From: a virus
Lineage: Duplodnaviria > Caudoviricetes
Strand: one strand, 5' to 3'
DNA length: 54,755 bases
IMG/VR virus record: IMGVR_UViG_3300004369_000851
Span: 1-54,755 of that record
Positions 1 to 54,755 of the stretch are shown one piece after another (position 1 is the first letter of the stretch; each line of letters opens with the position of its first letter). Under the pieces are notes generated by a model, which made no database searches, was not told the DNA's origin, and saw nothing but the letters and a program-made list of their open reading frames with translations. The translations under genes and the position numbers were made by a program.

Positions 1-3000
1 GCGATTCAAATGCTCGAGCCCTTGCAGTGGCATCAATTATCCCAGATGCTTCTAATCGATCAAATTCGGCTTGTATGTCTTTGTCTGAACCACTTGTGGC
101 CAACGCTCTTAATCTTCCCTCTTCTTTTGTTGCGGCTCCAACCGCAGTACCTTTCATCCCGTTTGCAAAAAGTTCTCCAATGATAGGGATTAGCGAAGCC
201 GATTCAATATTCTTAACAGCTTCTTTTCTCATTTTTTTCTTATTTTTGTCAGATTGGAACCACCCATTAAGGGCGCCGACTGCACCACCAATTAGCGCAC
301 CTACACCCGTTCCAATTATTGGTATAAAACTTCCAATTAATGCGCCCGCCGCTGCACCACCTAGGGCTCCAGACATAACCCCACCACCAGTTGTTTGTGC
401 GCTCATAGATGTCCCTATTCCACCAACGGCTATACCAGCGAGTGGGGAAAATGCGCCTATTGCGGATCCAGCTTGAAGCGCGCCCTGCGCTTCGTCTGTC
501 CCCATTTTTGAAGATAAATAACTTGCGCCCATTGATCCAAGCATTGATCCTGCGCCAAGACCCCTTCTCATTGCCGCACCACCAGCTCGCATTCTGGATG
601 GTTTCATACCAGCTTTTGCTTGCGCCCTCATAGATGCTTGATAACTTTTTTGTAAACTAGTGCCACTAAAAGTTTTACCCAAAAGGCTTCCGCCGCCAGC
701 TCTGGCTTTGGCTGTCAAATTCTTGGTGCCCTGCAAGCCAGCCTTGCCGTACTGTCTCATACCCATACCGAATGGCATTTGAGGTATAAAAGCGCCCGCT
801 ACTGATGCTTTCATACCCCTCATACTTCCAATCACGCCTTTGCCTCCACTGGCTCTAAGACCTGATTGAATTTGTTGACTACGAGACATCTGTGAAGCAG
901 CCAATGCGTCATAGTTATATGGATTACCTCCACCTCTGGCAGCTCGTTGCATTCTGTCCAATTCTCTATATTGCTGTTTGTTTAATCCCCTTAGACTTGA
1001 ATACGGATCAACTGTGCTTGTTGCTCTGCCGTAAATATTTGGACCACCCGAGGAAGTGGTGTTTTTGTTGAATCCCCTACCGTAAATTGGTCGCAGGTCG
1101 GATCCCCTGTTTGCCATTTTCCAACTGTAAACATCGCGCCGATAATCCGCATTAGATTGTCCTGGCTTTCTGTTGGGTGGTCTTATGCCCACCCCTGTAG
1201 CTCGGTCTACATATCCCCCGCCCATCCCTCCCCGTAAAGCACTTCCAGCGGCGGAACTTGTTAATGCAGCGGCAGCACCAGTCAATGCTGAAGCAGCACC
1301 AGTTAAACCACTTGCGGCGCCAATTAGTGAACCACCACCAGCTGCTTGATTGGCCATAGATGTGGCTCCCGTTGCAGCCATTGGTCCAACTACTCCTCTG
1401 CCTCCGAACATACCGCTAAATGCTCCGCCTGCACCGCCCGATCCAAACCGGCTACCGTAACGCATACGGTTTCGTCGACCCTTCATGCCTAATGCAATTG
1501 TTCCCGCCACGGGCATAAATGCGCCCAGTGGTCCCATCTTTGACATTAATTTAAAGACGCCGCCAAGCGCTCTCATTATTGTGGCGATGGCATTAACTAC
1601 TTTATTGATAATGGGAATTGCTTCAGTAAAAGCTTGCTTGAAACCATCGGACATTTCAAAAAACGCCGTTACAACATTTTTCATAGCATCGCCAAAAGAA
1701 GAAAATAGTTCTTTCTTGCTAGATGCAAGATCGGCAAGATTTTTTATGTTTCGACCAAAACCTTTTAATATTTCACTAAATGGTTTACCAAACATATCTA
1801 TTACTATTCGACCACCCTCACGTAATGGACTTATTACATCAAGAAATCTTCGCGTGTAGCCCGACATTTTGTTATAAACAGAAGTGATTCTTTCAAAAAA
1901 TCCTTCAACTTCGGGTAACCATTTTCTGTTGAGGTGAACTGCAAAATCGGCAATTTTTTGGGTGGCCGCAACAATTGAATCAGTTAAGGTTGAACCACCA
2001 AACGCCAACATATCGGAACTTATCCGGCGCAGGGTTGTTCGTAAAATTTGAAAAACACTAAAGAAGGTTTTTTTCAGTGGTTCTAGTAACTCCTGACCAA
2101 TTTCAGCCATCTCACCATAAAGTTTTGTCATATACATTTTAAGTTGTGCGAAAAGCGTTTTTTGTACTGCGTCAGCGGCGCCAGCGACACCACCCTCTCT
2201 TGATAAATCTCCAGATCTTAGAACTTTGAAAAAATCAGCAGCGGTGCTCATTTTCCCCTTACCCTGATACGCCTTAAAAGCCTTCTCAAACTCTGGTCCA
2301 ACTTGTTTGGCTGCATCAAGGACTTTTTGCGTAGCTTTTCCTTCTTTTTGAATTAAGCCCAGAAAATTTCCCGCCGCCTGCATTCCTTTGGCTGTGTCAC
2401 CGCTGGCTACGGCAAAGTCCATCATCATCCTTAACCCTGCTTGCGTCTGCGGGGTAAATGCAGAATTTTTAGCCACGGCTGCGAAGGCTGCATTGAGACT
2501 CATTACGCCTGCTGTCGCAAGGGCCGAATCTTGATATAAATTTTGTAGTGCCCCTGTTGCGTCTGCCATTCCAGCTTTTACATTTGGGGATCCCTTAAAT
2601 CGGAAAGCAAACTGAGCAGCGGTAACTTCACGAAATGCGGCGGCAGCACCAAGGGCAGCAGCACCAACGGCGTTAAATGTTCCTGCAAGGGCTTGCATTG
2701 TGACACCATACGATTTGGCTAAAAACCGACCTGTGGCAAACAGAAGGTTGATGCTGGCTAAAGAGATTGCAACAATGGCAAATTCAAGACCCATAGCTAT
2801 CACCGTAAAAAGCATAATTCTTGCAACTCTGGTAAAAATCTTCATAACAGCGCTGCCGGTACCAATTGCTTTATTAAATCTAGCTGCGGAATTAGTTGCA
2901 CCAACAAGTGCGGACGACGACTGATTGGTCTGCTTACTAAATAGGGCTGCGCTTCTACTGTTGTTGTTTTGTTGTTTATTGAGTGCCGCTAGCGCCGCCG

Positions 3001-3070
3001 AGGTCGCGGCTATCGCGGCTGTATTCTTGGTGTCAACATCAATGACTATATTTACGCGCTCGTCAGCCAC
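1..3070 (-). CDS. Tail tape measure protein (3' end runs off the window)
   Basis: GTG at 3070 with GGAG upstream; reads MADERVNIVIDVDTKNTAAIAATSAALAAL..., Ala/Gly-rich with hydrophobic stretches; directly downstream of the tail chaperone. Probably missing from the ORF track because no stop lies in the window; I did not read every codon. Confidence 0.85.
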   Translation of the reverse strand, partial: MADERVNIVIDVDTKNTAAIAATSAALAALNKQQNNNSRSAALFSKQTNQSSSALVGATNSAARFNKAIGTGSAVMKIFTRVARIMLFTVIAMGLEFAIVAISLASINLLFATGRFLAKSYGVTMQALAGTFNAVGAAALGAAAAFREVTAAQFAFRFKGSPNVKAGMADATGALQNLYQDSALATAGVMSLNAAFAAVAKNSAFTPQTQAGLRMMMDFAVASGDTAKGMQAAGNFLGLIQKEGKATQKVLDAAKQVGPEFEKAFKAYQGKGKMSTAADFFKVLRSGDLSREGGVAGAADAVQKTLFAQLKMYMTKLYGEMAEIGQELLEPLKKTFFSVFQILRTTLRRISSDMLAFGGSTLTDSIVAATQKIADFAVHLNRKWLPEVEGFFERITSVYNKMSGYTRRFLDVISPLREGGRIVIDMFGKPFSEILKGFGRNIKNLADLASSKKELFSSFGDAMKNVVTAFFEMSDGFKQAFTEAIPIINKVVNAIATIMRALGGVFKLMSKMGPLGAFMPVAGTIALGMKGRRNRMRYGSRFGSGGAGGAFSGMFGGRGVVGPMAATGATSMANQAAGGGSLIGAASGLTGAASALTGAAAALTSSAAGSALRGGMGGGYVDRATGVGIRPPNRKPGQSNADYRRDVYSWKMANRGSDLRPIYGRGFNKNTTSSGGPNIYGRATSTVDPYSSLRGLNKQQYRELDRMQRAARGGGNPYNYDALAASQMSRSQQIQSGLRASGGKGVIGSMRGMKASVAGAFIPQMPFGMGMRQYGKAGLQGTKNLTAKARAGGGSLLGKTFSGTSLQKSYQASMRAQAKAGMKPSRMRAGGAAMRRGLGAGSMLGSMGASYLSSKMGTDEAQGALQAGSAIGAFSPLAGIAVGGIGTSMSAQTTGGGVMSGALGGAAAGALIGSFIPIIGTGVGALIGGAVGALNGWFQSDKNKKKMRKEAVKNIESASLIPIIGELFANGMKGTAVGAATKEEGRLRALATSGSDKDIQAEFDRLEASGIIDATARARAFES

Positions 3071-3097
3071 TAAATACTCCAGCTAGTTTAATTAGGG

Positions 3098-3295
3098 TTA
3101 ATAACCCCGTGCTTCACGCTCGGCTTCTTGCCGATCCGCTTCAACAACTTTACCACAAGCAATCAAAATGAGCCATTCTGCGGTGCTTACATTAAGAAGT
3201 TCTATTGGGCTCGCTCCAAACGCTTCGGCTAATCGCGCCGCGGTAATGACGCGATTGTCTTCCGCCAGATCATCTAGGAGCGTATCGAGGGGTTT
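3098..3295 (-). CDS. -1 frameshift extension of the tail chaperone (gpGT-like)
   Basis: Heptamer A AAC CCC (3295-3289, X XXY YYZ form); the -1 frame is open to TAA at 3098-3100: LDTLLDDLAEDNRVITAARLAEAFG...EAEREARGY. Confidence 0.75.
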   Translation of the reverse strand, partial: KPLDTLLDDLAEDNRVITAARLAEAFGASPIELLNVSTAEWLILIACGKVVEADRQEAEREARGY

Positions 3296-3786
3296 TCAGT
3301 ACTCTCCACGTTGTCGCCGTATCCAGCTGCGTCAATAATGGCGAGAGCTGCGGATTCAAGGTGTGGATCAAGACCAAAGAAAACTTGGATCGCATCAGGA
3401 ATGGATTTTTTTGTATTAGTCATTTCAAGAATTGATGGTGAAGCGAACCCGAGGGACTTACCATTCTCGTAGGCTTCTTCGCCGTTCAACCAAATACCCA
3501 GCGTTGTGTGTCCAATAACGGTGCAAGCAAATTTTGTTGCATCAATTCCGTTCTTGGATTCCGAGCCACAATTTTTTTGCCAGGCTTTAATTTGTTGCTG
3601 GGTGATATTTGGGCTTATCAGAAGTTGCACGCCAGGCCGTTCGGGTACTGTAATAAAAATTTCCTTGCGCTTCACTTTTTTGGAGATTATCCCCTTAAGT
3701 TCGCTAAGAACATTTCCATCCAGTTCGTCTGGTGTTGAATTGTCTTGGTTGTCTTGGACTGTATATAGTTCGTCGTTGTTGCTCAT
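3274..3786 (-). CDS. Tail assembly chaperone (gpG-like)
   Basis: 170 aa ORF between tail tube and tape measure; ends in a slippery heptamer. Confidence 0.75.
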   Translation of the reverse strand: MSNNDELYTVQDNQDNSTPDELDGNVLSELKGIISKKVKRKEIFITVPERPGVQLLISPNITQQQIKAWQKNCGSESKNGIDATKFACTVIGHTTLGIWLNGEEAYENGKSLGFASPSILEMTNTKKSIPDAIQVFFGLDPHLESAALAIIDAAGYGDNVESTENPSIRS

Positions 3787-3792
3787 GCGGTC

Positions 3793-3825
3793 AGACTAGC
3801 AAACTCCAACTCCGCATGGCGGAAC
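3793..3825 (-). promoter_or_regulatory. Putative structural-gene promoter GTTCCGCC-N19-TAGTCT, leaderless
   Basis: Same motif upstream of sheath, protease and capsid genes; ATG follows the -10 hexamer by 6 nt. Confidence 0.65.
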
Positions 3826-3838
3826 CCTAAAATCAGGG

Positions 3839-4285
3839 TTATTGCGTTGGTTCGCCAGAGACGGCAAATGTTAAGGCAAATGTTGCTGGGGCACCAGAGG
3901 ATGAATCACCGTCTGGCTCAGACAACCCAACAAGGAGGGCCTTGGAGTAGATGCGCTCTGAGGTCTTGTCAGCCAAATCACAGTTTGTGTCATAGATTTT
4001 GACTTCATAATAGGCTCGACCAACCTGCTTGCGGAGGGTTGCAAGTTTTGTTCGTTCGTCAGATGAGTAGTGCCTGGTTAGGGTTACATCTCCAACCTCA
4101 GATGGCGCACAAAGAACCTCAGGAAATTTTGAGCCACCAACATAGATTTTCTCAACGGCGGCTGTAATTTCTCCGCCGGAAACTTGAGCAAAAAACCCAC
4201 TAATGTCTTCGCCCGTTATATCCTCACCACTCAATGGTGTGATATTTGCAAATATTTGCCTTTGAGCCAATTTCTTCGATGCCAT
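3839..4285 (-). CDS. Tail tube protein
   Basis: 148 aa beta-rich ORF directly after the sheath gene (FAQVSGG, GDVTLTR, FALTFAV). Confidence 0.8.
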   Translation of the reverse strand: MASKKLAQRQIFANITPLSGEDITGEDISGFFAQVSGGEITAAVEKIYVGGSKFPEVLCAPSEVGDVTLTRHYSSDERTKLATLRKQVGRAYYEVKIYDTNCDLADKTSERIYSKALLVGLSEPDGDSSSGAPATFALTFAVSGEPTQ

Positions 4286-4304
4286 TATCTATTCTCCCTC
4301 AGTA

Positions 4305-5762
4305 TTAAACGACCGAAGCCGTCAAGTTTGATTTAACAATTTCTATTTCAATTGTTTCACCAATTGAAGAGATTCGGGCACCAATTTTTGCTTTAATTGT
4401 TCCTTCGGCGAGTTGGCTTATTGGATTGATTGAGTCATCAACTCTGACCGCATAGCCTGGGTCAATTTGTTTTCCCTGAGCGTTAACTGCCTCATAAACC
4501 CCGCCCGCCACAGCAATTCGATCCATAATCGCAACAAGCGATGAACGAATTTCGGCAAACAAGCTCTTACGGCCATCAATTGGTCGGAATACATGCACCT
4601 CAAGAGCACGCTTTGCTTCGTAGGTGATGTAGTTAAGCGTTTCTCTTGCGTTAATGAAACGGAAGTTCGTTACATCGCTTGATACTGAACGAGCACCATA
4701 GATGCGTGTCGTTCCGTTAACGACCTTGATTGGGTTTACTCCAGCGGTGGCAAGAGATGCTTCTTGAGATGCGGTAAGGTAACTCTGTGGCTCTGTAACA
4801 TATACGGCTTCACTTACGGCGCCGGCGTAAACATTCCAAGTGCCAGATGTGTTTTGAACCTGTGCACGCTTAGCAGCAACATATCCCTCGTTAGGAATAA
4901 GCGATGTCAAAGTGCCGTTAGGAATTCGAACCCATGGATAAAAGAATGCAGCATATTCTGCACCAGACACCACCGAGTATGTTGCAGCGGTGGTGACTGC
5001 ATCGTTTACCGTGTCCGTGGAATCAAATCCAAGAAGCGCAATTCTTCCATTTAATTTTGCGTGAGCAATCAAGGAGTCGTAATTGCCAGCTAGATAGAAA
5101 CCTGGAGCAGCAACTGCGCCCGGCCCGTATGCATCAATAAAGAATTCAAGCGCTTCGTCAAGATCGGTCTCATCAAGCGCGCCACCATCGGCGCCTCCTG
5201 TAAAAAGAGCAGCGGCGGCTGTGGCTGGCAATAAAGCCGAAGCACCAGCGTATGCGGTCACATACAATGATGCAATTGCCGAGTTGTTGATTTCATCAAC
5301 TGCGTTTGCAACCGTTGTGTGTGACTGGCTTGTAAAGACAACTACATCATTAAGTAAAACTTTAACTACGAACGAAGTCACTGGCGAACCGGTCGAAACA
5401 ACCTGTGCTTTCAATAATGTGTTAGCCCACGCTCCTTCACCAGAAGCGATGAGACCCATTGATGTAGCAGCTGCGCCATCTGCTAATGTTATTCCTCCGC
5501 TTGTGGCGTCATCTGGGATCACGCGAGATACGTAAGCTTTTGCGCCACCCTCTTCAAAAAATGATTCGAGTGTTTGATGTACCCATCCGCTTGATGTGTA
5601 TCCACCGTAAACCGTTTCGTACTCGGCAATGCTGTATACAGCAACTGCTTTTCCTTCTGGGCCACGTGTTGTCACACCCGCAACAAATAAGGTTGCGCTT
5701 GGATTGGTCTGAGCATTAGTTGGGCCCGTACGGACCGCTGTTGTAACAACTACACCTGGCAT
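4305..5762 (-). CDS. Contractile tail sheath protein
   Basis: MPGV start, AGVTTRGP, AAFFYPWV, GVNPI...RIYGARS...RFINARE: sheath family motifs. Confidence 0.93.
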   Translation of the reverse strand: MPGVVVTTAVRTGPTNAQTNPSATLFVAGVTTRGPEGKAVAVYSIAEYETVYGGYTSSGWVHQTLESFFEEGGAKAYVSRVIPDDATSGGITLADGAAATSMGLIASGEGAWANTLLKAQVVSTGSPVTSFVVKVLLNDVVVFTSQSHTTVANAVDEINNSAIASLYVTAYAGASALLPATAAAALFTGGADGGALDETDLDEALEFFIDAYGPGAVAAPGFYLAGNYDSLIAHAKLNGRIALLGFDSTDTVNDAVTTAATYSVVSGAEYAAFFYPWVRIPNGTLTSLIPNEGYVAAKRAQVQNTSGTWNVYAGAVSEAVYVTEPQSYLTASQEASLATAGVNPIKVVNGTTRIYGARSVSSDVTNFRFINARETLNYITYEAKRALEVHVFRPIDGRKSLFAEIRSSLVAIMDRIAVAGGVYEAVNAQGKQIDPGYAVRVDDSINPISQLAEGTIKAKIGARISSIGETIEIEIVKSNLTASVV

Positions 5763-5824
5763 CTCGTCCTCCGTGAACGTTGGAGATAATTTAATATTTG
5801 GCTAATTGATGTAAGCCACTTCTG

Positions 5825-5858
5825 ATTATAGATAATTCTTACCCAGTTTTGGCGCAAC
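5825..5858 (-). promoter_or_regulatory. Putative promoter GTTGCGCC-N20-TATAAT upstream of the sheath gene
   Basis: Variant of the shared motif with a consensus -10. Confidence 0.6.
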
Positions 5859-6266
5859 CTAGTATTGAACTTCCTTGGGTTCGTATCTTGCTGTCGTTTC
5901 TTTATTTGTCTCGCTTGCTGCTTCGGCTACAGTTGCCTCAACCACGGTTTCTTCAACCACGGTTTCCTCGACTACGACCTCTTCAACATTTTTCTTTTGA
6001 GATTTTTTGCTTACCTTGCTGGCTACGGATGCACTCGTTGCAACAGTGGCGTTGATGGTAACAACAAGACCCTGTGCAAGGCGGGCCTGAGTCGTTGGAT
6101 CGTTGACCGAAACAACAGCAAAACCGTTTGGCTGCACCATAAAGGGTGGTGTTGCACATCTAAGCAACCTATTGGAAACATTTTTGATCAAGATTTGACC
6201 ATCTTCAAGCTTGGGATCCGAGCCATCTTCAATTGATTTAAAAAAATACATAGGTTGATTATACAT
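5859..6266 (-). CDS. Hypothetical virion-module protein with E/V/T-rich tail
   Basis: 135 aa; overlaps the upstream gene; VVEET repeats. Confidence 0.6.
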   Translation of the reverse strand: MYNQPMYFFKSIEDGSDPKLEDGQILIKNVSNRLLRCATPPFMVQPNGFAVVSVNDPTTQARLAQGLVVTINATVATSASVASKVSKKSQKKNVEEVVVEETVVEETVVEATVAEAASETNKETTARYEPKEVQY

Positions 6267-6867
6267 TCAAAGACGCCCCTATAGCAGAACGATTGAGTAT
6301 CAACTCGTAGTCCTCAAACTCGGCAATAATTTCTCTCGTAATAACCTCTTCCATAGTGATGTCATACCCAATGTACGCACCAGCCAACACCCTGTCACCC
6401 TTCAGTAGGGTCAAATCGGAGTATTCTTCTGAAAGTGTTGATTCTTCAACCCTTGCGTCCCTGACGGACGATCTAGAAAAGCAGGGGCGATCAAGTAGGG
6501 CTGAACGAACAACGGTTGTCAAGCGATCCCTCATTATTGTCGCCTGTTCTGAGCCATCGGCCCGAACCCAAACATATGTCCTCATGACATAAGTGGCGTT
6601 ATAGACAGGGTCGCCAGTCGCTTCGTGATAAAACCTAGAAAAAGACTTTGTTGAAATTGCCACAGTAATGATTGTCGGCCAGGAATCCAAAGCCAATGGC
6701 TCATAACTCACATAGGTGGCAGGGACGGGAAGGGATATGTCATCTAGACCCCAACCATTTCTATACCTGTTAATCCTCGTAGGGATGTCGTTTTCTAGGA
6801 ATGTGGTTACATATTCCTTAGCAAACTGCGGACCATACATTAATTCGTCTGGGTTTACGCTTGGCAT
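6259..6867 (-). CDS. Putative tail terminator / tail completion protein
   Basis: 202 aa in neck position upstream of the sheath; call rests mainly on synteny. Confidence 0.55.
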   Translation of the reverse strand: MPSVNPDELMYGPQFAKEYVTTFLENDIPTRINRYRNGWGLDDISLPVPATYVSYEPLALDSWPTIITVAISTKSFSRFYHEATGDPVYNATYVMRTYVWVRADGSEQATIMRDRLTTVVRSALLDRPCFSRSSVRDARVEESTLSEEYSDLTLLKGDRVLAGAYIGYDITMEEVITREIIAEFEDYELILNRSAIGASLNV

Positions 6868-6870
6868 AAT

Positions 6871-7323
6871 TTACTCTCCAACCACATAATGGGCCGCGTC
6901 TTGTGCTGTTGATTTAGCAAAACCAGCTGGTTCAAAAATAATTTTACGCTTAGGCATTTTGGATGTTCCGTATTGATGAAATTTTGCATATTTAACATTT
7001 GTTCCAAATTCAGCCCTCGTAGGACCAACAGAAGTTAAGCCGCGACTCAGATTCGCCACGCTTCGGAATAAAGAGCCATCGCCGACGAGCATTGGCCTAC
7101 CAGGAAATCTAGACATTTTCCATGCTGCGTAGGTCGGGTCAAGCGGAGCCCAACCACCAACTGGCAAACCCTGTGCGGTGAAATTTGCTACGTTGGCTTT
7201 TTCGAGTTCTTTTTTGGCTTTAATAAAAATTGGTTCAAATGTTTTTGAACGCAACAACATTCCAGTGAGGCGAAGTTGAACTTTTTTGACACCCCTGACT
7301 CTAATGTTGGCAACTGCGGTCAA
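6871..7323 (-). CDS. Virion morphogenesis protein (Mu gpG / tail completion family)
   Basis: WAPL...LFRSV...FGTNVKYAKFHQYGTSKMPKR signature. Confidence 0.85.
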   Translation of the reverse strand: MTAVANIRVRGVKKVQLRLTGMLLRSKTFEPIFIKAKKELEKANVANFTAQGLPVGGWAPLDPTYAAWKMSRFPGRPMLVGDGSLFRSVANLSRGLTSVGPTRAEFGTNVKYAKFHQYGTSKMPKRKIIFEPAGFAKSTAQDAAHYVVGE

Positions 7324-8192
7324 CTTATTCTCCTACGTCGAAAAGTTTTTAAAATCAATAATTCTTTTTCAAGAAAACCCGTTTCAGCCACGGCAACATT
7401 TCTTGGATTTAAATCTTTGACACCAACTACATCATCATGCATATTTTGCATTTCTCTAGTAGCGGCGCGAAGAATCATTAATTTTAAAGTCGGAGTGCTT
7501 GATCCAATTAGCCCACCTTTATAAGTTACGACAACCCTGTCGTTTGGCATTGCGCCAAAAAGCTCAAGACCCCATCGGTGAACAATGTAGCCACTCCCAG
7601 TCGCACTAGCAGTTCCACCAGATGTGTAGGCCCCCAGCGCTGAGCCCGTATTAAAATTCTTCACGTCAAATGTTGTTGATGTTACTCCTAGTATTTCCAT
7701 TGTGCTTCTATTCCAGTGAGCCGGGGTAATCCCTGTGACTGAAACAGTTTGGGCAAGGGTAAAATTATGCTGCGTGGATGTTGTATACCTTACGAGGCTT
7801 CCAACTTCAACCGCATCAGATATTGTTGCTGTCCTATAGGCAAACTCAGCAAGGTTAACGCTGTTTGACGAACTAGATATGTTCACCTTAGAAACAGAGG
7901 CGATAGGCGAATTGCGTAGTGGTAAATGTACCCCGGGAACAACATAATCCATTATGTTGCTGTCATTGAAGGTTGAGCTCTCGTTGTCATAAAAAAAACT
8001 TGATGTTGGCAGCGCATACTGTGAAGATGGAACCACGTGCTCTTCGATATATTCCGCTTCCTCAACTGGCCTACCGAGATACGCTTCCATCTCGCTCTGT
8101 AGTCCAGCCAAAACAAGTTCGGCAGCATCTAGCTGTCTATTCGTAAGCGAAACATCCATGTATGTTTTTAGTTCGTTAGTCGTAACAAGCAC
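7320..8192 (-). CDS. Head-tail adaptor with inserted beta domain
   Basis: MLVTTNELKTYM start, LRNSPIASV, VVVTYKGG; insert YTTSTQHNFTLAQTVSVTG resembles FCCH-like phage repeats. Confidence 0.7.
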   Translation of the reverse strand: MLVTTNELKTYMDVSLTNRQLDAAELVLAGLQSEMEAYLGRPVEEAEYIEEHVVPSSQYALPTSSFFYDNESSTFNDSNIMDYVVPGVHLPLRNSPIASVSKVNISSSSNSVNLAEFAYRTATISDAVEVGSLVRYTTSTQHNFTLAQTVSVTGITPAHWNRSTMEILGVTSTTFDVKNFNTGSALGAYTSGGTASATGSGYIVHRWGLELFGAMPNDRVVVTYKGGLIGSSTPTLKLMILRAATREMQNMHDDVVGVKDLNPRNVAVAETGFLEKELLILKTFRRRRIS

Positions 8193-8213
8193 GATTATCT
8201 CCAGATGACTAAA

Positions 8214-8444
8214 TTAGGCGGATACGCCACCAAGTAAACGTCGGCGCCGTTCCCGGATTAAAGATCTTCCTTGCCCAGCTGCTGTTCTTCTTCTTCTTCC
8301 ACCTTGTGTGCGATCCGCTGCTCGTCTAAGAGCGTACGCAGCCGTACGCCTCCACCATCGCGGTCTTTTAGTCGGACCAACATTTGGGCCAGGCGGGTTC
8401 GGCAAGACGGGTTCAATATCGGGGGTATTGTTGGGGATGACCAT
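8214..8444 (-). CDS. Small Arg-rich basic protein
   Basis: 76 aa with AAAGG RBS; poly-Arg tracts. Confidence 0.6.
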   Translation of the reverse strand: MVIPNNTPDIEPVLPNPPGPNVGPTKRPRWWRRTAAYALRRAADRTQGGRRRRTAAGQGRSLIRERRRRLLGGVSA

Positions 8445-8495
8445 AAGCGACCTTTCTATCTATGCATATTTTAACATTAGAATCGGTCTGGGAGT

Positions 8496-9056
8496 TTATC
8501 TATCTGGATTTGGCGGTTTCTCAATAGGTACAGATTGAAGTTTTGCCCCTGCTGGCGCCTCAATTGGAATCCAAGCTTTTGAGTAGGTGTGCTGAGAAAG
8601 TTTTCGTCCCTTAAGTAGTGTCCCGTCAAGTAATAGCCCAAATTCTTGATCCGTCATACTCAATTTCTTTTGAATTTCGTAATCCTTGTATTGCTTTGAG
8701 TGAAATATGGTTCGAAGAACAGGTGAAACCTGTTTTGCAACAAGGGAGCCCTTGGCCCTATTTAATTGAAGATGCATAATCATTGCGTCAATTTGACCAA
8801 CATCAACGAGCCGACACGGGACGATTCCACCATCGCGCTCAAGGATTGCGGTGTTATTTTGAGCACAAATCCACCTATGGAATCCATCAATAATTTCCAT
8901 TGAAGCCGAAGAAACAATTATTGGATATATCCAGCCGTTCTCCTTAATTGACTCAGCAAGAACCTTCATCTCGGGTCCCTGAAGATGATTGCAGCGCCAA
9001 GGCGAAGGCTTGATGTTCTCAATTTTTAAATTTTTGTAATCCATCTTGATGCTCAC
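8496..9056 (-). CDS. ParB/Srx N-terminal domain protein (IbrB-like)
   Basis: SIKENGWIYPIIV...EIIDGFHRW...NRAKG motifs. Confidence 0.85.
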   Translation of the reverse strand: MSIKMDYKNLKIENIKPSPWRCNHLQGPEMKVLAESIKENGWIYPIIVSSASMEIIDGFHRWICAQNNTAILERDGGIVPCRLVDVGQIDAMIMHLQLNRAKGSLVAKQVSPVLRTIFHSKQYKDYEIQKKLSMTDQEFGLLLDGTLLKGRKLSQHTYSKAWIPIEAPAGAKLQSVPIEKPPNPDR

Positions 9057-9061
9057 TAAAT

Positions 9062-9406
9062 TTAAACCTGAACCCTTACGTTTGCATTTAGTGTCCGAAG
9101 GGCGTCAATGCTGGTTCTCAACGATGACAGTTTTTCTCGCTTTGCCCTCAAAAGCCCCTCGGCAATTTTTGCATCATAATCAATCTCGGATGTTTTGTAG
9201 TCGGCCCAAGATTCGCGTTCCTTAATTGAGCCCTTTGCAGACAAGTATTCTTTCGCCCAATTTGCTTTCAGCAGGGCGTCTTTTTTGGCATTGTCTTCTG
9301 CGATCTTTTCAAAAGCTTCAGTTTCCTGTTCCAGTAAACCAAGCAAACGAAGCAACTCTTGCTCAATTTCAACTTGGCTTATAGGGGAACTTCTTTCAAA
9401 CACCAT
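9062..9406 (-). CDS. Coiled-coil hypothetical protein in the recombination module
   Basis: 114 aa, helical, ends LRTLNANVR. Confidence 0.65.
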   Translation of the reverse strand: MVFERSSPISQVEIEQELLRLLGLLEQETEAFEKIAEDNAKKDALLKANWAKEYLSAKGSIKERESWADYKTSEIDYDAKIAEGLLRAKREKLSSLRTSIDALRTLNANVRVQV

Positions 9407-9408
9407 AA

Positions 9409-9924
9409 CTAATCCCCTTTCAAAAGGTTATTAAATTGCATTCCAGAAATTGCAGATATTTGCTTATCTGATAAATCCATCGTTCTGTCCCCTAGAGCAT
9501 ATTGCAACATTTTCTCCAAAACCCAAGCATCACAAAGATCGTCTAAACCTGGCTGTTGTGGAATGGTTGCCATATTTAAGACAGCCATAACAACTTCGTC
9601 CTTTGACGCGTTTCCTCGGCCAGTGGCAAATTTGGCCCGATTGGTTGGTGGAATGATTGCTATTTCCACGCCAGCCTCTGCAAGCGAAACCTTCACGACA
9701 CCGCCAAGTTCCCCAATTGAATGTGCTTGCGAAAACCGCGATGCGTATGAATAGCCCTCCAACGCCACATGCGATACATTGTTTTTTTTAACAGATTCAG
9801 TGATCAGATCTCTTATTTCAATAAGCCTGTCTGTGCCTCGTTTTTTTGACCGAATTGAAAAAGGTTCACCATTAACGCAAACGCCAGTTGATGTTAGGGA
9901 TAGGTCTATTCCAGCGGTATTCAT
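9409..9924 (-). CDS. RuvC-like Holliday junction resolvase
   Basis: GIDLSLTSTG, VALEGY, KFATGRGNASK, DDLCDA acidic catalytic pattern. Confidence 0.88.
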   Translation of the reverse strand: MNTAGIDLSLTSTGVCVNGEPFSIRSKKRGTDRLIEIRDLITESVKKNNVSHVALEGYSYASRFSQAHSIGELGGVVKVSLAEAGVEIAIIPPTNRAKFATGRGNASKDEVVMAVLNMATIPQQPGLDDLCDAWVLEKMLQYALGDRTMDLSDKQISAISGMQFNNLLKGD

Positions 9925-9936
9925 ATAGGAAAACTA

Positions 9937-10248
9937 TCATATTTGACCCCCCTCCCAGCCGTGTTTGGCCAGACCTAATTCAAAAGACAAAGCTGGATAG
10001 TTGCCAATTCGTGTGTGGCACGGTCGGCAAACACACATTAAGTTTTTGATATCCAAAATTGAGCCACCCTGAGAGCGCCTTATTATTTCGTGGACATCAA
10101 CACTTTGATTTCGCTTATAAACAGCCACTTTGTCGTGTTTTGCAAACACTGGGCAAGCCTCACACCACGGTCTTTCCCCTAGTAGACGAACAACTATTTT
10201 TCTGCGCTCAACATATTCTTCTTCTTTTTTTTTAGACCGTCGACGCAT
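9937..10248 (-). CDS. HNH endonuclease
   Basis: CEAC...DVHEIIRRSQGG...NLMCVCRPCH; likely start at ATG 10248 rather than 10305. Confidence 0.8.
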   Translation of the reverse strand: MRRRSKKKEEEYVERRKIVVRLLGERPWCEACPVFAKHDKVAVYKRNQSVDVHEIIRRSQGGSILDIKNLMCVCRPCHTRIGNYPALSFELGLAKHGWEGGQI

Positions 10249-10762
10249 AGTTACTGAAATCTTCCAAATCCGATTCCCGTATTTTATCAAACGACCAGAC
10301 ACCATTTAGTGAGTCGTAAAGCGCAATATCAAGCGGGGTGTTTTCAATCTTGTGGTACGAACTCATTTCTTGGTGTTTACGAATCGCCCTAATAAAAAAA
10401 GATCTTGGGTCAGCATCAACATCTGGGGTGGCCACAGACTGTGTTTCTGATAATTTTTTTTCCACATAAAACCTAAACCGTTCAATTTTTTGCTTTCGGG
10501 TGTCACCGTGGGCTATTGTGCGAGTTAGGGAATCGTGCGACATATCGCCAGCCTCTGAGTATCTCCTAATGCTCTCTTTGATCTCATAAGAGATTTCGTT
10601 TATCTGATCGTTAAGGGTGTCAATCAGGAAATTGAGTGCTTCTTGCCACCTTGAGTTATTGTCTGGTAATTCAAGAAATTTATTTTGAGCGTCGCTTGTT
10701 TTGTTTTTTACATTATCGGCAACAAGTCGAGCGAATGTTTCATCATCAATATATGTGGACAT
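10232..10762 (-). CDS. Hypothetical protein
   Basis: ATG at 10762 overlaps the upstream TAA (TAATG coupling). Confidence 0.7.
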   Translation of the reverse strand: MSTYIDDETFARLVADNVKNKTSDAQNKFLELPDNNSRWQEALNFLIDTLNDQINEISYEIKESIRRYSEAGDMSHDSLTRTIAHGDTRKQKIERFRFYVEKKLSETQSVATPDVDADPRSFFIRAIRKHQEMSSYHKIENTPLDIALYDSLNGVWSFDKIRESDLEDFSNYASTV

Positions 10763-11544
10763 TATCTTGTCTTTCTTGTATATATGGTGCAACCATTGTA
10801 TTTAAAAAAACACCAGTTACATAAGTTTGAAGGAATTGCTTCCCACTGAGATGCGTTGTTGCAAGTTTGAATTTTCGTGTTAACGGTTACGACGGTTTCA
10901 ATCGCTTCTGCACACAATTCTGGGGTGGGCTCAATTACGCGTCGTTCTGCGTCCTTGAGGTATAAAAGTTCCAGTTTTGGATCTTGCATAGTCTGCGTTT
11001 TTGATAGGCAAATAAAGTACAACAGCAATTGAAAAAATTTGTCGCCAAGGTATTTATCTTTTGGTGTTTTCCCTGTCTTGTAATCAGATATTGTGTCACT
11101 TCCGTCAATTCTCGCCAATCTGTCGATAAAGCCTTTGATCTTTACGCCTTCAATTTCGGAATTTAATTCATACTCAATTCCCTGCACATCTATGGCCAAT
11201 GGGTTTTCTACTTTAAAAAGATTCTCGATACACCACCAGGCATTCCAACGGAATGTTTGCATTGTCATTCCCTTTAAGTACGGAGTGACTTGATCAACCC
11301 AGTTGCCAGCCGCCCATATCTCAGCAGAAATTTGTTTTGCGTTGAATGTTGTTCGGCCAGTATCTGCGGAGTCGGCATAAAGTTTCTCCATTACTTCGTG
11401 TACAAAAACGCCAAGAAGTGTCTCTCTGGTAGGTGGTTCTTTTATTTTGTCAACCCTAGAAAGCTTGTATTTTAAGGGACATTGTTCAAATGTTGATATT
11501 GACGACGCCGAAAGATACTCCGGTAATTCCGTTAGATTTGCCAC
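10762..11544 (-). CDS. PD-(D/E)XK RecB-like exonuclease (Cas4-like Cys pattern)
   Basis: LSASSISTFEQCP, GFIDRL, ISDYKTGK, QLLLY, CNWC...C. Confidence 0.9.
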   Translation of the reverse strand: MANLTELPEYLSASSISTFEQCPLKYKLSRVDKIKEPPTRETLLGVFVHEVMEKLYADSADTGRTTFNAKQISAEIWAAGNWVDQVTPYLKGMTMQTFRWNAWWCIENLFKVENPLAIDVQGIEYELNSEIEGVKIKGFIDRLARIDGSDTISDYKTGKTPKDKYLGDKFFQLLLYFICLSKTQTMQDPKLELLYLKDAERRVIEPTPELCAEAIETVVTVNTKIQTCNNASQWEAIPSNLCNWCFFKYNGCTIYTRKTR

Positions 11545-11550
11545 GTTTGC

Positions 11551-12222
11551 CTACCCCTTAGTTTGTAAACGTATAGCCTCTGACGCCAAGAATTCAATTT
11601 CTTCTTCCGTGGCAGAATTTGCCGTTGGAGACGGTTTCCCGTCGGTGTAGTCGGCCCAAAGTTCTTTGAGTTGGTTTCGCTGATCGTCACTAAGTTGTTT
11701 GCTAATAGCAAGAAACGCTTGCCATTTATGATTTGTTGTTTCTGACGGCTCGGCAACTTTGTCTTTTGACGCAGGCTGAGAATCAATTACATTTTCAATT
11801 TCAATTGCGTCTTCGCTACGAGCAAGATAAAGCCCAACACCTAATGTTTGAGCCGCCTTCTTCAAGGCATCCGAAATAGCGCCCTTAAATTCATTTCCAA
11901 GGTCAACTATCGAACCCTGCTTGGTTCGTTTGATTTTTTGACCGCCGATGCCGTCGCGTACCACAACACCATTGGGGCTCGTGTATTGCAGTCGAACATG
12001 GGCCACAACGAAGTCAATGTCGGTTGCGTCTCGGTCACACCTAATCACGGTCATTGACCAATTGTTGACACCCAGAATCTTGTTGAGGCGATTGATTACT
12101 TCGCTTACTGGAATGTAAATAAGTTTTGCCCCACCTATATTAAGGGTTCGCTCCATCTCCACCGGAAATGGTTCGGAAAGATCTTGGTACAACTCTTTAT
12201 CACTAGTGTTATTGTTCATCAT
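11551..12222 (-). CDS. Rad52/Rad22 (Sak-like) single-strand annealing protein
   Basis: LIYIPVSEVINRLNKILG...KGAISDALKKAAQTLGVGLYL. Confidence 0.9.
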   Translation of the reverse strand: MMNNNTSDKELYQDLSEPFPVEMERTLNIGGAKLIYIPVSEVINRLNKILGVNNWSMTVIRCDRDATDIDFVVAHVRLQYTSPNGVVVRDGIGGQKIKRTKQGSIVDLGNEFKGAISDALKKAAQTLGVGLYLARSEDAIEIENVIDSQPASKDKVAEPSETTNHKWQAFLAISKQLSDDQRNQLKELWADYTDGKPSPTANSATEEEIEFLASEAIRLQTKG

Positions 12223-12760
12223 CGTCAGTTCCTCCTTGAGCTTGACGTATTACTAGACTTAATCCACCTTCGGAAACTTCACAATATGTGTCTGCGTTGA
12301 TTCCGATCTCCGCTAATTTTTTTACCCGCCAATAGCTTGGGGCGACATATTCAAGAATTTTGATTGCAATTTGTTGATTATCCATAGTCATTTCGCCAGT
12401 GTCTATATCTACAGCCATTTGATAAAGTTTTTCGGTTACCGACTTGGCCAGTGTTAGGTGATCCCACTTTTTGCGTGTTGCCCCTTGACGGCGTTCGACC
12501 TTAATTCCGCCAGCAAGCGTGTGTTCTGGGAAGTTACCCATAACATCAATCGTTTCTGCGGCGACTGATTCATACAGGGCTTTGATTGTCGCCTTTGCGT
12601 AATGAAAGGACAAAGCAAGTTCACAAGCATTATCAATGGATGTTCTATCCATTTCAATTAGATCTTTTGCTTTTTGAGCAAGAACTTCCAGCGCCCTCAT
12701 TGCAACTGCAATTTCGGTTGAAAGTTTTTGGCATTCTTCGGAAACAGGTGTGATAGGCAT
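12209..12760 (-). CDS. Hypothetical phage protein
   Basis: 183 aa with AAGGA RBS; lies in the recombination operon. Confidence 0.7.
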   Translation of the reverse strand: MPITPVSEECQKLSTEIAVAMRALEVLAQKAKDLIEMDRTSIDNACELALSFHYAKATIKALYESVAAETIDVMGNFPEHTLAGGIKVERRQGATRKKWDHLTLAKSVTEKLYQMAVDIDTGEMTMDNQQIAIKILEYVAPSYWRVKKLAEIGINADTYCEVSEGGLSLVIRQAQGGTDDDEQ

Positions 12761-12787
12761 ACTTTCCTTTTCTTAGGCTAGATATTG

Positions 12788-14095
12788 TTAGAGCAATATA
12801 CTGGCTTTCCTGCGCTGCGGCAACCCCAAACCTGTAAGAAATGTGAATGCTCCGACGGCAGAGTCAACTTGGTCGTCGTGATCGCATGCTTCTGGAAAAC
12901 CACTAAATTCGTCCAACCAGTCAGTAAGCCACGCAGCTCGAACAACACGGATGTTTCCGTTGGCCACGGACGCAGCAAACGGTCTGGCCCTTGTTTCCTT
13001 GTCACCTGTTGACCTAACGCCGCCAAAGTCATATCCTGGTAGCACATAGCGTGCGTAGTTATCAACCAAGGCTTTACCAGAAGATCCAGGTTCTTGTTCC
13101 ATCCGGACCGCTACGGAATGGCCATCTTCGATTGCTGTTTGATAAATTAAATTTTCAACCTTCTCGTTTTTAACTCTGGCTTTTTTGACATCCAAAATAT
13201 AAGAAACACCTCTGTCAAGCAACATCAGCGTTCCGACAGTCCAGTCGGGATTGGGGTTGCTTGGATTTGGTTCGGTTGCAGCGAGATCCCAGAATCTGAC
13301 TGCGCGACTGGCGGACTCAACCTGTGGAATTTCACTTGAATCAACAACGACAAAAGATGTTCGGTCAAAACACGTACCGAGAGTGGTTGCCCACCAGTCA
13401 CCCATTTCAAGCCGGCGACGCTCTATGGGGTCCAAAGCCATAAGTGCTTGCCTATAGGATTCGGCATCAATTCCTGGGTTGTCGGTCAATTTGCTTGGAA
13501 CAAAAATTCTTCCAGTTTCTTTGCCCTCAACAATAAATCGCTGTCGCACCCAATTAGGGGCAGGGTTTGACGCAGCCCGCATCCGAAGGGGTACCTGAGA
13601 AAGTGGGCCATCGGTTGGTCGACGGAGACGAGAAAACAAATATCGGTAATCGTTTTCCCTAATTTCCGTCACCTCGTCCATTCCTATGAATTGGAATTCT
13701 GAACCTTTATATCTCAGGTAGTCGTTGACATTGTTTAGATAGCCGAAAGTGACTCTCGCCCCAGAGGGAAAGGTTGCGATGTATGTGTTGTTGTTCCAAT
13801 GAATATCGTCGTAATTGCTAACCCACTGACGGAACCTGTCCATAAGCGCTCCAGGTAGCGACAAGTCTGCATATGTGCGCCTAAATAGAATTGCGGAATA
13901 ACCAGGAACATCCACATATTGAAGTGCGGACATTAGTAACGCCGAAGATTTACCGCCCCCCGCAGCGCCACCAAAAAGCCCCTCTAGGGCATAACTTCGC
14001 AAAAAAACTTTTTGAGTCAAGGACGCAGCCTCAGGGCAATACAGGGACTTTTTGGGCTCTAGGTATTTTAAAATTTCTTCCCAATTGTCGCTCAC
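12788..14095 (-). CDS. terL: Terminase large subunit
   Basis: Walker A GGAAGGGKS, Walker B IGMDE, ASNP, nuclease FWDLAA and HDDQVDS. Confidence 0.95.
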   Translation of the reverse strand: MSDNWEEILKYLEPKKSLYCPEAASLTQKVFLRSYALEGLFGGAAGGGKSSALLMSALQYVDVPGYSAILFRRTYADLSLPGALMDRFRQWVSNYDDIHWNNNTYIATFPSGARVTFGYLNNVNDYLRYKGSEFQFIGMDEVTEIRENDYRYLFSRLRRPTDGPLSQVPLRMRAASNPAPNWVRQRFIVEGKETGRIFVPSKLTDNPGIDAESYRQALMALDPIERRRLEMGDWWATTLGTCFDRTSFVVVDSSEIPQVESASRAVRFWDLAATEPNPSNPNPDWTVGTLMLLDRGVSYILDVKKARVKNEKVENLIYQTAIEDGHSVAVRMEQEPGSSGKALVDNYARYVLPGYDFGGVRSTGDKETRARPFAASVANGNIRVVRAAWLTDWLDEFSGFPEACDHDDQVDSAVGAFTFLTGLGLPQRRKASILL

Positions 14096-14170
14096 GCTTG
14101 TCTTCCCATTCCCGTTGCAGGTTCACCTATAGTAATTCGGATCAGAGCTGAATGGTGGTAATCTCGGTTA

Positions 14171-14320
14171 ATGAACAAAAGACGGACTGTAGCCAATTTG
14201 CTAGTCGCTTCATTTATAATTATGACAACGATTGGGGCCTTTATTTTTGCACCCCCGCTCGGATTTATTACTTTCGGCGTAACCAGTGGACTCGTCGGCT
14301 ACCTATTAGGAATGGAATAA
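14171..14320 (+). CDS. Small membrane protein upstream of the portal
   Basis: Manual translation, 49 aa: MNKRRTVANLLVASFIIMTTIGAFIFAPPLGFITFGVTSGLVGYLLGME; two hydrophobic segments. Confidence 0.65.
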   Translation: MNKRRTVANLLVASFIIMTTIGAFIFAPPLGFITFGVTSGLVGYLLGME

Positions 14321-14330
14321 CCAATAAATC

Positions 14331-16628
14331 ATGGCTTGGAATTCAGAATCTAATAAGCAGATAGAAACTCCATCTGTTAAATCGATTATAACACCAGGCG
14401 CCCCCGTTGCGTTCAACCCCAACCAGACTGGTAAACCATACAAAGACTCTTGGGATATTGACCGCGCATACAGAGAGGGAATGCAGCGTGTCGTTTGGGT
14501 TAATCGCTGCATTGACGCTATCTCTGGCAATCAAGCACGCCTTCCAGCAATCCTAAGAAAAGATAATTCTCCAGACGGAGAAAAAGTTTCAAAAAAAAGT
14601 CACCCAATCCTAAGGCTTTTAAACAGCAAAGCCAATTTTGGGGAAAATTCTTTCGTTTTCAGATACCGTCTTTCGTCTCAATTACTCCTGTCGTCCCGAG
14701 GGGCATTTATTGAGGTAATTCGTGGACGCGATGGCAATCCTATTGCTTTACAACTTTTACCACCGGGGCACACCTCGCCGATTCCAGACAAACGAAAATT
14801 TGTAAGTGGATTTGAGGTGGATTTAAGAAACGGAACAAAAACTATTATCGCCCCAGAAAATATAATCTGGATTAGAAAACCACATCCACTTGACCCATAT
14901 CTTTCACTCACCCCAATGGAGTCTGCTGGTGTTGCAATTGAAATTGAAAATCTGGCAAAGATATATAACAGAAATTTTTTGATAAATGACGGTCGACCAG
15001 GTGGGCTTCTTGTTGTGCGCGGAGAAATTGACGATGACGACAAAGATGAACTCCGAAACAGATTCCGTGGCAACATTTCACGGGCTGGCTCAATAAGTGT
15101 TCTTTCATCTGATGAGGGTGTGGATTTTGTTGACACTGGCGCAAGCCCCCGTGACGCCAACTACATTCAAATGCGCCAAACCACAAAAGAAGAGATTCTT
15201 GCTGCGTTCGGGGTTCCTGAATCGGTAATAGGTAACGCTTCTGGTAGAACATTCTCAAATGCGGCAGAAGAGCACCGCGTCTTTTGGAACGAAACAATGA
15301 TGCCCCATCTTGAATTGATGGCAAGAGGTCTTGATGAATTAGACGAAGATTACTATGTTGATTTTGATGTTGACGAGGTTCCTGTTCTTGTTTTGTATAG
15401 ACAAGAACGTGAGCGGTATCTTATGCAAGAATTTCAGGCTGGCCTTATTACTGGCAACGAATACAGAAACGGTACTGGTCGTAAATTAGTTGAGTCCGAT
15501 CTTATGCAGGCTATGTTGGCCAACCCGAACCTAACACCAATTGGATATACGGACAAACCTTTTAATTCCAAAGAAGAAGCCGCTGCTGCAATGGCGCAGG
15601 CTGGACCACCACAGCAGGGCTTAACCCCACCAGGGCAACCACCAGGGCTGACTGGTCCCGTCGCTGGAGAATCTGGAATGGTTGGAGAAATCCCGCCACC
15701 AGAAGTCGCTGGACAGCCCAACACAATGACCGAAGCGTTAATGGCTGAACGAGAAGCCGAGCGCGGCGCCATAACCGATATGAACCCAGACCGACAAACT
15801 GGAGACATACCAAAACCACCAGGAATGATGAGTGGCGAACCGTCGGGCATCCAAACAAAATCTAATAATTTTGCAAACCAAGAAGAAGATAGTTGGGACA
15901 CAAAATCTGACAACAATGTTGGTCGGTGGACCGAAATACTTGACAACCAACTTGAGCGATTTTTTGAGCGTCAGCAAAGAGTGGTTTTAGAAAAAGCCAC
16001 AGGTGCAAAAGCAAAAAAACAGATCAGTTCTAATTCGTTAAAAATAGAGACAATTTTTGATGAGGCAGTATGGAATAAGCAAATGATTGAAGATATGCGA
16101 CCGATTCTTTCGGGAATAGCTGTTGATGCTGGGAGTCTTGCACAAGAAGAATTTAGCATGCCTACCGAATTTGACGAAGCCGAGTTTGGAGAGTTTTTGG
16201 ATGCTCAGTCAAAAAGGCTTGAAACAACCAACGCCAATACAAAAAAAGAGATTGAAGCGGCAATTCTTATAGCGTCTTCCTTGGAAGAAGAAGAAGACAA
16301 GTCTGGATTACTCAAAGCTGCTTTGGTGGCAATTTTTATAAACCTTTTACTTAAAAGAAAAAGAACCATCGCCGAACACGAATCTCAAACAGCTTTCAAT
16401 GCGGGAACATTTTTAGCCGCAAAACAACTTGGGGCGGTTTCTAAATCATGGGTAACTCAAAAAGACTTAAAAGTGAGATCTGAGCATGTTGCGCTTCATG
16501 GTAAATCGGTGGGCTTATATCAACCATTTTCGGTGGAGGGATACAGCATAAGGTTCCCTGGAGACCCACTATCCCCACCTCACCTAACGATCAACTGTCG
16601 GTGCAAACTGAAATTTAGTCTAATTTAA
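14331..16628 (+). CDS. HK97-family portal protein fused to a C-terminal MuF (SPP1 gp7-like) domain
   Basis: VNRCIDAI, EEILAAFGVP, TFSNAAE portal motifs; Pro/Gly linker; C-terminal KSWVTQKDLKVRSEH...FPGDP...INCRC. Confidence 0.92.
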   Translation: MAWNSESNKQIETPSVKSIITPGAPVAFNPNQTGKPYKDSWDIDRAYREGMQRVVWVNRCIDAISGNQARLPAILRKDNSPDGEKVSKKSHPILRLLNSKANFGENSFVFRYRLSSQLLLSSRGAFIEVIRGRDGNPIALQLLPPGHTSPIPDKRKFVSGFEVDLRNGTKTIIAPENIIWIRKPHPLDPYLSLTPMESAGVAIEIENLAKIYNRNFLINDGRPGGLLVVRGEIDDDDKDELRNRFRGNISRAGSISVLSSDEGVDFVDTGASPRDANYIQMRQTTKEEILAAFGVPESVIGNASGRTFSNAAEEHRVFWNETMMPHLELMARGLDELDEDYYVDFDVDEVPVLVLYRQERERYLMQEFQAGLITGNEYRNGTGRKLVESDLMQAMLANPNLTPIGYTDKPFNSKEEAAAAMAQAGPPQQGLTPPGQPPGLTGPVAGESGMVGEIPPPEVAGQPNTMTEALMAEREAERGAITDMNPDRQTGDIPKPPGMMSGEPSGIQTKSNNFANQEEDSWDTKSDNNVGRWTEILDNQLERFFERQQRVVLEKATGAKAKKQISSNSLKIETIFDEAVWNKQMIEDMRPILSGIAVDAGSLAQEEFSMPTEFDEAEFGEFLDAQSKRLETTNANTKKEIEAAILIASSLEEEEDKSGLLKAALVAIFINLLLKRKRTIAEHESQTAFNAGTFLAAKQLGAVSKSWVTQKDLKVRSEHVALHGKSVGLYQPFSVEGYSIRFPGDPLSPPHLTINCRCKLKFSLI

Positions 16629-16662
16629 GTAAATACGAGACATTTACTTAAATCCAAAGGTA

Positions 16663-16695
16663 GTTCCGCCACAGAGGGAACATTTCTCTTATTAT
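16663..16695 (+). promoter_or_regulatory. Putative promoter GTTCCGCC-N19-TATTAT
   Basis: Shared motif upstream of the prohead protease gene. Confidence 0.65.
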
Positions 16696-16726
16696 GGTGT
16701 ATGCAACTTAGTGATGGGGTTATATC

Positions 16727-19309
16727 TTGAATAATACAAATCTCGAACCAGCCGTTGCTGAGTTCAAAGCCCTAAACGGCCAAGTCAGCATTGATCAAGC
16801 CACTGGGGTGGTTGAGTGTTTTGTTGCAGCTATAGGTAATAAAGACTCGGTCGGGGACGTCGTGCTTCCAGGAGCCTTTAACGCAAGCCTCAAGAGAAGG
16901 AAGCCGCGTGTTGTTTGGGGCCATAACTGGAATGAGCCAATTGGGAAAGTTCTTGAAATCTATGAAGTAGGTTCTAGCGACTCACGCCTTCCAGCCAAAA
17001 TGAGATCTGGTGGCGTTGGTGGATTGTATGCAAAGGTTCAATTCAATCTTGCATCAGAAAGAGGACGAGAAGCGTTTGCCAATGTAAGCTTCTTTGGCGA
17101 AGAACAAGAGTGGTCAATTGGCTACAAGACCCTTGATGCGGTCTTTGAACCAGGGCAGAACGCAAACCTACTTAAAGAAGTTGAACTTTACGAGGTAAGT
17201 CCTGTTTTGCACGGCGCCAATCAACTTACTGGGACAATAAGTATCAAAGCGGATGACGCAAACAAAGCTGATGGCGATGGGCCGTGTTGGCCTGGCTATA
17301 AACAAATCGGGATGAAAAAAGGAAAGAACGGAAACATGGTTCCAAACTGTGTCCCGATTAATGCCAAAGATGAAAAGTCTGTATTGAAAGATCCAGATGG
17401 TGGATTGACCGCAGCTGGTCGTGCACACTTCAGGAGAACCGAAGGTGCAAACCTAAAACCTGGAGTTAAGGGCGCAGCAGACACTCCAACAAAAATGCGA
17501 AGAAAAGGTTCTTTCTTGACACGGTTTTTCACCAACCCCAGTGGACCAATGAAAGACACCAAGGGACGTCCAACTCGACTCGCCCTTTCAGCCACGGCGT
17601 GGGGGGAGCCAGTTCCCCAAGATCGATCCGACGCGCTCAAACTTGCCGCAAAGGGCAGGAGATTGTTGGATCGTTACGCAAACGCAAAAAAATCTGACGA
17701 CTCGGAAATGCAAGAAAAAACGATTATTTACGCAACCGACGAAATAGGCGTATATCCAGAAATTAAAGATCTAACCAAGAATCACATAAACGATGTTTAC
17801 TCTGCAAGCATCTCGCTTGCCAGACCCCAAGATTCTGAAAAAATACAATTAACGCAGATACTTTCTCGCCACTTTGGTGGTGTACCACGAATCGTGTTTG
17901 CTGACGAAAATATTATCATTGCCGAACTAAGAAGAGACGGCGTAACTGAAACATTAAGGATTCCGTACCATAATCAAAACGGGGAATATATGTTTGGGAC
18001 AGCGCAAGCGGTAACCGCTCAAACCGTTTACACACCAGTTGATGCGACGCAACCTGGGCAGGTATTTGCTAACACATCAGAATCCTCTGAAAAAATTGGT
18101 TGTGGATGTGACTCTTGTGGGAAATCTATGCCCTCATGGGAAACATTCAAAGAGCACAATTCAGGGAAACACCTATTCATTCACAGCGTTGATGACATTG
18201 GCTTGTTTAGCGCCATTAACGAAATGTCAGAAGAAAAGCAACTTGATATTGAGCTTCTTGATGTTGGCTTAGCGATCAAAAACATACAGGACATTGATGA
18301 CAATTTATACGATGAACTTATTGAGTTCATTGATGACTTTGAGGAGAAAAACCTTAGAACGATTAGTCGTGGCACTCGCTCTATCGCTAAAAGAGTGGTG
18401 CCATTTAAGCAAAGCGCATACGATGGAAACAGCAATATGCGGGTACAAGACGGCACCGTTCACGAACGGCCAGCAAAACCGAGGATGATGCCAGCCGTTC
18501 CAGAAGAGCAACCAGTTCCCGAGAAGGTTCCTGAGCCCGTTCCCGAGAAGGTTCCACAACCAGTAAGACCACCGGCACCACATCGAGATCCCCAAAGACA
18601 ACCTCAAAGAGATCCACAGAGAGAACCAGCCACACCCGTAACGGTGCCTAAACGCCAACCCGCTCACGCCGTAACTGGAGCTATGGCTGGAGAAATGCCT
18701 TCTACATTTTGGCTCCTCAACGAAGCCACACAAGATGCTGAAATCTATAGAAAACGAATGAACGGCGCCACCCTTCAAGAAATGGCCGACAAACTGAAAT
18801 GGTCAAGGAAAAAAGTACGCGCGGCCGAACAAAGACATATGGCAAGAGTGAGGGCAAAGAAAAAAAAGGTTTTGACCGAAAGTGGGGTTGAATCAAAGAC
18901 AATTGACGACGACCTTCAGATTATGCTCCCACTTGCCTCTATTTTTAAAGCCAAGTCATTGATTGATGGGTTTGCTGATGTAAATGGTTTCACTCTCAGC
19001 GCAAACGATGATGGCATTTTGATTAAAAATATTTCGTCAATAGATAAAGAAATTATTCAGGAAATTGCCCACATAGCCGCAAAGGCAGCGGGCACTCGAA
19101 CCAACATTCCAGGTCGCAGACGAATGGTGCAACAGAACAACCCCCAGATGGGTTATCCTAAAACTGGTGGTTTAACGGCTATTTCTAATAAATATAATTG
19201 TATGGTTTCCGGCGAAAAACGCATGAAGCCATGCTCTGGTTGCGGCAACCCTAAGGGTTGTCTGTCAGAAACTATGCAATTTAAAAGGAACAAAAAAAAT
19301 GGCAAATGA
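16727..19309 (+). CDS. HK97-family prohead protease with long multidomain C-terminal extension
   Basis: DSVGDVVLPGAF, WGHNW, EWSIGY, LYEVSPV in the first ~175 aa; then a CWPGY...VPNCVP module, a DUF6321-like module (GGLTAAGR...RLALSATAW), a Pro-rich repeat, an HTH and a Cys cluster. Confidence 0.9.
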   Translation: MNNTNLEPAVAEFKALNGQVSIDQATGVVECFVAAIGNKDSVGDVVLPGAFNASLKRRKPRVVWGHNWNEPIGKVLEIYEVGSSDSRLPAKMRSGGVGGLYAKVQFNLASERGREAFANVSFFGEEQEWSIGYKTLDAVFEPGQNANLLKEVELYEVSPVLHGANQLTGTISIKADDANKADGDGPCWPGYKQIGMKKGKNGNMVPNCVPINAKDEKSVLKDPDGGLTAAGRAHFRRTEGANLKPGVKGAADTPTKMRRKGSFLTRFFTNPSGPMKDTKGRPTRLALSATAWGEPVPQDRSDALKLAAKGRRLLDRYANAKKSDDSEMQEKTIIYATDEIGVYPEIKDLTKNHINDVYSASISLARPQDSEKIQLTQILSRHFGGVPRIVFADENIIIAELRRDGVTETLRIPYHNQNGEYMFGTAQAVTAQTVYTPVDATQPGQVFANTSESSEKIGCGCDSCGKSMPSWETFKEHNSGKHLFIHSVDDIGLFSAINEMSEEKQLDIELLDVGLAIKNIQDIDDNLYDELIEFIDDFEEKNLRTISRGTRSIAKRVVPFKQSAYDGNSNMRVQDGTVHERPAKPRMMPAVPEEQPVPEKVPEPVPEKVPQPVRPPAPHRDPQRQPQRDPQREPATPVTVPKRQPAHAVTGAMAGEMPSTFWLLNEATQDAEIYRKRMNGATLQEMADKLKWSRKKVRAAEQRHMARVRAKKKKVLTESGVESKTIDDDLQIMLPLASIFKAKSLIDGFADVNGFTLSANDDGILIKNISSIDKEIIQEIAHIAAKAAGTRTNIPGRRRMVQQNNPQMGYPKTGGLTAISNKYNCMVSGEKRMKPCSGCGNPKGCLSETMQFKRNKKNGK

Positions 19310-20774
19310 TAAGCAAGCAATTGTAAAAATTGATTCCGATGGCTCATTAATTTCTTGTGCTAAAGGATCAAATACTGCTGATTGTGGTTATGTGCCAGAT
19401 GCTAAGATTTGCGCAAAGTGCGGAGCGTTGGCTGTTCAAGCCAAAGAATATGAGGAATTGGCTATGAACGATGAAGAAATAACAAACGAAGAATTAAATT
19501 CGGAAAAGCAAATGGTAATGCCAAGGCGCAAGCCGATGGTTGCCACGGCTCAAATGTCCGACGAAGAAGAAGAAGACGACGAAGAAAAAATGTACGAGAC
19601 GATGCCAAAAAAGAAAAAGAAGCCGGGTATGCACATGATGCCTGACGGCACCATGATGGCAGACGACGACATGCCAAAAGCTGTGCAAGATATGGAAGAA
19701 GAAGACGAAGAAGAAGACGAAGAAATGATGGACGCACCAGTTACTGCTCTGGCGGAAGATGACGAAGAAGAAGAAGAAGAAACAGAAGAAGAAGAAGAAG
19801 AAACAGTAGATTTAGAAGAAGAAAAAATGATGCGCAAAAAAATGCGTGCGCGTCGACTTGCGTCTTTGGGTTTTAAGGCCGAAGACTTTGAGGAAGATCC
19901 ATTCATCTGTGCATTTGACAGAAAAGTTTATCCTTCTGGCCACGAAGTATGTGCGAGCTGCCCAGGTGGTTGCGTTTCGGAATCAGGTATGCCATCACTC
20001 CTTGAGGTTGAGGGAATGGTTGAGGATGCAATTAGTGGAAAAGTTCTTGACTCTGGATACTCAGAAAGAATTGACACCTTCGTTCTTGACGTTGAAAGAA
20101 AAGACGGCAAAGGTGTAGAAGTCTTTGTTGATGGATCAAGCGGCGAAATTGTCGGCTGGCACAAATTAGAAATGGATGCCGTACAGTTCAAACAAGCCAA
20201 CGAAGGCAGAGTCGTGATCGGATTCACCGACGCAGCCGACATTGCAGTAAAGAGCGTTCAAGGTGAAGTTGTTGCAGTTGAGCCAGATATTTTTGAAGGC
20301 TTTGATGCTTACGCTGTTGAGATTGACGGTATTGACGGAAAATCATACGATGTTTTTGTTGATCTTCAGGGAACGGTGCTTGGGTACGATGAGTACACCC
20401 ACGAAGAAGCTTCAGAAATTGAAGCAGAAGCCGCAGAAATTGCACTTAAGCGCGCATATTCAGATGATGAGAAAGCAGACATGTCCAAAAAGGGCTACGC
20501 AATGAGCGACGGTTCATACCCGATTAAGGATGAGTCTGATCTGAGAAACGCAGTTATGGCTGTTGGTCGCGCAGAAGATCCCGTAGCGGCAAAAATGCAC
20601 TGCATGAAGCGAGCTAAAGAACTTGGTCGCGAGGAACTCATTCCGCAAAGCTGGGCAATGGAAAAATCTGCTGAGACAACTCTGGATGCCGAAGAGGGGA
20701 ATTTCCTTTCGTCTCTTATGGAATTTGAAATACTTTCAGCCGACCTTGACGGGGACAGCGGTAAAACAAATTAA
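19299..20774 (+). CDS. Acidic head-associated protein with Cys clusters, two PepSY-like domains and a DUF6582-like C-terminus
   Basis: Poly-Glu tracts; DAADIAVKSVQGEVVAVE...YAVEI...YDVFVD...GTVL; GSYPIKDESDLRNAV...RAKELG...IPQSW. Confidence 0.65.
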   Translation: MANDKQAIVKIDSDGSLISCAKGSNTADCGYVPDAKICAKCGALAVQAKEYEELAMNDEEITNEELNSEKQMVMPRRKPMVATAQMSDEEEEDDEEKMYETMPKKKKKPGMHMMPDGTMMADDDMPKAVQDMEEEDEEEDEEMMDAPVTALAEDDEEEEEETEEEEEETVDLEEEKMMRKKMRARRLASLGFKAEDFEEDPFICAFDRKVYPSGHEVCASCPGGCVSESGMPSLLEVEGMVEDAISGKVLDSGYSERIDTFVLDVERKDGKGVEVFVDGSSGEIVGWHKLEMDAVQFKQANEGRVVIGFTDAADIAVKSVQGEVVAVEPDIFEGFDAYAVEIDGIDGKSYDVFVDLQGTVLGYDEYTHEEASEIEAEAAEIALKRAYSDDEKADMSKKGYAMSDGSYPIKDESDLRNAVMAVGRAEDPVAAKMHCMKRAKELGREELIPQSWAMEKSAETTLDAEEGNFLSSLMEFEILSADLDGDSGKTN

Positions 20775-20827
20775 TTAAAGCACGCACCCAAAGTGCGTTA
20801 CTTCATTCTGGTTGTCTTGTGAGATGA

Positions 20828-23800
20828 TTGAATATGGAGGTCGCCACAGAGAGCCATATGGAAAATACAGAACCATTTGAATGCTGCCCATCTATCGGGC
20901 GTAGGGTGTCACGAACTGTCCCAATCAATAACAGGGAACCCGCAACGGCCAAAATCAAGTCTGCCAACCCCGTTGATAGGATTTTTGAAAAACTTTCTTC
21001 AAAACCCTTAAAGCCATTATTGCCATTCGGGGAAATGTTATTCAAAGCCGACAAGGATGAAACCCAAAAACCAAATCGGGAAAAAGCAACAGTTCCAGAA
21101 GATAGTGTTAAGCCCTATAAGCAGTGGTTGGAAAATTGGGAACCTGGCGATCCACTCCCTTTGATTCCACCAGGCTTCAGGGCAAATTTGTGTTCCAATC
21201 TTGGTGGCAAACTTTTAACAAGTTCTGAACGCAAAGAACGCCCATTGTTTGCGCCAATGAATGAATCCGAAATTGCCGCTTACGGTGAAAAAAGTCTTGG
21301 CTCTAGTCTCAAGGACACCGTCTACACACTTCGAGCAATGGTTGCAAAATCAAGAGGGTTATGGGTTGACTCTAAAAACAAATTGCGATGTTCTTTTGGT
21401 CCAAATGCCAACCAATACACCGACGAGTTTGGTACCAATTGTTTGGTGCCAGTCAAAATAAATGCACCTGAAGCCGTATCGTCTGGAGCAAGACTGGGAC
21501 GTCGAACCGCCACAGCAGGAGTTGTTGGCGCAATGGATGCCGGAGCAAGAGATTATCCAGACGGCTATGGCTTGGGGGGCATTGCTGGTGATAGGGAGTT
21601 TAGAACACGAGGTCGCGACAACGTGGCGATGGGTGAAGAACAACGTCGTCAGTTTAGGGACGGACTTTTTACCCTTCCAAGCGGTAAGCAAATTACCCAC
21701 TACAGAAGAAATGGGTTTTGGGGAAGCACTATCGGGGATGAAGGTCGTAGAAACTTTTTAGATTCGGTTCAAGAACTTTTTCCAAGCGTAGATCTCAAGT
21801 CAGCAGGCGAGTTTTGGGATGGATTAATTACTGAAGAGTCACCTCTCACTACTTTGCAAAAAGTACAACTTGAAGAAGTGCTTGAAGGATTTTTTCAAAG
21901 CATGTTTCAGGAAGCCAAAGCCAATCCGGAAGAAGCCCGATGGATAACAGCTTTTAAAATTGATATGAGCATAAATTCGGGCGCAGAGGTAAAACTTGAT
22001 GGCGATGCGGTATCTGGTACAAACAAAAAGGGACAACGAATTGCCAACCCCAATGAACCAATAAGTGAATCTGGATTTACGTTTGATATGAGTTTCAATC
22101 CAGTTGAATTGTATTATTTATATCAAGGCGCAAATGTAGATCAAAAACATACAGCCGTTGGAAATATGATACAAAGCACAAGATCGTTTGGTCTATATAC
22201 AGCGGTACACGAATTTGGTCATATAGGTCACTTCTCGCGATCAATGGCAAATATGGGATTTACCGCAGCCACTTTGGGTAGAACAAAAAGTGGTTCATGG
22301 AAGGTTGATCTACGGAACATACAAAACCCAAACAATCTCCCGCAGGTTGCCCGACTACAGGCAATGGCCAACAGACTTGAACAACTTCAGACTAGTTCAC
22401 GGTGGACGGTTTTACCTAGCGGTCAAAGAGTCCGCATTTATGCAAAAGATGTCAAAGAGGCAGTGCAAGAATTTTATGGCGAGCTGTTTGACACCGTCAC
22501 GCAAGACTTGGGCGGAACGGATCAAGACTTTGCGATCCTGCAACGCTTTACTGGCTCAAAATATTCTCGAGAAAATAGATTGGAAACAAGAGCTGAGGCT
22601 TGGGCCGCAGTGAGATTGTTTGGACCAGAAGCAATAAGTAAATTTGCAGAACAAGAATCCGCATACCAAACCCAAAACCCTAGATTTTTCCCAAATCCAG
22701 AAAGTCCAAGTCAGATCCAAGATCAGGTATATCAGGCGATGGATAACGTGTTCGGCCCCAAAACACGAACACAGCGGCACGAAAGACGAGACGCTTCAGG
22801 GTTTAGCCCGGTAACGGGAACTGCTGGGGCAGTGACAACACCAAGGGGTGTTTCGCGTTTTATGCCCACGAGTTTGCGCTCATCACAACCAAACAACAGA
22901 CCCAATATACCGATGCGCACACCAGGGCAAAACACCCCCGGTGCAAGTGGGCCAATGAGGGGCAACATATCTGGCGTTGTGGGCGCAATGGCGAATCACG
23001 ACAACAATAAAACTATCATAAAATATAGACCAGACTCAAAAGCTGCCGAGGCAAAAACAGCAGAAAATATTGTTGACATGCTTGCGGCGTCAAAAGTCCT
23101 TGACGAACCCATTGATATTAAACGTTTAACCATTGAGCAAAGAAATGCGTTAAGTAAAATTGTAGAGACAGTAGGAACATCAATTGACACGCAGGAGGAC
23201 ATTAGTCCAGACAATTTAAGCCGAATATCTCTTAGACCTAGCGGATCCCAACTTATGGGTATGGTCACAAAAGCTGGTGAAATTTTTGCAAAAACCCAAA
23301 AAGCAGATCCAGATTTTAAATCTCGAAAGCGTTTAAAAAACAAAAAAGACAAAGTTGCTCGATACGAAAAAGCCATAGCGGATCTTGAAGATGTTTTGAA
23401 CAAATTTAAAAAAGGTAAAGACAATACCCGTCTTGCTCAAACTGCAACCAAGTGGTCGTTCGGCTCTTGGGGAAGTGAATACGTCAGCGATATTTCCAAT
23501 TCGACTTCAGAAAAATCATTTCTTGATGCCGTCAAGAGAACACTTGATGTCTACCGCACCAAAACACGGACACTAAAAGGTGATATAGCGTTTGCTCCGA
23601 TCTTGATCCCTGACTCCAGAGAGCGCAGGATTGACACTATGTCCAACAAACGGATTGTTAATGAAATAAAAAACTCTGGTCAAGAACACATCCTTGGAGT
23701 TCTTTCAGGGATGGATCAAGTTAATAAAAGATTTCCTTGGATGAGGGGTTCTTCGGTAATTAGTTTTGGGATACGAGGAAGGGCTCTGGGTCGGAGAGCC

Positions 23801-26800
23801 ACATATGTTCGAGAAGAGCCACGGATTGCAGAAGTGGGTAAATTTAATGGTGGTCAAGCACTTACTGAGGGTTCTGGTACTGGCAAAATACTCCCAACAA
23901 TAGAATTCACGCTTATCGCATCAGAACCAGAATCAGAATCGGATTACGTTTCGGAACCAAACGATCGCGATGTTGGAAAATTTGGATCGACAAGAGTAAG
24001 TTCGGCCAATCTTGCTTACCACGAATCAGGGCACATAGTTGAACAGGTGCTTATGGCAAGGGGATTGGGGTTGCAGGTCGGGCCAAATTCTCCAACAATA
24101 CTTAGGCAACTCAGAGATGTCGGGCCAGAACTTGGCGACACCGTTGCTGGTGCGTTGTTTGCTTTTAGTACAGGGAAAGCCCTTGATGCCAAAATTGATT
24201 CACTTGACTCAGTAGACGAATTGGCTTTGGTGGAGAGTGTGGGTCAAAGAGTATATTTGGATCTGTCACGGGATCGAACTCGCGGCCCTTCAAATTTCAG
24301 AACAAGATTTCTCTCTGGGTTCTGGACTGCAACTGAGACCAAAAACGGTGTCAAGACGGGAGAGTGGACTTATTCGCCATGGCGAAGAGGTTTGATTGAC
24401 CTGGGCGGGGATTCCAAAGATGTACGCGCAGATTTTGCGTCAGCAGAAAAAATATTGAGCGATGCCCTAGGTTGGGATATAGACGAACACCCAATATCAA
24501 ATTTACAAGAATTATTAGTTCAGGCGGAGCAAACATCCCTTTACGCTCAAACCAGTGAATCTGAGGCTTTTGCTGAACTATTTGCCCTAATGATGCAGAT
24601 TGAGCAATACGGACAACTTGATCCCGACGGTCAAAATTCAAAAAAACCACAGCAACTGGCAAAAATGATGGCGGACGCAGTGGATAATTCCGTGTCTCAC
24701 GATAAGCCTGTTGCTTTGTCTCTCAACCAAAAACAAGAATTGCAAAGATTGCAAAAAAAATTAAATTCGCTTGCGGTGCTTGCTGATGGAAGCCGATTTG
24801 ACGATACTGATCTTTCTACGGAAAAGCGTTCTAGTGACAATCCAGCGGTTGACACACGACAGATAAAAATAATTGATTTAGATAACGAATCAATATCTGG
24901 AACGGATGTTAAAATACCGTATGAGTGGGAAAACAGCAATGGCCTAATTGGTCGAATGGCATCGTTCCGAACTTCAGACGAAAAGAATTTCTTATTTGAC
25001 AAAGACGGGAAAGTAATCTCACCCAAGACGGGGAGGCAAGACGGTGGGGTTGTTGGCCGTATGGCTGATCGAGTTGTTTTTGTTGAAAGCACAGAGCTGG
25101 ACAGCCTTAGATTTGCCCCCAGATACGAAACACCAACATTCACAAGGAACGGCATCGTGGGAGTGATGCACGATGAAACAAATCTAAACACAACAACATT
25201 TGCCAAGTTGAGGGAACAGGGTGAAAGTTTTAACTCTGCATTTATTAGGTCTGGAGGAAAATTACAAAAAAAACTAGTTCCCCTATCGTCAAAACCAGAT
25301 ACTGGGTTACACCCAGTCAGCTGGAATGATAAGACTGGCAAATTTGACATAAGTGGCGAAATAACATCAATCACGATGGCGTCAGACTCGCCCCGTGGGG
25401 TTGTTGGCCGCATGGCTGACGAACATGGTTTTTCTGGAGAACTTACTCAAGTGCGAAACGCATTTAAGCGAAACATAAAACCTCCTGAAAGAATTTCAAT
25501 ACCAAGTGAATGGTTTATTCAGGATCCAAAAATAGATGCCGAAAAACGAGCAAGACAGGCATTCCCGGATATACACATGCGCTATGAAGAACAATATGGT
25601 ATGCGTCGGTATGTGCCAGCCACTGGCAAATTAAAAGATGATGCTAGCCCTGTCGATAAAATGCAGGATATGGACCGTGCTAGTTATTTTATGTGGCGCA
25701 AATACTGGATGCCAAGCGTTGCTTCCGCAAAATCCGAACTTGGAAATGTTTTATATTATTGGCGCAACAGTTACTCCCAAAGCAGGGCTCTTGCTCTAGC
25801 TGTTGGTGGCTCTTCAGAAGGTATTGCAGAAACATACAGAGAAGATGCAGATTTTTTTAAAAAGGCTGAAATCTTAAGAAAAGCCCTTGATGTCGCCCCA
25901 CCAATGGGTACAAAAACCTACAGAACGATGCGCCTGACAGATGATGTTGGCCAGTCGGCCAATGTTGGTGATGAATTAAATTTTACTGCGGCATCTGTTG
26001 CTTGGAGCGAAAAAACCGCTATGGCGTACGATCTTGACGAACTCAGTATGAGGGCCAATGTTCCAGACAAAATACTGATGGAATTTCCAGCCGACACCCG
26101 AGGTATTTTACACGACGAAATGGGATTAAAGCAAGAGGGGAAATATTACGCCAAGAATGGGGATCAGGCACCTGTTGAGGGAATTGTTTCGGGAAGATTT
26201 AAGGTATCCAAAATTGAGGAAAGAACTCTCACAAACCCCAGAACGGGCGAGGATGTCAAAAGAAAAGTCCATGTTCTGGAAGCGGTTACTGGACGTATGT
26301 CTAGCCCGCGTCAAATAAAGTCAAATATTGAAGATGCATTTGATAAAGCCGATCTAGACATAGATATTGCCGACGAGCGCATTTATGGCCTTGAAAAAGC
26401 CCTTGCTGACTTTAAGAAATCTGGATTCTGGAATGGTGCTGACTACGGAGTAGTGCTAGGGCTTGGAAATAATATTATTGACGGAGATAGTCGTTTTGAT
26501 TCAGATATTGATCCAGCCAACCTAACCCCGGATCAACTTACAATACGAAAAGTGTCCAGAAACGACATGGTTGAGCGAATTGAAAACAAAATAGAACTTG
26601 CAAAAATCGAAAGTCGTTTAAGAAAACTCATAGCAGAAAAAAAACAAATTCGTGCATCGCAAAACACGCTTGATGTTGAGGATATTCCAGAGGAAATACT
26701 AGAACAACTCCAGCGTGAGCAAGAGGGATTAGAGAAGTTGTATCAGTCCGACCAGAAGGCATTTTGGTCAATAGTCAACCCAGACGATAGTGAGTCTATT

Positions 26801-28135
26801 GCTGCGGTCCATGCAGGCGTCGCTGAGCTGGATGGCGGGGTTCTTAATCCAAACAAGACAATGGGCGGGGGTGGGTCGCCAGGATCTAGCGGTGACACGC
26901 AAGCATTGAACGCTATGCAAATAAGAAAAATCAAAGATGAACTCAAAGATGCTGAGGGTGAAAAGTTTTCTCGTTTATCAAAAATTATAGAAAGACTTAA
27001 TGAAAGTCCAAAAAGCGGATTTTTGTCTGCTTATCGACTTGGGCAAAACGCATCAGCCGGAGACACGAGAGGCTATTTTGCAAGATACTCGGAGGATATG
27101 GTTCCCAAGGAACTTCACAACGATGATATGCGGAAAAGATGGGCGTCCCTAGCGAGGGGTACGCAGTATCTGTTTATCGGAAAGAAAGATCAAGACGTCA
27201 CTAATCTTCTCGGCGCCAGTGATGAAACTCAAATAGTGGGCATTAATCCACCCCTGTTTGGATTGTCAGAAAGAGCAAATAGTTCATCTCGCCAAATAGA
27301 CAAAGTGAATCTGGCAATATTTGCTCGAGCCACAAGACTTCAAAGCCAGAGTGCCGACGTAACACCATCTTCCGTTCTTGATTTTGACGGCGTTGGTGGC
27401 TTGGTTGGCGCAATGGGCACCAAAAAAAATAAAAAGGGTAAACGAGAATTGCTTTACGAAAGACTAACGAACGCTTGGAGGACCAAAGATCCCTCGGACT
27501 GGACCGACCAAGATGTCTACTATGCGAGACTGGCTGGCGTAACAATAAGTGAAATTGCGGAAAGGTTGAATATTCCCCGGTCCGAGGTGAGGCGCAGAAG
27601 AAGAAAATTTGTGAACAAACAAATGAAACTTCGCAATACGAATCAAACATCACTGAGCGTAAACCAGGTTCTTAACGATGATATTTTGGCTCGCTGGGGA
27701 TATGGCAGGGGGATCTTAAACAAACCAGTGGATGACGGATCGGTTCCTCCCGTAGTGGGACAAATGACAACAGGTCCACGCGATTGGCCATCGTATGGTA
27801 ATTTTTATAGCGTTTTAGGTGTTGACAGAAATTCGAGTTCTAGGGATTTAAAAAAGGCATATATAGAAAAAGCAAAAATACTGCACCCCGATACAGACAA
27901 AACAGAGGGGGCAACAGAAAGATTCAAAGAATTACAAGCAGCCTATGAAACCCTTTCTGACGACGTAAATAAAAGAATGTATAACGAATGGCTTGACAGA
28001 CAGGGGGTCGTAGACGAGACACCAGAACGCAGACCAGATCCATCAGACCCAGAAACGACTGAAGGAAATGTTCAGTCAATACTGAATGATATGAGGCGCG
28101 CGCAAGAACGAATGAGACGGAATTCCAGACGATGA
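20828..28135 (+). CDS. Giant polyvalent protein A: two zincin metallopeptidases, ADP-ribosyltransferase, HTH, DnaJ domain
   Basis: HEFGH (22208) with SKYSRENRLETRAE; HESGH (24020) with SLYAQTSESEAFAE; ART-like YRTM / ASVAWS / VEGIV; GVTISEIAERLNI; FYSVLGV...LHPD...FKELQAAYETLSD. Exact start uncertain (20828, 20834 or 20858). Confidence 0.8.
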   Translation: MNMEVATESHMENTEPFECCPSIGRRVSRTVPINNREPATAKIKSANPVDRIFEKLSSKPLKPLLPFGEMLFKADKDETQKPNREKATVPEDSVKPYKQWLENWEPGDPLPLIPPGFRANLCSNLGGKLLTSSERKERPLFAPMNESEIAAYGEKSLGSSLKDTVYTLRAMVAKSRGLWVDSKNKLRCSFGPNANQYTDEFGTNCLVPVKINAPEAVSSGARLGRRTATAGVVGAMDAGARDYPDGYGLGGIAGDREFRTRGRDNVAMGEEQRRQFRDGLFTLPSGKQITHYRRNGFWGSTIGDEGRRNFLDSVQELFPSVDLKSAGEFWDGLITEESPLTTLQKVQLEEVLEGFFQSMFQEAKANPEEARWITAFKIDMSINSGAEVKLDGDAVSGTNKKGQRIANPNEPISESGFTFDMSFNPVELYYLYQGANVDQKHTAVGNMIQSTRSFGLYTAVHEFGHIGHFSRSMANMGFTAATLGRTKSGSWKVDLRNIQNPNNLPQVARLQAMANRLEQLQTSSRWTVLPSGQRVRIYAKDVKEAVQEFYGELFDTVTQDLGGTDQDFAILQRFTGSKYSRENRLETRAEAWAAVRLFGPEAISKFAEQESAYQTQNPRFFPNPESPSQIQDQVYQAMDNVFGPKTRTQRHERRDASGFSPVTGTAGAVTTPRGVSRFMPTSLRSSQPNNRPNIPMRTPGQNTPGASGPMRGNISGVVGAMANHDNNKTIIKYRPDSKAAEAKTAENIVDMLAASKVLDEPIDIKRLTIEQRNALSKIVETVGTSIDTQEDISPDNLSRISLRPSGSQLMGMVTKAGEIFAKTQKADPDFKSRKRLKNKKDKVARYEKAIADLEDVLNKFKKGKDNTRLAQTATKWSFGSWGSEYVSDISNSTSEKSFLDAVKRTLDVYRTKTRTLKGDIAFAPILIPDSRERRIDTMSNKRIVNEIKNSGQEHILGVLSGMDQVNKRFPWMRGSSVISFGIRGRALGRRATYVREEPRIAEVGKFNGGQALTEGSGTGKILPTIEFTLIASEPESESDYVSEPNDRDVGKFGSTRVSSANLAYHESGHIVEQVLMARGLGLQVGPNSPTILRQLRDVGPELGDTVAGALFAFSTGKALDAKIDSLDSVDELALVESVGQRVYLDLSRDRTRGPSNFRTRFLSGFWTATETKNGVKTGEWTYSPWRRGLIDLGGDSKDVRADFASAEKILSDALGWDIDEHPISNLQELLVQAEQTSLYAQTSESEAFAELFALMMQIEQYGQLDPDGQNSKKPQQLAKMMADAVDNSVSHDKPVALSLNQKQELQRLQKKLNSLAVLADGSRFDDTDLSTEKRSSDNPAVDTRQIKIIDLDNESISGTDVKIPYEWENSNGLIGRMASFRTSDEKNFLFDKDGKVISPKTGRQDGGVVGRMADRVVFVESTELDSLRFAPRYETPTFTRNGIVGVMHDETNLNTTTFAKLREQGESFNSAFIRSGGKLQKKLVPLSSKPDTGLHPVSWNDKTGKFDISGEITSITMASDSPRGVVGRMADEHGFSGELTQVRNAFKRNIKPPERISIPSEWFIQDPKIDAEKRARQAFPDIHMRYEEQYGMRRYVPATGKLKDDASPVDKMQDMDRASYFMWRKYWMPSVASAKSELGNVLYYWRNSYSQSRALALAVGGSSEGIAETYREDADFFKKAEILRKALDVAPPMGTKTYRTMRLTDDVGQSANVGDELNFTAASVAWSEKTAMAYDLDELSMRANVPDKILMEFPADTRGILHDEMGLKQEGKYYAKNGDQAPVEGIVSGRFKVSKIEERTLTNPRTGEDVKRKVHVLEAVTGRMSSPRQIKSNIEDAFDKADLDIDIADERIYGLEKALADFKKSGFWNGADYGVVLGLGNNIIDGDSRFDSDIDPANLTPDQLTIRKVSRNDMVERIENKIELAKIESRLRKLIAEKKQIRASQNTLDVEDIPEEILEQLQREQEGLEKLYQSDQKAFWSIVNPDDSESIAAVHAGVAELDGGVLNPNKTMGGGGSPGSSGDTQALNAMQIRKIKDELKDAEGEKFSRLSKIIERLNESPKSGFLSAYRLGQNASAGDTRGYFARYSEDMVPKELHNDDMRKRWASLARGTQYLFIGKKDQDVTNLLGASDETQIVGINPPLFGLSERANSSSRQIDKVNLAIFARATRLQSQSADVTPSSVLDFDGVGGLVGAMGTKKNKKGKRELLYERLTNAWRTKDPSDWTDQDVYYARLAGVTISEIAERLNIPRSEVRRRRRKFVNKQMKLRNTNQTSLSVNQVLNDDILARWGYGRGILNKPVDDGSVPPVVGQMTTGPRDWPSYGNFYSVLGVDRNSSSRDLKKAYIEKAKILHPDTDKTEGATERFKELQAAYETLSDDVNKRMYNEWLDRQGVVDETPERRPDPSDPETTEGNVQSILNDMRRAQERMRRNSRR

Positions 28136-28437
28136 TGGTGATTGATCCGATTAGGTTGCGGATAAATCAACTCAGAAAAGAAGGACTAATTATGGAACGC
28201 ATATTTTTTGACGATAATGAATTACAGGTTTTTGGCCCAAAGGGTGACCTGTGGCTTGAGATAGAGGACCCTGAACAATTTAGTTCAAAAGACCTCAAAA
28301 TGTTATGCAAATACGAGCCAACAAAAGAAGAAAAACCATTAAGAATTACAATAGAAAACGCCTCCGTATGGAAAGAAAAACTTATGAAAATTCGCAATTC
28401 GCATAAGGCAAAACAATGGAGCGAGTGGAGTCTTTAA
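28132..28437 (+). CDS. Hypothetical protein
   Basis: 101 aa, ATGA-coupled to the giant ORF. Confidence 0.55.
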   Translation: MMVIDPIRLRINQLRKEGLIMERIFFDDNELQVFGPKGDLWLEIEDPEQFSSKDLKMLCKYEPTKEEKPLRITIENASVWKEKLMKIRNSHKAKQWSEWSL

Positions 28438-28512
28438 TGCCACAAGATGAACTAGTGCTAATATTGTTCAGGGTTGAGCGTGCCTCCCTGTGCCAATTTA
28501 AGAGGCTGATAA

Positions 28513-29175
28513 ATGGTCAATAAAATAAATCAAACATGGAGCATCAAAATAGTTGACTCATCAAACGATGTGTTGCAAGAAAAAGCGGGCGGGCCAGCTG
28601 GGGCAGTGATCCCACAGGAACGTATAACCGGAGATGTTCTACGTGGAAGAGGGCCTAGGAGGGGCAATCTTGAGCGCTTGCTTAGATACTGGCGACCAAT
28701 TATGAAAAAACCTGGTGGTTTTAGTAGGTGTCGCGTCATCCTCGCAAATCACCCAGAGCTTTATCCGCTTGAAAGAATTTGCGCATGGCTTCATCACGAG
28801 ACCACTGGTTTGTGGCCGAATGAAGGATGCCATCATCCAAACATGAAAAACTGTAAAAAGAAAATGCGCGGCGCCGTTAGTGGTTCGATCTGGAATGACA
28901 GTGAATTCAATGCTAGGTTGGCAAAACTTCGTTCTCGTGGCGGAAGAAAAATGCTTCAATCAAGTGGCATCAAGTCTTACGACGAACCGTTTGAACCAGT
29001 AATTACACAGGACGATTTGTCTCACGGAATTAAAGTTTTGCGAGACTTTATTGAAATGGAACCAGAATTTATTAAATATTTGAATAATGACGAAAATTGG
29101 GAACACGAGCACGGCCACATAATTGAAAACGGCCAGAAAGTAAACTATGAAGACAGTCAATTTTTTGGAAGCTGA
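28513..29175 (+). CDS. Hypothetical head-module protein with Cys/His cluster
   Basis: 220 aa with GAGG RBS; LLRYW...GGFSRC...CAWLHHETTGLWP resembles a module seen in actinophage head proteins. Confidence 0.65.
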   Translation: MVNKINQTWSIKIVDSSNDVLQEKAGGPAGAVIPQERITGDVLRGRGPRRGNLERLLRYWRPIMKKPGGFSRCRVILANHPELYPLERICAWLHHETTGLWPNEGCHHPNMKNCKKKMRGAVSGSIWNDSEFNARLAKLRSRGGRKMLQSSGIKSYDEPFEPVITQDDLSHGIKVLRDFIEMEPEFIKYLNNDENWEHEHGHIIENGQKVNYEDSQFFGS

Positions 29176-31225
29176 TTGCTGCTCAGCCGCAGTAATTAGA
29201 CGCCGAACGCTTCTCTCTGGGGCCACGGGCGAACCCGATGGCATATTTGAAAAGTCACTTAAATCCGTGTCCGCAAAACAACGCTCAATCGAATTTAAAT
29301 GTGAGTTAGCAAAAAGAATCATCAACAATCCCGAAAAATTTGAATTTGATATTGACGAACAAGAAGAAGTTCAATTCAAGGTAGGCACCATTACGTCGCC
29401 TGCCCCAGGTATGCAATATATTCAAGGCCTTGGTTCTTCTGTTGTTCCGGGAAACCTAACAAGATATAGACGACCAGTCAGATCAGCAACGTGGTCTGCT
29501 TTAACCCCAGGTGGCTCAAACCGTGGAATTCTTGGGCGACTCGGCGCCAGCGCATACGGAGCCGTAAAACCCGAGCGTGGATTTAGGTGTCAAGAAGGAT
29601 TCCAATTTGGCGGACAATTCACCAATGAACAATACTCAACATGCGGAAAACAAATTTTTTCACTTCCAGCAATGTTGCTAGGGAGGGCATTTCGGGGATC
29701 TTTTTCTAAGCCAGGGGGATCAGCCCGATATCAATCTCTTGCTTATGGTTCTTACAGTCAGCAGATGTACGAACCATCGACATCGATTTCAAAAAGATCA
29801 CCGGATATTCCGAAGGTTGGTTTGTCAAAATTAAGCGTAAGAAGTGATGCCGAAAAAGCCGTTTACGATTCGTTTGACGGCGTGGATCAAGCGACTGCAC
29901 GCCTTGTAAGAAAAGATGGTTTCGTACTTGAACCAGTTGTTTCACCAGCGGTTTTGAGAACCGTTCCAGACAATAGAAATATGGAAAATGCAACATATAT
30001 TATGAGCGTGTTTTCGCCTAAAGAAATTGGTAACGACGAATTGGGTCTTTTGTCAAATAGCGGAGTGGACAAAATTGCGTATGTTTTCCCCAATGGAGGG
30101 TTTGTTGAACTGAAAAAAAATAGAAAATTGACTGTTGGTGAGAGACGAAAATTAGGCAAAACAGTATCCACTGCTCAAAAAATTTCAATAGCAAAAGATC
30201 CAACCGTGAGATTAAAGTTTGTTTCGTCCGAAATGGGAGACGGCATCGGATATGTTGAAAATTTGAAAGTAAAAAATCCAAATGACTTAATTTCTGTTGG
30301 TCAAAAAAATAGATCTAAAAAACTTGTCAGAAGATGGTATTACGAGGTTTTCGCAAAAAACAACAAACCAGCAAAAATTAAAAAAGAAACTTCAAATACG
30401 TCTAAAGAAAAATCAGTAGCCATAACCACCCTTGCTGGCGCAATAAGGCATCTAAATAAAGGTGGGGACATATCAAACGTTGCTCCATCTATGAGATTTT
30501 TAGCCCTAAAAAGAAGTGCGCTTTATAAGCAAAGAAAATTTGGTAGCGGAGCCAATCTATTTGAAAGAGGCGATGGACTCACTCTGTTTGAGATTAAGCC
30601 AAAAAACGATTTTGAACACATCTATGCAGGCATCACCGCCGAACTACAACAATCGCTTGGTGTGGCTGCCCCAGAAGTTTACTCACTTGGGGCAGGACGG
30701 CAATCATCATATTTGATCACTCAGGCGCAAGATTCCTTTGGTAAAGGATCAATCAATCGCAATTCATTTGAATCTCTTCCTATGGAGGACATGCTCGCAA
30801 TCACGGTTTCGGATTGGCTTATGGACACCAAATTACGCGACCCGTCAAATGTTCAGCCAGTAAAGATATCTGGAGCGGTGCGGGCCGTACCAGGATCAAA
30901 TCCTGGCGCATCCTCATCAAAGAACAGAACATCAGTAAGTATGCCAGATTTTTTCAAACGAGATCTAAGGGATCAGTGGAAAAACTATTTTGAAAAACTT
31001 CAAAATAATCAAAAGCGAAAAGTACTTGAACTTTTGACAGCCCTGCTTGAACGCGCATCAAGCGTCTCACCGAAGGAAATTGCCGCCCGTTTGAATATTG
31101 ACAACACACTCTCATCAGCGGAAAAAAAACAAATAGATATTTACGACAACCTTTATACAGCAAGGCTTGGTGCGTTGCGTAATTCACGCAAACTATTCAG
31201 TAAAATAATTGGCGCAACTGAATGA
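29147..31225 (+). CDS. Multidomain head-module protein with Cys tag and degenerate HipA/PI3K-like kinase fold
   Basis: RCQEGFQFGGQFTNEQYSTC; LGVAAPEV...SDWLMDTKLRDPSNV resembles D(W/Y)LxxNxDRHxxN with the catalytic residues altered. Confidence 0.55.
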   Translation: MKTVNFLEADCCSAAVIRRRTLLSGATGEPDGIFEKSLKSVSAKQRSIEFKCELAKRIINNPEKFEFDIDEQEEVQFKVGTITSPAPGMQYIQGLGSSVVPGNLTRYRRPVRSATWSALTPGGSNRGILGRLGASAYGAVKPERGFRCQEGFQFGGQFTNEQYSTCGKQIFSLPAMLLGRAFRGSFSKPGGSARYQSLAYGSYSQQMYEPSTSISKRSPDIPKVGLSKLSVRSDAEKAVYDSFDGVDQATARLVRKDGFVLEPVVSPAVLRTVPDNRNMENATYIMSVFSPKEIGNDELGLLSNSGVDKIAYVFPNGGFVELKKNRKLTVGERRKLGKTVSTAQKISIAKDPTVRLKFVSSEMGDGIGYVENLKVKNPNDLISVGQKNRSKKLVRRWYYEVFAKNNKPAKIKKETSNTSKEKSVAITTLAGAIRHLNKGGDISNVAPSMRFLALKRSALYKQRKFGSGANLFERGDGLTLFEIKPKNDFEHIYAGITAELQQSLGVAAPEVYSLGAGRQSSYLITQAQDSFGKGSINRNSFESLPMEDMLAITVSDWLMDTKLRDPSNVQPVKISGAVRAVPGSNPGASSSKNRTSVSMPDFFKRDLRDQWKNYFEKLQNNQKRKVLELLTALLERASSVSPKEIAARLNIDNTLSSAEKKQIDIYDNLYTARLGALRNSRKLFSKIIGATE

Positions 31226-34200
31226 GCAGTCTTCTTGTTGTTCGCGAACGCGACACTTTAAAGCCTTTTGCGGCTGTTGTTTCATCCCCTTCTGGTTCCA
31301 CTGCACTTGGGGCGAATCAACACGGCAAAGCCTGGGCCGATTGGGTCAATGCTCAATCGGTTTCTGTTTCCGAAATATCAAAAATGCTTGACTTTACATT
31401 GACGGCAGAAATTAAACCGTTCAACAAGGTAGAAATAGAAAAACTTACATCAAGTTTCTCGAGGGAAGATATTGGTCAATTTAGGTCTTTATTGCTGAAT
31501 AAAAAGTCGTTAGTTATAGTTAACCAACCACAAATACAGTTTATTGAAACCCATAAACCAATAACTTTTAATTTAATAAAATCGTCAAATTTAGTTCCTG
31601 ACGAAAACGCTTTCAGCGATGACGATCCAGATGAATCCGAAGATGTAAATCAATGGCCAATCACGGATATCGCAATAGCCGCTATTGATGTTCAGTATAA
31701 AAATGTTGCCATTGACTACAAAGCAGCAGCTTTTCATCTTGACAGAAAAGTAGGAAAGTTACTTCTTGAGGTCAAAGGAGCCAGAGCAATTTGGGATCCA
31801 GATGTGGCTGACGGTCGGGGTTCTTGGCGGTGCCCACCCGAAACGACCGCAGCTGGACAGTTCACAAACAGAATTGGGGCTGGGTGTAGTTGGGGGTTAA
31901 TACGACGAATAGGTCGGGGAATTTTGGCAGCGGGACAAGGTATCCCTAAGTTAGAAAAACTCGGAGCAGGACTTGGCGCCGCTGGTGAAGCAAATCAAAA
32001 AAGAAAACTAGAAAAACAAAAAAATAGATTGGTACGACGAATTGATCGAACACCCGCAGCACCAAGACCACCGTTAAAAGGACCAACAACAACCGCACCA
32101 GCAACAGTCTCGGCGGTAGCACCGAAAACACCACGGGTTCCAGTGAAACGAAGAGTGGCTTCCAGAATGATGAGGCCGCTAAGAGAAATGACTGAGGCTG
32201 CGGAAACAGCAGAGAGGATGGGTTCATTCTACTCAAGGAGTCGCCGTCGTAGAAAACTAGAAGAGGCAGGAGTTTTGCCTGGACCAACCGTGGGCAGCGA
32301 TGTTCTGAGATCCTTTGGGGTTGATGATCAGTTTAGTGGCGGTAATGACGTCGTTGATGCCAGATTGGCTGGTTTGACTGGAACCTCACGCAGAAAATTT
32401 AGAAGGGTAAAAAAACTTCTAGTTGATAAGCAAAAAATGCGCAAAGAAGTTGAAAGACATTTGAGTTATCCACTGGACATAATCGCTATGGATTTGGCTA
32501 TTCCCCTCAAGAGACATGATGGGAATATTGATGGCCCAGTTGTCATAATGAACAAAGAAAACTATAGGCCAATTATGGCATTCGTTGATGGCGGAATTGA
32601 TTTGTTTGACGAAGACGGAAAACATACAATCACCATACGCAACAAACCTGGTGTGAGTATGTTTGAAACACGCGATAAGCCGGACGATGGAAACTGGGAC
32701 GATGCCATCACTCCTTATGGTCTCTTTGGGATTATGTTTCAAGCAGGTCTTAATGGTGAGTTTTCAAGGGCATGGTTTGCAAATTCACCAATTGCCCCTA
32801 GCAATATGCCGGATAGTCCAACTCCAGATTTAAATGCTCCCCCAGGTGTCAACCCAAGGCGAGTGAACAGTGCGGCGTGGCCGTTTGGAAAACCCCGTCG
32901 GCTAAATACTGACGGATCGGTTGATGACAGACTAGGTTCGCTACAGAATACTGAAGATCGTGCTGGTGACATGGCGCAAATGATTGTCAACGCAAGATCA
33001 ACATTGGATGTATCCGAAAAACGCGTTACAACAAATTCTGATATCAAAAAACTAATTGACAATAAGGTCAAAGAGGCAGAAATACAAAGGTTATCTGGCA
33101 TAGAGCAGGTAGCTATTCTTAATGGTAAATCTCCGACTCATTCCAATACTTATTCACAAATAGTTGCGGTTGGCGATCCAGCAAACGGAATTGAAGCCGA
33201 AGAAACATGGGCGAGAGCAATACCAGGCAGTGGAGCAACCGATTTGATTTTACTTAGGGTTACTACTGATAAAAAAGCAAAAAGTCAATTTTCTTGGGGA
33301 AGTGCATCTGGTGGTTTATCTCAACCGCTTTTTTCAACAATTGAATATTTTGATAGAAACGGAAAAGTTATTGGGTCTCGAAATAAAATGGGCGTGTGGG
33401 AACTTGATCCAATCAGAAAGTTGCGAGGTACGGCTCCGATAGATTCTCCTTTGGCCGACAGAGATGGATCTGCGGGGGGACTATTCACGCGACGAAGCGA
33501 ACGACGAAGCGAACGACAAAGCGAACGAAAGATAAGAAGAAATATCGCAGGCGGTGGAAAAAGAGTGCGCGCAGAATCAAGACGTGAGCAATTCGCAAAA
33601 TATCTTGCGCGACGGGCAAGCAGGATTGAGGGTCAGCCAATTGATCCAGACGATATGCCAGAATTCCTATGGACTGATCCAGCAGGAACTACGCAACGAC
33701 CACCTCGAGTTATTCCTAGCTCCACAAGAACACCTACTCCAAACCCTCAAGCGCCACCAGGTTCAAGTCCAACACCTGGTGTTGGTGTGCCCGACAATAG
33801 ACCAGATTTGTCTTTATTTCGGCGCGCTAGAGCACGTCGAATTCAACTTTCAAACACTGGAAAAACTGGAAAGTTTTACGCTCAAAGCGGACAAACAGCC
33901 GGCCCGTTTGCTCCAGCTTACCTCACTATGACGAGACCAGAACAGGTTGCCCTGAATGCAGCGGCTCTTGAAGCCTTGGAAGATCTTGATTCAAGATGGA
34001 GAAGAAGGCTTGGGGTTGCCCCAACAGATTTAGCACCACTGGATGAAGACGTGATGTTGGCGTTTATTAAAAAAGTAGAGCAAGGCGATGCAACAACACC
34101 TGCGGACCCAAGACGCGCAGGAATATATAAAACACACCTTCACAACTTTCTTACCCTTTCGGAGATGGAGCGAAATCAAAGTTCTCTGGGTGCTTTTGAC

Positions 34201-37200
34201 AACCTAAATGACGTAAAGCCATCAAAGAGAGTTCAAATTCTTGTAAATGCTGGGCTTCTTCCTGCGGGAACAACTCCTGGTAAATCTCCTTCAAGGAAAA
34301 AACCAAAGAAGCAACCACCACAGCCACCAGGCGGTGGAACTCCAGCCCCAGTTACACCGACCCCAACACCATCGCCGACCCCTGCGCCAGCTGCTCCTGC
34401 GCCAACGCCAACCCCTACGCCAACTCCTACGCCAACCCCGACTCCGACTCCAGTTACCCCGACTCCGACTCCAGTTACCCCGACTCCAACTCCAGTTACC
34501 CCGACTCCAACGCCGCCGCCAGTTACTCCGACAAATATTGTTCCAGTTGCGCCAACACCAGCAAATACACCAACCCCAATTCCGTCAACGCTTCCACAGG
34601 CGCCAAATATTGTAACCCCGACCCCAACTCGACCACCTGTTCCGGCGGGGACGAATCAACGTGGGGTTGGACCAGTTGGGTTTTCCTTACAGCAACCCGC
34701 AGCAGTGGCGCAGCTGATCATTGACTCTAGGGGGCAACCTATTGCTTCGCCGTTGCCAATGTCCGCAAGGGTGCAAATTGCAGCAAACATTCAGGGTAGT
34801 GGGCCTGCTCTGGATTTGAGCGCCATAGTTGATCCAGCAAACATTCCCGCATATGACTCAAATAGTTTAGATCAATTTGATTCCGTGAGCGGTGTTTTGG
34901 TTAACAAAGCGACAGGTTATGCGGTTGAGGATTATTCACAAGTCAATATTCAGACAGATAACTCCGTGGCCGAAACCGCCGCACAAAGTTCCAATCCATA
35001 CCCCCCTTATGTCAAACAAGTAACCACCTATCCAGGGGTAAATTATGACTGGACAAAACCTTCGCAAGTTAAGCAGCGCACATATTTAATTCCTGGTGTT
35101 CATCCCAACTCAGTGGCAAATTTTACCGCTGGAGCAGAAATTCTTCGTGGCGACCTTGTAACTCAGGGCAAGGCTGGCGACCGCGCAGATGCAGACCATC
35201 TACGGTGGGGAAGAGAATGGGTTTATGTTAGGCATCTTGATGCAAACGGCCAGCCAGAAAAAAGAGCTGTCTTAATGGCACGACAAAGATTTGACTGGCG
35301 GGGCACTCCCTATGAAGAAAATTTTACTCAGCTGGATGAAATGGGATTAGTGGAAGATCCCGCCAACGAGGGCTCTAGTGTTCCAGTTTACGGTTACTAC
35401 GATTATAAAGACGCACACATGCTCGATAATGACCCCACGATGATGGCGGAAGAAGACGAACTTGACGCGTCTGGCAACAAGACTGGTCGCAAGGTTCCAT
35501 CACCGGGAAATCCAAAACCAGTTACTAACACTAATCATAGGTATGCAACCCGGTTTTCGGCAAGAGCAGACGGTCAGTTAAAGATAGCTTCGAATCAAAT
35601 CAGAACAAAATCAGGAAATTTGAATGGTAGAGGTAGGACTAAGACAAATAGCTGGTACAGCAGTGAGGAAACGGCTTCACCCAAAGTATTTTTGACCGCA
35701 GTGAATACGGCTCTTCGATCAGACTCACCTGATGACTGGGAAAAAGTTTGGAAACTAGGTGCGGACAGAATTGCCTACTTCCAAGAACGACGAGATGCAG
35801 GTTTGGTCTCATGGCGCAAGTCAAACGATTTCTCCGGATCAAGGGCATCAGAGCAGAACTCGATGAAATCAATTCAGGAAATAGTATTTTCTGGTGAGCA
35901 AATGGAAATGACTCATCAGATTTTAGAGCAACACATAACACCTGAAATTTTTGACAAGATTCGAGAAGCCGAAAGAGAAAAACGTGCATATAATGCTAAA
36001 AACAGAAACAGAAGACGTGCGCTTCAGGAATTGCTTAGAAGCGGTGCCTACAAGAGAAGAAATAAACCAATAGCGAGTGGATTGACCCATGAAATAAGTC
36101 CAGATCGCGACGCTAGCGGAAAATTGATAAGAAAAAGAACTGCTCAAGAAATACTTGAAGCCGTTACAAGACATCAAGCAATTGGGCAACTTGATACAAC
36201 GGATTTAGATACAGGCGTACCAATGCCAGTAGTGCTGGACGATATAGATATTGACTATCTTGAATCCATAACTCTGGCCTACGAAACAGGTTCTTTCACA
36301 AGAAGGGGCTCGCTAACCGAGGAGACCTCATCTCACGCCCCCTATGCAGCTGCGTGGGAGGGAGCGGGGTTTAGTGAACCACCGGTAGTGATTGCCAAAG
36401 AGGAAATTGCAGATTTAGTTGCGGCGACAGAATTGGATGGCACACCATCCGTAATGCCAATTACTCGAGGTATTGAAAGCGATACCGAACAAGACAGATT
36501 AACACGAGTGAAGCAGTTTGCCGAGGGTGAAAGATTTATCGTTGGTGAAGGGGGAATGGCGTATGGAAATGGAGAGAATTTTTCGCTCAATCCAAAGTCA
36601 CTCGGCGGTTGGCACAGCGATTCGGGCGGATCAATCACGGGCTTCCTACCCAAAACGGCTTCGGTAGTTTTGGTGGATGACGCAAAGGAGGTTCAAGGGA
36701 TGGTTCATGAGGCCGTTTGGTCCCTTGATAAAGCAGTAAGAACTCCGCAGGATGAAGGGACAAGAGTTACATACCCTAACGGGAATACGAAACAAATTTT
36801 TGAAAGCACACACGGCTCCGTAACATCAACAGCAGCGGGCAGCATAGACCCCAATGACCAAATTGCTTTTGATCAAGAATTGGCTCTTATTAAGCTTCAG
36901 AATAGAGTAAAAGCGGGAGGCACCCTGCGTAGTCAAAAGCCAGCTACTCAAGCGAGAATTGAGGCCCTGCGAGACAAAATGATTGATATATGGGTTGCGC
37001 TAGAAAGATCTTACGACAGAAGCGTGCTAATGAGTGACCCAAAAAATATAAAGATTCGAAATGCTCAACGGACAATTATGCACGCCGACTACACCACGAT
37101 GGCTATTTTGCTTGGGTTTGACGCCATGGTTGCCGGCGGGAGAAGTGGTGTTGATTCCGACAAAGGTAATAACACCAAAGAAATCTTAGAAGCAACAATT

Positions 37201-37383
37201 AAAATCCACGGCAGAGACACACGAGGAAATAGTGGAAGTGTTGGAAGCACTAATCATATTATGATTCTGAATAGATCCGCAATTATTGTCTCTAACGATC
37301 CTTGGCATGTTGATGACTATGTTGAAACAATAAATCAAGTGCTAGATGTTAACGGTCAACCAATATACGCTGTGAAAAGTTGA
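31222..37383 (+). CDS. Giant protein B with Cys tag, Pro/Thr linker and C-terminal ADP-ribosyltransferase-like domain
   Basis: 2053 aa ORF; RCPPETTAAGQFTNRIGAGC; PT repeats; ITRGI...GEGGMAYGNGENFS...LGFDAM...IMILNRSAIIV. Confidence 0.65.
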   Translation: MSSLLVVRERDTLKPFAAVVSSPSGSTALGANQHGKAWADWVNAQSVSVSEISKMLDFTLTAEIKPFNKVEIEKLTSSFSREDIGQFRSLLLNKKSLVIVNQPQIQFIETHKPITFNLIKSSNLVPDENAFSDDDPDESEDVNQWPITDIAIAAIDVQYKNVAIDYKAAAFHLDRKVGKLLLEVKGARAIWDPDVADGRGSWRCPPETTAAGQFTNRIGAGCSWGLIRRIGRGILAAGQGIPKLEKLGAGLGAAGEANQKRKLEKQKNRLVRRIDRTPAAPRPPLKGPTTTAPATVSAVAPKTPRVPVKRRVASRMMRPLREMTEAAETAERMGSFYSRSRRRRKLEEAGVLPGPTVGSDVLRSFGVDDQFSGGNDVVDARLAGLTGTSRRKFRRVKKLLVDKQKMRKEVERHLSYPLDIIAMDLAIPLKRHDGNIDGPVVIMNKENYRPIMAFVDGGIDLFDEDGKHTITIRNKPGVSMFETRDKPDDGNWDDAITPYGLFGIMFQAGLNGEFSRAWFANSPIAPSNMPDSPTPDLNAPPGVNPRRVNSAAWPFGKPRRLNTDGSVDDRLGSLQNTEDRAGDMAQMIVNARSTLDVSEKRVTTNSDIKKLIDNKVKEAEIQRLSGIEQVAILNGKSPTHSNTYSQIVAVGDPANGIEAEETWARAIPGSGATDLILLRVTTDKKAKSQFSWGSASGGLSQPLFSTIEYFDRNGKVIGSRNKMGVWELDPIRKLRGTAPIDSPLADRDGSAGGLFTRRSERRSERQSERKIRRNIAGGGKRVRAESRREQFAKYLARRASRIEGQPIDPDDMPEFLWTDPAGTTQRPPRVIPSSTRTPTPNPQAPPGSSPTPGVGVPDNRPDLSLFRRARARRIQLSNTGKTGKFYAQSGQTAGPFAPAYLTMTRPEQVALNAAALEALEDLDSRWRRRLGVAPTDLAPLDEDVMLAFIKKVEQGDATTPADPRRAGIYKTHLHNFLTLSEMERNQSSLGAFDNLNDVKPSKRVQILVNAGLLPAGTTPGKSPSRKKPKKQPPQPPGGGTPAPVTPTPTPSPTPAPAAPAPTPTPTPTPTPTPTPTPVTPTPTPVTPTPTPVTPTPTPPPVTPTNIVPVAPTPANTPTPIPSTLPQAPNIVTPTPTRPPVPAGTNQRGVGPVGFSLQQPAAVAQLIIDSRGQPIASPLPMSARVQIAANIQGSGPALDLSAIVDPANIPAYDSNSLDQFDSVSGVLVNKATGYAVEDYSQVNIQTDNSVAETAAQSSNPYPPYVKQVTTYPGVNYDWTKPSQVKQRTYLIPGVHPNSVANFTAGAEILRGDLVTQGKAGDRADADHLRWGREWVYVRHLDANGQPEKRAVLMARQRFDWRGTPYEENFTQLDEMGLVEDPANEGSSVPVYGYYDYKDAHMLDNDPTMMAEEDELDASGNKTGRKVPSPGNPKPVTNTNHRYATRFSARADGQLKIASNQIRTKSGNLNGRGRTKTNSWYSSEETASPKVFLTAVNTALRSDSPDDWEKVWKLGADRIAYFQERRDAGLVSWRKSNDFSGSRASEQNSMKSIQEIVFSGEQMEMTHQILEQHITPEIFDKIREAEREKRAYNAKNRNRRRALQELLRSGAYKRRNKPIASGLTHEISPDRDASGKLIRKRTAQEILEAVTRHQAIGQLDTTDLDTGVPMPVVLDDIDIDYLESITLAYETGSFTRRGSLTEETSSHAPYAAAWEGAGFSEPPVVIAKEEIADLVAATELDGTPSVMPITRGIESDTEQDRLTRVKQFAEGERFIVGEGGMAYGNGENFSLNPKSLGGWHSDSGGSITGFLPKTASVVLVDDAKEVQGMVHEAVWSLDKAVRTPQDEGTRVTYPNGNTKQIFESTHGSVTSTAAGSIDPNDQIAFDQELALIKLQNRVKAGGTLRSQKPATQARIEALRDKMIDIWVALERSYDRSVLMSDPKNIKIRNAQRTIMHADYTTMAILLGFDAMVAGGRSGVDSDKGNNTKEILEATIKIHGRDTRGNSGSVGSTNHIMILNRSAIIVSNDPWHVDDYVETINQVLDVNGQPIYAVKS
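34340..34640 (+). repeat. Coding Pro/Thr-rich tandem repeat (PTPTPVT)n
   Basis: Near-identical 21-nt units ACTCCAGTTACCCCGACTCC[GA] at about 34447-34510 within a longer PT tract. Confidence 0.85.
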
Positions 37384-37790
37384 TAAAAACTATGAAAAAG
37401 AATCACATATACGAATCAAATCTTTCAAACGAAGACGGATATTTAGTTCAATCAGAAATCATTTCGCAAGCAAAGGCGATTGCAAACTTTCTCCTTTTTC
37501 CGCCATTTACATTTCTTAGCAATAAGAAAAAATCCAAACAAATCTACGATGACCTAATTGAGCAACGAGAAAGTCTTCTTCGTAGTATCGGAAACAAACA
37601 AATATCAATCAAAAAGATCTATCAGGATATTGTCAATGATCATAAAAAACTTTTTGACGATGCTTCGGCATGGATGAAAAAGTCCAACAATGACCATACT
37701 GTGGCAGCAGAACTCTTTAGAAAAAACAATCAAACACAAGAAAGACTGGTTGCGTCGGCTGCCGAAACCCCAGGTGGGTGGATTCCATGA
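37380..37790 (+). CDS. Hypothetical protein
   Basis: 136 aa ORF overlapping the stop of giant protein B; ATG 37392 is an alternative start. Confidence 0.6.
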   Translation: MIKTMKKNHIYESNLSNEDGYLVQSEIISQAKAIANFLLFPPFTFLSNKKKSKQIYDDLIEQRESLLRSIGNKQISIKKIYQDIVNDHKKLFDDASAWMKKSNNDHTVAAELFRKNNQTQERLVASAAETPGGWIP

Positions 37791-37945
37791 GCCGACCAAT
37801 CAAGAGAAAACTTAAGAAAAAACGAAGAATTACTGGCGAGAATCAAAAAAACAGAAAAATCTGGGAAAACCTAAGACAACGAGGGGTTCGGTCAATTGAC
37901 ACCCTTGGCGATGGAGGTCTGGTCAGTGGTGGGTCTAATGACTGA
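37787..37945 (+). CDS. Small basic hypothetical protein
   Basis: Manual translation, 52 aa, ATGA-coupled: MSRPIKRKLKKKRR...WENLRQRGVRSIDTLGDGGLVSGGSND. Confidence 0.5.
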   Translation: MSRPIKRKLKKKRRITGENQKNRKIWENLRQRGVRSIDTLGDGGLVSGGSND

Positions 37946-37998
37946 ATTAAGGATGTACTATTGTCTTACTACCCCAGTAACCACTGTGTGTTACTTTT

Positions 37999-40900
37999 TT
38001 GTGGACGGAATTAATGGAAAGTAAATCACTCATTACAGACACCTATCCAATGATTGGATTGGATGAAAAAAACATCACTGGTAAATCACGCCGACTTCGT
38101 CCGACTGATCCAAATGTATTTAGTAACCCCGATTCAGCCAGGGTGAGGGCTAGGCAAATTAATTGCATTGGAATCCGAAAATACAATTCCACATCTGGCG
38201 GTTATGTTTGGATGCCGTGCACTAACGAATCCGACTACAGAAGACAAATGGGGACAAGCCATTCGGGTCGACTTCAAAGACGCCGAGAGATTCAAGATGA
38301 AATTCGAAGGTTCGTTCGGGGTAAAGGCCACGATGATGTAGATCAAAAATCTGGTGCATACACAAAACCAGAAATGCGCGAGAAAATTAAAAATCGCATT
38401 ATGGCTGGCAGTAAGGGCGGGAAGCCAGGGCAATGGTCTGCACGAAAAGCTCAATTGTTGGCTCAGGAATATCGTAAATCAGGTGGCGGATACAAGGGTG
38501 GCAGAACAAGAACACAAAGAAGTCTTTCACGGTGGTCAAAAGAAAAATGGACTACATCTAGTGGTAAGCCAGCCAATCAAAGCGGTGGGATGCGACGATA
38601 CCTACCTCAAGCGGCTTGGGCAAAACTGACGCCAGGGCAAGTAAGGGCAGCTAATAGAAAAAAAATTCAAGGTTCAAAGCTTGGTTCACAATATGTGAGA
38701 AACACCGAAGCCGCTATGGATGCGGCGCGGAGTTCTCAAAAACAAATTCTTGAATTAATGATTTCAGAAAAAGCCCTTGGACGAGGCGTTGGCTCATATG
38801 CTGCTTCCCGAGCAATAGATAGACCACGAATCGGAAGAAAAAAGCGTGGCCGTGGAATTATTGCTACTGGCGGTATGCCAGGAAAAGCGAAACCTACGGG
38901 AAGCCGAATTTCTAGGGACGATGATGGTTGGGCCGACGAAGGCACAACGAATCCTGTTTGGGTTGGTCTACCAAGCGACAATCCACAAATGATGCCAGCC
39001 GTTCCGGAAGAACAACCCGTTCCAGAAAAAGTTCCAGAGCCCGTTCCAGAAAGAATTCCACAACCAGTAAGACCACCAATACCACAACCATCACGACCAA
39101 GAACGCCATCAGTACCAGTACCCACAAGAGTGCGCGAAAGCGCTGCTGAAAGAATGCGGCAGATTGATAGTCCTAATGTGGTAGATCCAGTAGTCGGCGC
39201 ATTCAGGTTTAGATATAAAGAAAATTACCGACTTATAAAGCAGTCAACGGATAACGGTGCCAAAGTGCTTCAGGGTGCCGGAAAAGGGAGTCATCTTAGA
39301 CTTAGAAGAAGAGTTCCCGATGGGACTGATGGCGTGATGAAAAATATATATACGACCGTTAATGGAACGGTTGCATATGACGCTCTTCGATTTCAGTTGA
39401 TAGAACAAGGTTTTATTACGGCAGAGCAAGTACCATACAAAGCCGAGAAAAAAATAAATACCCTTAGCGCTATTGATAAAAATATAATTAAAAAAGTATT
39501 AGACGACATGATAGAAGCAAAAAATATTAAATTGTCGTCGGACGGATATATAACTGAATTCCCTGGAGTTAGAGCAATTGCGTTAAGGGTGAGAGAGCAA
39601 CTTCAAAGATCAATCTCCACAGAAGACATTGCAAATTTTTTGCGCAATGAAAAACAAAACCCTGTTTTGGCTCAAGCCATAAATAGAACGGATAGGAAAA
39701 TCCAAGAAATAGGACAGAAAGAAGCGGTCTGGAGTGAGTGGCGCGAGTTAATTTTTGAAAGACTTAGAAGTGTTGGTATGGCTGAAACGCGCCAACCAAT
39801 ACCCAACCCAGAAACCCTTGACTGGCTTAACGGACAAGACCAAACAGATATACATACGTTCTGGAATGCGTGGATCAAACCTGAAATTTTAGCCAATGAA
39901 AAATTGTACTCAGAAGAAATACTTGATTTTGTTAAATCGCATAAAGGCAACAAAGCACCAAAAAAGATTTTATCAAAGGATTATTTGGGTGTTAACCCTA
40001 TTGACTCCCTGTCAAGCAATGATCGGGAAATCTTTTATGGATGGAATCGTTCTCTGGATCTTGACAGAGATCCATTTTCGGGAATCAGTTCAGAGGTATT
40101 GGATAGTATTTATCTGGATCTAAATCAATTACAAGCACAATCACCACAGAGGGGTGTCTATTCGGATACAAATATTAACGCCGAGGTTCTTCAATTACAC
40201 AGGGAGCTATACAATGCCGAGTTGAGTCCTCAGTTTTTTGAAGCAATAACCACCCCAGATCGCAAAGTAAGCGCACAGTTTTATGAATTTGCGGTTTGGC
40301 GACAAAAAGAAATTGACGCTGGAAGATACGTAGACGACATAGACGATATGGGCGACGTAGTAGGTCCAGTGATTGGCTCAATGGGGTCGGGCCGTGGTGA
40401 TGGCAGTAGGCGACGTATCAGAAGAAGCGATTCAGGTGGTGCAGTCGGCGCAATGGCCGCAACACCAGATGACAGGCGCAGAGATTTTGCAATCAAAAAA
40501 CGCAGATGGCAATCAGGAATCATTAGCCAAGCAGTGCTTGATAATCAAAGCCGATTAGAGCGGGTCAAGAATGACCCAACCAACACTGAAACAGCGTTGT
40601 TTCCAGAATTTATGAATAGATTCCAATACGCGGAACTTCAATCAATAACAGGACTTGGGGCTGGACAGGCTTGGGCCCACAGAGTCATTGACGAGTTATT
40701 TGGGGAAATGGTCAAGGAGTGGGGACCGAACGAAACTCTTGCGTACGGAGAACTCAAGCCATTCAATTTGTGGGATTCCCCAATGTCGGCCCTCGACATT
40801 GAAAATTTGGAAGAAAACAAAAGAACAATTGCCAAAGAATTTATAGAAGAAGCGATCAAACTTGACCCCAATAGTCCTTTTGCCCAATACGACATCAATC

Positions 40901-43900
40901 AAATGGAAGACAAAGATGTTGATATGTTGTGGAAAGTTTTCATAGTTCCAGAACTATTAAAGACGGATGGTATGGCGTCAAAAGAACCATTGCCATTTGT
41001 TTTGGATCTTAACACCGCCGAAAGTTTAAGAAACTATGCCGAGTACAGAACAATGAAAAGACTTGGTTTGGAAAATGGTGTTTCCGATAAGGAGTTTCAG
41101 GATGCCATTGATGAACTATTTATTGAGGCTCCGGCCTATGAATTTAGAAAGTTCATAGAAGAACTCAATGAGTCATACGACAAGTTTAAATCAACTGGAT
41201 TATTGCCAGGTGATTTTTTGCATACCGAATTAATAGATCCAAGCACAGACAGGTTTTATACAAAAGAAAAATGGCGGGAACTATTCACCGAGGCCTCCAA
41301 CAAATATGTGGAAGTGAATAATGATTACTTTCCGAATGTTGAACGTAATAAAGCTGGGGATGCCTATATGGGTTGGTTCAACATAGGGCTTCACTTGGGC
41401 TACATCACCCCGGAAGACATAGAGAATGGCAAAGAACAAGCAGATGATTTAGAAGAGATAGATCCGCTTCCAGATCTTGATCCAAAAGATCTCCATTTCG
41501 ATCCCAGCGACTCAACAAAAATTAGAAATATGCCTGGGTTTGGCTGGATTTACAGGACATTTGGCACCAACGCAAAAAACTGGGCATATTCGCTTGCTGA
41601 AATATATCATCCATACGACATACAGCAAGAGCGATATACGCCAGGGCTCAAAGAAGAAATTGCTCAATTTGATAAATATGACTGGGATAATTTGTATGAG
41701 TTAATTAAGAGAGAAGAAGCTGGCGAAACGGAACAAGATGAAGATCTGCCTTTTTCTGGGAAAACAAGTAGATATGAGAAATTGAGAGAACAGAAAGGTA
41801 AAGCAGCAAAGGCTCAACAAAAATTACTTGATGGCAAAAATGCAACTTCTAAAGCGCTAGTAGATTCCATTTGGGATTTATTTACCACCGACGGATTAAC
41901 AGACGAAGAGATCGCCGCGAAAATGCAATATGAACCACTAGTTGTTTCAAGTGTACTCAAAAGAGAATCAAAAGCACGAGGTCTGGCGAGAGGCGCATTT
42001 GATAGTCAACAAAAAATAAATACGCAAGGAATGAAAAATAGAGAAGATGCTTTTCAGGCGGATTTAGTTGCTGCGGAATTGGCTCGACTTAAAAAACTAG
42101 GCACAAATGCAGACGGTTATTTGGATGACCTACGTAACTCGCTTGAGAATTACAAAAACATAAACAAACAAGCCAACTCATCTTATAGTCGAGAACGCGC
42201 ACGGTTTGCTTCTTTGGCAACACTTGGTCGCAAGCTTGTTGAGGGTGCACCCGATGGACGCAAAGAATGGGATCCCAAGAAAGAATCGGCAGCCTCTTTT
42301 AAGAATAGATGGTTGAAATATATTTCTCAAAACCAACCAGCGCTTGCCTTGATTTCTGCTCAAATTACCGCACAGGGCTGGGATGAAGGCGGTAGAAGAA
42401 GTGCATCAAAACGAATTTTAGATCGATCTAGAAGAATGATAGATCAAATAACAGAAGAAATTGAAAAAATAGAGAATTTGAAAAAAATGTCAGATGTTGA
42501 AAGGATACGCGCACGACATCAAATTGTTTCGCTTTCAGCGGCTAGAGAAGCTGCCAAAAAAGCCGTGCAGGGTCTATATCCCAAGTTGACCGAGGATGAA
42601 ATTCAAACACTGCTTAATGATGGCGGAGTAACCGGAAAAATGGCGGCTGGTCTGCGTGGCGCAATGGCCGGCAGAAAGGCAAAAAAATTAACAGAATACT
42701 CAGAACGCAATCGCTGGGATAAACGTGGCGCACTAAGAAGAGCGGCTGATCGTTTTTCTGGAGCCAAAGCACGGCCAAGCGTAATGAGGGTCGTGGACTT
42801 GCTTGACAACCCAGACAATGTTCTTTCGGTGGGAAATCAAAGACCTGCAAGAAGCCGCAGAAATATAGGAACTGCCGCAATTGATTCAACCCCACGAATG
42901 GACAAAATGAGGGTTACTAAACTGCTTGGCAGAATTAACAATCAAGATTTTGGTCAAAAACGATCCAGCGCAGAGCGTGCACAGATAAAAGAATTAAGGC
43001 GCAATGCTAGAAAATTAAAAGTAAATATTGATAGATATTTTACCGCTGAAGACGACGACGAAGATGTTAAATGGTCGTCCAATGATTGGTCGTATGCTAA
43101 AAAATCACCGATTCGTGGTGCCGATATGGTTATTTATCGCAAGAACCCAAACATCAAAAACCCCGAACAAGCAATTGAGGTTTTGGTTATATCTCGCAGG
43201 AGCGGGCCGTTTACTGGAGCAAGAGCCCTACCTGGAGGTTTGAATGATGAGGGCGAAACGCTGATTGAGACAGCCACTCGAGAAATGAATGAGGAAGTTG
43301 GAATTTCCGCCGATGGAAGAAAAGTAGTCAACCTTGGGATTGTTCAATCCAGAGACTGGGATCCGCGTTTTGTTGAAGGAGTAACCGTTCAAGGTATTTC
43401 AATTGAGGTTCCATACGAGCAAGTTGCTGTTGCTGGAAGCGACGCAATGAAAGCCGATTGGGTGACCCTAGGGGAATTAATCAACGGCGACAGTCATATT
43501 GCTTTCGGGCACGCATCGTTTATGAGAGAGGCTTTTCAATCACAAGCACCAGTAACTTCTGAAAAATTGGCTATTCACGAAAAAGCAGCACGGATCAGAA
43601 ACAGGCGTCTGATTGAAAAAATTAACGCAAAGAGGTCACAGGCTGGACAAAAATTATTCCCAGTCGTATCTGATGAGGATGTCAGAAATTCATTTGACGT
43701 TATTCGCCCTACGGATCCACGGTATATGGTTGCAAATGACCCCGAGTCTGGCGTCCGTGGCGCAATGGCTGGAAGATCATCGGAACGATACGACATCAGG
43801 GTAAACGATGATAAAACTTTCAGCATAATTGATACGCAAAACAACAATTTAATAATAGCTGGACCATTCCCAACCCGAAATCAAGCCCTCTACGCAGCTA

Positions 43901-45117
43901 TCAAAAAAGACAGAGATCCAAGTTTTGATCCGCAAAGATGGGTAAGAAAACCTAAATCTACAAAATCAAAAAGAAAAAAGAAAGCAAAAAAAACACGAAC
44001 AAAAATAAACGCAACACAAGCTCCTGTTGAAATCAACGAGCAACTAAGTTTTGATGACATTTGGCGTCTTGAAAAAGTAGACAAACAAACTCAGGGTGGA
44101 GTGACTGGGAAAATGAGTGCCCCGGAAATGCTTGCAAAAATTAATATGCAGGCGCCAGACGGCAGCAATGTGGACCCAGATGCAGACACCTTGAGCTCCC
44201 ATTCGTGGGATAATAAAGCCAAGGGTCCTATGTCTGGGGCCGATATCCCTGTAACACCTGCTCGACACTCCGAACTTTGGGTGCCCTATACAAGCGCCGT
44301 ACAAAGTATAGTTCCAGATTCCGCAGCAACCGCCGCACCAATATTTTTCATAATCGGAGGGCATCCTGGTTCTCTTAAATCATCGGTTAGGGAAATTGGA
44401 GAAGCGGGTATACCTGACAGAACAAAAGCAATAACAATTGACCCCGATGAAATAAAACTTGTTATGCCAGAATGGACCCCTATGGGCAACATGGCGGGGT
44501 CGTTGACCCATGCGGAGAGTGTTCAATTGTCCGCATACACACTCTCTGAAACGGTTGCCGAACAGGTCGCAAAACTGAAGTTTTCAAAACAAGGGAAAGA
44601 TATTGTTCACGACTCAATTGGGCGTTTAGAGAGACCTGAATTACTCAGTCCAGCTCGCGCCGCGAAAGACGGTGGCTACAACGTTGTGGTTTATTATTTC
44701 ATAACCGACAAAACAGAAGCAGAGAAACGAATATCTTACAGAGCGAAAATGACTGGTCGGCGTGTTCAGGCTGGAGCCTGGGACAGCGCCCATTCTTCGC
44801 TAAGAAATACATTTAGGGGTCTCACGCAAACAGTCAACCAAAGCCCAAATAGGGGCGATGTATCAGGGTTGGCCGACGTTATATATGTTTACGACACGAG
44901 CAACGCTGATGACATTAAGAGGATTGCCGTATGGAGCTCTAGGACCCTAGATGAGCTTGAGTTTATGTTCGGCAAGGCTTATAGACAGGAACTTGAAACG
45001 CAATACACTGCTGCAGCCAATCAAGGACGCCGTACAGCGGGTAGCGCTGGTCAAACATGGCGATTAAACAATGCCAATTTCAGACTGACTCCTGCCTCTT
45101 ACAACATTGTCCCTTAG
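37999..45117 (+). CDS. Giant polyvalent protein C: DUF3721-like, DUF5872-like, HicA-like, HTH, Nudix hydrolase, Zeta-toxin kinase
   Basis: ARVRARQINCIG...WMPC; YTKPEMREKIK...PGQWSARKAQ; GKGSH; Nudix box GLNDEGETLIETATREMNEEVG; GGHPGSLKS...IDPDEIK...THAES...RAKMTGRRV. Start may be ATG 38014. Confidence 0.8.
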   Translation: MWTELMESKSLITDTYPMIGLDEKNITGKSRRLRPTDPNVFSNPDSARVRARQINCIGIRKYNSTSGGYVWMPCTNESDYRRQMGTSHSGRLQRRREIQDEIRRFVRGKGHDDVDQKSGAYTKPEMREKIKNRIMAGSKGGKPGQWSARKAQLLAQEYRKSGGGYKGGRTRTQRSLSRWSKEKWTTSSGKPANQSGGMRRYLPQAAWAKLTPGQVRAANRKKIQGSKLGSQYVRNTEAAMDAARSSQKQILELMISEKALGRGVGSYAASRAIDRPRIGRKKRGRGIIATGGMPGKAKPTGSRISRDDDGWADEGTTNPVWVGLPSDNPQMMPAVPEEQPVPEKVPEPVPERIPQPVRPPIPQPSRPRTPSVPVPTRVRESAAERMRQIDSPNVVDPVVGAFRFRYKENYRLIKQSTDNGAKVLQGAGKGSHLRLRRRVPDGTDGVMKNIYTTVNGTVAYDALRFQLIEQGFITAEQVPYKAEKKINTLSAIDKNIIKKVLDDMIEAKNIKLSSDGYITEFPGVRAIALRVREQLQRSISTEDIANFLRNEKQNPVLAQAINRTDRKIQEIGQKEAVWSEWRELIFERLRSVGMAETRQPIPNPETLDWLNGQDQTDIHTFWNAWIKPEILANEKLYSEEILDFVKSHKGNKAPKKILSKDYLGVNPIDSLSSNDREIFYGWNRSLDLDRDPFSGISSEVLDSIYLDLNQLQAQSPQRGVYSDTNINAEVLQLHRELYNAELSPQFFEAITTPDRKVSAQFYEFAVWRQKEIDAGRYVDDIDDMGDVVGPVIGSMGSGRGDGSRRRIRRSDSGGAVGAMAATPDDRRRDFAIKKRRWQSGIISQAVLDNQSRLERVKNDPTNTETALFPEFMNRFQYAELQSITGLGAGQAWAHRVIDELFGEMVKEWGPNETLAYGELKPFNLWDSPMSALDIENLEENKRTIAKEFIEEAIKLDPNSPFAQYDINQMEDKDVDMLWKVFIVPELLKTDGMASKEPLPFVLDLNTAESLRNYAEYRTMKRLGLENGVSDKEFQDAIDELFIEAPAYEFRKFIEELNESYDKFKSTGLLPGDFLHTELIDPSTDRFYTKEKWRELFTEASNKYVEVNNDYFPNVERNKAGDAYMGWFNIGLHLGYITPEDIENGKEQADDLEEIDPLPDLDPKDLHFDPSDSTKIRNMPGFGWIYRTFGTNAKNWAYSLAEIYHPYDIQQERYTPGLKEEIAQFDKYDWDNLYELIKREEAGETEQDEDLPFSGKTSRYEKLREQKGKAAKAQQKLLDGKNATSKALVDSIWDLFTTDGLTDEEIAAKMQYEPLVVSSVLKRESKARGLARGAFDSQQKINTQGMKNREDAFQADLVAAELARLKKLGTNADGYLDDLRNSLENYKNINKQANSSYSRERARFASLATLGRKLVEGAPDGRKEWDPKKESAASFKNRWLKYISQNQPALALISAQITAQGWDEGGRRSASKRILDRSRRMIDQITEEIEKIENLKKMSDVERIRARHQIVSLSAAREAAKKAVQGLYPKLTEDEIQTLLNDGGVTGKMAAGLRGAMAGRKAKKLTEYSERNRWDKRGALRRAADRFSGAKARPSVMRVVDLLDNPDNVLSVGNQRPARSRRNIGTAAIDSTPRMDKMRVTKLLGRINNQDFGQKRSSAERAQIKELRRNARKLKVNIDRYFTAEDDDEDVKWSSNDWSYAKKSPIRGADMVIYRKNPNIKNPEQAIEVLVISRRSGPFTGARALPGGLNDEGETLIETATREMNEEVGISADGRKVVNLGIVQSRDWDPRFVEGVTVQGISIEVPYEQVAVAGSDAMKADWVTLGELINGDSHIAFGHASFMREAFQSQAPVTSEKLAIHEKAARIRNRRLIEKINAKRSQAGQKLFPVVSDEDVRNSFDVIRPTDPRYMVANDPESGVRGAMAGRSSERYDIRVNDDKTFSIIDTQNNNLIIAGPFPTRNQALYAAIKKDRDPSFDPQRWVRKPKSTKSKRKKKAKKTRTKINATQAPVEINEQLSFDDIWRLEKVDKQTQGGVTGKMSAPEMLAKINMQAPDGSNVDPDADTLSSHSWDNKAKGPMSGADIPVTPARHSELWVPYTSAVQSIVPDSAATAAPIFFIIGGHPGSLKSSVREIGEAGIPDRTKAITIDPDEIKLVMPEWTPMGNMAGSLTHAESVQLSAYTLSETVAEQVAKLKFSKQGKDIVHDSIGRLERPELLSPARAAKDGGYNVVVYYFITDKTEAEKRISYRAKMTGRRVQAGAWDSAHSSLRNTFRGLTQTVNQSPNRGDVSGLADVIYVYDTSNADDIKRIAVWSSRTLDELEFMFGKAYRQELETQYTAAANQGRRTAGSAGQTWRLNNANFRLTPASYNIVP

Positions 45118-45378
45118 GGCAATTTGATGAAAATAAAACCCTAAAACCCTTTGTTTTATTGAGTTTTTGCTTGTTGTTTCGTATGTTTTGATCTGTTAAA
45201 CTTGTCTAGTAATCATATAGGGCTCATCTCCTGAAGTTGTTGCCCACATCAGTTCCTTAACCACACAATCGAACACAACAGGAGTCCTAATGCAATCTTG
45301 CGAAACTGGTTACGCTTTACCCCAAAGAAACTGCGATGTTTTTTTGCTGTCCCATCCGCCTTCTAGAGCGAGCAAAAA

Positions 45379-45978
45379 TTGTTAGTTGCCGTAAGGGTAG
45401 TACTGGGGTCAATCACCCCGCTAATGCTCTTTATTGCTGGCGTGTTTACCTTAGATAATCCCGAATTGGCGTCCCCCAAGCCCCCCGCATTGGTATCTTT
45501 TGAGCCAACCACAACTACGGTCAATAAGCAGTTATCTGTAAGGTCTTTTGAGGTAAAAAAGTCTCCCACAATCGTGTTTGCGCACGGCGACATTTTATGG
45601 CTCCCTGCCCTTGCGGCTGAGGCTGGATGGCCAAAGCATACATGGAGAAAACTCGGACAAATCATTCTTCGAGAGTCTGGTGGCTGTCCGAACCGCCGTG
45701 GTGGAGACAAGGTTGACAAAGACTGCAACATCACAGGCGTGTCCGAATGGAATCACCGATCCGACACAGGATTACTCCAGATTAATGGCATCAACTATGA
45801 CCTATCAAGAAACAAGTGGGCTGCGGTCTGCCGAGAGATGAACATCTGTACTCAGGCACCACTACTTGACGCGCTCACCAACTTGAAGGCAGGTCTGGTC
45901 CTGTACAACCTGGCAGGCTTCGAACCGTGGAATCCGTGTAATTGGGATAAAACAAAATGCCCTAAGAAAAAGCCGTGA
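45379..45978 (+). CDS. Lytic transglycosylase / lysozyme-like protein with N-terminal hydrophobic segment
   Basis: RESGG catalytic Glu, DTGLLQIN, NLKAG..LY...GFEPW. Confidence 0.82.
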   Translation: MLVAVRVVLGSITPLMLFIAGVFTLDNPELASPKPPALVSFEPTTTTVNKQLSVRSFEVKKSPTIVFAHGDILWLPALAAEAGWPKHTWRKLGQIILRESGGCPNRRGGDKVDKDCNITGVSEWNHRSDTGLLQINGINYDLSRNKWAAVCREMNICTQAPLLDALTNLKAGLVLYNLAGFEPWNPCNWDKTKCPKKKP

Positions 45979-46030
45979 CATTGTTTTGTTAAGATATATA
46001 TAATTATATTATCTACTTAACCTGAGAGCT

Positions 46031-46063
46031 GTTCCGCCGGAAACCAAAAAGTTTTGTTACTCT
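46031..46063 (+). promoter_or_regulatory. Putative promoter GTTCCGCC-N19-TACTCT
   Basis: Shared motif upstream of the major capsid gene. Confidence 0.65.
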
Positions 46064-46150
46064 GATATGTAGACATTATTTACTAGGTGCTCACCTGAGT
46101 CTTCTTGTCAGTAAAAATATCAACTAAACAAGATCCTGGAGGATCATAAA

Positions 46151-47485
46151 ATGTCAGAAGATCAATCAAGAGTTCGCGAGCTTCAAACAGCATTGCGAAC
46201 AAAAATGGCGGACAACAAGTCAATCGCCGATTCATTTAAAATCGAAGATGGCACAGTTGTTGTGTCAACAGAACAAAAATCAGCATTCGACAAGAACATG
46301 TCGGACATCCGCGAAATCAAGGGCCTCATTGAGGGTCTTGAATCAATGGAGAGTGTCTCGGCTTGGGCTTCAGAGCCACAGAGCGATTCAGTTGCAGCAC
46401 AAGAGGCAGCAACCCCAGTCGCTCAAAGCTACGGAGTAAAGAGCATCGGTCAAGCGTTCCTTGACTCACCAGAGTTCAAAGCTTTGGGTGGCGGTCGTAA
46501 TGGTGTGAACATGAATTCACCATTCAACTACAACGTCAAAGATGTGTTTGCAGCAATGCCAACATTCACTGGCACGCCGCTCTCGAGCGTTGATCAATTT
46601 GGAACATTCCAAAAAGATCCAATGATTAGCCCACCAACACGCACAAAGCGTATTCGTGATCTTTTCCCAGCACGCTCGACGACAGCTGCCGTGATTGAGT
46701 ACTTCCGTCAAGTCGGTTACACATCGCCATCGGGTCAGACTCCGCCAACAAACGCTGCTGGTATGGTCGCTCAGCGCTCAAGCGATGGGACGGCATTTGC
46801 GGCAAAGCCACAGTCGGGATTGAAGTTCATTGGCCAACAGGCTCCTGTTCGCACAATGGCTCACTGGGAAGCTGCACACAGAAACGTTCTTGCTGACGAG
46901 CCACAACTACGCTCGATCATCGACAACGAACTTATGTACGGTCTTCGTCTCCTTGAGGATGCGCAGTTGTTGAACGGTGATGGAACTGGTGAGAACCTTC
47001 TTGGTGTTCTCCAGACTCCAGACATCCAGACTTACAGCTGGTCAGCTGGTGCATATACACCGGTACCAGACACCAAGGCCGATGCGATTCGTCGCGCCGC
47101 AACCTTGAGCTTCTTGGCTTACTACGAGCCAACAGGCGTTGTGTTGCACCCAACAGACTGGGAGCAGATGGAACTGTCAAAGGATCTCAACGGTCAGTAC
47201 TTGGTCGCTATTTCGGTAGCCCTCGGCGGAACACCACGCTTGTGGCGCATTCCTGTTGTGGAAACTCCAGCAATGGCGGCAGGCACAGCACTTGTTGGCG
47301 CCTTCGGTACAGCTGCACAGATCTACGACCGTGACGGCGCAAGCATCCGAGTCAGCGAACAGCATGCAGACTTCTTCGTCCGCAACGCAATCGTTGTTCT
47401 TGCTGAACAGCGCATGGCTATGGCGGTCAAGCGTCCAGAAGCATTCGTTAAAGTAACATTTAACGCAGCCCCAGCCGCACCATAA
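46151..47485 (+). CDS. Major capsid protein, HK97 fold
   Basis: N-terminal coiled-coil delta domain; IRDLFP, EDAQLLNGDG, LWRIPVVET, FVRNAIVVLAEQR...RPEAFV; GGAGG RBS. Confidence 0.96.
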   Translation: MSEDQSRVRELQTALRTKMADNKSIADSFKIEDGTVVVSTEQKSAFDKNMSDIREIKGLIEGLESMESVSAWASEPQSDSVAAQEAATPVAQSYGVKSIGQAFLDSPEFKALGGGRNGVNMNSPFNYNVKDVFAAMPTFTGTPLSSVDQFGTFQKDPMISPPTRTKRIRDLFPARSTTAAVIEYFRQVGYTSPSGQTPPTNAAGMVAQRSSDGTAFAAKPQSGLKFIGQQAPVRTMAHWEAAHRNVLADEPQLRSIIDNELMYGLRLLEDAQLLNGDGTGENLLGVLQTPDIQTYSWSAGAYTPVPDTKADAIRRAATLSFLAYYEPTGVVLHPTDWEQMELSKDLNGQYLVAISVALGGTPRLWRIPVVETPAMAAGTALVGAFGTAAQIYDRDGASIRVSEQHADFFVRNAIVVLAEQRMAMAVKRPEAFVKVTFNAAPAAP

Positions 47486-47517
47486 GCATAAGTAATTCAA
47501 TTCAGCGTTAAGTCAAC

Positions 47518-47562
47518 GCCCTCGTCTGAACCCGCAAGGGGGAGGGCGGGGGCTTTGTCTTT
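47518..47562 (+). terminator. Probable intrinsic terminator after the capsid gene
   Basis: GCCCTCGTCT pairs with GGGCGGGGGC around CCC-GCAA-GGG, followed by TTTGTCTTT. Confidence 0.7.
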
Positions 47563-47609
47563 ATCCCCATCACGATTTATATATAACACTGTTGATGTAA
47601 TCTATAAAT

Positions 47610-50003
47610 ATGGCACTTAAACCAATTAGAAAAATTATGTTTGACCCTAATGCCAAAAATGGGGACGGCGATTTTACGGTTCAGGACAACACCGCATTTG
47701 AAAGACCAGACCCACGAAGATCTGGGGTGGTTGGCGCCGTTAAATTCCAGACGCCTCAACTGCCACCAAGACCAGCATCGCAACGCCGCGAGGGGGGTGG
47801 GGGGCCTGCGTTTATCTCTCCAAATAGCATTAAGAAAAACGGAAGACTTAAAACTTCAGAAATTTTTGAAGAGCCCGCAATCAAGGCATTAGACGAAAAA
47901 CAACAACTAGCTTTTTTGGGTGTCTCCTCGTCGGTGTTAAAAAAATTAAAAGAAAAAGACTCATCCATAGATGGTTATCTTGCAGACAAAATAGCCATAA
48001 CAACATTCGGAAAGCACCCAATAGATATATGGGGAGATCTTTGGCTGGATGAACAAATTCTCAACCCACAAAAAAATAACAAGCCGCCAAGAATATTAAC
48101 TCAAAGAGAAGAAGAAGTTTTAGATCTTAGGGCCACTGGACTCAATGACACCCAAATATCCAAACGACTTGGTATAAGTGGAGAGAGAGTTCGTCAAATA
48201 AAACTGAGTGCCCTAAAAAAGAGAGATCAATTTTCCTTAATAGAAGACGATGAAATAGATAGAAAAATAAAACCACAAACGGCTAGATCTGTCGCCACTT
48301 CTATCTTTTTGGATACTGGCACAAGCCCAACTGGTTTATTGGGTCGCATGACAAGTGATGATCCAATAGATGACCCGATGTTTGAAAGCCCAGCAGAGCG
48401 AGAAGATCGAGAACAGGCGTTCGGTGACTTCGTTACTGAAACCCTGCTTGCACCCTGGGAACAGAGCTTCAGTGAAAGAGAAGGCCGGAACCCAACCGAA
48501 AATGAGTTTTTGGATCACATAGACTCACTTAAGCTTGACGAAGTTGCCAGCGACTTTGAATTAGAAACAGGTATTTCGGCGTGGGGTTTAGAATTTGACG
48601 AGGAAGGTAACGCGTTCACGGCCGAGTGGGCTCATGCTGGATTTGCGTCGGAAGATGAATACGACCAATGGTTTGACGGCCCAATGAGCGACATCATTGG
48701 AGAAACTCGACCTGGCAAAACACAGGGATCGCTTTTTGATGACAATAAATGGGAAGATTACAGAGAGAGCGCTCAATACACCACATATGGTGGCGATCAG
48801 GATTTGATAACTAGAAACTCGGAACAACATCAAAAGTTTGCTGAATGGACCGCAGGCAAGGATTGGAAACAGTTTCACAATTCGCATTTTGATTGGTGGG
48901 CTTTTCCTATTGACGAGATGTCCAACACATATGGTCAACAATTCGCAATCCCGCCAGAAACAATAACAAAACTTAGAGCAGACCGAGATTTCCAAAAAAA
49001 ACTAAGCGATAATTTAACAAATGCCGCAAGAGCCTATGGCTGGGATATTGCGGAGAAGAAGTGGATAGGCGACGACATAAGAGATGAGAGTCAGGTACCA
49101 GGACCCCTTAGTCAAATTCGTCTTTACAAAATGGCCAGATCGGCTCTTGTTCTTGGCCACTGCTCTCACTTTAGGTCGCTTCAGAGAATGTACGATAATT
49201 TAACATCGTTCGGTTGGTACAAAGGTCAGGACGAAGGTTTTTGGAGCAAGGATCACCCTTGCACGGAAGCGGGATCTAATGTAATCGGATCTATGGGTGG
49301 GAACAAGCCAGAGAATGTCACTGGGGCAATGGCTGCAGGGGATGTGATTGCCGCTAGAAAAAAAAGGTCAGCGTCAATCAAAAAAAAAATAATGAAGTCA
49401 TTATCAACACTTTTAAAAAACAATAAAGTATTGCCTTTTGATGCGGGAGATAAGGATAACTACAAAAGACTACGCGAAATGGGGGCATCTGTAAAATCAG
49501 CCAAACTGGCAACAAGTAAAACCCCAATTAGTTTGTCGGAATTTGCAGATCCAATAGTCGCAACAAGCAACTGCTTTGACGCGTCCGCCACGTTTGGTGG
49601 TCTACTTATTCAAAAGGGTATAGCAGAACAGGGTGAGGTTTGGTTGAGAGAGGTGGATGCACCTGGCTATGCCGATGACGCAGGAACGCACTATGTCGTC
49701 CATATTGGACCCAAAAACAGTAAAGATGCGATCATAGTTGACTTAACTTTAAGACAATTCTCCCCAGCTGCGGATTTTCCTTGGATCGGAACGGTGCAAG
49801 AATACAAAGAATTAGGATACAAGACACCAGCAAACGATCTAGACGAAATGAATTGGAACACAAACAATCCAGGAGACGAGCAGGTGGGGTGGCCCCCAAT
49901 TGGTACCCGTTTTGAAGAAATTAACCCAGATGGAAGCACGAATATGGTTGGGCTTAATTTTGGTGTACCGTATGAGGACGGGGATCTTAATGAAAAAAAA
50001 TAA
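47610..50003 (+). CDS. Polyvalent protein D: tag module, sigma70-r4/LuxR-like HTH, OGFr/DUF1810-like domain, papain/transglutaminase-like domain
   Basis: FDPNAKNGDGDFTVQDNTAFERP; LTQREEEVLDLR...LGISGERVRQI; HFDWWAFP; NCFDAS...THYVV...IVDLTLRQF. Confidence 0.7.
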   Translation: MALKPIRKIMFDPNAKNGDGDFTVQDNTAFERPDPRRSGVVGAVKFQTPQLPPRPASQRREGGGGPAFISPNSIKKNGRLKTSEIFEEPAIKALDEKQQLAFLGVSSSVLKKLKEKDSSIDGYLADKIAITTFGKHPIDIWGDLWLDEQILNPQKNNKPPRILTQREEEVLDLRATGLNDTQISKRLGISGERVRQIKLSALKKRDQFSLIEDDEIDRKIKPQTARSVATSIFLDTGTSPTGLLGRMTSDDPIDDPMFESPAEREDREQAFGDFVTETLLAPWEQSFSEREGRNPTENEFLDHIDSLKLDEVASDFELETGISAWGLEFDEEGNAFTAEWAHAGFASEDEYDQWFDGPMSDIIGETRPGKTQGSLFDDNKWEDYRESAQYTTYGGDQDLITRNSEQHQKFAEWTAGKDWKQFHNSHFDWWAFPIDEMSNTYGQQFAIPPETITKLRADRDFQKKLSDNLTNAARAYGWDIAEKKWIGDDIRDESQVPGPLSQIRLYKMARSALVLGHCSHFRSLQRMYDNLTSFGWYKGQDEGFWSKDHPCTEAGSNVIGSMGGNKPENVTGAMAAGDVIAARKKRSASIKKKIMKSLSTLLKNNKVLPFDAGDKDNYKRLREMGASVKSAKLATSKTPISLSEFADPIVATSNCFDASATFGGLLIQKGIAEQGEVWLREVDAPGYADDAGTHYVVHIGPKNSKDAIIVDLTLRQFSPAADFPWIGTVQEYKELGYKTPANDLDEMNWNTNNPGDEQVGWPPIGTRFEEINPDGSTNMVGLNFGVPYEDGDLNEKK

Positions 50004-50106
50004 CCTTAAAAGCGAATATGGTTCTGCTGGTTCTAGGGGTGTTTATTTTGCCCGGATTAAGCGCATATTAGATTTCAAAAAGAAAAACAAATAAATTAAG
50101 GACTAT

Positions 50107-50511
50107 ATGGATAACAGATTTTTTTACTCAGCAGAAGTCAAGAGGATCGTTGATGGGGACACCTTTGACTGCGTTATTGATCTGGGCTTTGATGTTTTAA
50201 TTAAATCCCGTGTTCGACTTTACGGGCTGAATACCCCGGAGTGTAGAACCAAAGATGCAGTCGAAAAAAAGATGGGCCTGAAAGCAAAGGCTTATGCAAC
50301 AGACTGGCTAACCGGACATAAATTTGTTTACATTAAAACAGTTTTGGACAAAACAGAAAAATATGGTCGCACGCTTGCCAATGTTTACTCATCTCCAAAC
50401 ATCGAAGATCCGACCACGGCTTGTCTAAATACGGATATGATTCAGTCAGGAAACGCCAGAGAATACTTTGGGATTGGAGATAAAACATGGACGGAATTCA
50501 AAACGAAATGA
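50107..50511 (+). CDS. Thermonuclease (SNase family)
   Basis: RIVDGDT, RVRLYGLNTPE, KYGRTLA. Confidence 0.93.
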   Translation: MDNRFFYSAEVKRIVDGDTFDCVIDLGFDVLIKSRVRLYGLNTPECRTKDAVEKKMGLKAKAYATDWLTGHKFVYIKTVLDKTEKYGRTLANVYSSPNIEDPTTACLNTDMIQSGNAREYFGIGDKTWTEFKTK

Positions 50512-50696
50512 TGGACGAAGCGCAATTTCAAGAAATAATGGGAGTACTCAACGGCATAGTTGAAAAGATTAAACAACTAGAAAACGCCGTTCAAAGAAAC
50601 TCGCCATCGGTAACACAGAGACTCGTGGGCATTGCCGACTCAAAATCAGGAACGCTGTCCTCGCTCCCGTCAATCAGTCGATTAACTTCTAAATAA
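50508..50696 (+). CDS. Small hypothetical protein
   Basis: ATGA-coupled to the nuclease gene; MMDEAQFQEIMG... Confidence 0.5.
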   Translation: MMDEAQFQEIMGVLNGIVEKIKQLENAVQRNSPSVTQRLVGIADSKSGTLSSLPSISRLTSK

Positions 50697-51846
50697 AATC
50701 GTCTTTTGCATCAAGCATATTTTGGCTGGTTTGCTCCGATGCCACCTGGATCGCATATGCTTTAGTTCCTGGCCCTATTGGGCTAACTGCCGTTATGTGG
50801 AATTCGTGCATTAAAATATTTCTAACCAACCAATGGATTGGGTACGCACGCGCATCCTTAATGTGTTTGCGCCTAAATTCCGAGGAAAAAGCCAGCGCCC
50901 TTCTGCGTAAGCCCGGTGTAGTGATGTTGTCATCAATACACATTTTTACCCCATCCCAACCAAACGACGCATATCTTTTTATTTGCACTTCAATATCAAA
51001 TTCTTTCCACCAAAAACGCTGAGCGTCAATGTGGGGGAAACACTCAACCAGACGGTCATAGAACTCTGGCTCCGTGGCAATCACATCACCAATACGCCTA
51101 ATTGCGACCGAATGCAAAGGTATCCCGACCCTTGAATTACTACCAGTTATTGCCGCCCAATCGTAATATTCGCAGTAACTGGCTTTGTGTTCGTCAATGA
51201 TGAACTTAAGCACATCATCGGTAGTCCAGTCGTATATTATTTTTGCAAACTTCAAAGGAATGCTTCTCTTCATTTTATACGGCGTTACGATATAACTTTC
51301 GTGTAGCTTTTGTACACACGACCGATATCTCATCATTGACTCATTTGCGCGAACACCCATGATGAATGCCGTGTTGCCTTTTTTACCCTGCATCGTGTAG
51401 TAATCCACGGATTGGGGGATTGCCGTTGATGGGTCAAGGCCAAAATGCTTGGCAGTTATTGCGTACGCTGGCATGTCCCTCACGAGACGGTTGTCTTTTC
51501 TTCTTTGTTCGGACCACAGCAAACAATATTCTCTTTGCCCCAAAACCCATATCTCTTGCCCCTGTGGCAAGCAATACCACTCCATATCAACCCAGTCGTA
51601 ATTCCTGACTTCCTCCAGAAACCGAACCACGGAGGGACTGACCATTTCTTCGTCTCGAAAAATCACCTTAACAGGGCCAAGGTTTCGTTCTTCGTGAATC
51701 TCTTTTGCTAAATACAAAACCGCAGTCGAGTCTTTTCCGCCAGAGAATTGAACACAGACCGTATCAAATGTGTCGTAAATGTGACGGATTCTTGCTCGAG
51801 CTGCTTCAACGCAATTTATGTCAAGAAAAAGACGTTGCCTGGTCAT
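50689..51846 (-). CDS. PAPS-reductase / PP-loop family protein (IbrA-like)
   Basis: VQFSGGKDS PP-loop, FRDEE, GVRANESMMR, IYDWTTDDV. Confidence 0.88.
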   Translation of the reverse strand: MTRQRLFLDINCVEAARARIRHIYDTFDTVCVQFSGGKDSTAVLYLAKEIHEERNLGPVKVIFRDEEMVSPSVVRFLEEVRNYDWVDMEWYCLPQGQEIWVLGQREYCLLWSEQRRKDNRLVRDMPAYAITAKHFGLDPSTAIPQSVDYYTMQGKKGNTAFIMGVRANESMMRYRSCVQKLHESYIVTPYKMKRSIPLKFAKIIYDWTTDDVLKFIIDEHKASYCEYYDWAAITGSNSRVGIPLHSVAIRRIGDVIATEPEFYDRLVECFPHIDAQRFWWKEFDIEVQIKRYASFGWDGVKMCIDDNITTPGLRRRALAFSSEFRRKHIKDARAYPIHWLVRNILMHEFHITAVSPIGPGTKAYAIQVASEQTSQNMLDAKDDFI

Positions 51847-51855
51847 TGTTGTCTA

Positions 51856-52590
51856 CTAGAAGTCAGCGTGTGCTTCAATGAATTCAATGACCTTGGATGC
51901 AGTTGTTTCCCCACCATAAACGGCGGACGATCTTAGGAATCTAATAAAGTCGTACCATTTTCTTTGCTGTTCTGCTGATTCAAAAACAAGAGTATATTGA
52001 ACTACTGATTTTTGCCCAACGCTGACTTGCGCTGCACCAATGGTTGATGCTTTATCTGGATCAATCTCAATATTGGTTTGCTCGTTTGCTTGTTCCGATG
52101 AAATCTCAATTGGTAATGGCTCAACAATGCTCGGTGGTAAATACCCTCTATCTTCTTGAAAGTCAACAATAGATAATTCTTCAAGCGCAGCAATCTCAAA
52201 TTCATCCCAGCCCAGATTAGCAATCAGATCTAGGTGGTCATCGGAAATCATAGCGATCATCGCCATTAAATCAGCAGAGTCCGTGGACCCCAAATCGCTG
52301 GTTCGGTTGTCTGCAAGCGAAAACGCCACGGCCGTGGTGTCGTCTTCGTTCATTTGGACAGCCGCAATCATGTCCCACCCAAGTTCTTTTGCAGCTTTTA
52401 CTTGATGGTTTCCAGCAAGAACGGTAAATGTCCCATTTTTGTTAGGTCGAACGACTATGGGTTTGACTTGTCCAAATTCAGAATACGAGGCGACTATTGC
52501 GTCAACATTGCCCCTTCGTGGATTGCCGTCAAGTGGAACAAGTTTGTCTATTGGAAGAAGAAGCGACTCAAGTGATTTATTAATCTTCAT
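51856..52590 (-). CDS. ParB/Srx N-terminal domain protein
   Basis: NPRRGNV...FGQVKPIVV...LAGNH...LADNRT. Confidence 0.88.
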   Translation of the reverse strand: MKINKSLESLLLPIDKLVPLDGNPRRGNVDAIVASYSEFGQVKPIVVRPNKNGTFTVLAGNHQVKAAKELGWDMIAAVQMNEDDTTAVAFSLADNRTSDLGSTDSADLMAMIAMISDDHLDLIANLGWDEFEIAALEELSIVDFQEDRGYLPPSIVEPLPIEISSEQANEQTNIEIDPDKASTIGAAQVSVGQKSVVQYTLVFESAEQQRKWYDFIRFLRSSAVYGGETTASKVIEFIEAHADF

Positions 52591-52783
52591 CCGTTACGAT
52601 CTCAATCATTTTCTTTTTTCTGACAGTCCCACGAAATCCGTGCATGTCGTGCGTCCTCATTGGGTGACCGACTGGCAGGCGACTGCGCTTTTTACCTGCT
52701 TTTGTACCAGAAACAATTTCTTTTTTTTGGTCTACGCTATTCCAGCGTTCGCGTTGTTGGGGTCCTGATTTTTTTTGAGCCAT
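52580..52783 (-). CDS. Small basic hypothetical protein
   Basis: 67 aa; TAGTCT-N6-ATG leaderless context. Confidence 0.55.
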   Translation of the reverse strand: MAQKKSGPQQRERWNSVDQKKEIVSGTKAGKKRSRLPVGHPMRTHDMHGFRGTVRKKKMIEIVTDED

Positions 52784-52814
52784 ACAGCAAGACTACCCAA
52801 ATATAGAGGCTGGT

Positions 52815-53075
52815 TCAGAAAGGGGATGGATCTCTATAATCTTTCCACCACTTTGAAAAGAATCGACCCTCAATAAAAATATCAACTGCGATCAGTGGAA
52901 TAACCATTGCGTAATAGCCAATCGCCACAACGACATACAGGCGGATGAGGGATCTCAGCAACACCATAACCCAACCTATGGGGCGTTGCTGCTGAACAAA
53001 TTTATACCCTATGTGGGCAACCAACTCAAGTACCCCAAGCAAAAGGCCGTTAATAATGATGTATGAAGTACTCAT
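52815..53075 (-). CDS. Small membrane protein
   Basis: 86 aa with two hydrophobic segments. Confidence 0.55.
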   Translation of the reverse strand: MSTSYIIINGLLLGVLELVAHIGYKFVQQQRPIGWVMVLLRSLIRLYVVVAIGYYAMVIPLIAVDIFIEGRFFSKWWKDYRDPSPF

Positions 53076-53080
53076 TTGAA

Positions 53081-53287
53081 TTAAACCAACTGACTCGTAC
53101 TTATCGTAAAGACGTCTGTACCTAATCGAATATTAGCCAAACCTTCTGACGTGTATTCCAAAAAGGTTGCATCAACGAATCCTGTTGTATAGCGCCTACT
53201 TTGGCCTTTTACAAAAACACCAAAGGACACTGGGACCATCACTGCTTCATCTTTTTGCCAAACTTTTTTAGCGGTTTTAGCGGTCAT
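53081..53287 (-). CDS. Hypothetical protein
   Basis: 68 aa in a tightly packed run of ORFs. Confidence 0.55.
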   Translation of the reverse strand: MTAKTAKKVWQKDEAVMVPVSFGVFVKGQSRRYTTGFVDATFLEYTSEGLANIRLGTDVFTISTSQLV

Positions 53288-53546
53288 GGTCGTGTGTTGT
53301 GAGGCTGTTTAAGTGTGAATCGCATATTGGGATATCCAACCTATTGGATTCTTTGACGGGCATCAGTGTCGCAGCTCCCTTACCGAATAGTTCGGGCTCG
53401 GTCTGGGCGGCGGCGTCAATGACCTCGCCAATCTGCAAGTTGTGAGATTTCTGTTCTCTGGTCACACGTCCTCTTTCTAGAGTTTCTTTGTCAAGAAGTT
53501 TGCTCATGTCTACTGTTGCCATTAATGAATCTACACCTACGCTCAT
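53277..53546 (-). CDS. Hypothetical protein
   Basis: 89 aa with AGGAG RBS. Confidence 0.6.
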   Translation of the reverse strand: MSVGVDSLMATVDMSKLLDKETLERGRVTREQKSHNLQIGEVIDAAAQTEPELFGKGAATLMPVKESNRLDIPICDSHLNSLTTHDHDR

Positions 53547-53577
53547 AGTGTTCTCCTGTTTTTTGTTGTGTTGATTG

Positions 53578-53757
53578 TTACTTCACTATCTTAATTAGCT
53601 CGATACTCTCGGGCAAGATATCTGTGGATTCGATGTGCTCGTAGATTGCTTCACGAATATCGCATGTTAAGGCATAAATAATTATGTCTCGCAAATCGGT
53701 TGGGTCGTAATCAATACGCTTTGTACCGAGGTTGGTGTTGATGTAGATCTGCTTCAT
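53578..53757 (-). CDS. Hypothetical protein
   Basis: Manual translation, 59 aa, MKQIYINTNLGTKRIDYD...; AAGGAG RBS. Confidence 0.55.
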   Translation of the reverse strand: MKQIYINTNLGTKRIDYDPTDLRDIIIYALTCDIREAIYEHIESTDILPESIELIKIVK

Positions 53758-53789
53758 CTGCTCTCCTTGTGTTGCCTACCACTCTATCG

Positions 53790-53862
53790 TGGGCCCGGTG
53801 GGGTTCGAACCCACGGCCAAGGCATTATGAGTGCCCTGCTCTAACCGCTGAGCTACAGGCCC
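53790..53862 (-). tRNA. tRNA with CAU anticodon, most likely tRNA-Ile2
   Basis: GGGCCTGTAGCTCAGCGGTTAGAGCAGGGCACTCATAATGCCTTGGCCGTGGGTTCGAACCCCACCGGGCCCA; full cloverleaf; paired G1-C72 excludes an initiator; CCA not encoded. Confidence 0.9.
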
Positions 53863-53868
53863 TATCAA

Positions 53869-54222
53869 CTAACGACCACGCCTTCTTCTCATCTGATGCT
53901 CGAGCATTCTTTCACTTTTTTCGTATTCTTTTTTCTTGCGTCTTTTGGCTGCATCTTTCAACTCTTTTTGTCGTGTATGTCTCCAGCCACGCTCTTCGCT
54001 ATGAAACATTACGTCTTGATGGTCAGCACAAAATTCAACATTATGCTCTTTAATACTTGAAACATAATTTTTGCATTTTCTCAAATTTTTTTTCTTGCTG
54101 ATTGAGTAGAACTTGCACTTTTCCGGACCCGTATTTGGTGGACGAAATGAACCAACAATGGAGCCACCATTTTTTGCACCGTGTTTTTCACGATTTATTT
54201 TGTCCCAATTCATTTTTGACAT
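53869..54222 (-). CDS. Basic hypothetical protein with Cys/His cluster
   Basis: 117 aa; C...C...FCADH possible zinc finger. Confidence 0.55.
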   Translation of the reverse strand: MSKMNWDKINREKHGAKNGGSIVGSFRPPNTGPEKCKFYSISKKKNLRKCKNYVSSIKEHNVEFCADHQDVMFHSEERGWRHTRQKELKDAAKRRKKKEYEKSERMLEHQMRRRRGR

Positions 54223-54227
54223 TTATT

Positions 54228-54554
54228 TTACTCCTGAGGGTATGTTTCATCCCACCATTCGACCAGAGTTAGTTTTTTGTTTTTGTATCGCTCTCGAGCA
54301 AATTTCTCAATATCTTGGAGCGACATCGCTGAGTACAACAATGCGAAATCAAGCCCGGTAAAACCATGGGTGGGCACGAATGCATAAGTTTCCGCTTCCT
54401 TACCGTTATAGGCTTCGAGAATGTAGACACCCTTTTGAAGTCGTACGGGTTTTTCCCAATCCCCCAATTGGACAGCGGACGTGAATCCAGATGGCAGCTT
54501 CCCCCCGTTGGTGACTTTTAGATTGGTGATTTTTGTCTTTTTTTGTTTGGCCAT
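54228..54554 (-). CDS. Hypothetical protein
   Basis: 108 aa with AGGAGGAG RBS. Confidence 0.65.
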   Translation of the reverse strand: MAKQKKTKITNLKVTNGGKLPSGFTSAVQLGDWEKPVRLQKGVYILEAYNGKEAETYAFVPTHGFTGLDFALLYSAMSLQDIEKFARERYKNKKLTLVEWWDETYPQE

Positions 54555-54755
54555 TAAATGACTCCTCCTTCACGCTTATTCAGGCTCTATATTTTCTTGA
54601 TTGCTCATTTAACAATGATACGGCATTGGCATTTAGTTGTTCCAATTTCATGCTACTTTCTCCTTTTTAAATGTGTCGCTCAAAAACCAAAAAAATATGC
54701 GTACAAGACAAATGATTGTAACGCAGAAATTCAAAGCAACTACAGTCGCAATCAT

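Follow-up and report, generated by a model that had tools for sequence, protein, structure and literature searches.

The window, i.e. the whole stretch of DNA analyzed (54,755 nt; IMG/VR record IMGVR_UViG_3300004369_000851), comes from a large uncultivated tailed phage with a genome of about 150-175 kb, of which it covers about a third, and the nearest relatives of its capsid genes are those of Actinobacteria myoviruses. Giant polyvalent proteins are encoded between the portal/S78-protease genes and the HK97-type capsid gene, and contain strings of effector modules comprising two zincins, HTH/sigma-r4-like modules, a J-domain, NUDIX, a Zeta-like kinase and unknowns. The protease ORF (16727..19309, + strand, 860 aa; Pfam PF04586 and PF19846; PHROG head maturation protease) begins with an S78 prohead protease domain (residues 1-175), followed by DUF6321 (221-292) and a middle region; next come a degenerate leader (about 557-605) and a Pro-rich spacer, then the pentapeptide VTGAM (649) and an HTH-like tail. 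It is followed by protein A (20828..28135, +, 2435 aa; Pfam DnaJ 2325-2386 and HTH 2232-2262; HEFGH at 461 and HESGH at 1065), protein B (31222..37383, +, 2053 aa), protein C (37999..45117, +, 2372 aa, with Pfam annotation), the major capsid protein (46151..47485, +; HK97-type with an N-terminal delta-like region; PHROG 10) and protein D (47610..50003, +, 797 aa; Pfam Sigma70_r4 at 163-204; orthologues of 539-718 aa). The tape-measure protein (2..3070, - strand; PHROG 167) is cut by the contig end.

A short, Gly-containing, hydrophobic motif with the consensus G-[VLI]-[VTI]-G-x-M-[AGS] recurs as a separator in several of these proteins. The 21 copies counted by eye in a first-pass annotation were all (21/21) confirmed at their listed coordinates from the translations, a regex scan and a codon listing; 19 fit [VILA][VILTR]G.M, and two, VVGAF (39190) and GVVGAV (47724), are relaxed. 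Five further matches were obtained, three on the minus strand in the tape measure (1393, 1237 and 835) and one each at A443 (22154) and C289 (38863). Against 300 shuffles of each protein of the called proteome (46 ORFs, 17,730 aa), [VILA][VILTR]G.M was enriched proteome-wide (24 observed vs 2.97 expected), and all 24 matches were confined to five of the 46 ORFs: protein A (10 vs 0.38; 0/300 shuffles reached 10), protein C (7 vs 0.28; 0/300), protein D (3 vs 0.12; 0/300), the tape measure (3 vs 0.52; 7/300) and the protease ORF (1 vs 0.15; 41/300). No regex match was found in the remaining 41 ORFs, including the portal, the capsid protein and the giant protein B, for which 0.31 was expected by shuffling; the 1466-aa homologue of protein B in the relative G009 was likewise free of the motif. 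When the leading G was demanded, 15 copies were observed vs 0.21 expected, and an unbiased gapped-pattern search on A, C and D together returned G..G.M as its top pattern (15 vs 0.69). A codon listing confirmed the earlier claim that codons vary between copies, which argues that selection acts on the protein. The motif is a selected, protein-level feature.

In protein A, eight modules, the last a J-domain, are parted by seven conserved motif sites. VVGAM at A232 (21521..21535, +) marks the junction of the N-terminal module and zincin-1, and is kept in orthologues as GLIGAM, GLVGAM, GIAGSM, GVAGAM and similar; VVGAM at A717 (22976..22990, +) marks the junction of zincin-1 and zincin-2, and its aligned place in near orthologues is occupied by LTGAI, LSGAL and LTGAL. 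The beta-rich module is bounded by LIGRM at A1373 (24944..24958, +; N-terminal edge), aligned to GVSGKM in L120, and by VVGRM at A1525 (25400..25414, +; C-terminal boundary), represented by GLTGAM, SLTGAM and ISGRM in homologues. VTGRM at A1820 (26285..26299, +) precedes the 1825-2196 module, and the BLAST blocks of five homologues begin at 1815-1829. LVGAM at A2192 (27401..27415, +) precedes the HTH module, and homologues of the module before it terminate in GVTGAM, GVSGKM and GLTGAM. VVGQM at A2309 (27752..27766, +) lies directly before the J-domain (Pfam E 1.5e-19; Foldseek matches to J-domains), and in L025, L021 and L018 the J-domain module follows GITGRM, SISGRM and SITGKM at positions that differ among their giants.

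An AF2 model of protein A spanning residues 1300-2435 placed four of seven sites in segments with pLDDT<50 and one at a domain edge. A1525 lies in a low-pLDDT segment, A2192 and A2309 in low-pLDDT linkers, and A1820 where the low-pLDDT stretch of model residues 484-525 ends; A1373 is the start of the first beta-strand, about 10 residues past a low-pLDDT segment. The motif-like copy VVGRM at A1408 (25049..25063, +), of uncertain status, is in an internal low-pLDDT loop of the beta-rich module (model residues 102-110) and is missing from homologues. Two candidates were rejected as separators: IVGVM at A1443 (25154..25168, +), an in-domain look-alike forming a beta-strand of a conserved domain in the AF2 model, with homologues reading G.LVG..YDD without the M, and AVGNM at A443 (22154..22168, +), a chance match beside HEFGH within zincin-1 that is not conserved in 14 orthologues.

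Protein C contains DUF3721, DUF5872, a Pro-rich stretch, unknown modules, NUDIX, a small alpha/beta module and a Zeta-toxin-like P-loop kinase. The relaxed copy VVGAF at C398 (39190..39204, +) lies past the Pro-rich stretch, and in the L007 orthologue the equivalent region shows GLIGAM 36 aa past the leader. The doublet VIGSM (C791) and AVGAM (C815) (40369..40455, +) aligns with LTGAM/LSGAM and GLTGAI/GLTGAM in orthologues. Of a second doublet, VTGKM (C1544) and LRGAM (C1552) (42628..42666, +), C1544 is kept as GLTGAM in 3/3 orthologues, and C1552 is replaced by LRRAK, IRGAS and LRGVS. VRGAM at C1919 (43753..43767, +), after the NUDIX module, corresponds to GLTGAL, GLTGAM and GITGAI, and VTGKM at C2035 (44101..44115, +), before the Zeta module, to GLTGAI in 3/3 orthologues. 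In an AF2 model of residues 1500-2372, 4/4 sites fell in segments with pLDDT<50, which make up 22% of the residues: the second doublet in segment 44-75, C1919 in 419-429 and C2035 at the end of 486-538. The flanks of the sites are conserved about as well as the protein on average; the motif is therefore not an island in unconserved sequence. ATGGM at C289 (38863..38877, +) is probably a chance match, since conservation of it, as of C1552 and tape-measure residue 612, was not found in orthologues. The tape-measure matches are at residues 560 (nt 1379-1393), 612 (1223-1237) and 746 (821-835), all on the - strand; in two orthologues (49% and 41% identity) the motif has counterparts at 560 and 746, but not at 612.

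Protein D is composed of a leader, a relaxed motif, an HTH, a motif, an unknown module, two motifs and a lineage-specific C-terminal C...H...D module. The leader FDPNAKNGDGDFTVQDNTAFERP (residues 7-33; 47628..47708, +; found by alignment, HMM E 7e-18) is followed after six residues by the relaxed copy VVGAV at D40 (47727..47741, +), whose place is taken by NLTGAT and SVVGRY in orthologues. LLGRM at D243 (48336..48350, +), after the HTH module, is kept as TGLIGRM in the L007, L008, L009 and L010 orthologues. The doublet VIGSM (D558) and VTGAM (D570) (49281..49331, +) stands before the appended C-terminal module, which is missing from orthologues that retain the motif; three distinct orthologues (L006, L007 and L008) stop 4 residues short of D558. 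In the protease ORF, VTGAM occupies residues 649-653 (18671..18685, +), with an equivalent site in orthologues, at about residues 610-740 in 20 of 23 zincin-1-positive loci. It is preceded by the degenerate leader PFKQSAYDGNSNMRVQDGTVHERP... (18395..18541, +; alignment, HMM E 1.2e-17) and then by the Pro-rich spacer; a Pro-rich 62-aa stretch of this ORF is 63% identical to residues 329-382 of protein C.

Most of the tested sites thus lay in linkers (8/11 in low-confidence linkers of the AF2 models, 3/11 elsewhere), as the first-pass annotation had proposed; its statement that no copy lies inside a recognizable domain did not hold for A443, A1408 and A1443, and three to five copies are due to chance or lie inside domains. 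Its domain labels were borne out in part: Pfam gave S78, DUF6321, DnaJ, sigma-70 r4/HTH, NUDIX and Zeta only, both zincin labels rest on HExxH plus invariant residues, and the labels ART, HicA-like, OGFr-like and papain-like had no Pfam match at E up to 0.5.

Comparison with homologous phages showed the motif to be kept at the same aligned junctions and to move with shuffled modules. Orthologues about 40% identical retain it as GLTGA[M/I/L]; among the aligned cells of orthologues with about 37% of aligned residues in common, the motif G was identical in 14/15 and the M in 9/15, being otherwise I or L. Within the first 85 related loci, [ILV][TSVI]G.M was enriched in ORFs of at least 1500 aa (88 vs 7.4 expected) and of 800-1500 aa (13 vs 3.4), and was at or below background in shorter + strand ORFs (8 vs 7.7; 2 vs 5.6) and likewise in - strand ORFs of 300-800 aa (3 vs 2.5). 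The complete 174-kb relative G009 had 19 copies vs 3.2 expected, 18 of them in three head-block proteins, and no copy in its tape measure. Sister lineages carry other separators, namely GP[VI]GxM (also GPTGSMS), KLSSG (17 vs 0.15) and STRS. In L132 the sites flank Pfam Mor/HTH (699-756) and sigma-r4 (865-909), in L001 KLSSG sites flank sigma-r4, an ArdC-N+MPTase unit and UvrD, and in L049 STRS sites (724; 987/998) flank the Zeta module 766-995. Overall enrichment of BLAST block ends near sites was not found (48/390 ends at most 15 aa away vs 36.2 +/- 17.5 expected; reached in 484 of 2000 permutations).

The motif is observed to be enriched, selected at the protein level, conserved in position and located in linkers, to vary with the lineage, and to occur in polyproteins to which S78 is fused; we consider that it represents the protease recognition sites of virion polyproteins, with a probability of about 0.55. 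We infer that the polyproteins would be packaged in the capsid and cut. The separator, placed once and at times twice at essentially every module junction, would be cut by a phage-encoded endopeptidase to release individual effectors, and the protease ORF would be cut likewise at its C-terminal extension. The N-terminal leader, often with a Pro-rich spacer, may be a propeptide or targeting piece lost at the first cut, and related lineages would use the same architecture with their own sites (GP[VI]GxM, KLSSG, STRS). The polyprotein proposal of the first-pass annotation is supported in part, as to a selected motif at module junctions of multi-domain proteins in a head block adjoining a prohead protease; against a simple T4/phiKZ-type model stand a capsid protein without the motif, an S78 domain and capsid maturation region unchanged in lineages with KLSSG or no separator, and two conserved sites in the tape measure, which is not a head protein.

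According to the portions of the sources used here, prohead proteases cut head cargo at a recurring motif in T4 and SPN3US-type phages (PMC5694885, PMC10052503, PMC7411985), and capsid-targeting N-termini occur in T4 IPIII and P1 DarB (PMC9024508). As far as those portions go, the window resembles T4 (gp21) and phiKZ/SPN3US (gp175/gp245) in having a prohead protease in the head-gene block and large internal or ejection proteins with a repeated short motif, and T4 also in the N-terminal leader followed by a site. It differs in several respects: the protease is S78 (HK97/assemblin type) rather than gp21-type, whole effector domains are parted whereas T4/phiKZ sites trim propeptides, and, unlike in a T4/phiKZ-type model, sister lineages changed the motif with the protease unchanged. 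The T4/phiKZ cleavage consensus has an acidic P1, which is lacking in the motif of the window. In T4 and phiKZ, the capsid protein and the cargo share one cleavage site, whereas the capsid protein of the window does not share the cargo motif; an alignment of 50 capsid proteins revealed no such motif in the delta/N-arm region, where maturation is expected. Among eukaryotic viruses, precursors of adenovirus are processed within the capsid by a protease with the consensus (M/I/L)XGX-G. The likeness to this consensus is in pattern only (a hydrophobic residue at the fourth position and Gly at the second ahead of the presumed cut, with P1 free and P1' fixed), and in both systems the protease is sometimes embedded in a polyprotein; an adenain-like or other cysteine protease domain was not detected here.

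Two enzymes are candidates, and the protein A gluzincin (cutting x|M) is rated slightly above the S78 prohead protease (cutting M|small). The zincin-1 module (A237-721; 21536..22990, +), the candidate processing protease, has invariant columns H225, E226 and H229 (HExxH) and E350/E354 in module numbering. A search with it matched 27 ORFs (19 unique); it had a sequence match in neither Pfam nor PDB, its Atlas leads, to ATLF and M90 zincin clusters, were weak, and the zincins of the window did not match PF18818. Gluzincins usually take a hydrophobic P1'. This new conserved gluzincin co-occurs with the motif: among unique protease ORFs, 23/23 zincin-1 loci carry it, 20 in the protease tail, and eight loci that lack zincin-1, each with 2000 aa or more visible downstream, gave one weak tail match, the others being at background, an association confounded by the location of zincin-1 in the motif-bearing protein A and by the mutual relatedness of the loci. 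The complete G009 has the motif without a zincin-1 HMM match (a remote search without positive control), and another HEFGH is present in its A-like protein. Polyproteins of about 2,400-3,600 aa with 6-9 sites (L106, L109, L132, L133 and L144) carry S78 N-terminally, and in L001 it is fused at the same end to a polyprotein with 16 KLSSG. Across GxM, KLSSG and motif-less lineages, the columns of the S78 domain are on average 68% identical, 88 being listed as invariant, and the domain of the KLSSG lineage is 66% identical to that of the window. The capsid maturation region is alike in these two, with K[ST]IG and GRNG.NM segments common to their capsid proteins. Since S78 is nearly invariant and the capsid maturation region unchanged, S78 and the separator type do not vary together. 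The two conserved tape-measure sites would, moreover, be beyond the reach of a capsid-confined protease.

As the main alternative, the same pattern could also be read, with appreciably lower probability, as an uncut shell-docking (cargo-loading) peptide that attaches to the inside of the HK97-fold procapsid and tethers the giants and the protease at many points for packaging. The first-pass annotation had recognized no comparable motif in described systems; a published look-alike is the Family 2 encapsulin motif GPxGLGT / GPxGxGTxxL. In the sections of these reports used here, encapsulin cargo has a conserved GPxGLGT in disordered regions, repeated and between domains (PMC8346489), and the motif, in multiple repeats, binds at the three-fold axis and aids loading yet is inessential (PMC11550324). 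On that partial basis, the two share a short Gly-rich motif, disordered Pro/Gly/Ala-rich regions, a location at N-termini and between domains, and cargo destined for an HK97-fold shell, and the encapsulin motif serves for docking rather than cleavage. Docking would fit the GP[VI]GxM[AS] and GPTGSMS of sister lineages, the copies repeated in disordered linkers (sometimes in tandem 8-12 aa apart, some after Pro-rich spacers), the N-terminal leader and motif placed like a cargo-loading domain, and the copy after a spacer in the protease ORF, which is obliged to enter the procapsid; co-variation with S78 would be unnecessary. However, the register differs (G-P-x-G-L-G-T vs G-h-[TSV]-G-x-M-[AS]), the window has a conserved Met, and one copy per junction over proteins of 2,000-5,000 aa is unexpected of a docking domain, which in encapsulin cargo occupies one terminus or a single linker; the setting is also a phage rather than a cellular compartment, known here from sequence. 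Lineages with GxM, KLSSG, STRS or none have capsid proteins of 66-89% identity, and two conserved sites lie in the tape-measure protein, both of which weigh against shell binding. Docking and cleavage could both hold, as with the T4 targeting sequence and cleavage site.

Those two tape-measure places, together with the presumed head cargo, would agree with a handling signal that is neither cleaved nor docked, such as an ejection hinge or threading element or a chaperone (e.g. host Hsp70) site, which would be common to virion-leaving proteins; head cargo and tape-measure proteins are both ejected in other phages. The bona fide J-domain that terminates protein A, a possible Hsp70 recruiter, and the short, Gly-containing, hydrophobic nature of the motif would also suit it. 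We know of no precedent for such a signal, and consider it improbable: the conserved G and M and the lineage-specific replacement by KLSSG or STRS are better suited to the pocket of an enzyme or receptor than to a generic hinge or Hsp70 site, and neither the G009 tape measure nor the giant protein B has a copy. A nucleotide-level signal, in which an internal Shine-Dalgarno sequence plus ATG would restart translation for each module separately, is very unlikely. The M is always ATG in the window, the next residue is mostly Ala, Ser, Gly or Thr as at native N-termini, and GGN codons are found 4 and 13 nt before the ATG; yet the Gly codons are a mixture of GGA, GGC, GGG and GGT with no GGAGG-like bias, the upstream h-[TSV] is conserved as amino acids with varying codons, and, since orthologues swap M for I or L (GLTGAI, GLTGAL), start codons are ruled out.

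For the polyprotein reading preferred here, the conserved leader FDPNAxDGDxDG..VQ..T.FERP is often upstream of the motif in this sub-family. The local family yielded 30 leaders, of which 15 lie inside the first 60 aa; a strict motif followed at most 90 aa after the leader in 13 of the 30 (vs 12.7% at random positions), and a relaxed motif at most 20 aa after it also in 13 (vs 14%). The leader element is present in 862 representative protein clusters (E up to 0.001), and in a wider sample of 149 proteins bearing the leader, a strict motif followed at most 100 aa after the leader in 3/198 cases vs 2.2% at random; this near-random rate limits the leader-motif coupling to the sub-family. A similar described architecture is that of the polyvalent proteins of phages and conjugative elements (Iyer et al. 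2017, PMC5512222), which, in the portion of that study used here, are phage multi-effector polypeptides for which autoprocessing by an embedded zincin was proposed; that portion describes no cleavage motif, and in it assemblin-like peptidases are always C-terminal, in contrast to the N-terminal S78 here. To the same extent, zincins, HTH, NUDIX, Zeta-like and J-domain modules are common to polyvalent proteins and the window, and the relative L001 has the PF18818 MPTase-PolyVal domain with ArdC-N.

A peptide of the type G-h-[TSV]-G-x-M occurred at module junctions of the large head-block proteins A, C and D, and sequence comparison showed it to be genuine and under selection, separating effector modules in presumed virion-associated polyproteins of a large phage group. 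All 21 copies listed by the first-pass annotation were found where it had placed them. In the called proteome, [VILA][VILTR]G.M matched 24 times against 2.97 expected (protein A, 10; C, 7; D, 3; protease ORF, 1; tape-measure protein, 3), and the other 41 ORFs, protein B included, contained no match, so that the enrichment expected for these ORFs over the rest of the proteome was confirmed. A blind gapped-pattern search of A, C and D ranked G..G.M first (15 vs 0.69 expected), and the consensus over copies was G-[VL]-[VTI]-G-x-M-[AGST]-[GAS]. Codons varied freely between copies, as had been claimed, and internal translation starts (Shine-Dalgarno sequence plus ATG) were ruled out because of codon usage and the replacement of M by I or L in orthologues.

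The window spanned its entire record (54,755 bp) without a terminal repeat, and its left end cut the tape-measure gene (2-3070, minus strand); it was therefore regarded as a genome fragment. Related records were 31-84 kb long and rated 21-57% complete, and the complete relative G009 measured 173,962 bp with direct terminal repeats, from which a full genome of about 150-175 kb was estimated. PHROG and Pfam scans revealed an HK97-type head module with the large terminase (12788-14095, minus strand), a portal protein whose C-terminal part is MuF/gp7-like (14331-16628), an ORF of 860 aa that opens with an S78 prohead protease domain (the protease ORF, 16727-19309), and a capsid protein of HK97 fold by PHROG, whose N-terminal region is delta-like (46151-47485). 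An acidic protein of 491 aa was located between the protease ORF and protein A (2435 aa), followed by proteins B (2053 aa) and C (2372 aa) and, after the capsid gene, protein D (797 aa). This gene order was syntenic with that of G009. The capsid protein shared 46% identity with its counterparts in Brevibacterium phage Cantare and Gordonia phage GMA6, myoviruses of Actinobacteria with head blocks of mostly separate, smaller genes; in the cultured relatives Cantare and ChisanaKitsune, with head-block genes likewise mostly separate, there was neither motif enrichment nor the leader element described below. A DNA search of the phage collection with the window gave no match.

Protein A combined an HTH, a DnaJ and two HExxH modules, that is, at least two unrelated effector domains as in polyvalent proteins; C carried NUDIX, Zeta_toxin and DUF5872/DUF3721 in one polypeptide, and D contained sigma70_r4 plus other modules. 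The ART, OGFr-like, papain-like and HicA-like labels of the first-pass annotation found no Pfam support on ten fragments cut at motif sites. That phages encode polyvalent proteins is known, and processing of such proteins has already been proposed (PMC5512222, in its available text). The window shares the multi-effector layout of the polyvalent proteins of Iyer et al. 2017 and lacks their PF18818 peptidase.

Individual sites were compared with orthologues. Those of protein C in three related contigs had about 37% of aligned residues in common with C, and at C791, C815, C1544, C1919 and C2035 they read GLTGAM, GLTGAI or GLTGAL at the aligned places, with G identical in 14 of 15 cells and M in nine of 15, the remainder being I or L. 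A232 and A717 were retained in A orthologues, A1525, A2192 and A2309 in homologous modules, D243 in D orthologues, and the protease-ORF site in most protease orthologues. Relatives of the tape measure, missed by the pattern scan, were obtained through the records of related loci and indicated two conserved motif sites. No conservation was detected in orthologues at A443, C289, C1552 or residue 612 of the tape measure. A1443 belonged to a conserved in-domain strand (G.LVG..YDD) with the final M only in this phage, and A1408 to an unconserved loop of the same domain. From this per-site pattern, about 18-20 copies are real separators and three to six are look-alikes. A portal match, GLTGPV (residue 439), was not conserved in 25 portal orthologues and was attributed to chance.

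By module count, the seven conserved sites of A corresponded to its seven junctions, and a site or doublet occurred at each junction of C and D. The claim that no copy lies inside a domain was slightly too strong in view of A1443 and A1408; no Pfam domain contained a conserved motif site. For C1500-2372, an AlphaFold model built on 17 aligned rows (mean pLDDT 72.7) placed all four sites in segments of pLDDT below 50, which comprised 22% of residues and parted a helical end, the NUDIX module, a small alpha/beta module and the Zeta module. In a model of A1300-2435 (mean pLDDT 63.2; alignment shallow and partly misaligned, several fragment ends stacking at site 2192), four of seven sites (1525, 1820, 2192 and 2309) were in low-confidence linkers; 1373 was at a domain edge, another in an internal loop and the third in a strand, while model residues 231-520, the supposed ART region, were left unmodelled. 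Overlay on predicted structures thus placed eight of 11 sites in disordered linkers and left these three sites of A outside them. A Foldseek search with the A model matched the J-domain only. BLAST block ends were not significantly concentrated near sites (48/390 vs 36.2 +/- 17.5 expected, reached in 484 of 2000 permutations).

More than 160 related loci were fetched, the first 85 of which were used for enrichment counts. In these, the exact pattern of the window stayed at about background (98 matches in 476,760 aa, 0.21 per 1000 aa); [ILV][TSVI]G.M was adopted once the orthologue alignment showed LTGA[MIL]. The broadened pattern was concentrated in ORFs of at least 1500 aa (88 vs 7.4 expected) and of 800-1500 aa (13 vs 3.4), with no excess in plus-strand ORFs under 800 aa (8 vs 7.7 and 2 vs 5.6) or minus-strand ORFs of 300-800 aa (3 vs 2.5), and with a mild excess in minus-strand ORFs under 300 aa (11 vs 4.9), mostly from one small recurrent protein family. 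In G009, the sole complete genome examined, 18 of 19 matches (3.2 expected) were in three head-block proteins. As anticipated, the motif persisted in relatives despite domain swapping: GITGRM, SISGRM or SITGKM preceded the shuffled J-domain module at differing positions in three other proteins. Three D orthologues ended four residues before the doublet that introduces the extra C-terminal module in this phage.

Other separators were found in sister lineages. Some relatives had GP[VI]GxM[AS] or GPT[AG]SM. The L001-L004 lineage lacked the GxM motif and carried 16 copies of KLSSG[KR] in a protein of 3094 aa and one more in the adjacent protein (L001, 562-9846; 17 vs 0.15 expected), flanking sigma-r4, ArdC-N plus MPTase and UvrD domains, and in L049 (1062-9353) STRS occurred nine times (0.12 expected) and flanked a Zeta module. 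Lineages with head-block genes split into ORFs of 700-860 aa had no motif.

A 30-residue leader element, [R]FDP[ND]AxD[GA]DxDGxVQ[ED]xTxFERP, was present at the N-terminus of D (47628-47708) and of many head-block proteins in relatives, and also inside protease ORFs at about residue 550 (18395-18541 in the window), often in the order leader, Pro-rich spacer, motif. Of the 30 leaders in the local family, 15 lay no more than 60 residues from the start of the protein; a strict motif followed within 90 aa in 13 of 30 (12.7% at random positions), and a relaxed motif within 20 aa in 13 of 30 (14%). The leader matched 862 representative protein clusters at E up to 0.001, of which 131 reached E 1e-10 or lower. 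In the 149 best-matching proteins, it was N-terminal in 93 of 198 occurrences, many of which continued into a different conserved repeat, ERPxGTRI.D..G...RG....R....VD.DGN.V.YTPTY, and a motif followed in just 3/198, so that coupling of leader and motif was unsupported in this wide set and is a trait of this sub-family. Pfam assigned the leader to no family (EF-hand_5 alone, in three of 18 members, best E 0.12), and a likeness to bacterial TSP3 repeats was not confirmed by Pfam search. A Pro-rich stretch (MMPAVPEEQPVPEKVPEPVPE...) of the protease ORF (18479-18664, 62 aa) was 63% identical to one of protein C (38983-39144, 54 aa), and a motif copy closely followed each of them.

Of the functions considered for the motif, proteolytic processing has the best support, with a probability of about 0.55 on the sequence evidence, and two enzymes are candidates. 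The S78 domain (Peptidase_S78, E 7e-12; PHROG 80, E 1.5e-29) makes the prohead protease of the window HK97 type, as opposed to the gp21 type of T4. It would be favoured by its universal presence, its place in the head block and its fusion to motif-bearing polyproteins: in six related loci (L001, L106, L109, L132, L133 and L144; L001:562-9846, L132:9995-19564 and L144:9995-20818), a polyvalent protein of about 2,400-3,600 aa has S78 as its N-terminal module, that of L001 also carrying sigma-r4, ArdC-N, MPTase-PolyVal and UvrD helicase. Assemblin-like peptidases, in contrast, are always C-terminal in polyvalent proteins according to the available text of Iyer et al. 2017 (PMC5512222). Against S78, its catalytic domain hardly varied between lineages with GxM, with KLSSG or without a motif, two conserved sites reside in the tape measure, and the capsid protein has no motif, its presumed maturation region being identical in the KLSSG lineage. 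Unlike the T4/phiKZ type, cargo and capsid share no common site, as the capsid protein contained no [VILA][VILTR]G.M. All 50 aligned capsid proteins had G[RKQ]NG.NM[PVIS][SA]P about 45 residues ahead of KR.RDLF, a conserved segment, and also K[ST][IL]G, some 30 residues before G[RKQ]NG.NM[PVIS][SA]P; both are candidate maturation sites and were unchanged in the KLSSG lineage, and the capsid-type site [KR][ST][IL]G was not enriched in A, C or D. A capsid cut after the Met of G.NM, if true, would link S78 to a Met-specific site. The Cantare capsid protein carried a motif-like AIGGM three residues before AKSLG.

The other candidate, zincin-1 (A237-721; 21536-22990), is a gluzincin with an invariant HExxH, followed about 125 residues on by two Glu, and always directly follows the first separator in A orthologues. 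It matched nothing credible in Pfam or PDB sequences and gave only leads in the Atlas (scores up to 0.90, recognition below the mark), and it appears to represent an undescribed gluzincin family. With E cut-offs of 0.01 for proteins A-D and the protease ORF and of 1 for 16 zincin-1 modules, PF18818 (MPTase-PolyVal) gave no match; it was present in L001 (E 1.8e-39), and the window has other HExxH...E zincins. Counted over unique protease ORFs, all 23 loci with zincin-1 had the motif; in eight loci lacking zincin-1 with enough visible sequence, the protease tail had no motif in seven and a single weak match in one, with downstream counts near background, these counts being confounded and not phylogenetically independent. 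The KLSSG lineage has MPTase-PolyVal in place of zincin-1. Gluzincins usually favour a hydrophobic P1' residue, which fits a cut at x|M with M, I or L. Against a zincin, G009 had the motif without a zincin-1 match, its A-like protein bearing another HEFGH. The C-terminal module of D, put forward as a papain-like protease, was missing from orthologues that retain the motif and cannot be the general enzyme. A complex prediction of zincin-1, the S78 domain, Zn and C1529-1571 scored 0.00 without controls and was weighed neither way.

A serious alternative, to which we assign rather low odds, is that the motif docks cargo to the shell. Family 2 encapsulin cargo has a conserved GPxGLGT, often repeated, in disordered loading regions that are N-terminal or between domains (PMC8346489, available text), and GPxGxGTxxL repeats in Pro/Gly/Ala-rich cargo-loading domains bind the interior of the HK97-fold shell (PMC11550324, available text). 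The sister-lineage form GP[VI]GxM[AS] resembles this motif, and Pro-rich spacers, tandem copies and the N-terminal leader-plus-motif layout would fit docking, but the register differs (G[VL][VT]GxM in the window, with positions 5-6 unlike the encapsulin consensus), separators occur one per junction and in the tape measure, and the capsid protein is near-constant across lineages with different separators. Docking may coexist with proteolytic processing. Docking, if true, would give encapsulin cargo loading a first counterpart in phages and would bear on the relationship of encapsulins to HK97-type capsids; with cleavage or docking alike, natural tags would be available by which foreign proteins could be loaded into capsids of HK97 type. 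The accessible literature yielded no such motif and no defined processing or loading signal for polyvalent proteins, and the supplements of PMC5512222 and PMC11550324 may hold motif logos.

An extended form of the processing reading, which we consider unlikely, is that these large uncultivated phages, a widespread group, deliver early effectors as true polyproteins that are injected and process themselves after ejection, with a cleavage code particular to each lineage (G-h-[TSV]-G-x-M, GP[VI]GxM, KLSSG or STRS). The EF-hand-like N-terminal leader would load the polyproteins into the procapsid, some lineages' polyproteins would enter fused to the prohead protease, and a co-packaged gluzincin of a new family would cut polyproteins and tape measure at x|M only after ejection in the next host, the code switching with exchange of the embedded zincin (zincin-1 with GxM, MPTase-PolyVal with KLSSG). 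Such a system would be a phage counterpart of RNA-virus polyproteins.

The widespread leader (862 representative clusters) and the possible new gluzincin family are candidate parts of a cargo system. A short, countable separator at every junction, surviving shuffling and differing between sister lineages, lends itself to testing: in this one phage, precise termini are predicted for about 20 effector products, and giant phage ORFs, thousands of which lack annotation, could be divided at such sites into functional units.

Several minor features of the head block were recorded. Residues 808-860 of the protease ORF (19148-19306) matched the N-terminus (MGYTS..GLP...) of a separate next gene in ten other lineages, which indicates a gene fusion or a shifted boundary here. 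In the portal protein, a disordered linker before the MuF-like part (residues about 420-480) ended in [KR]P[NE]TM[TS]E / EGMTA, conserved in all lineages and possibly a processing site of another kind. Protein B (31222-37383) had long TP/PT repeats (TPTP 18 times) and no separator, and its G009 homologue likewise had no separator. A Cys-bracketed element recurred in three head-block proteins and in relatives (A residues 186-210, about 21380-21460; B about residue 205; the ORF at 29147-31225, about residue 145), in the forms RC..GPNANQ[YF]TD....NC, RCPPETTAAGQFTN....GC and RCQEGFQFGGQFTNEQYSTC.
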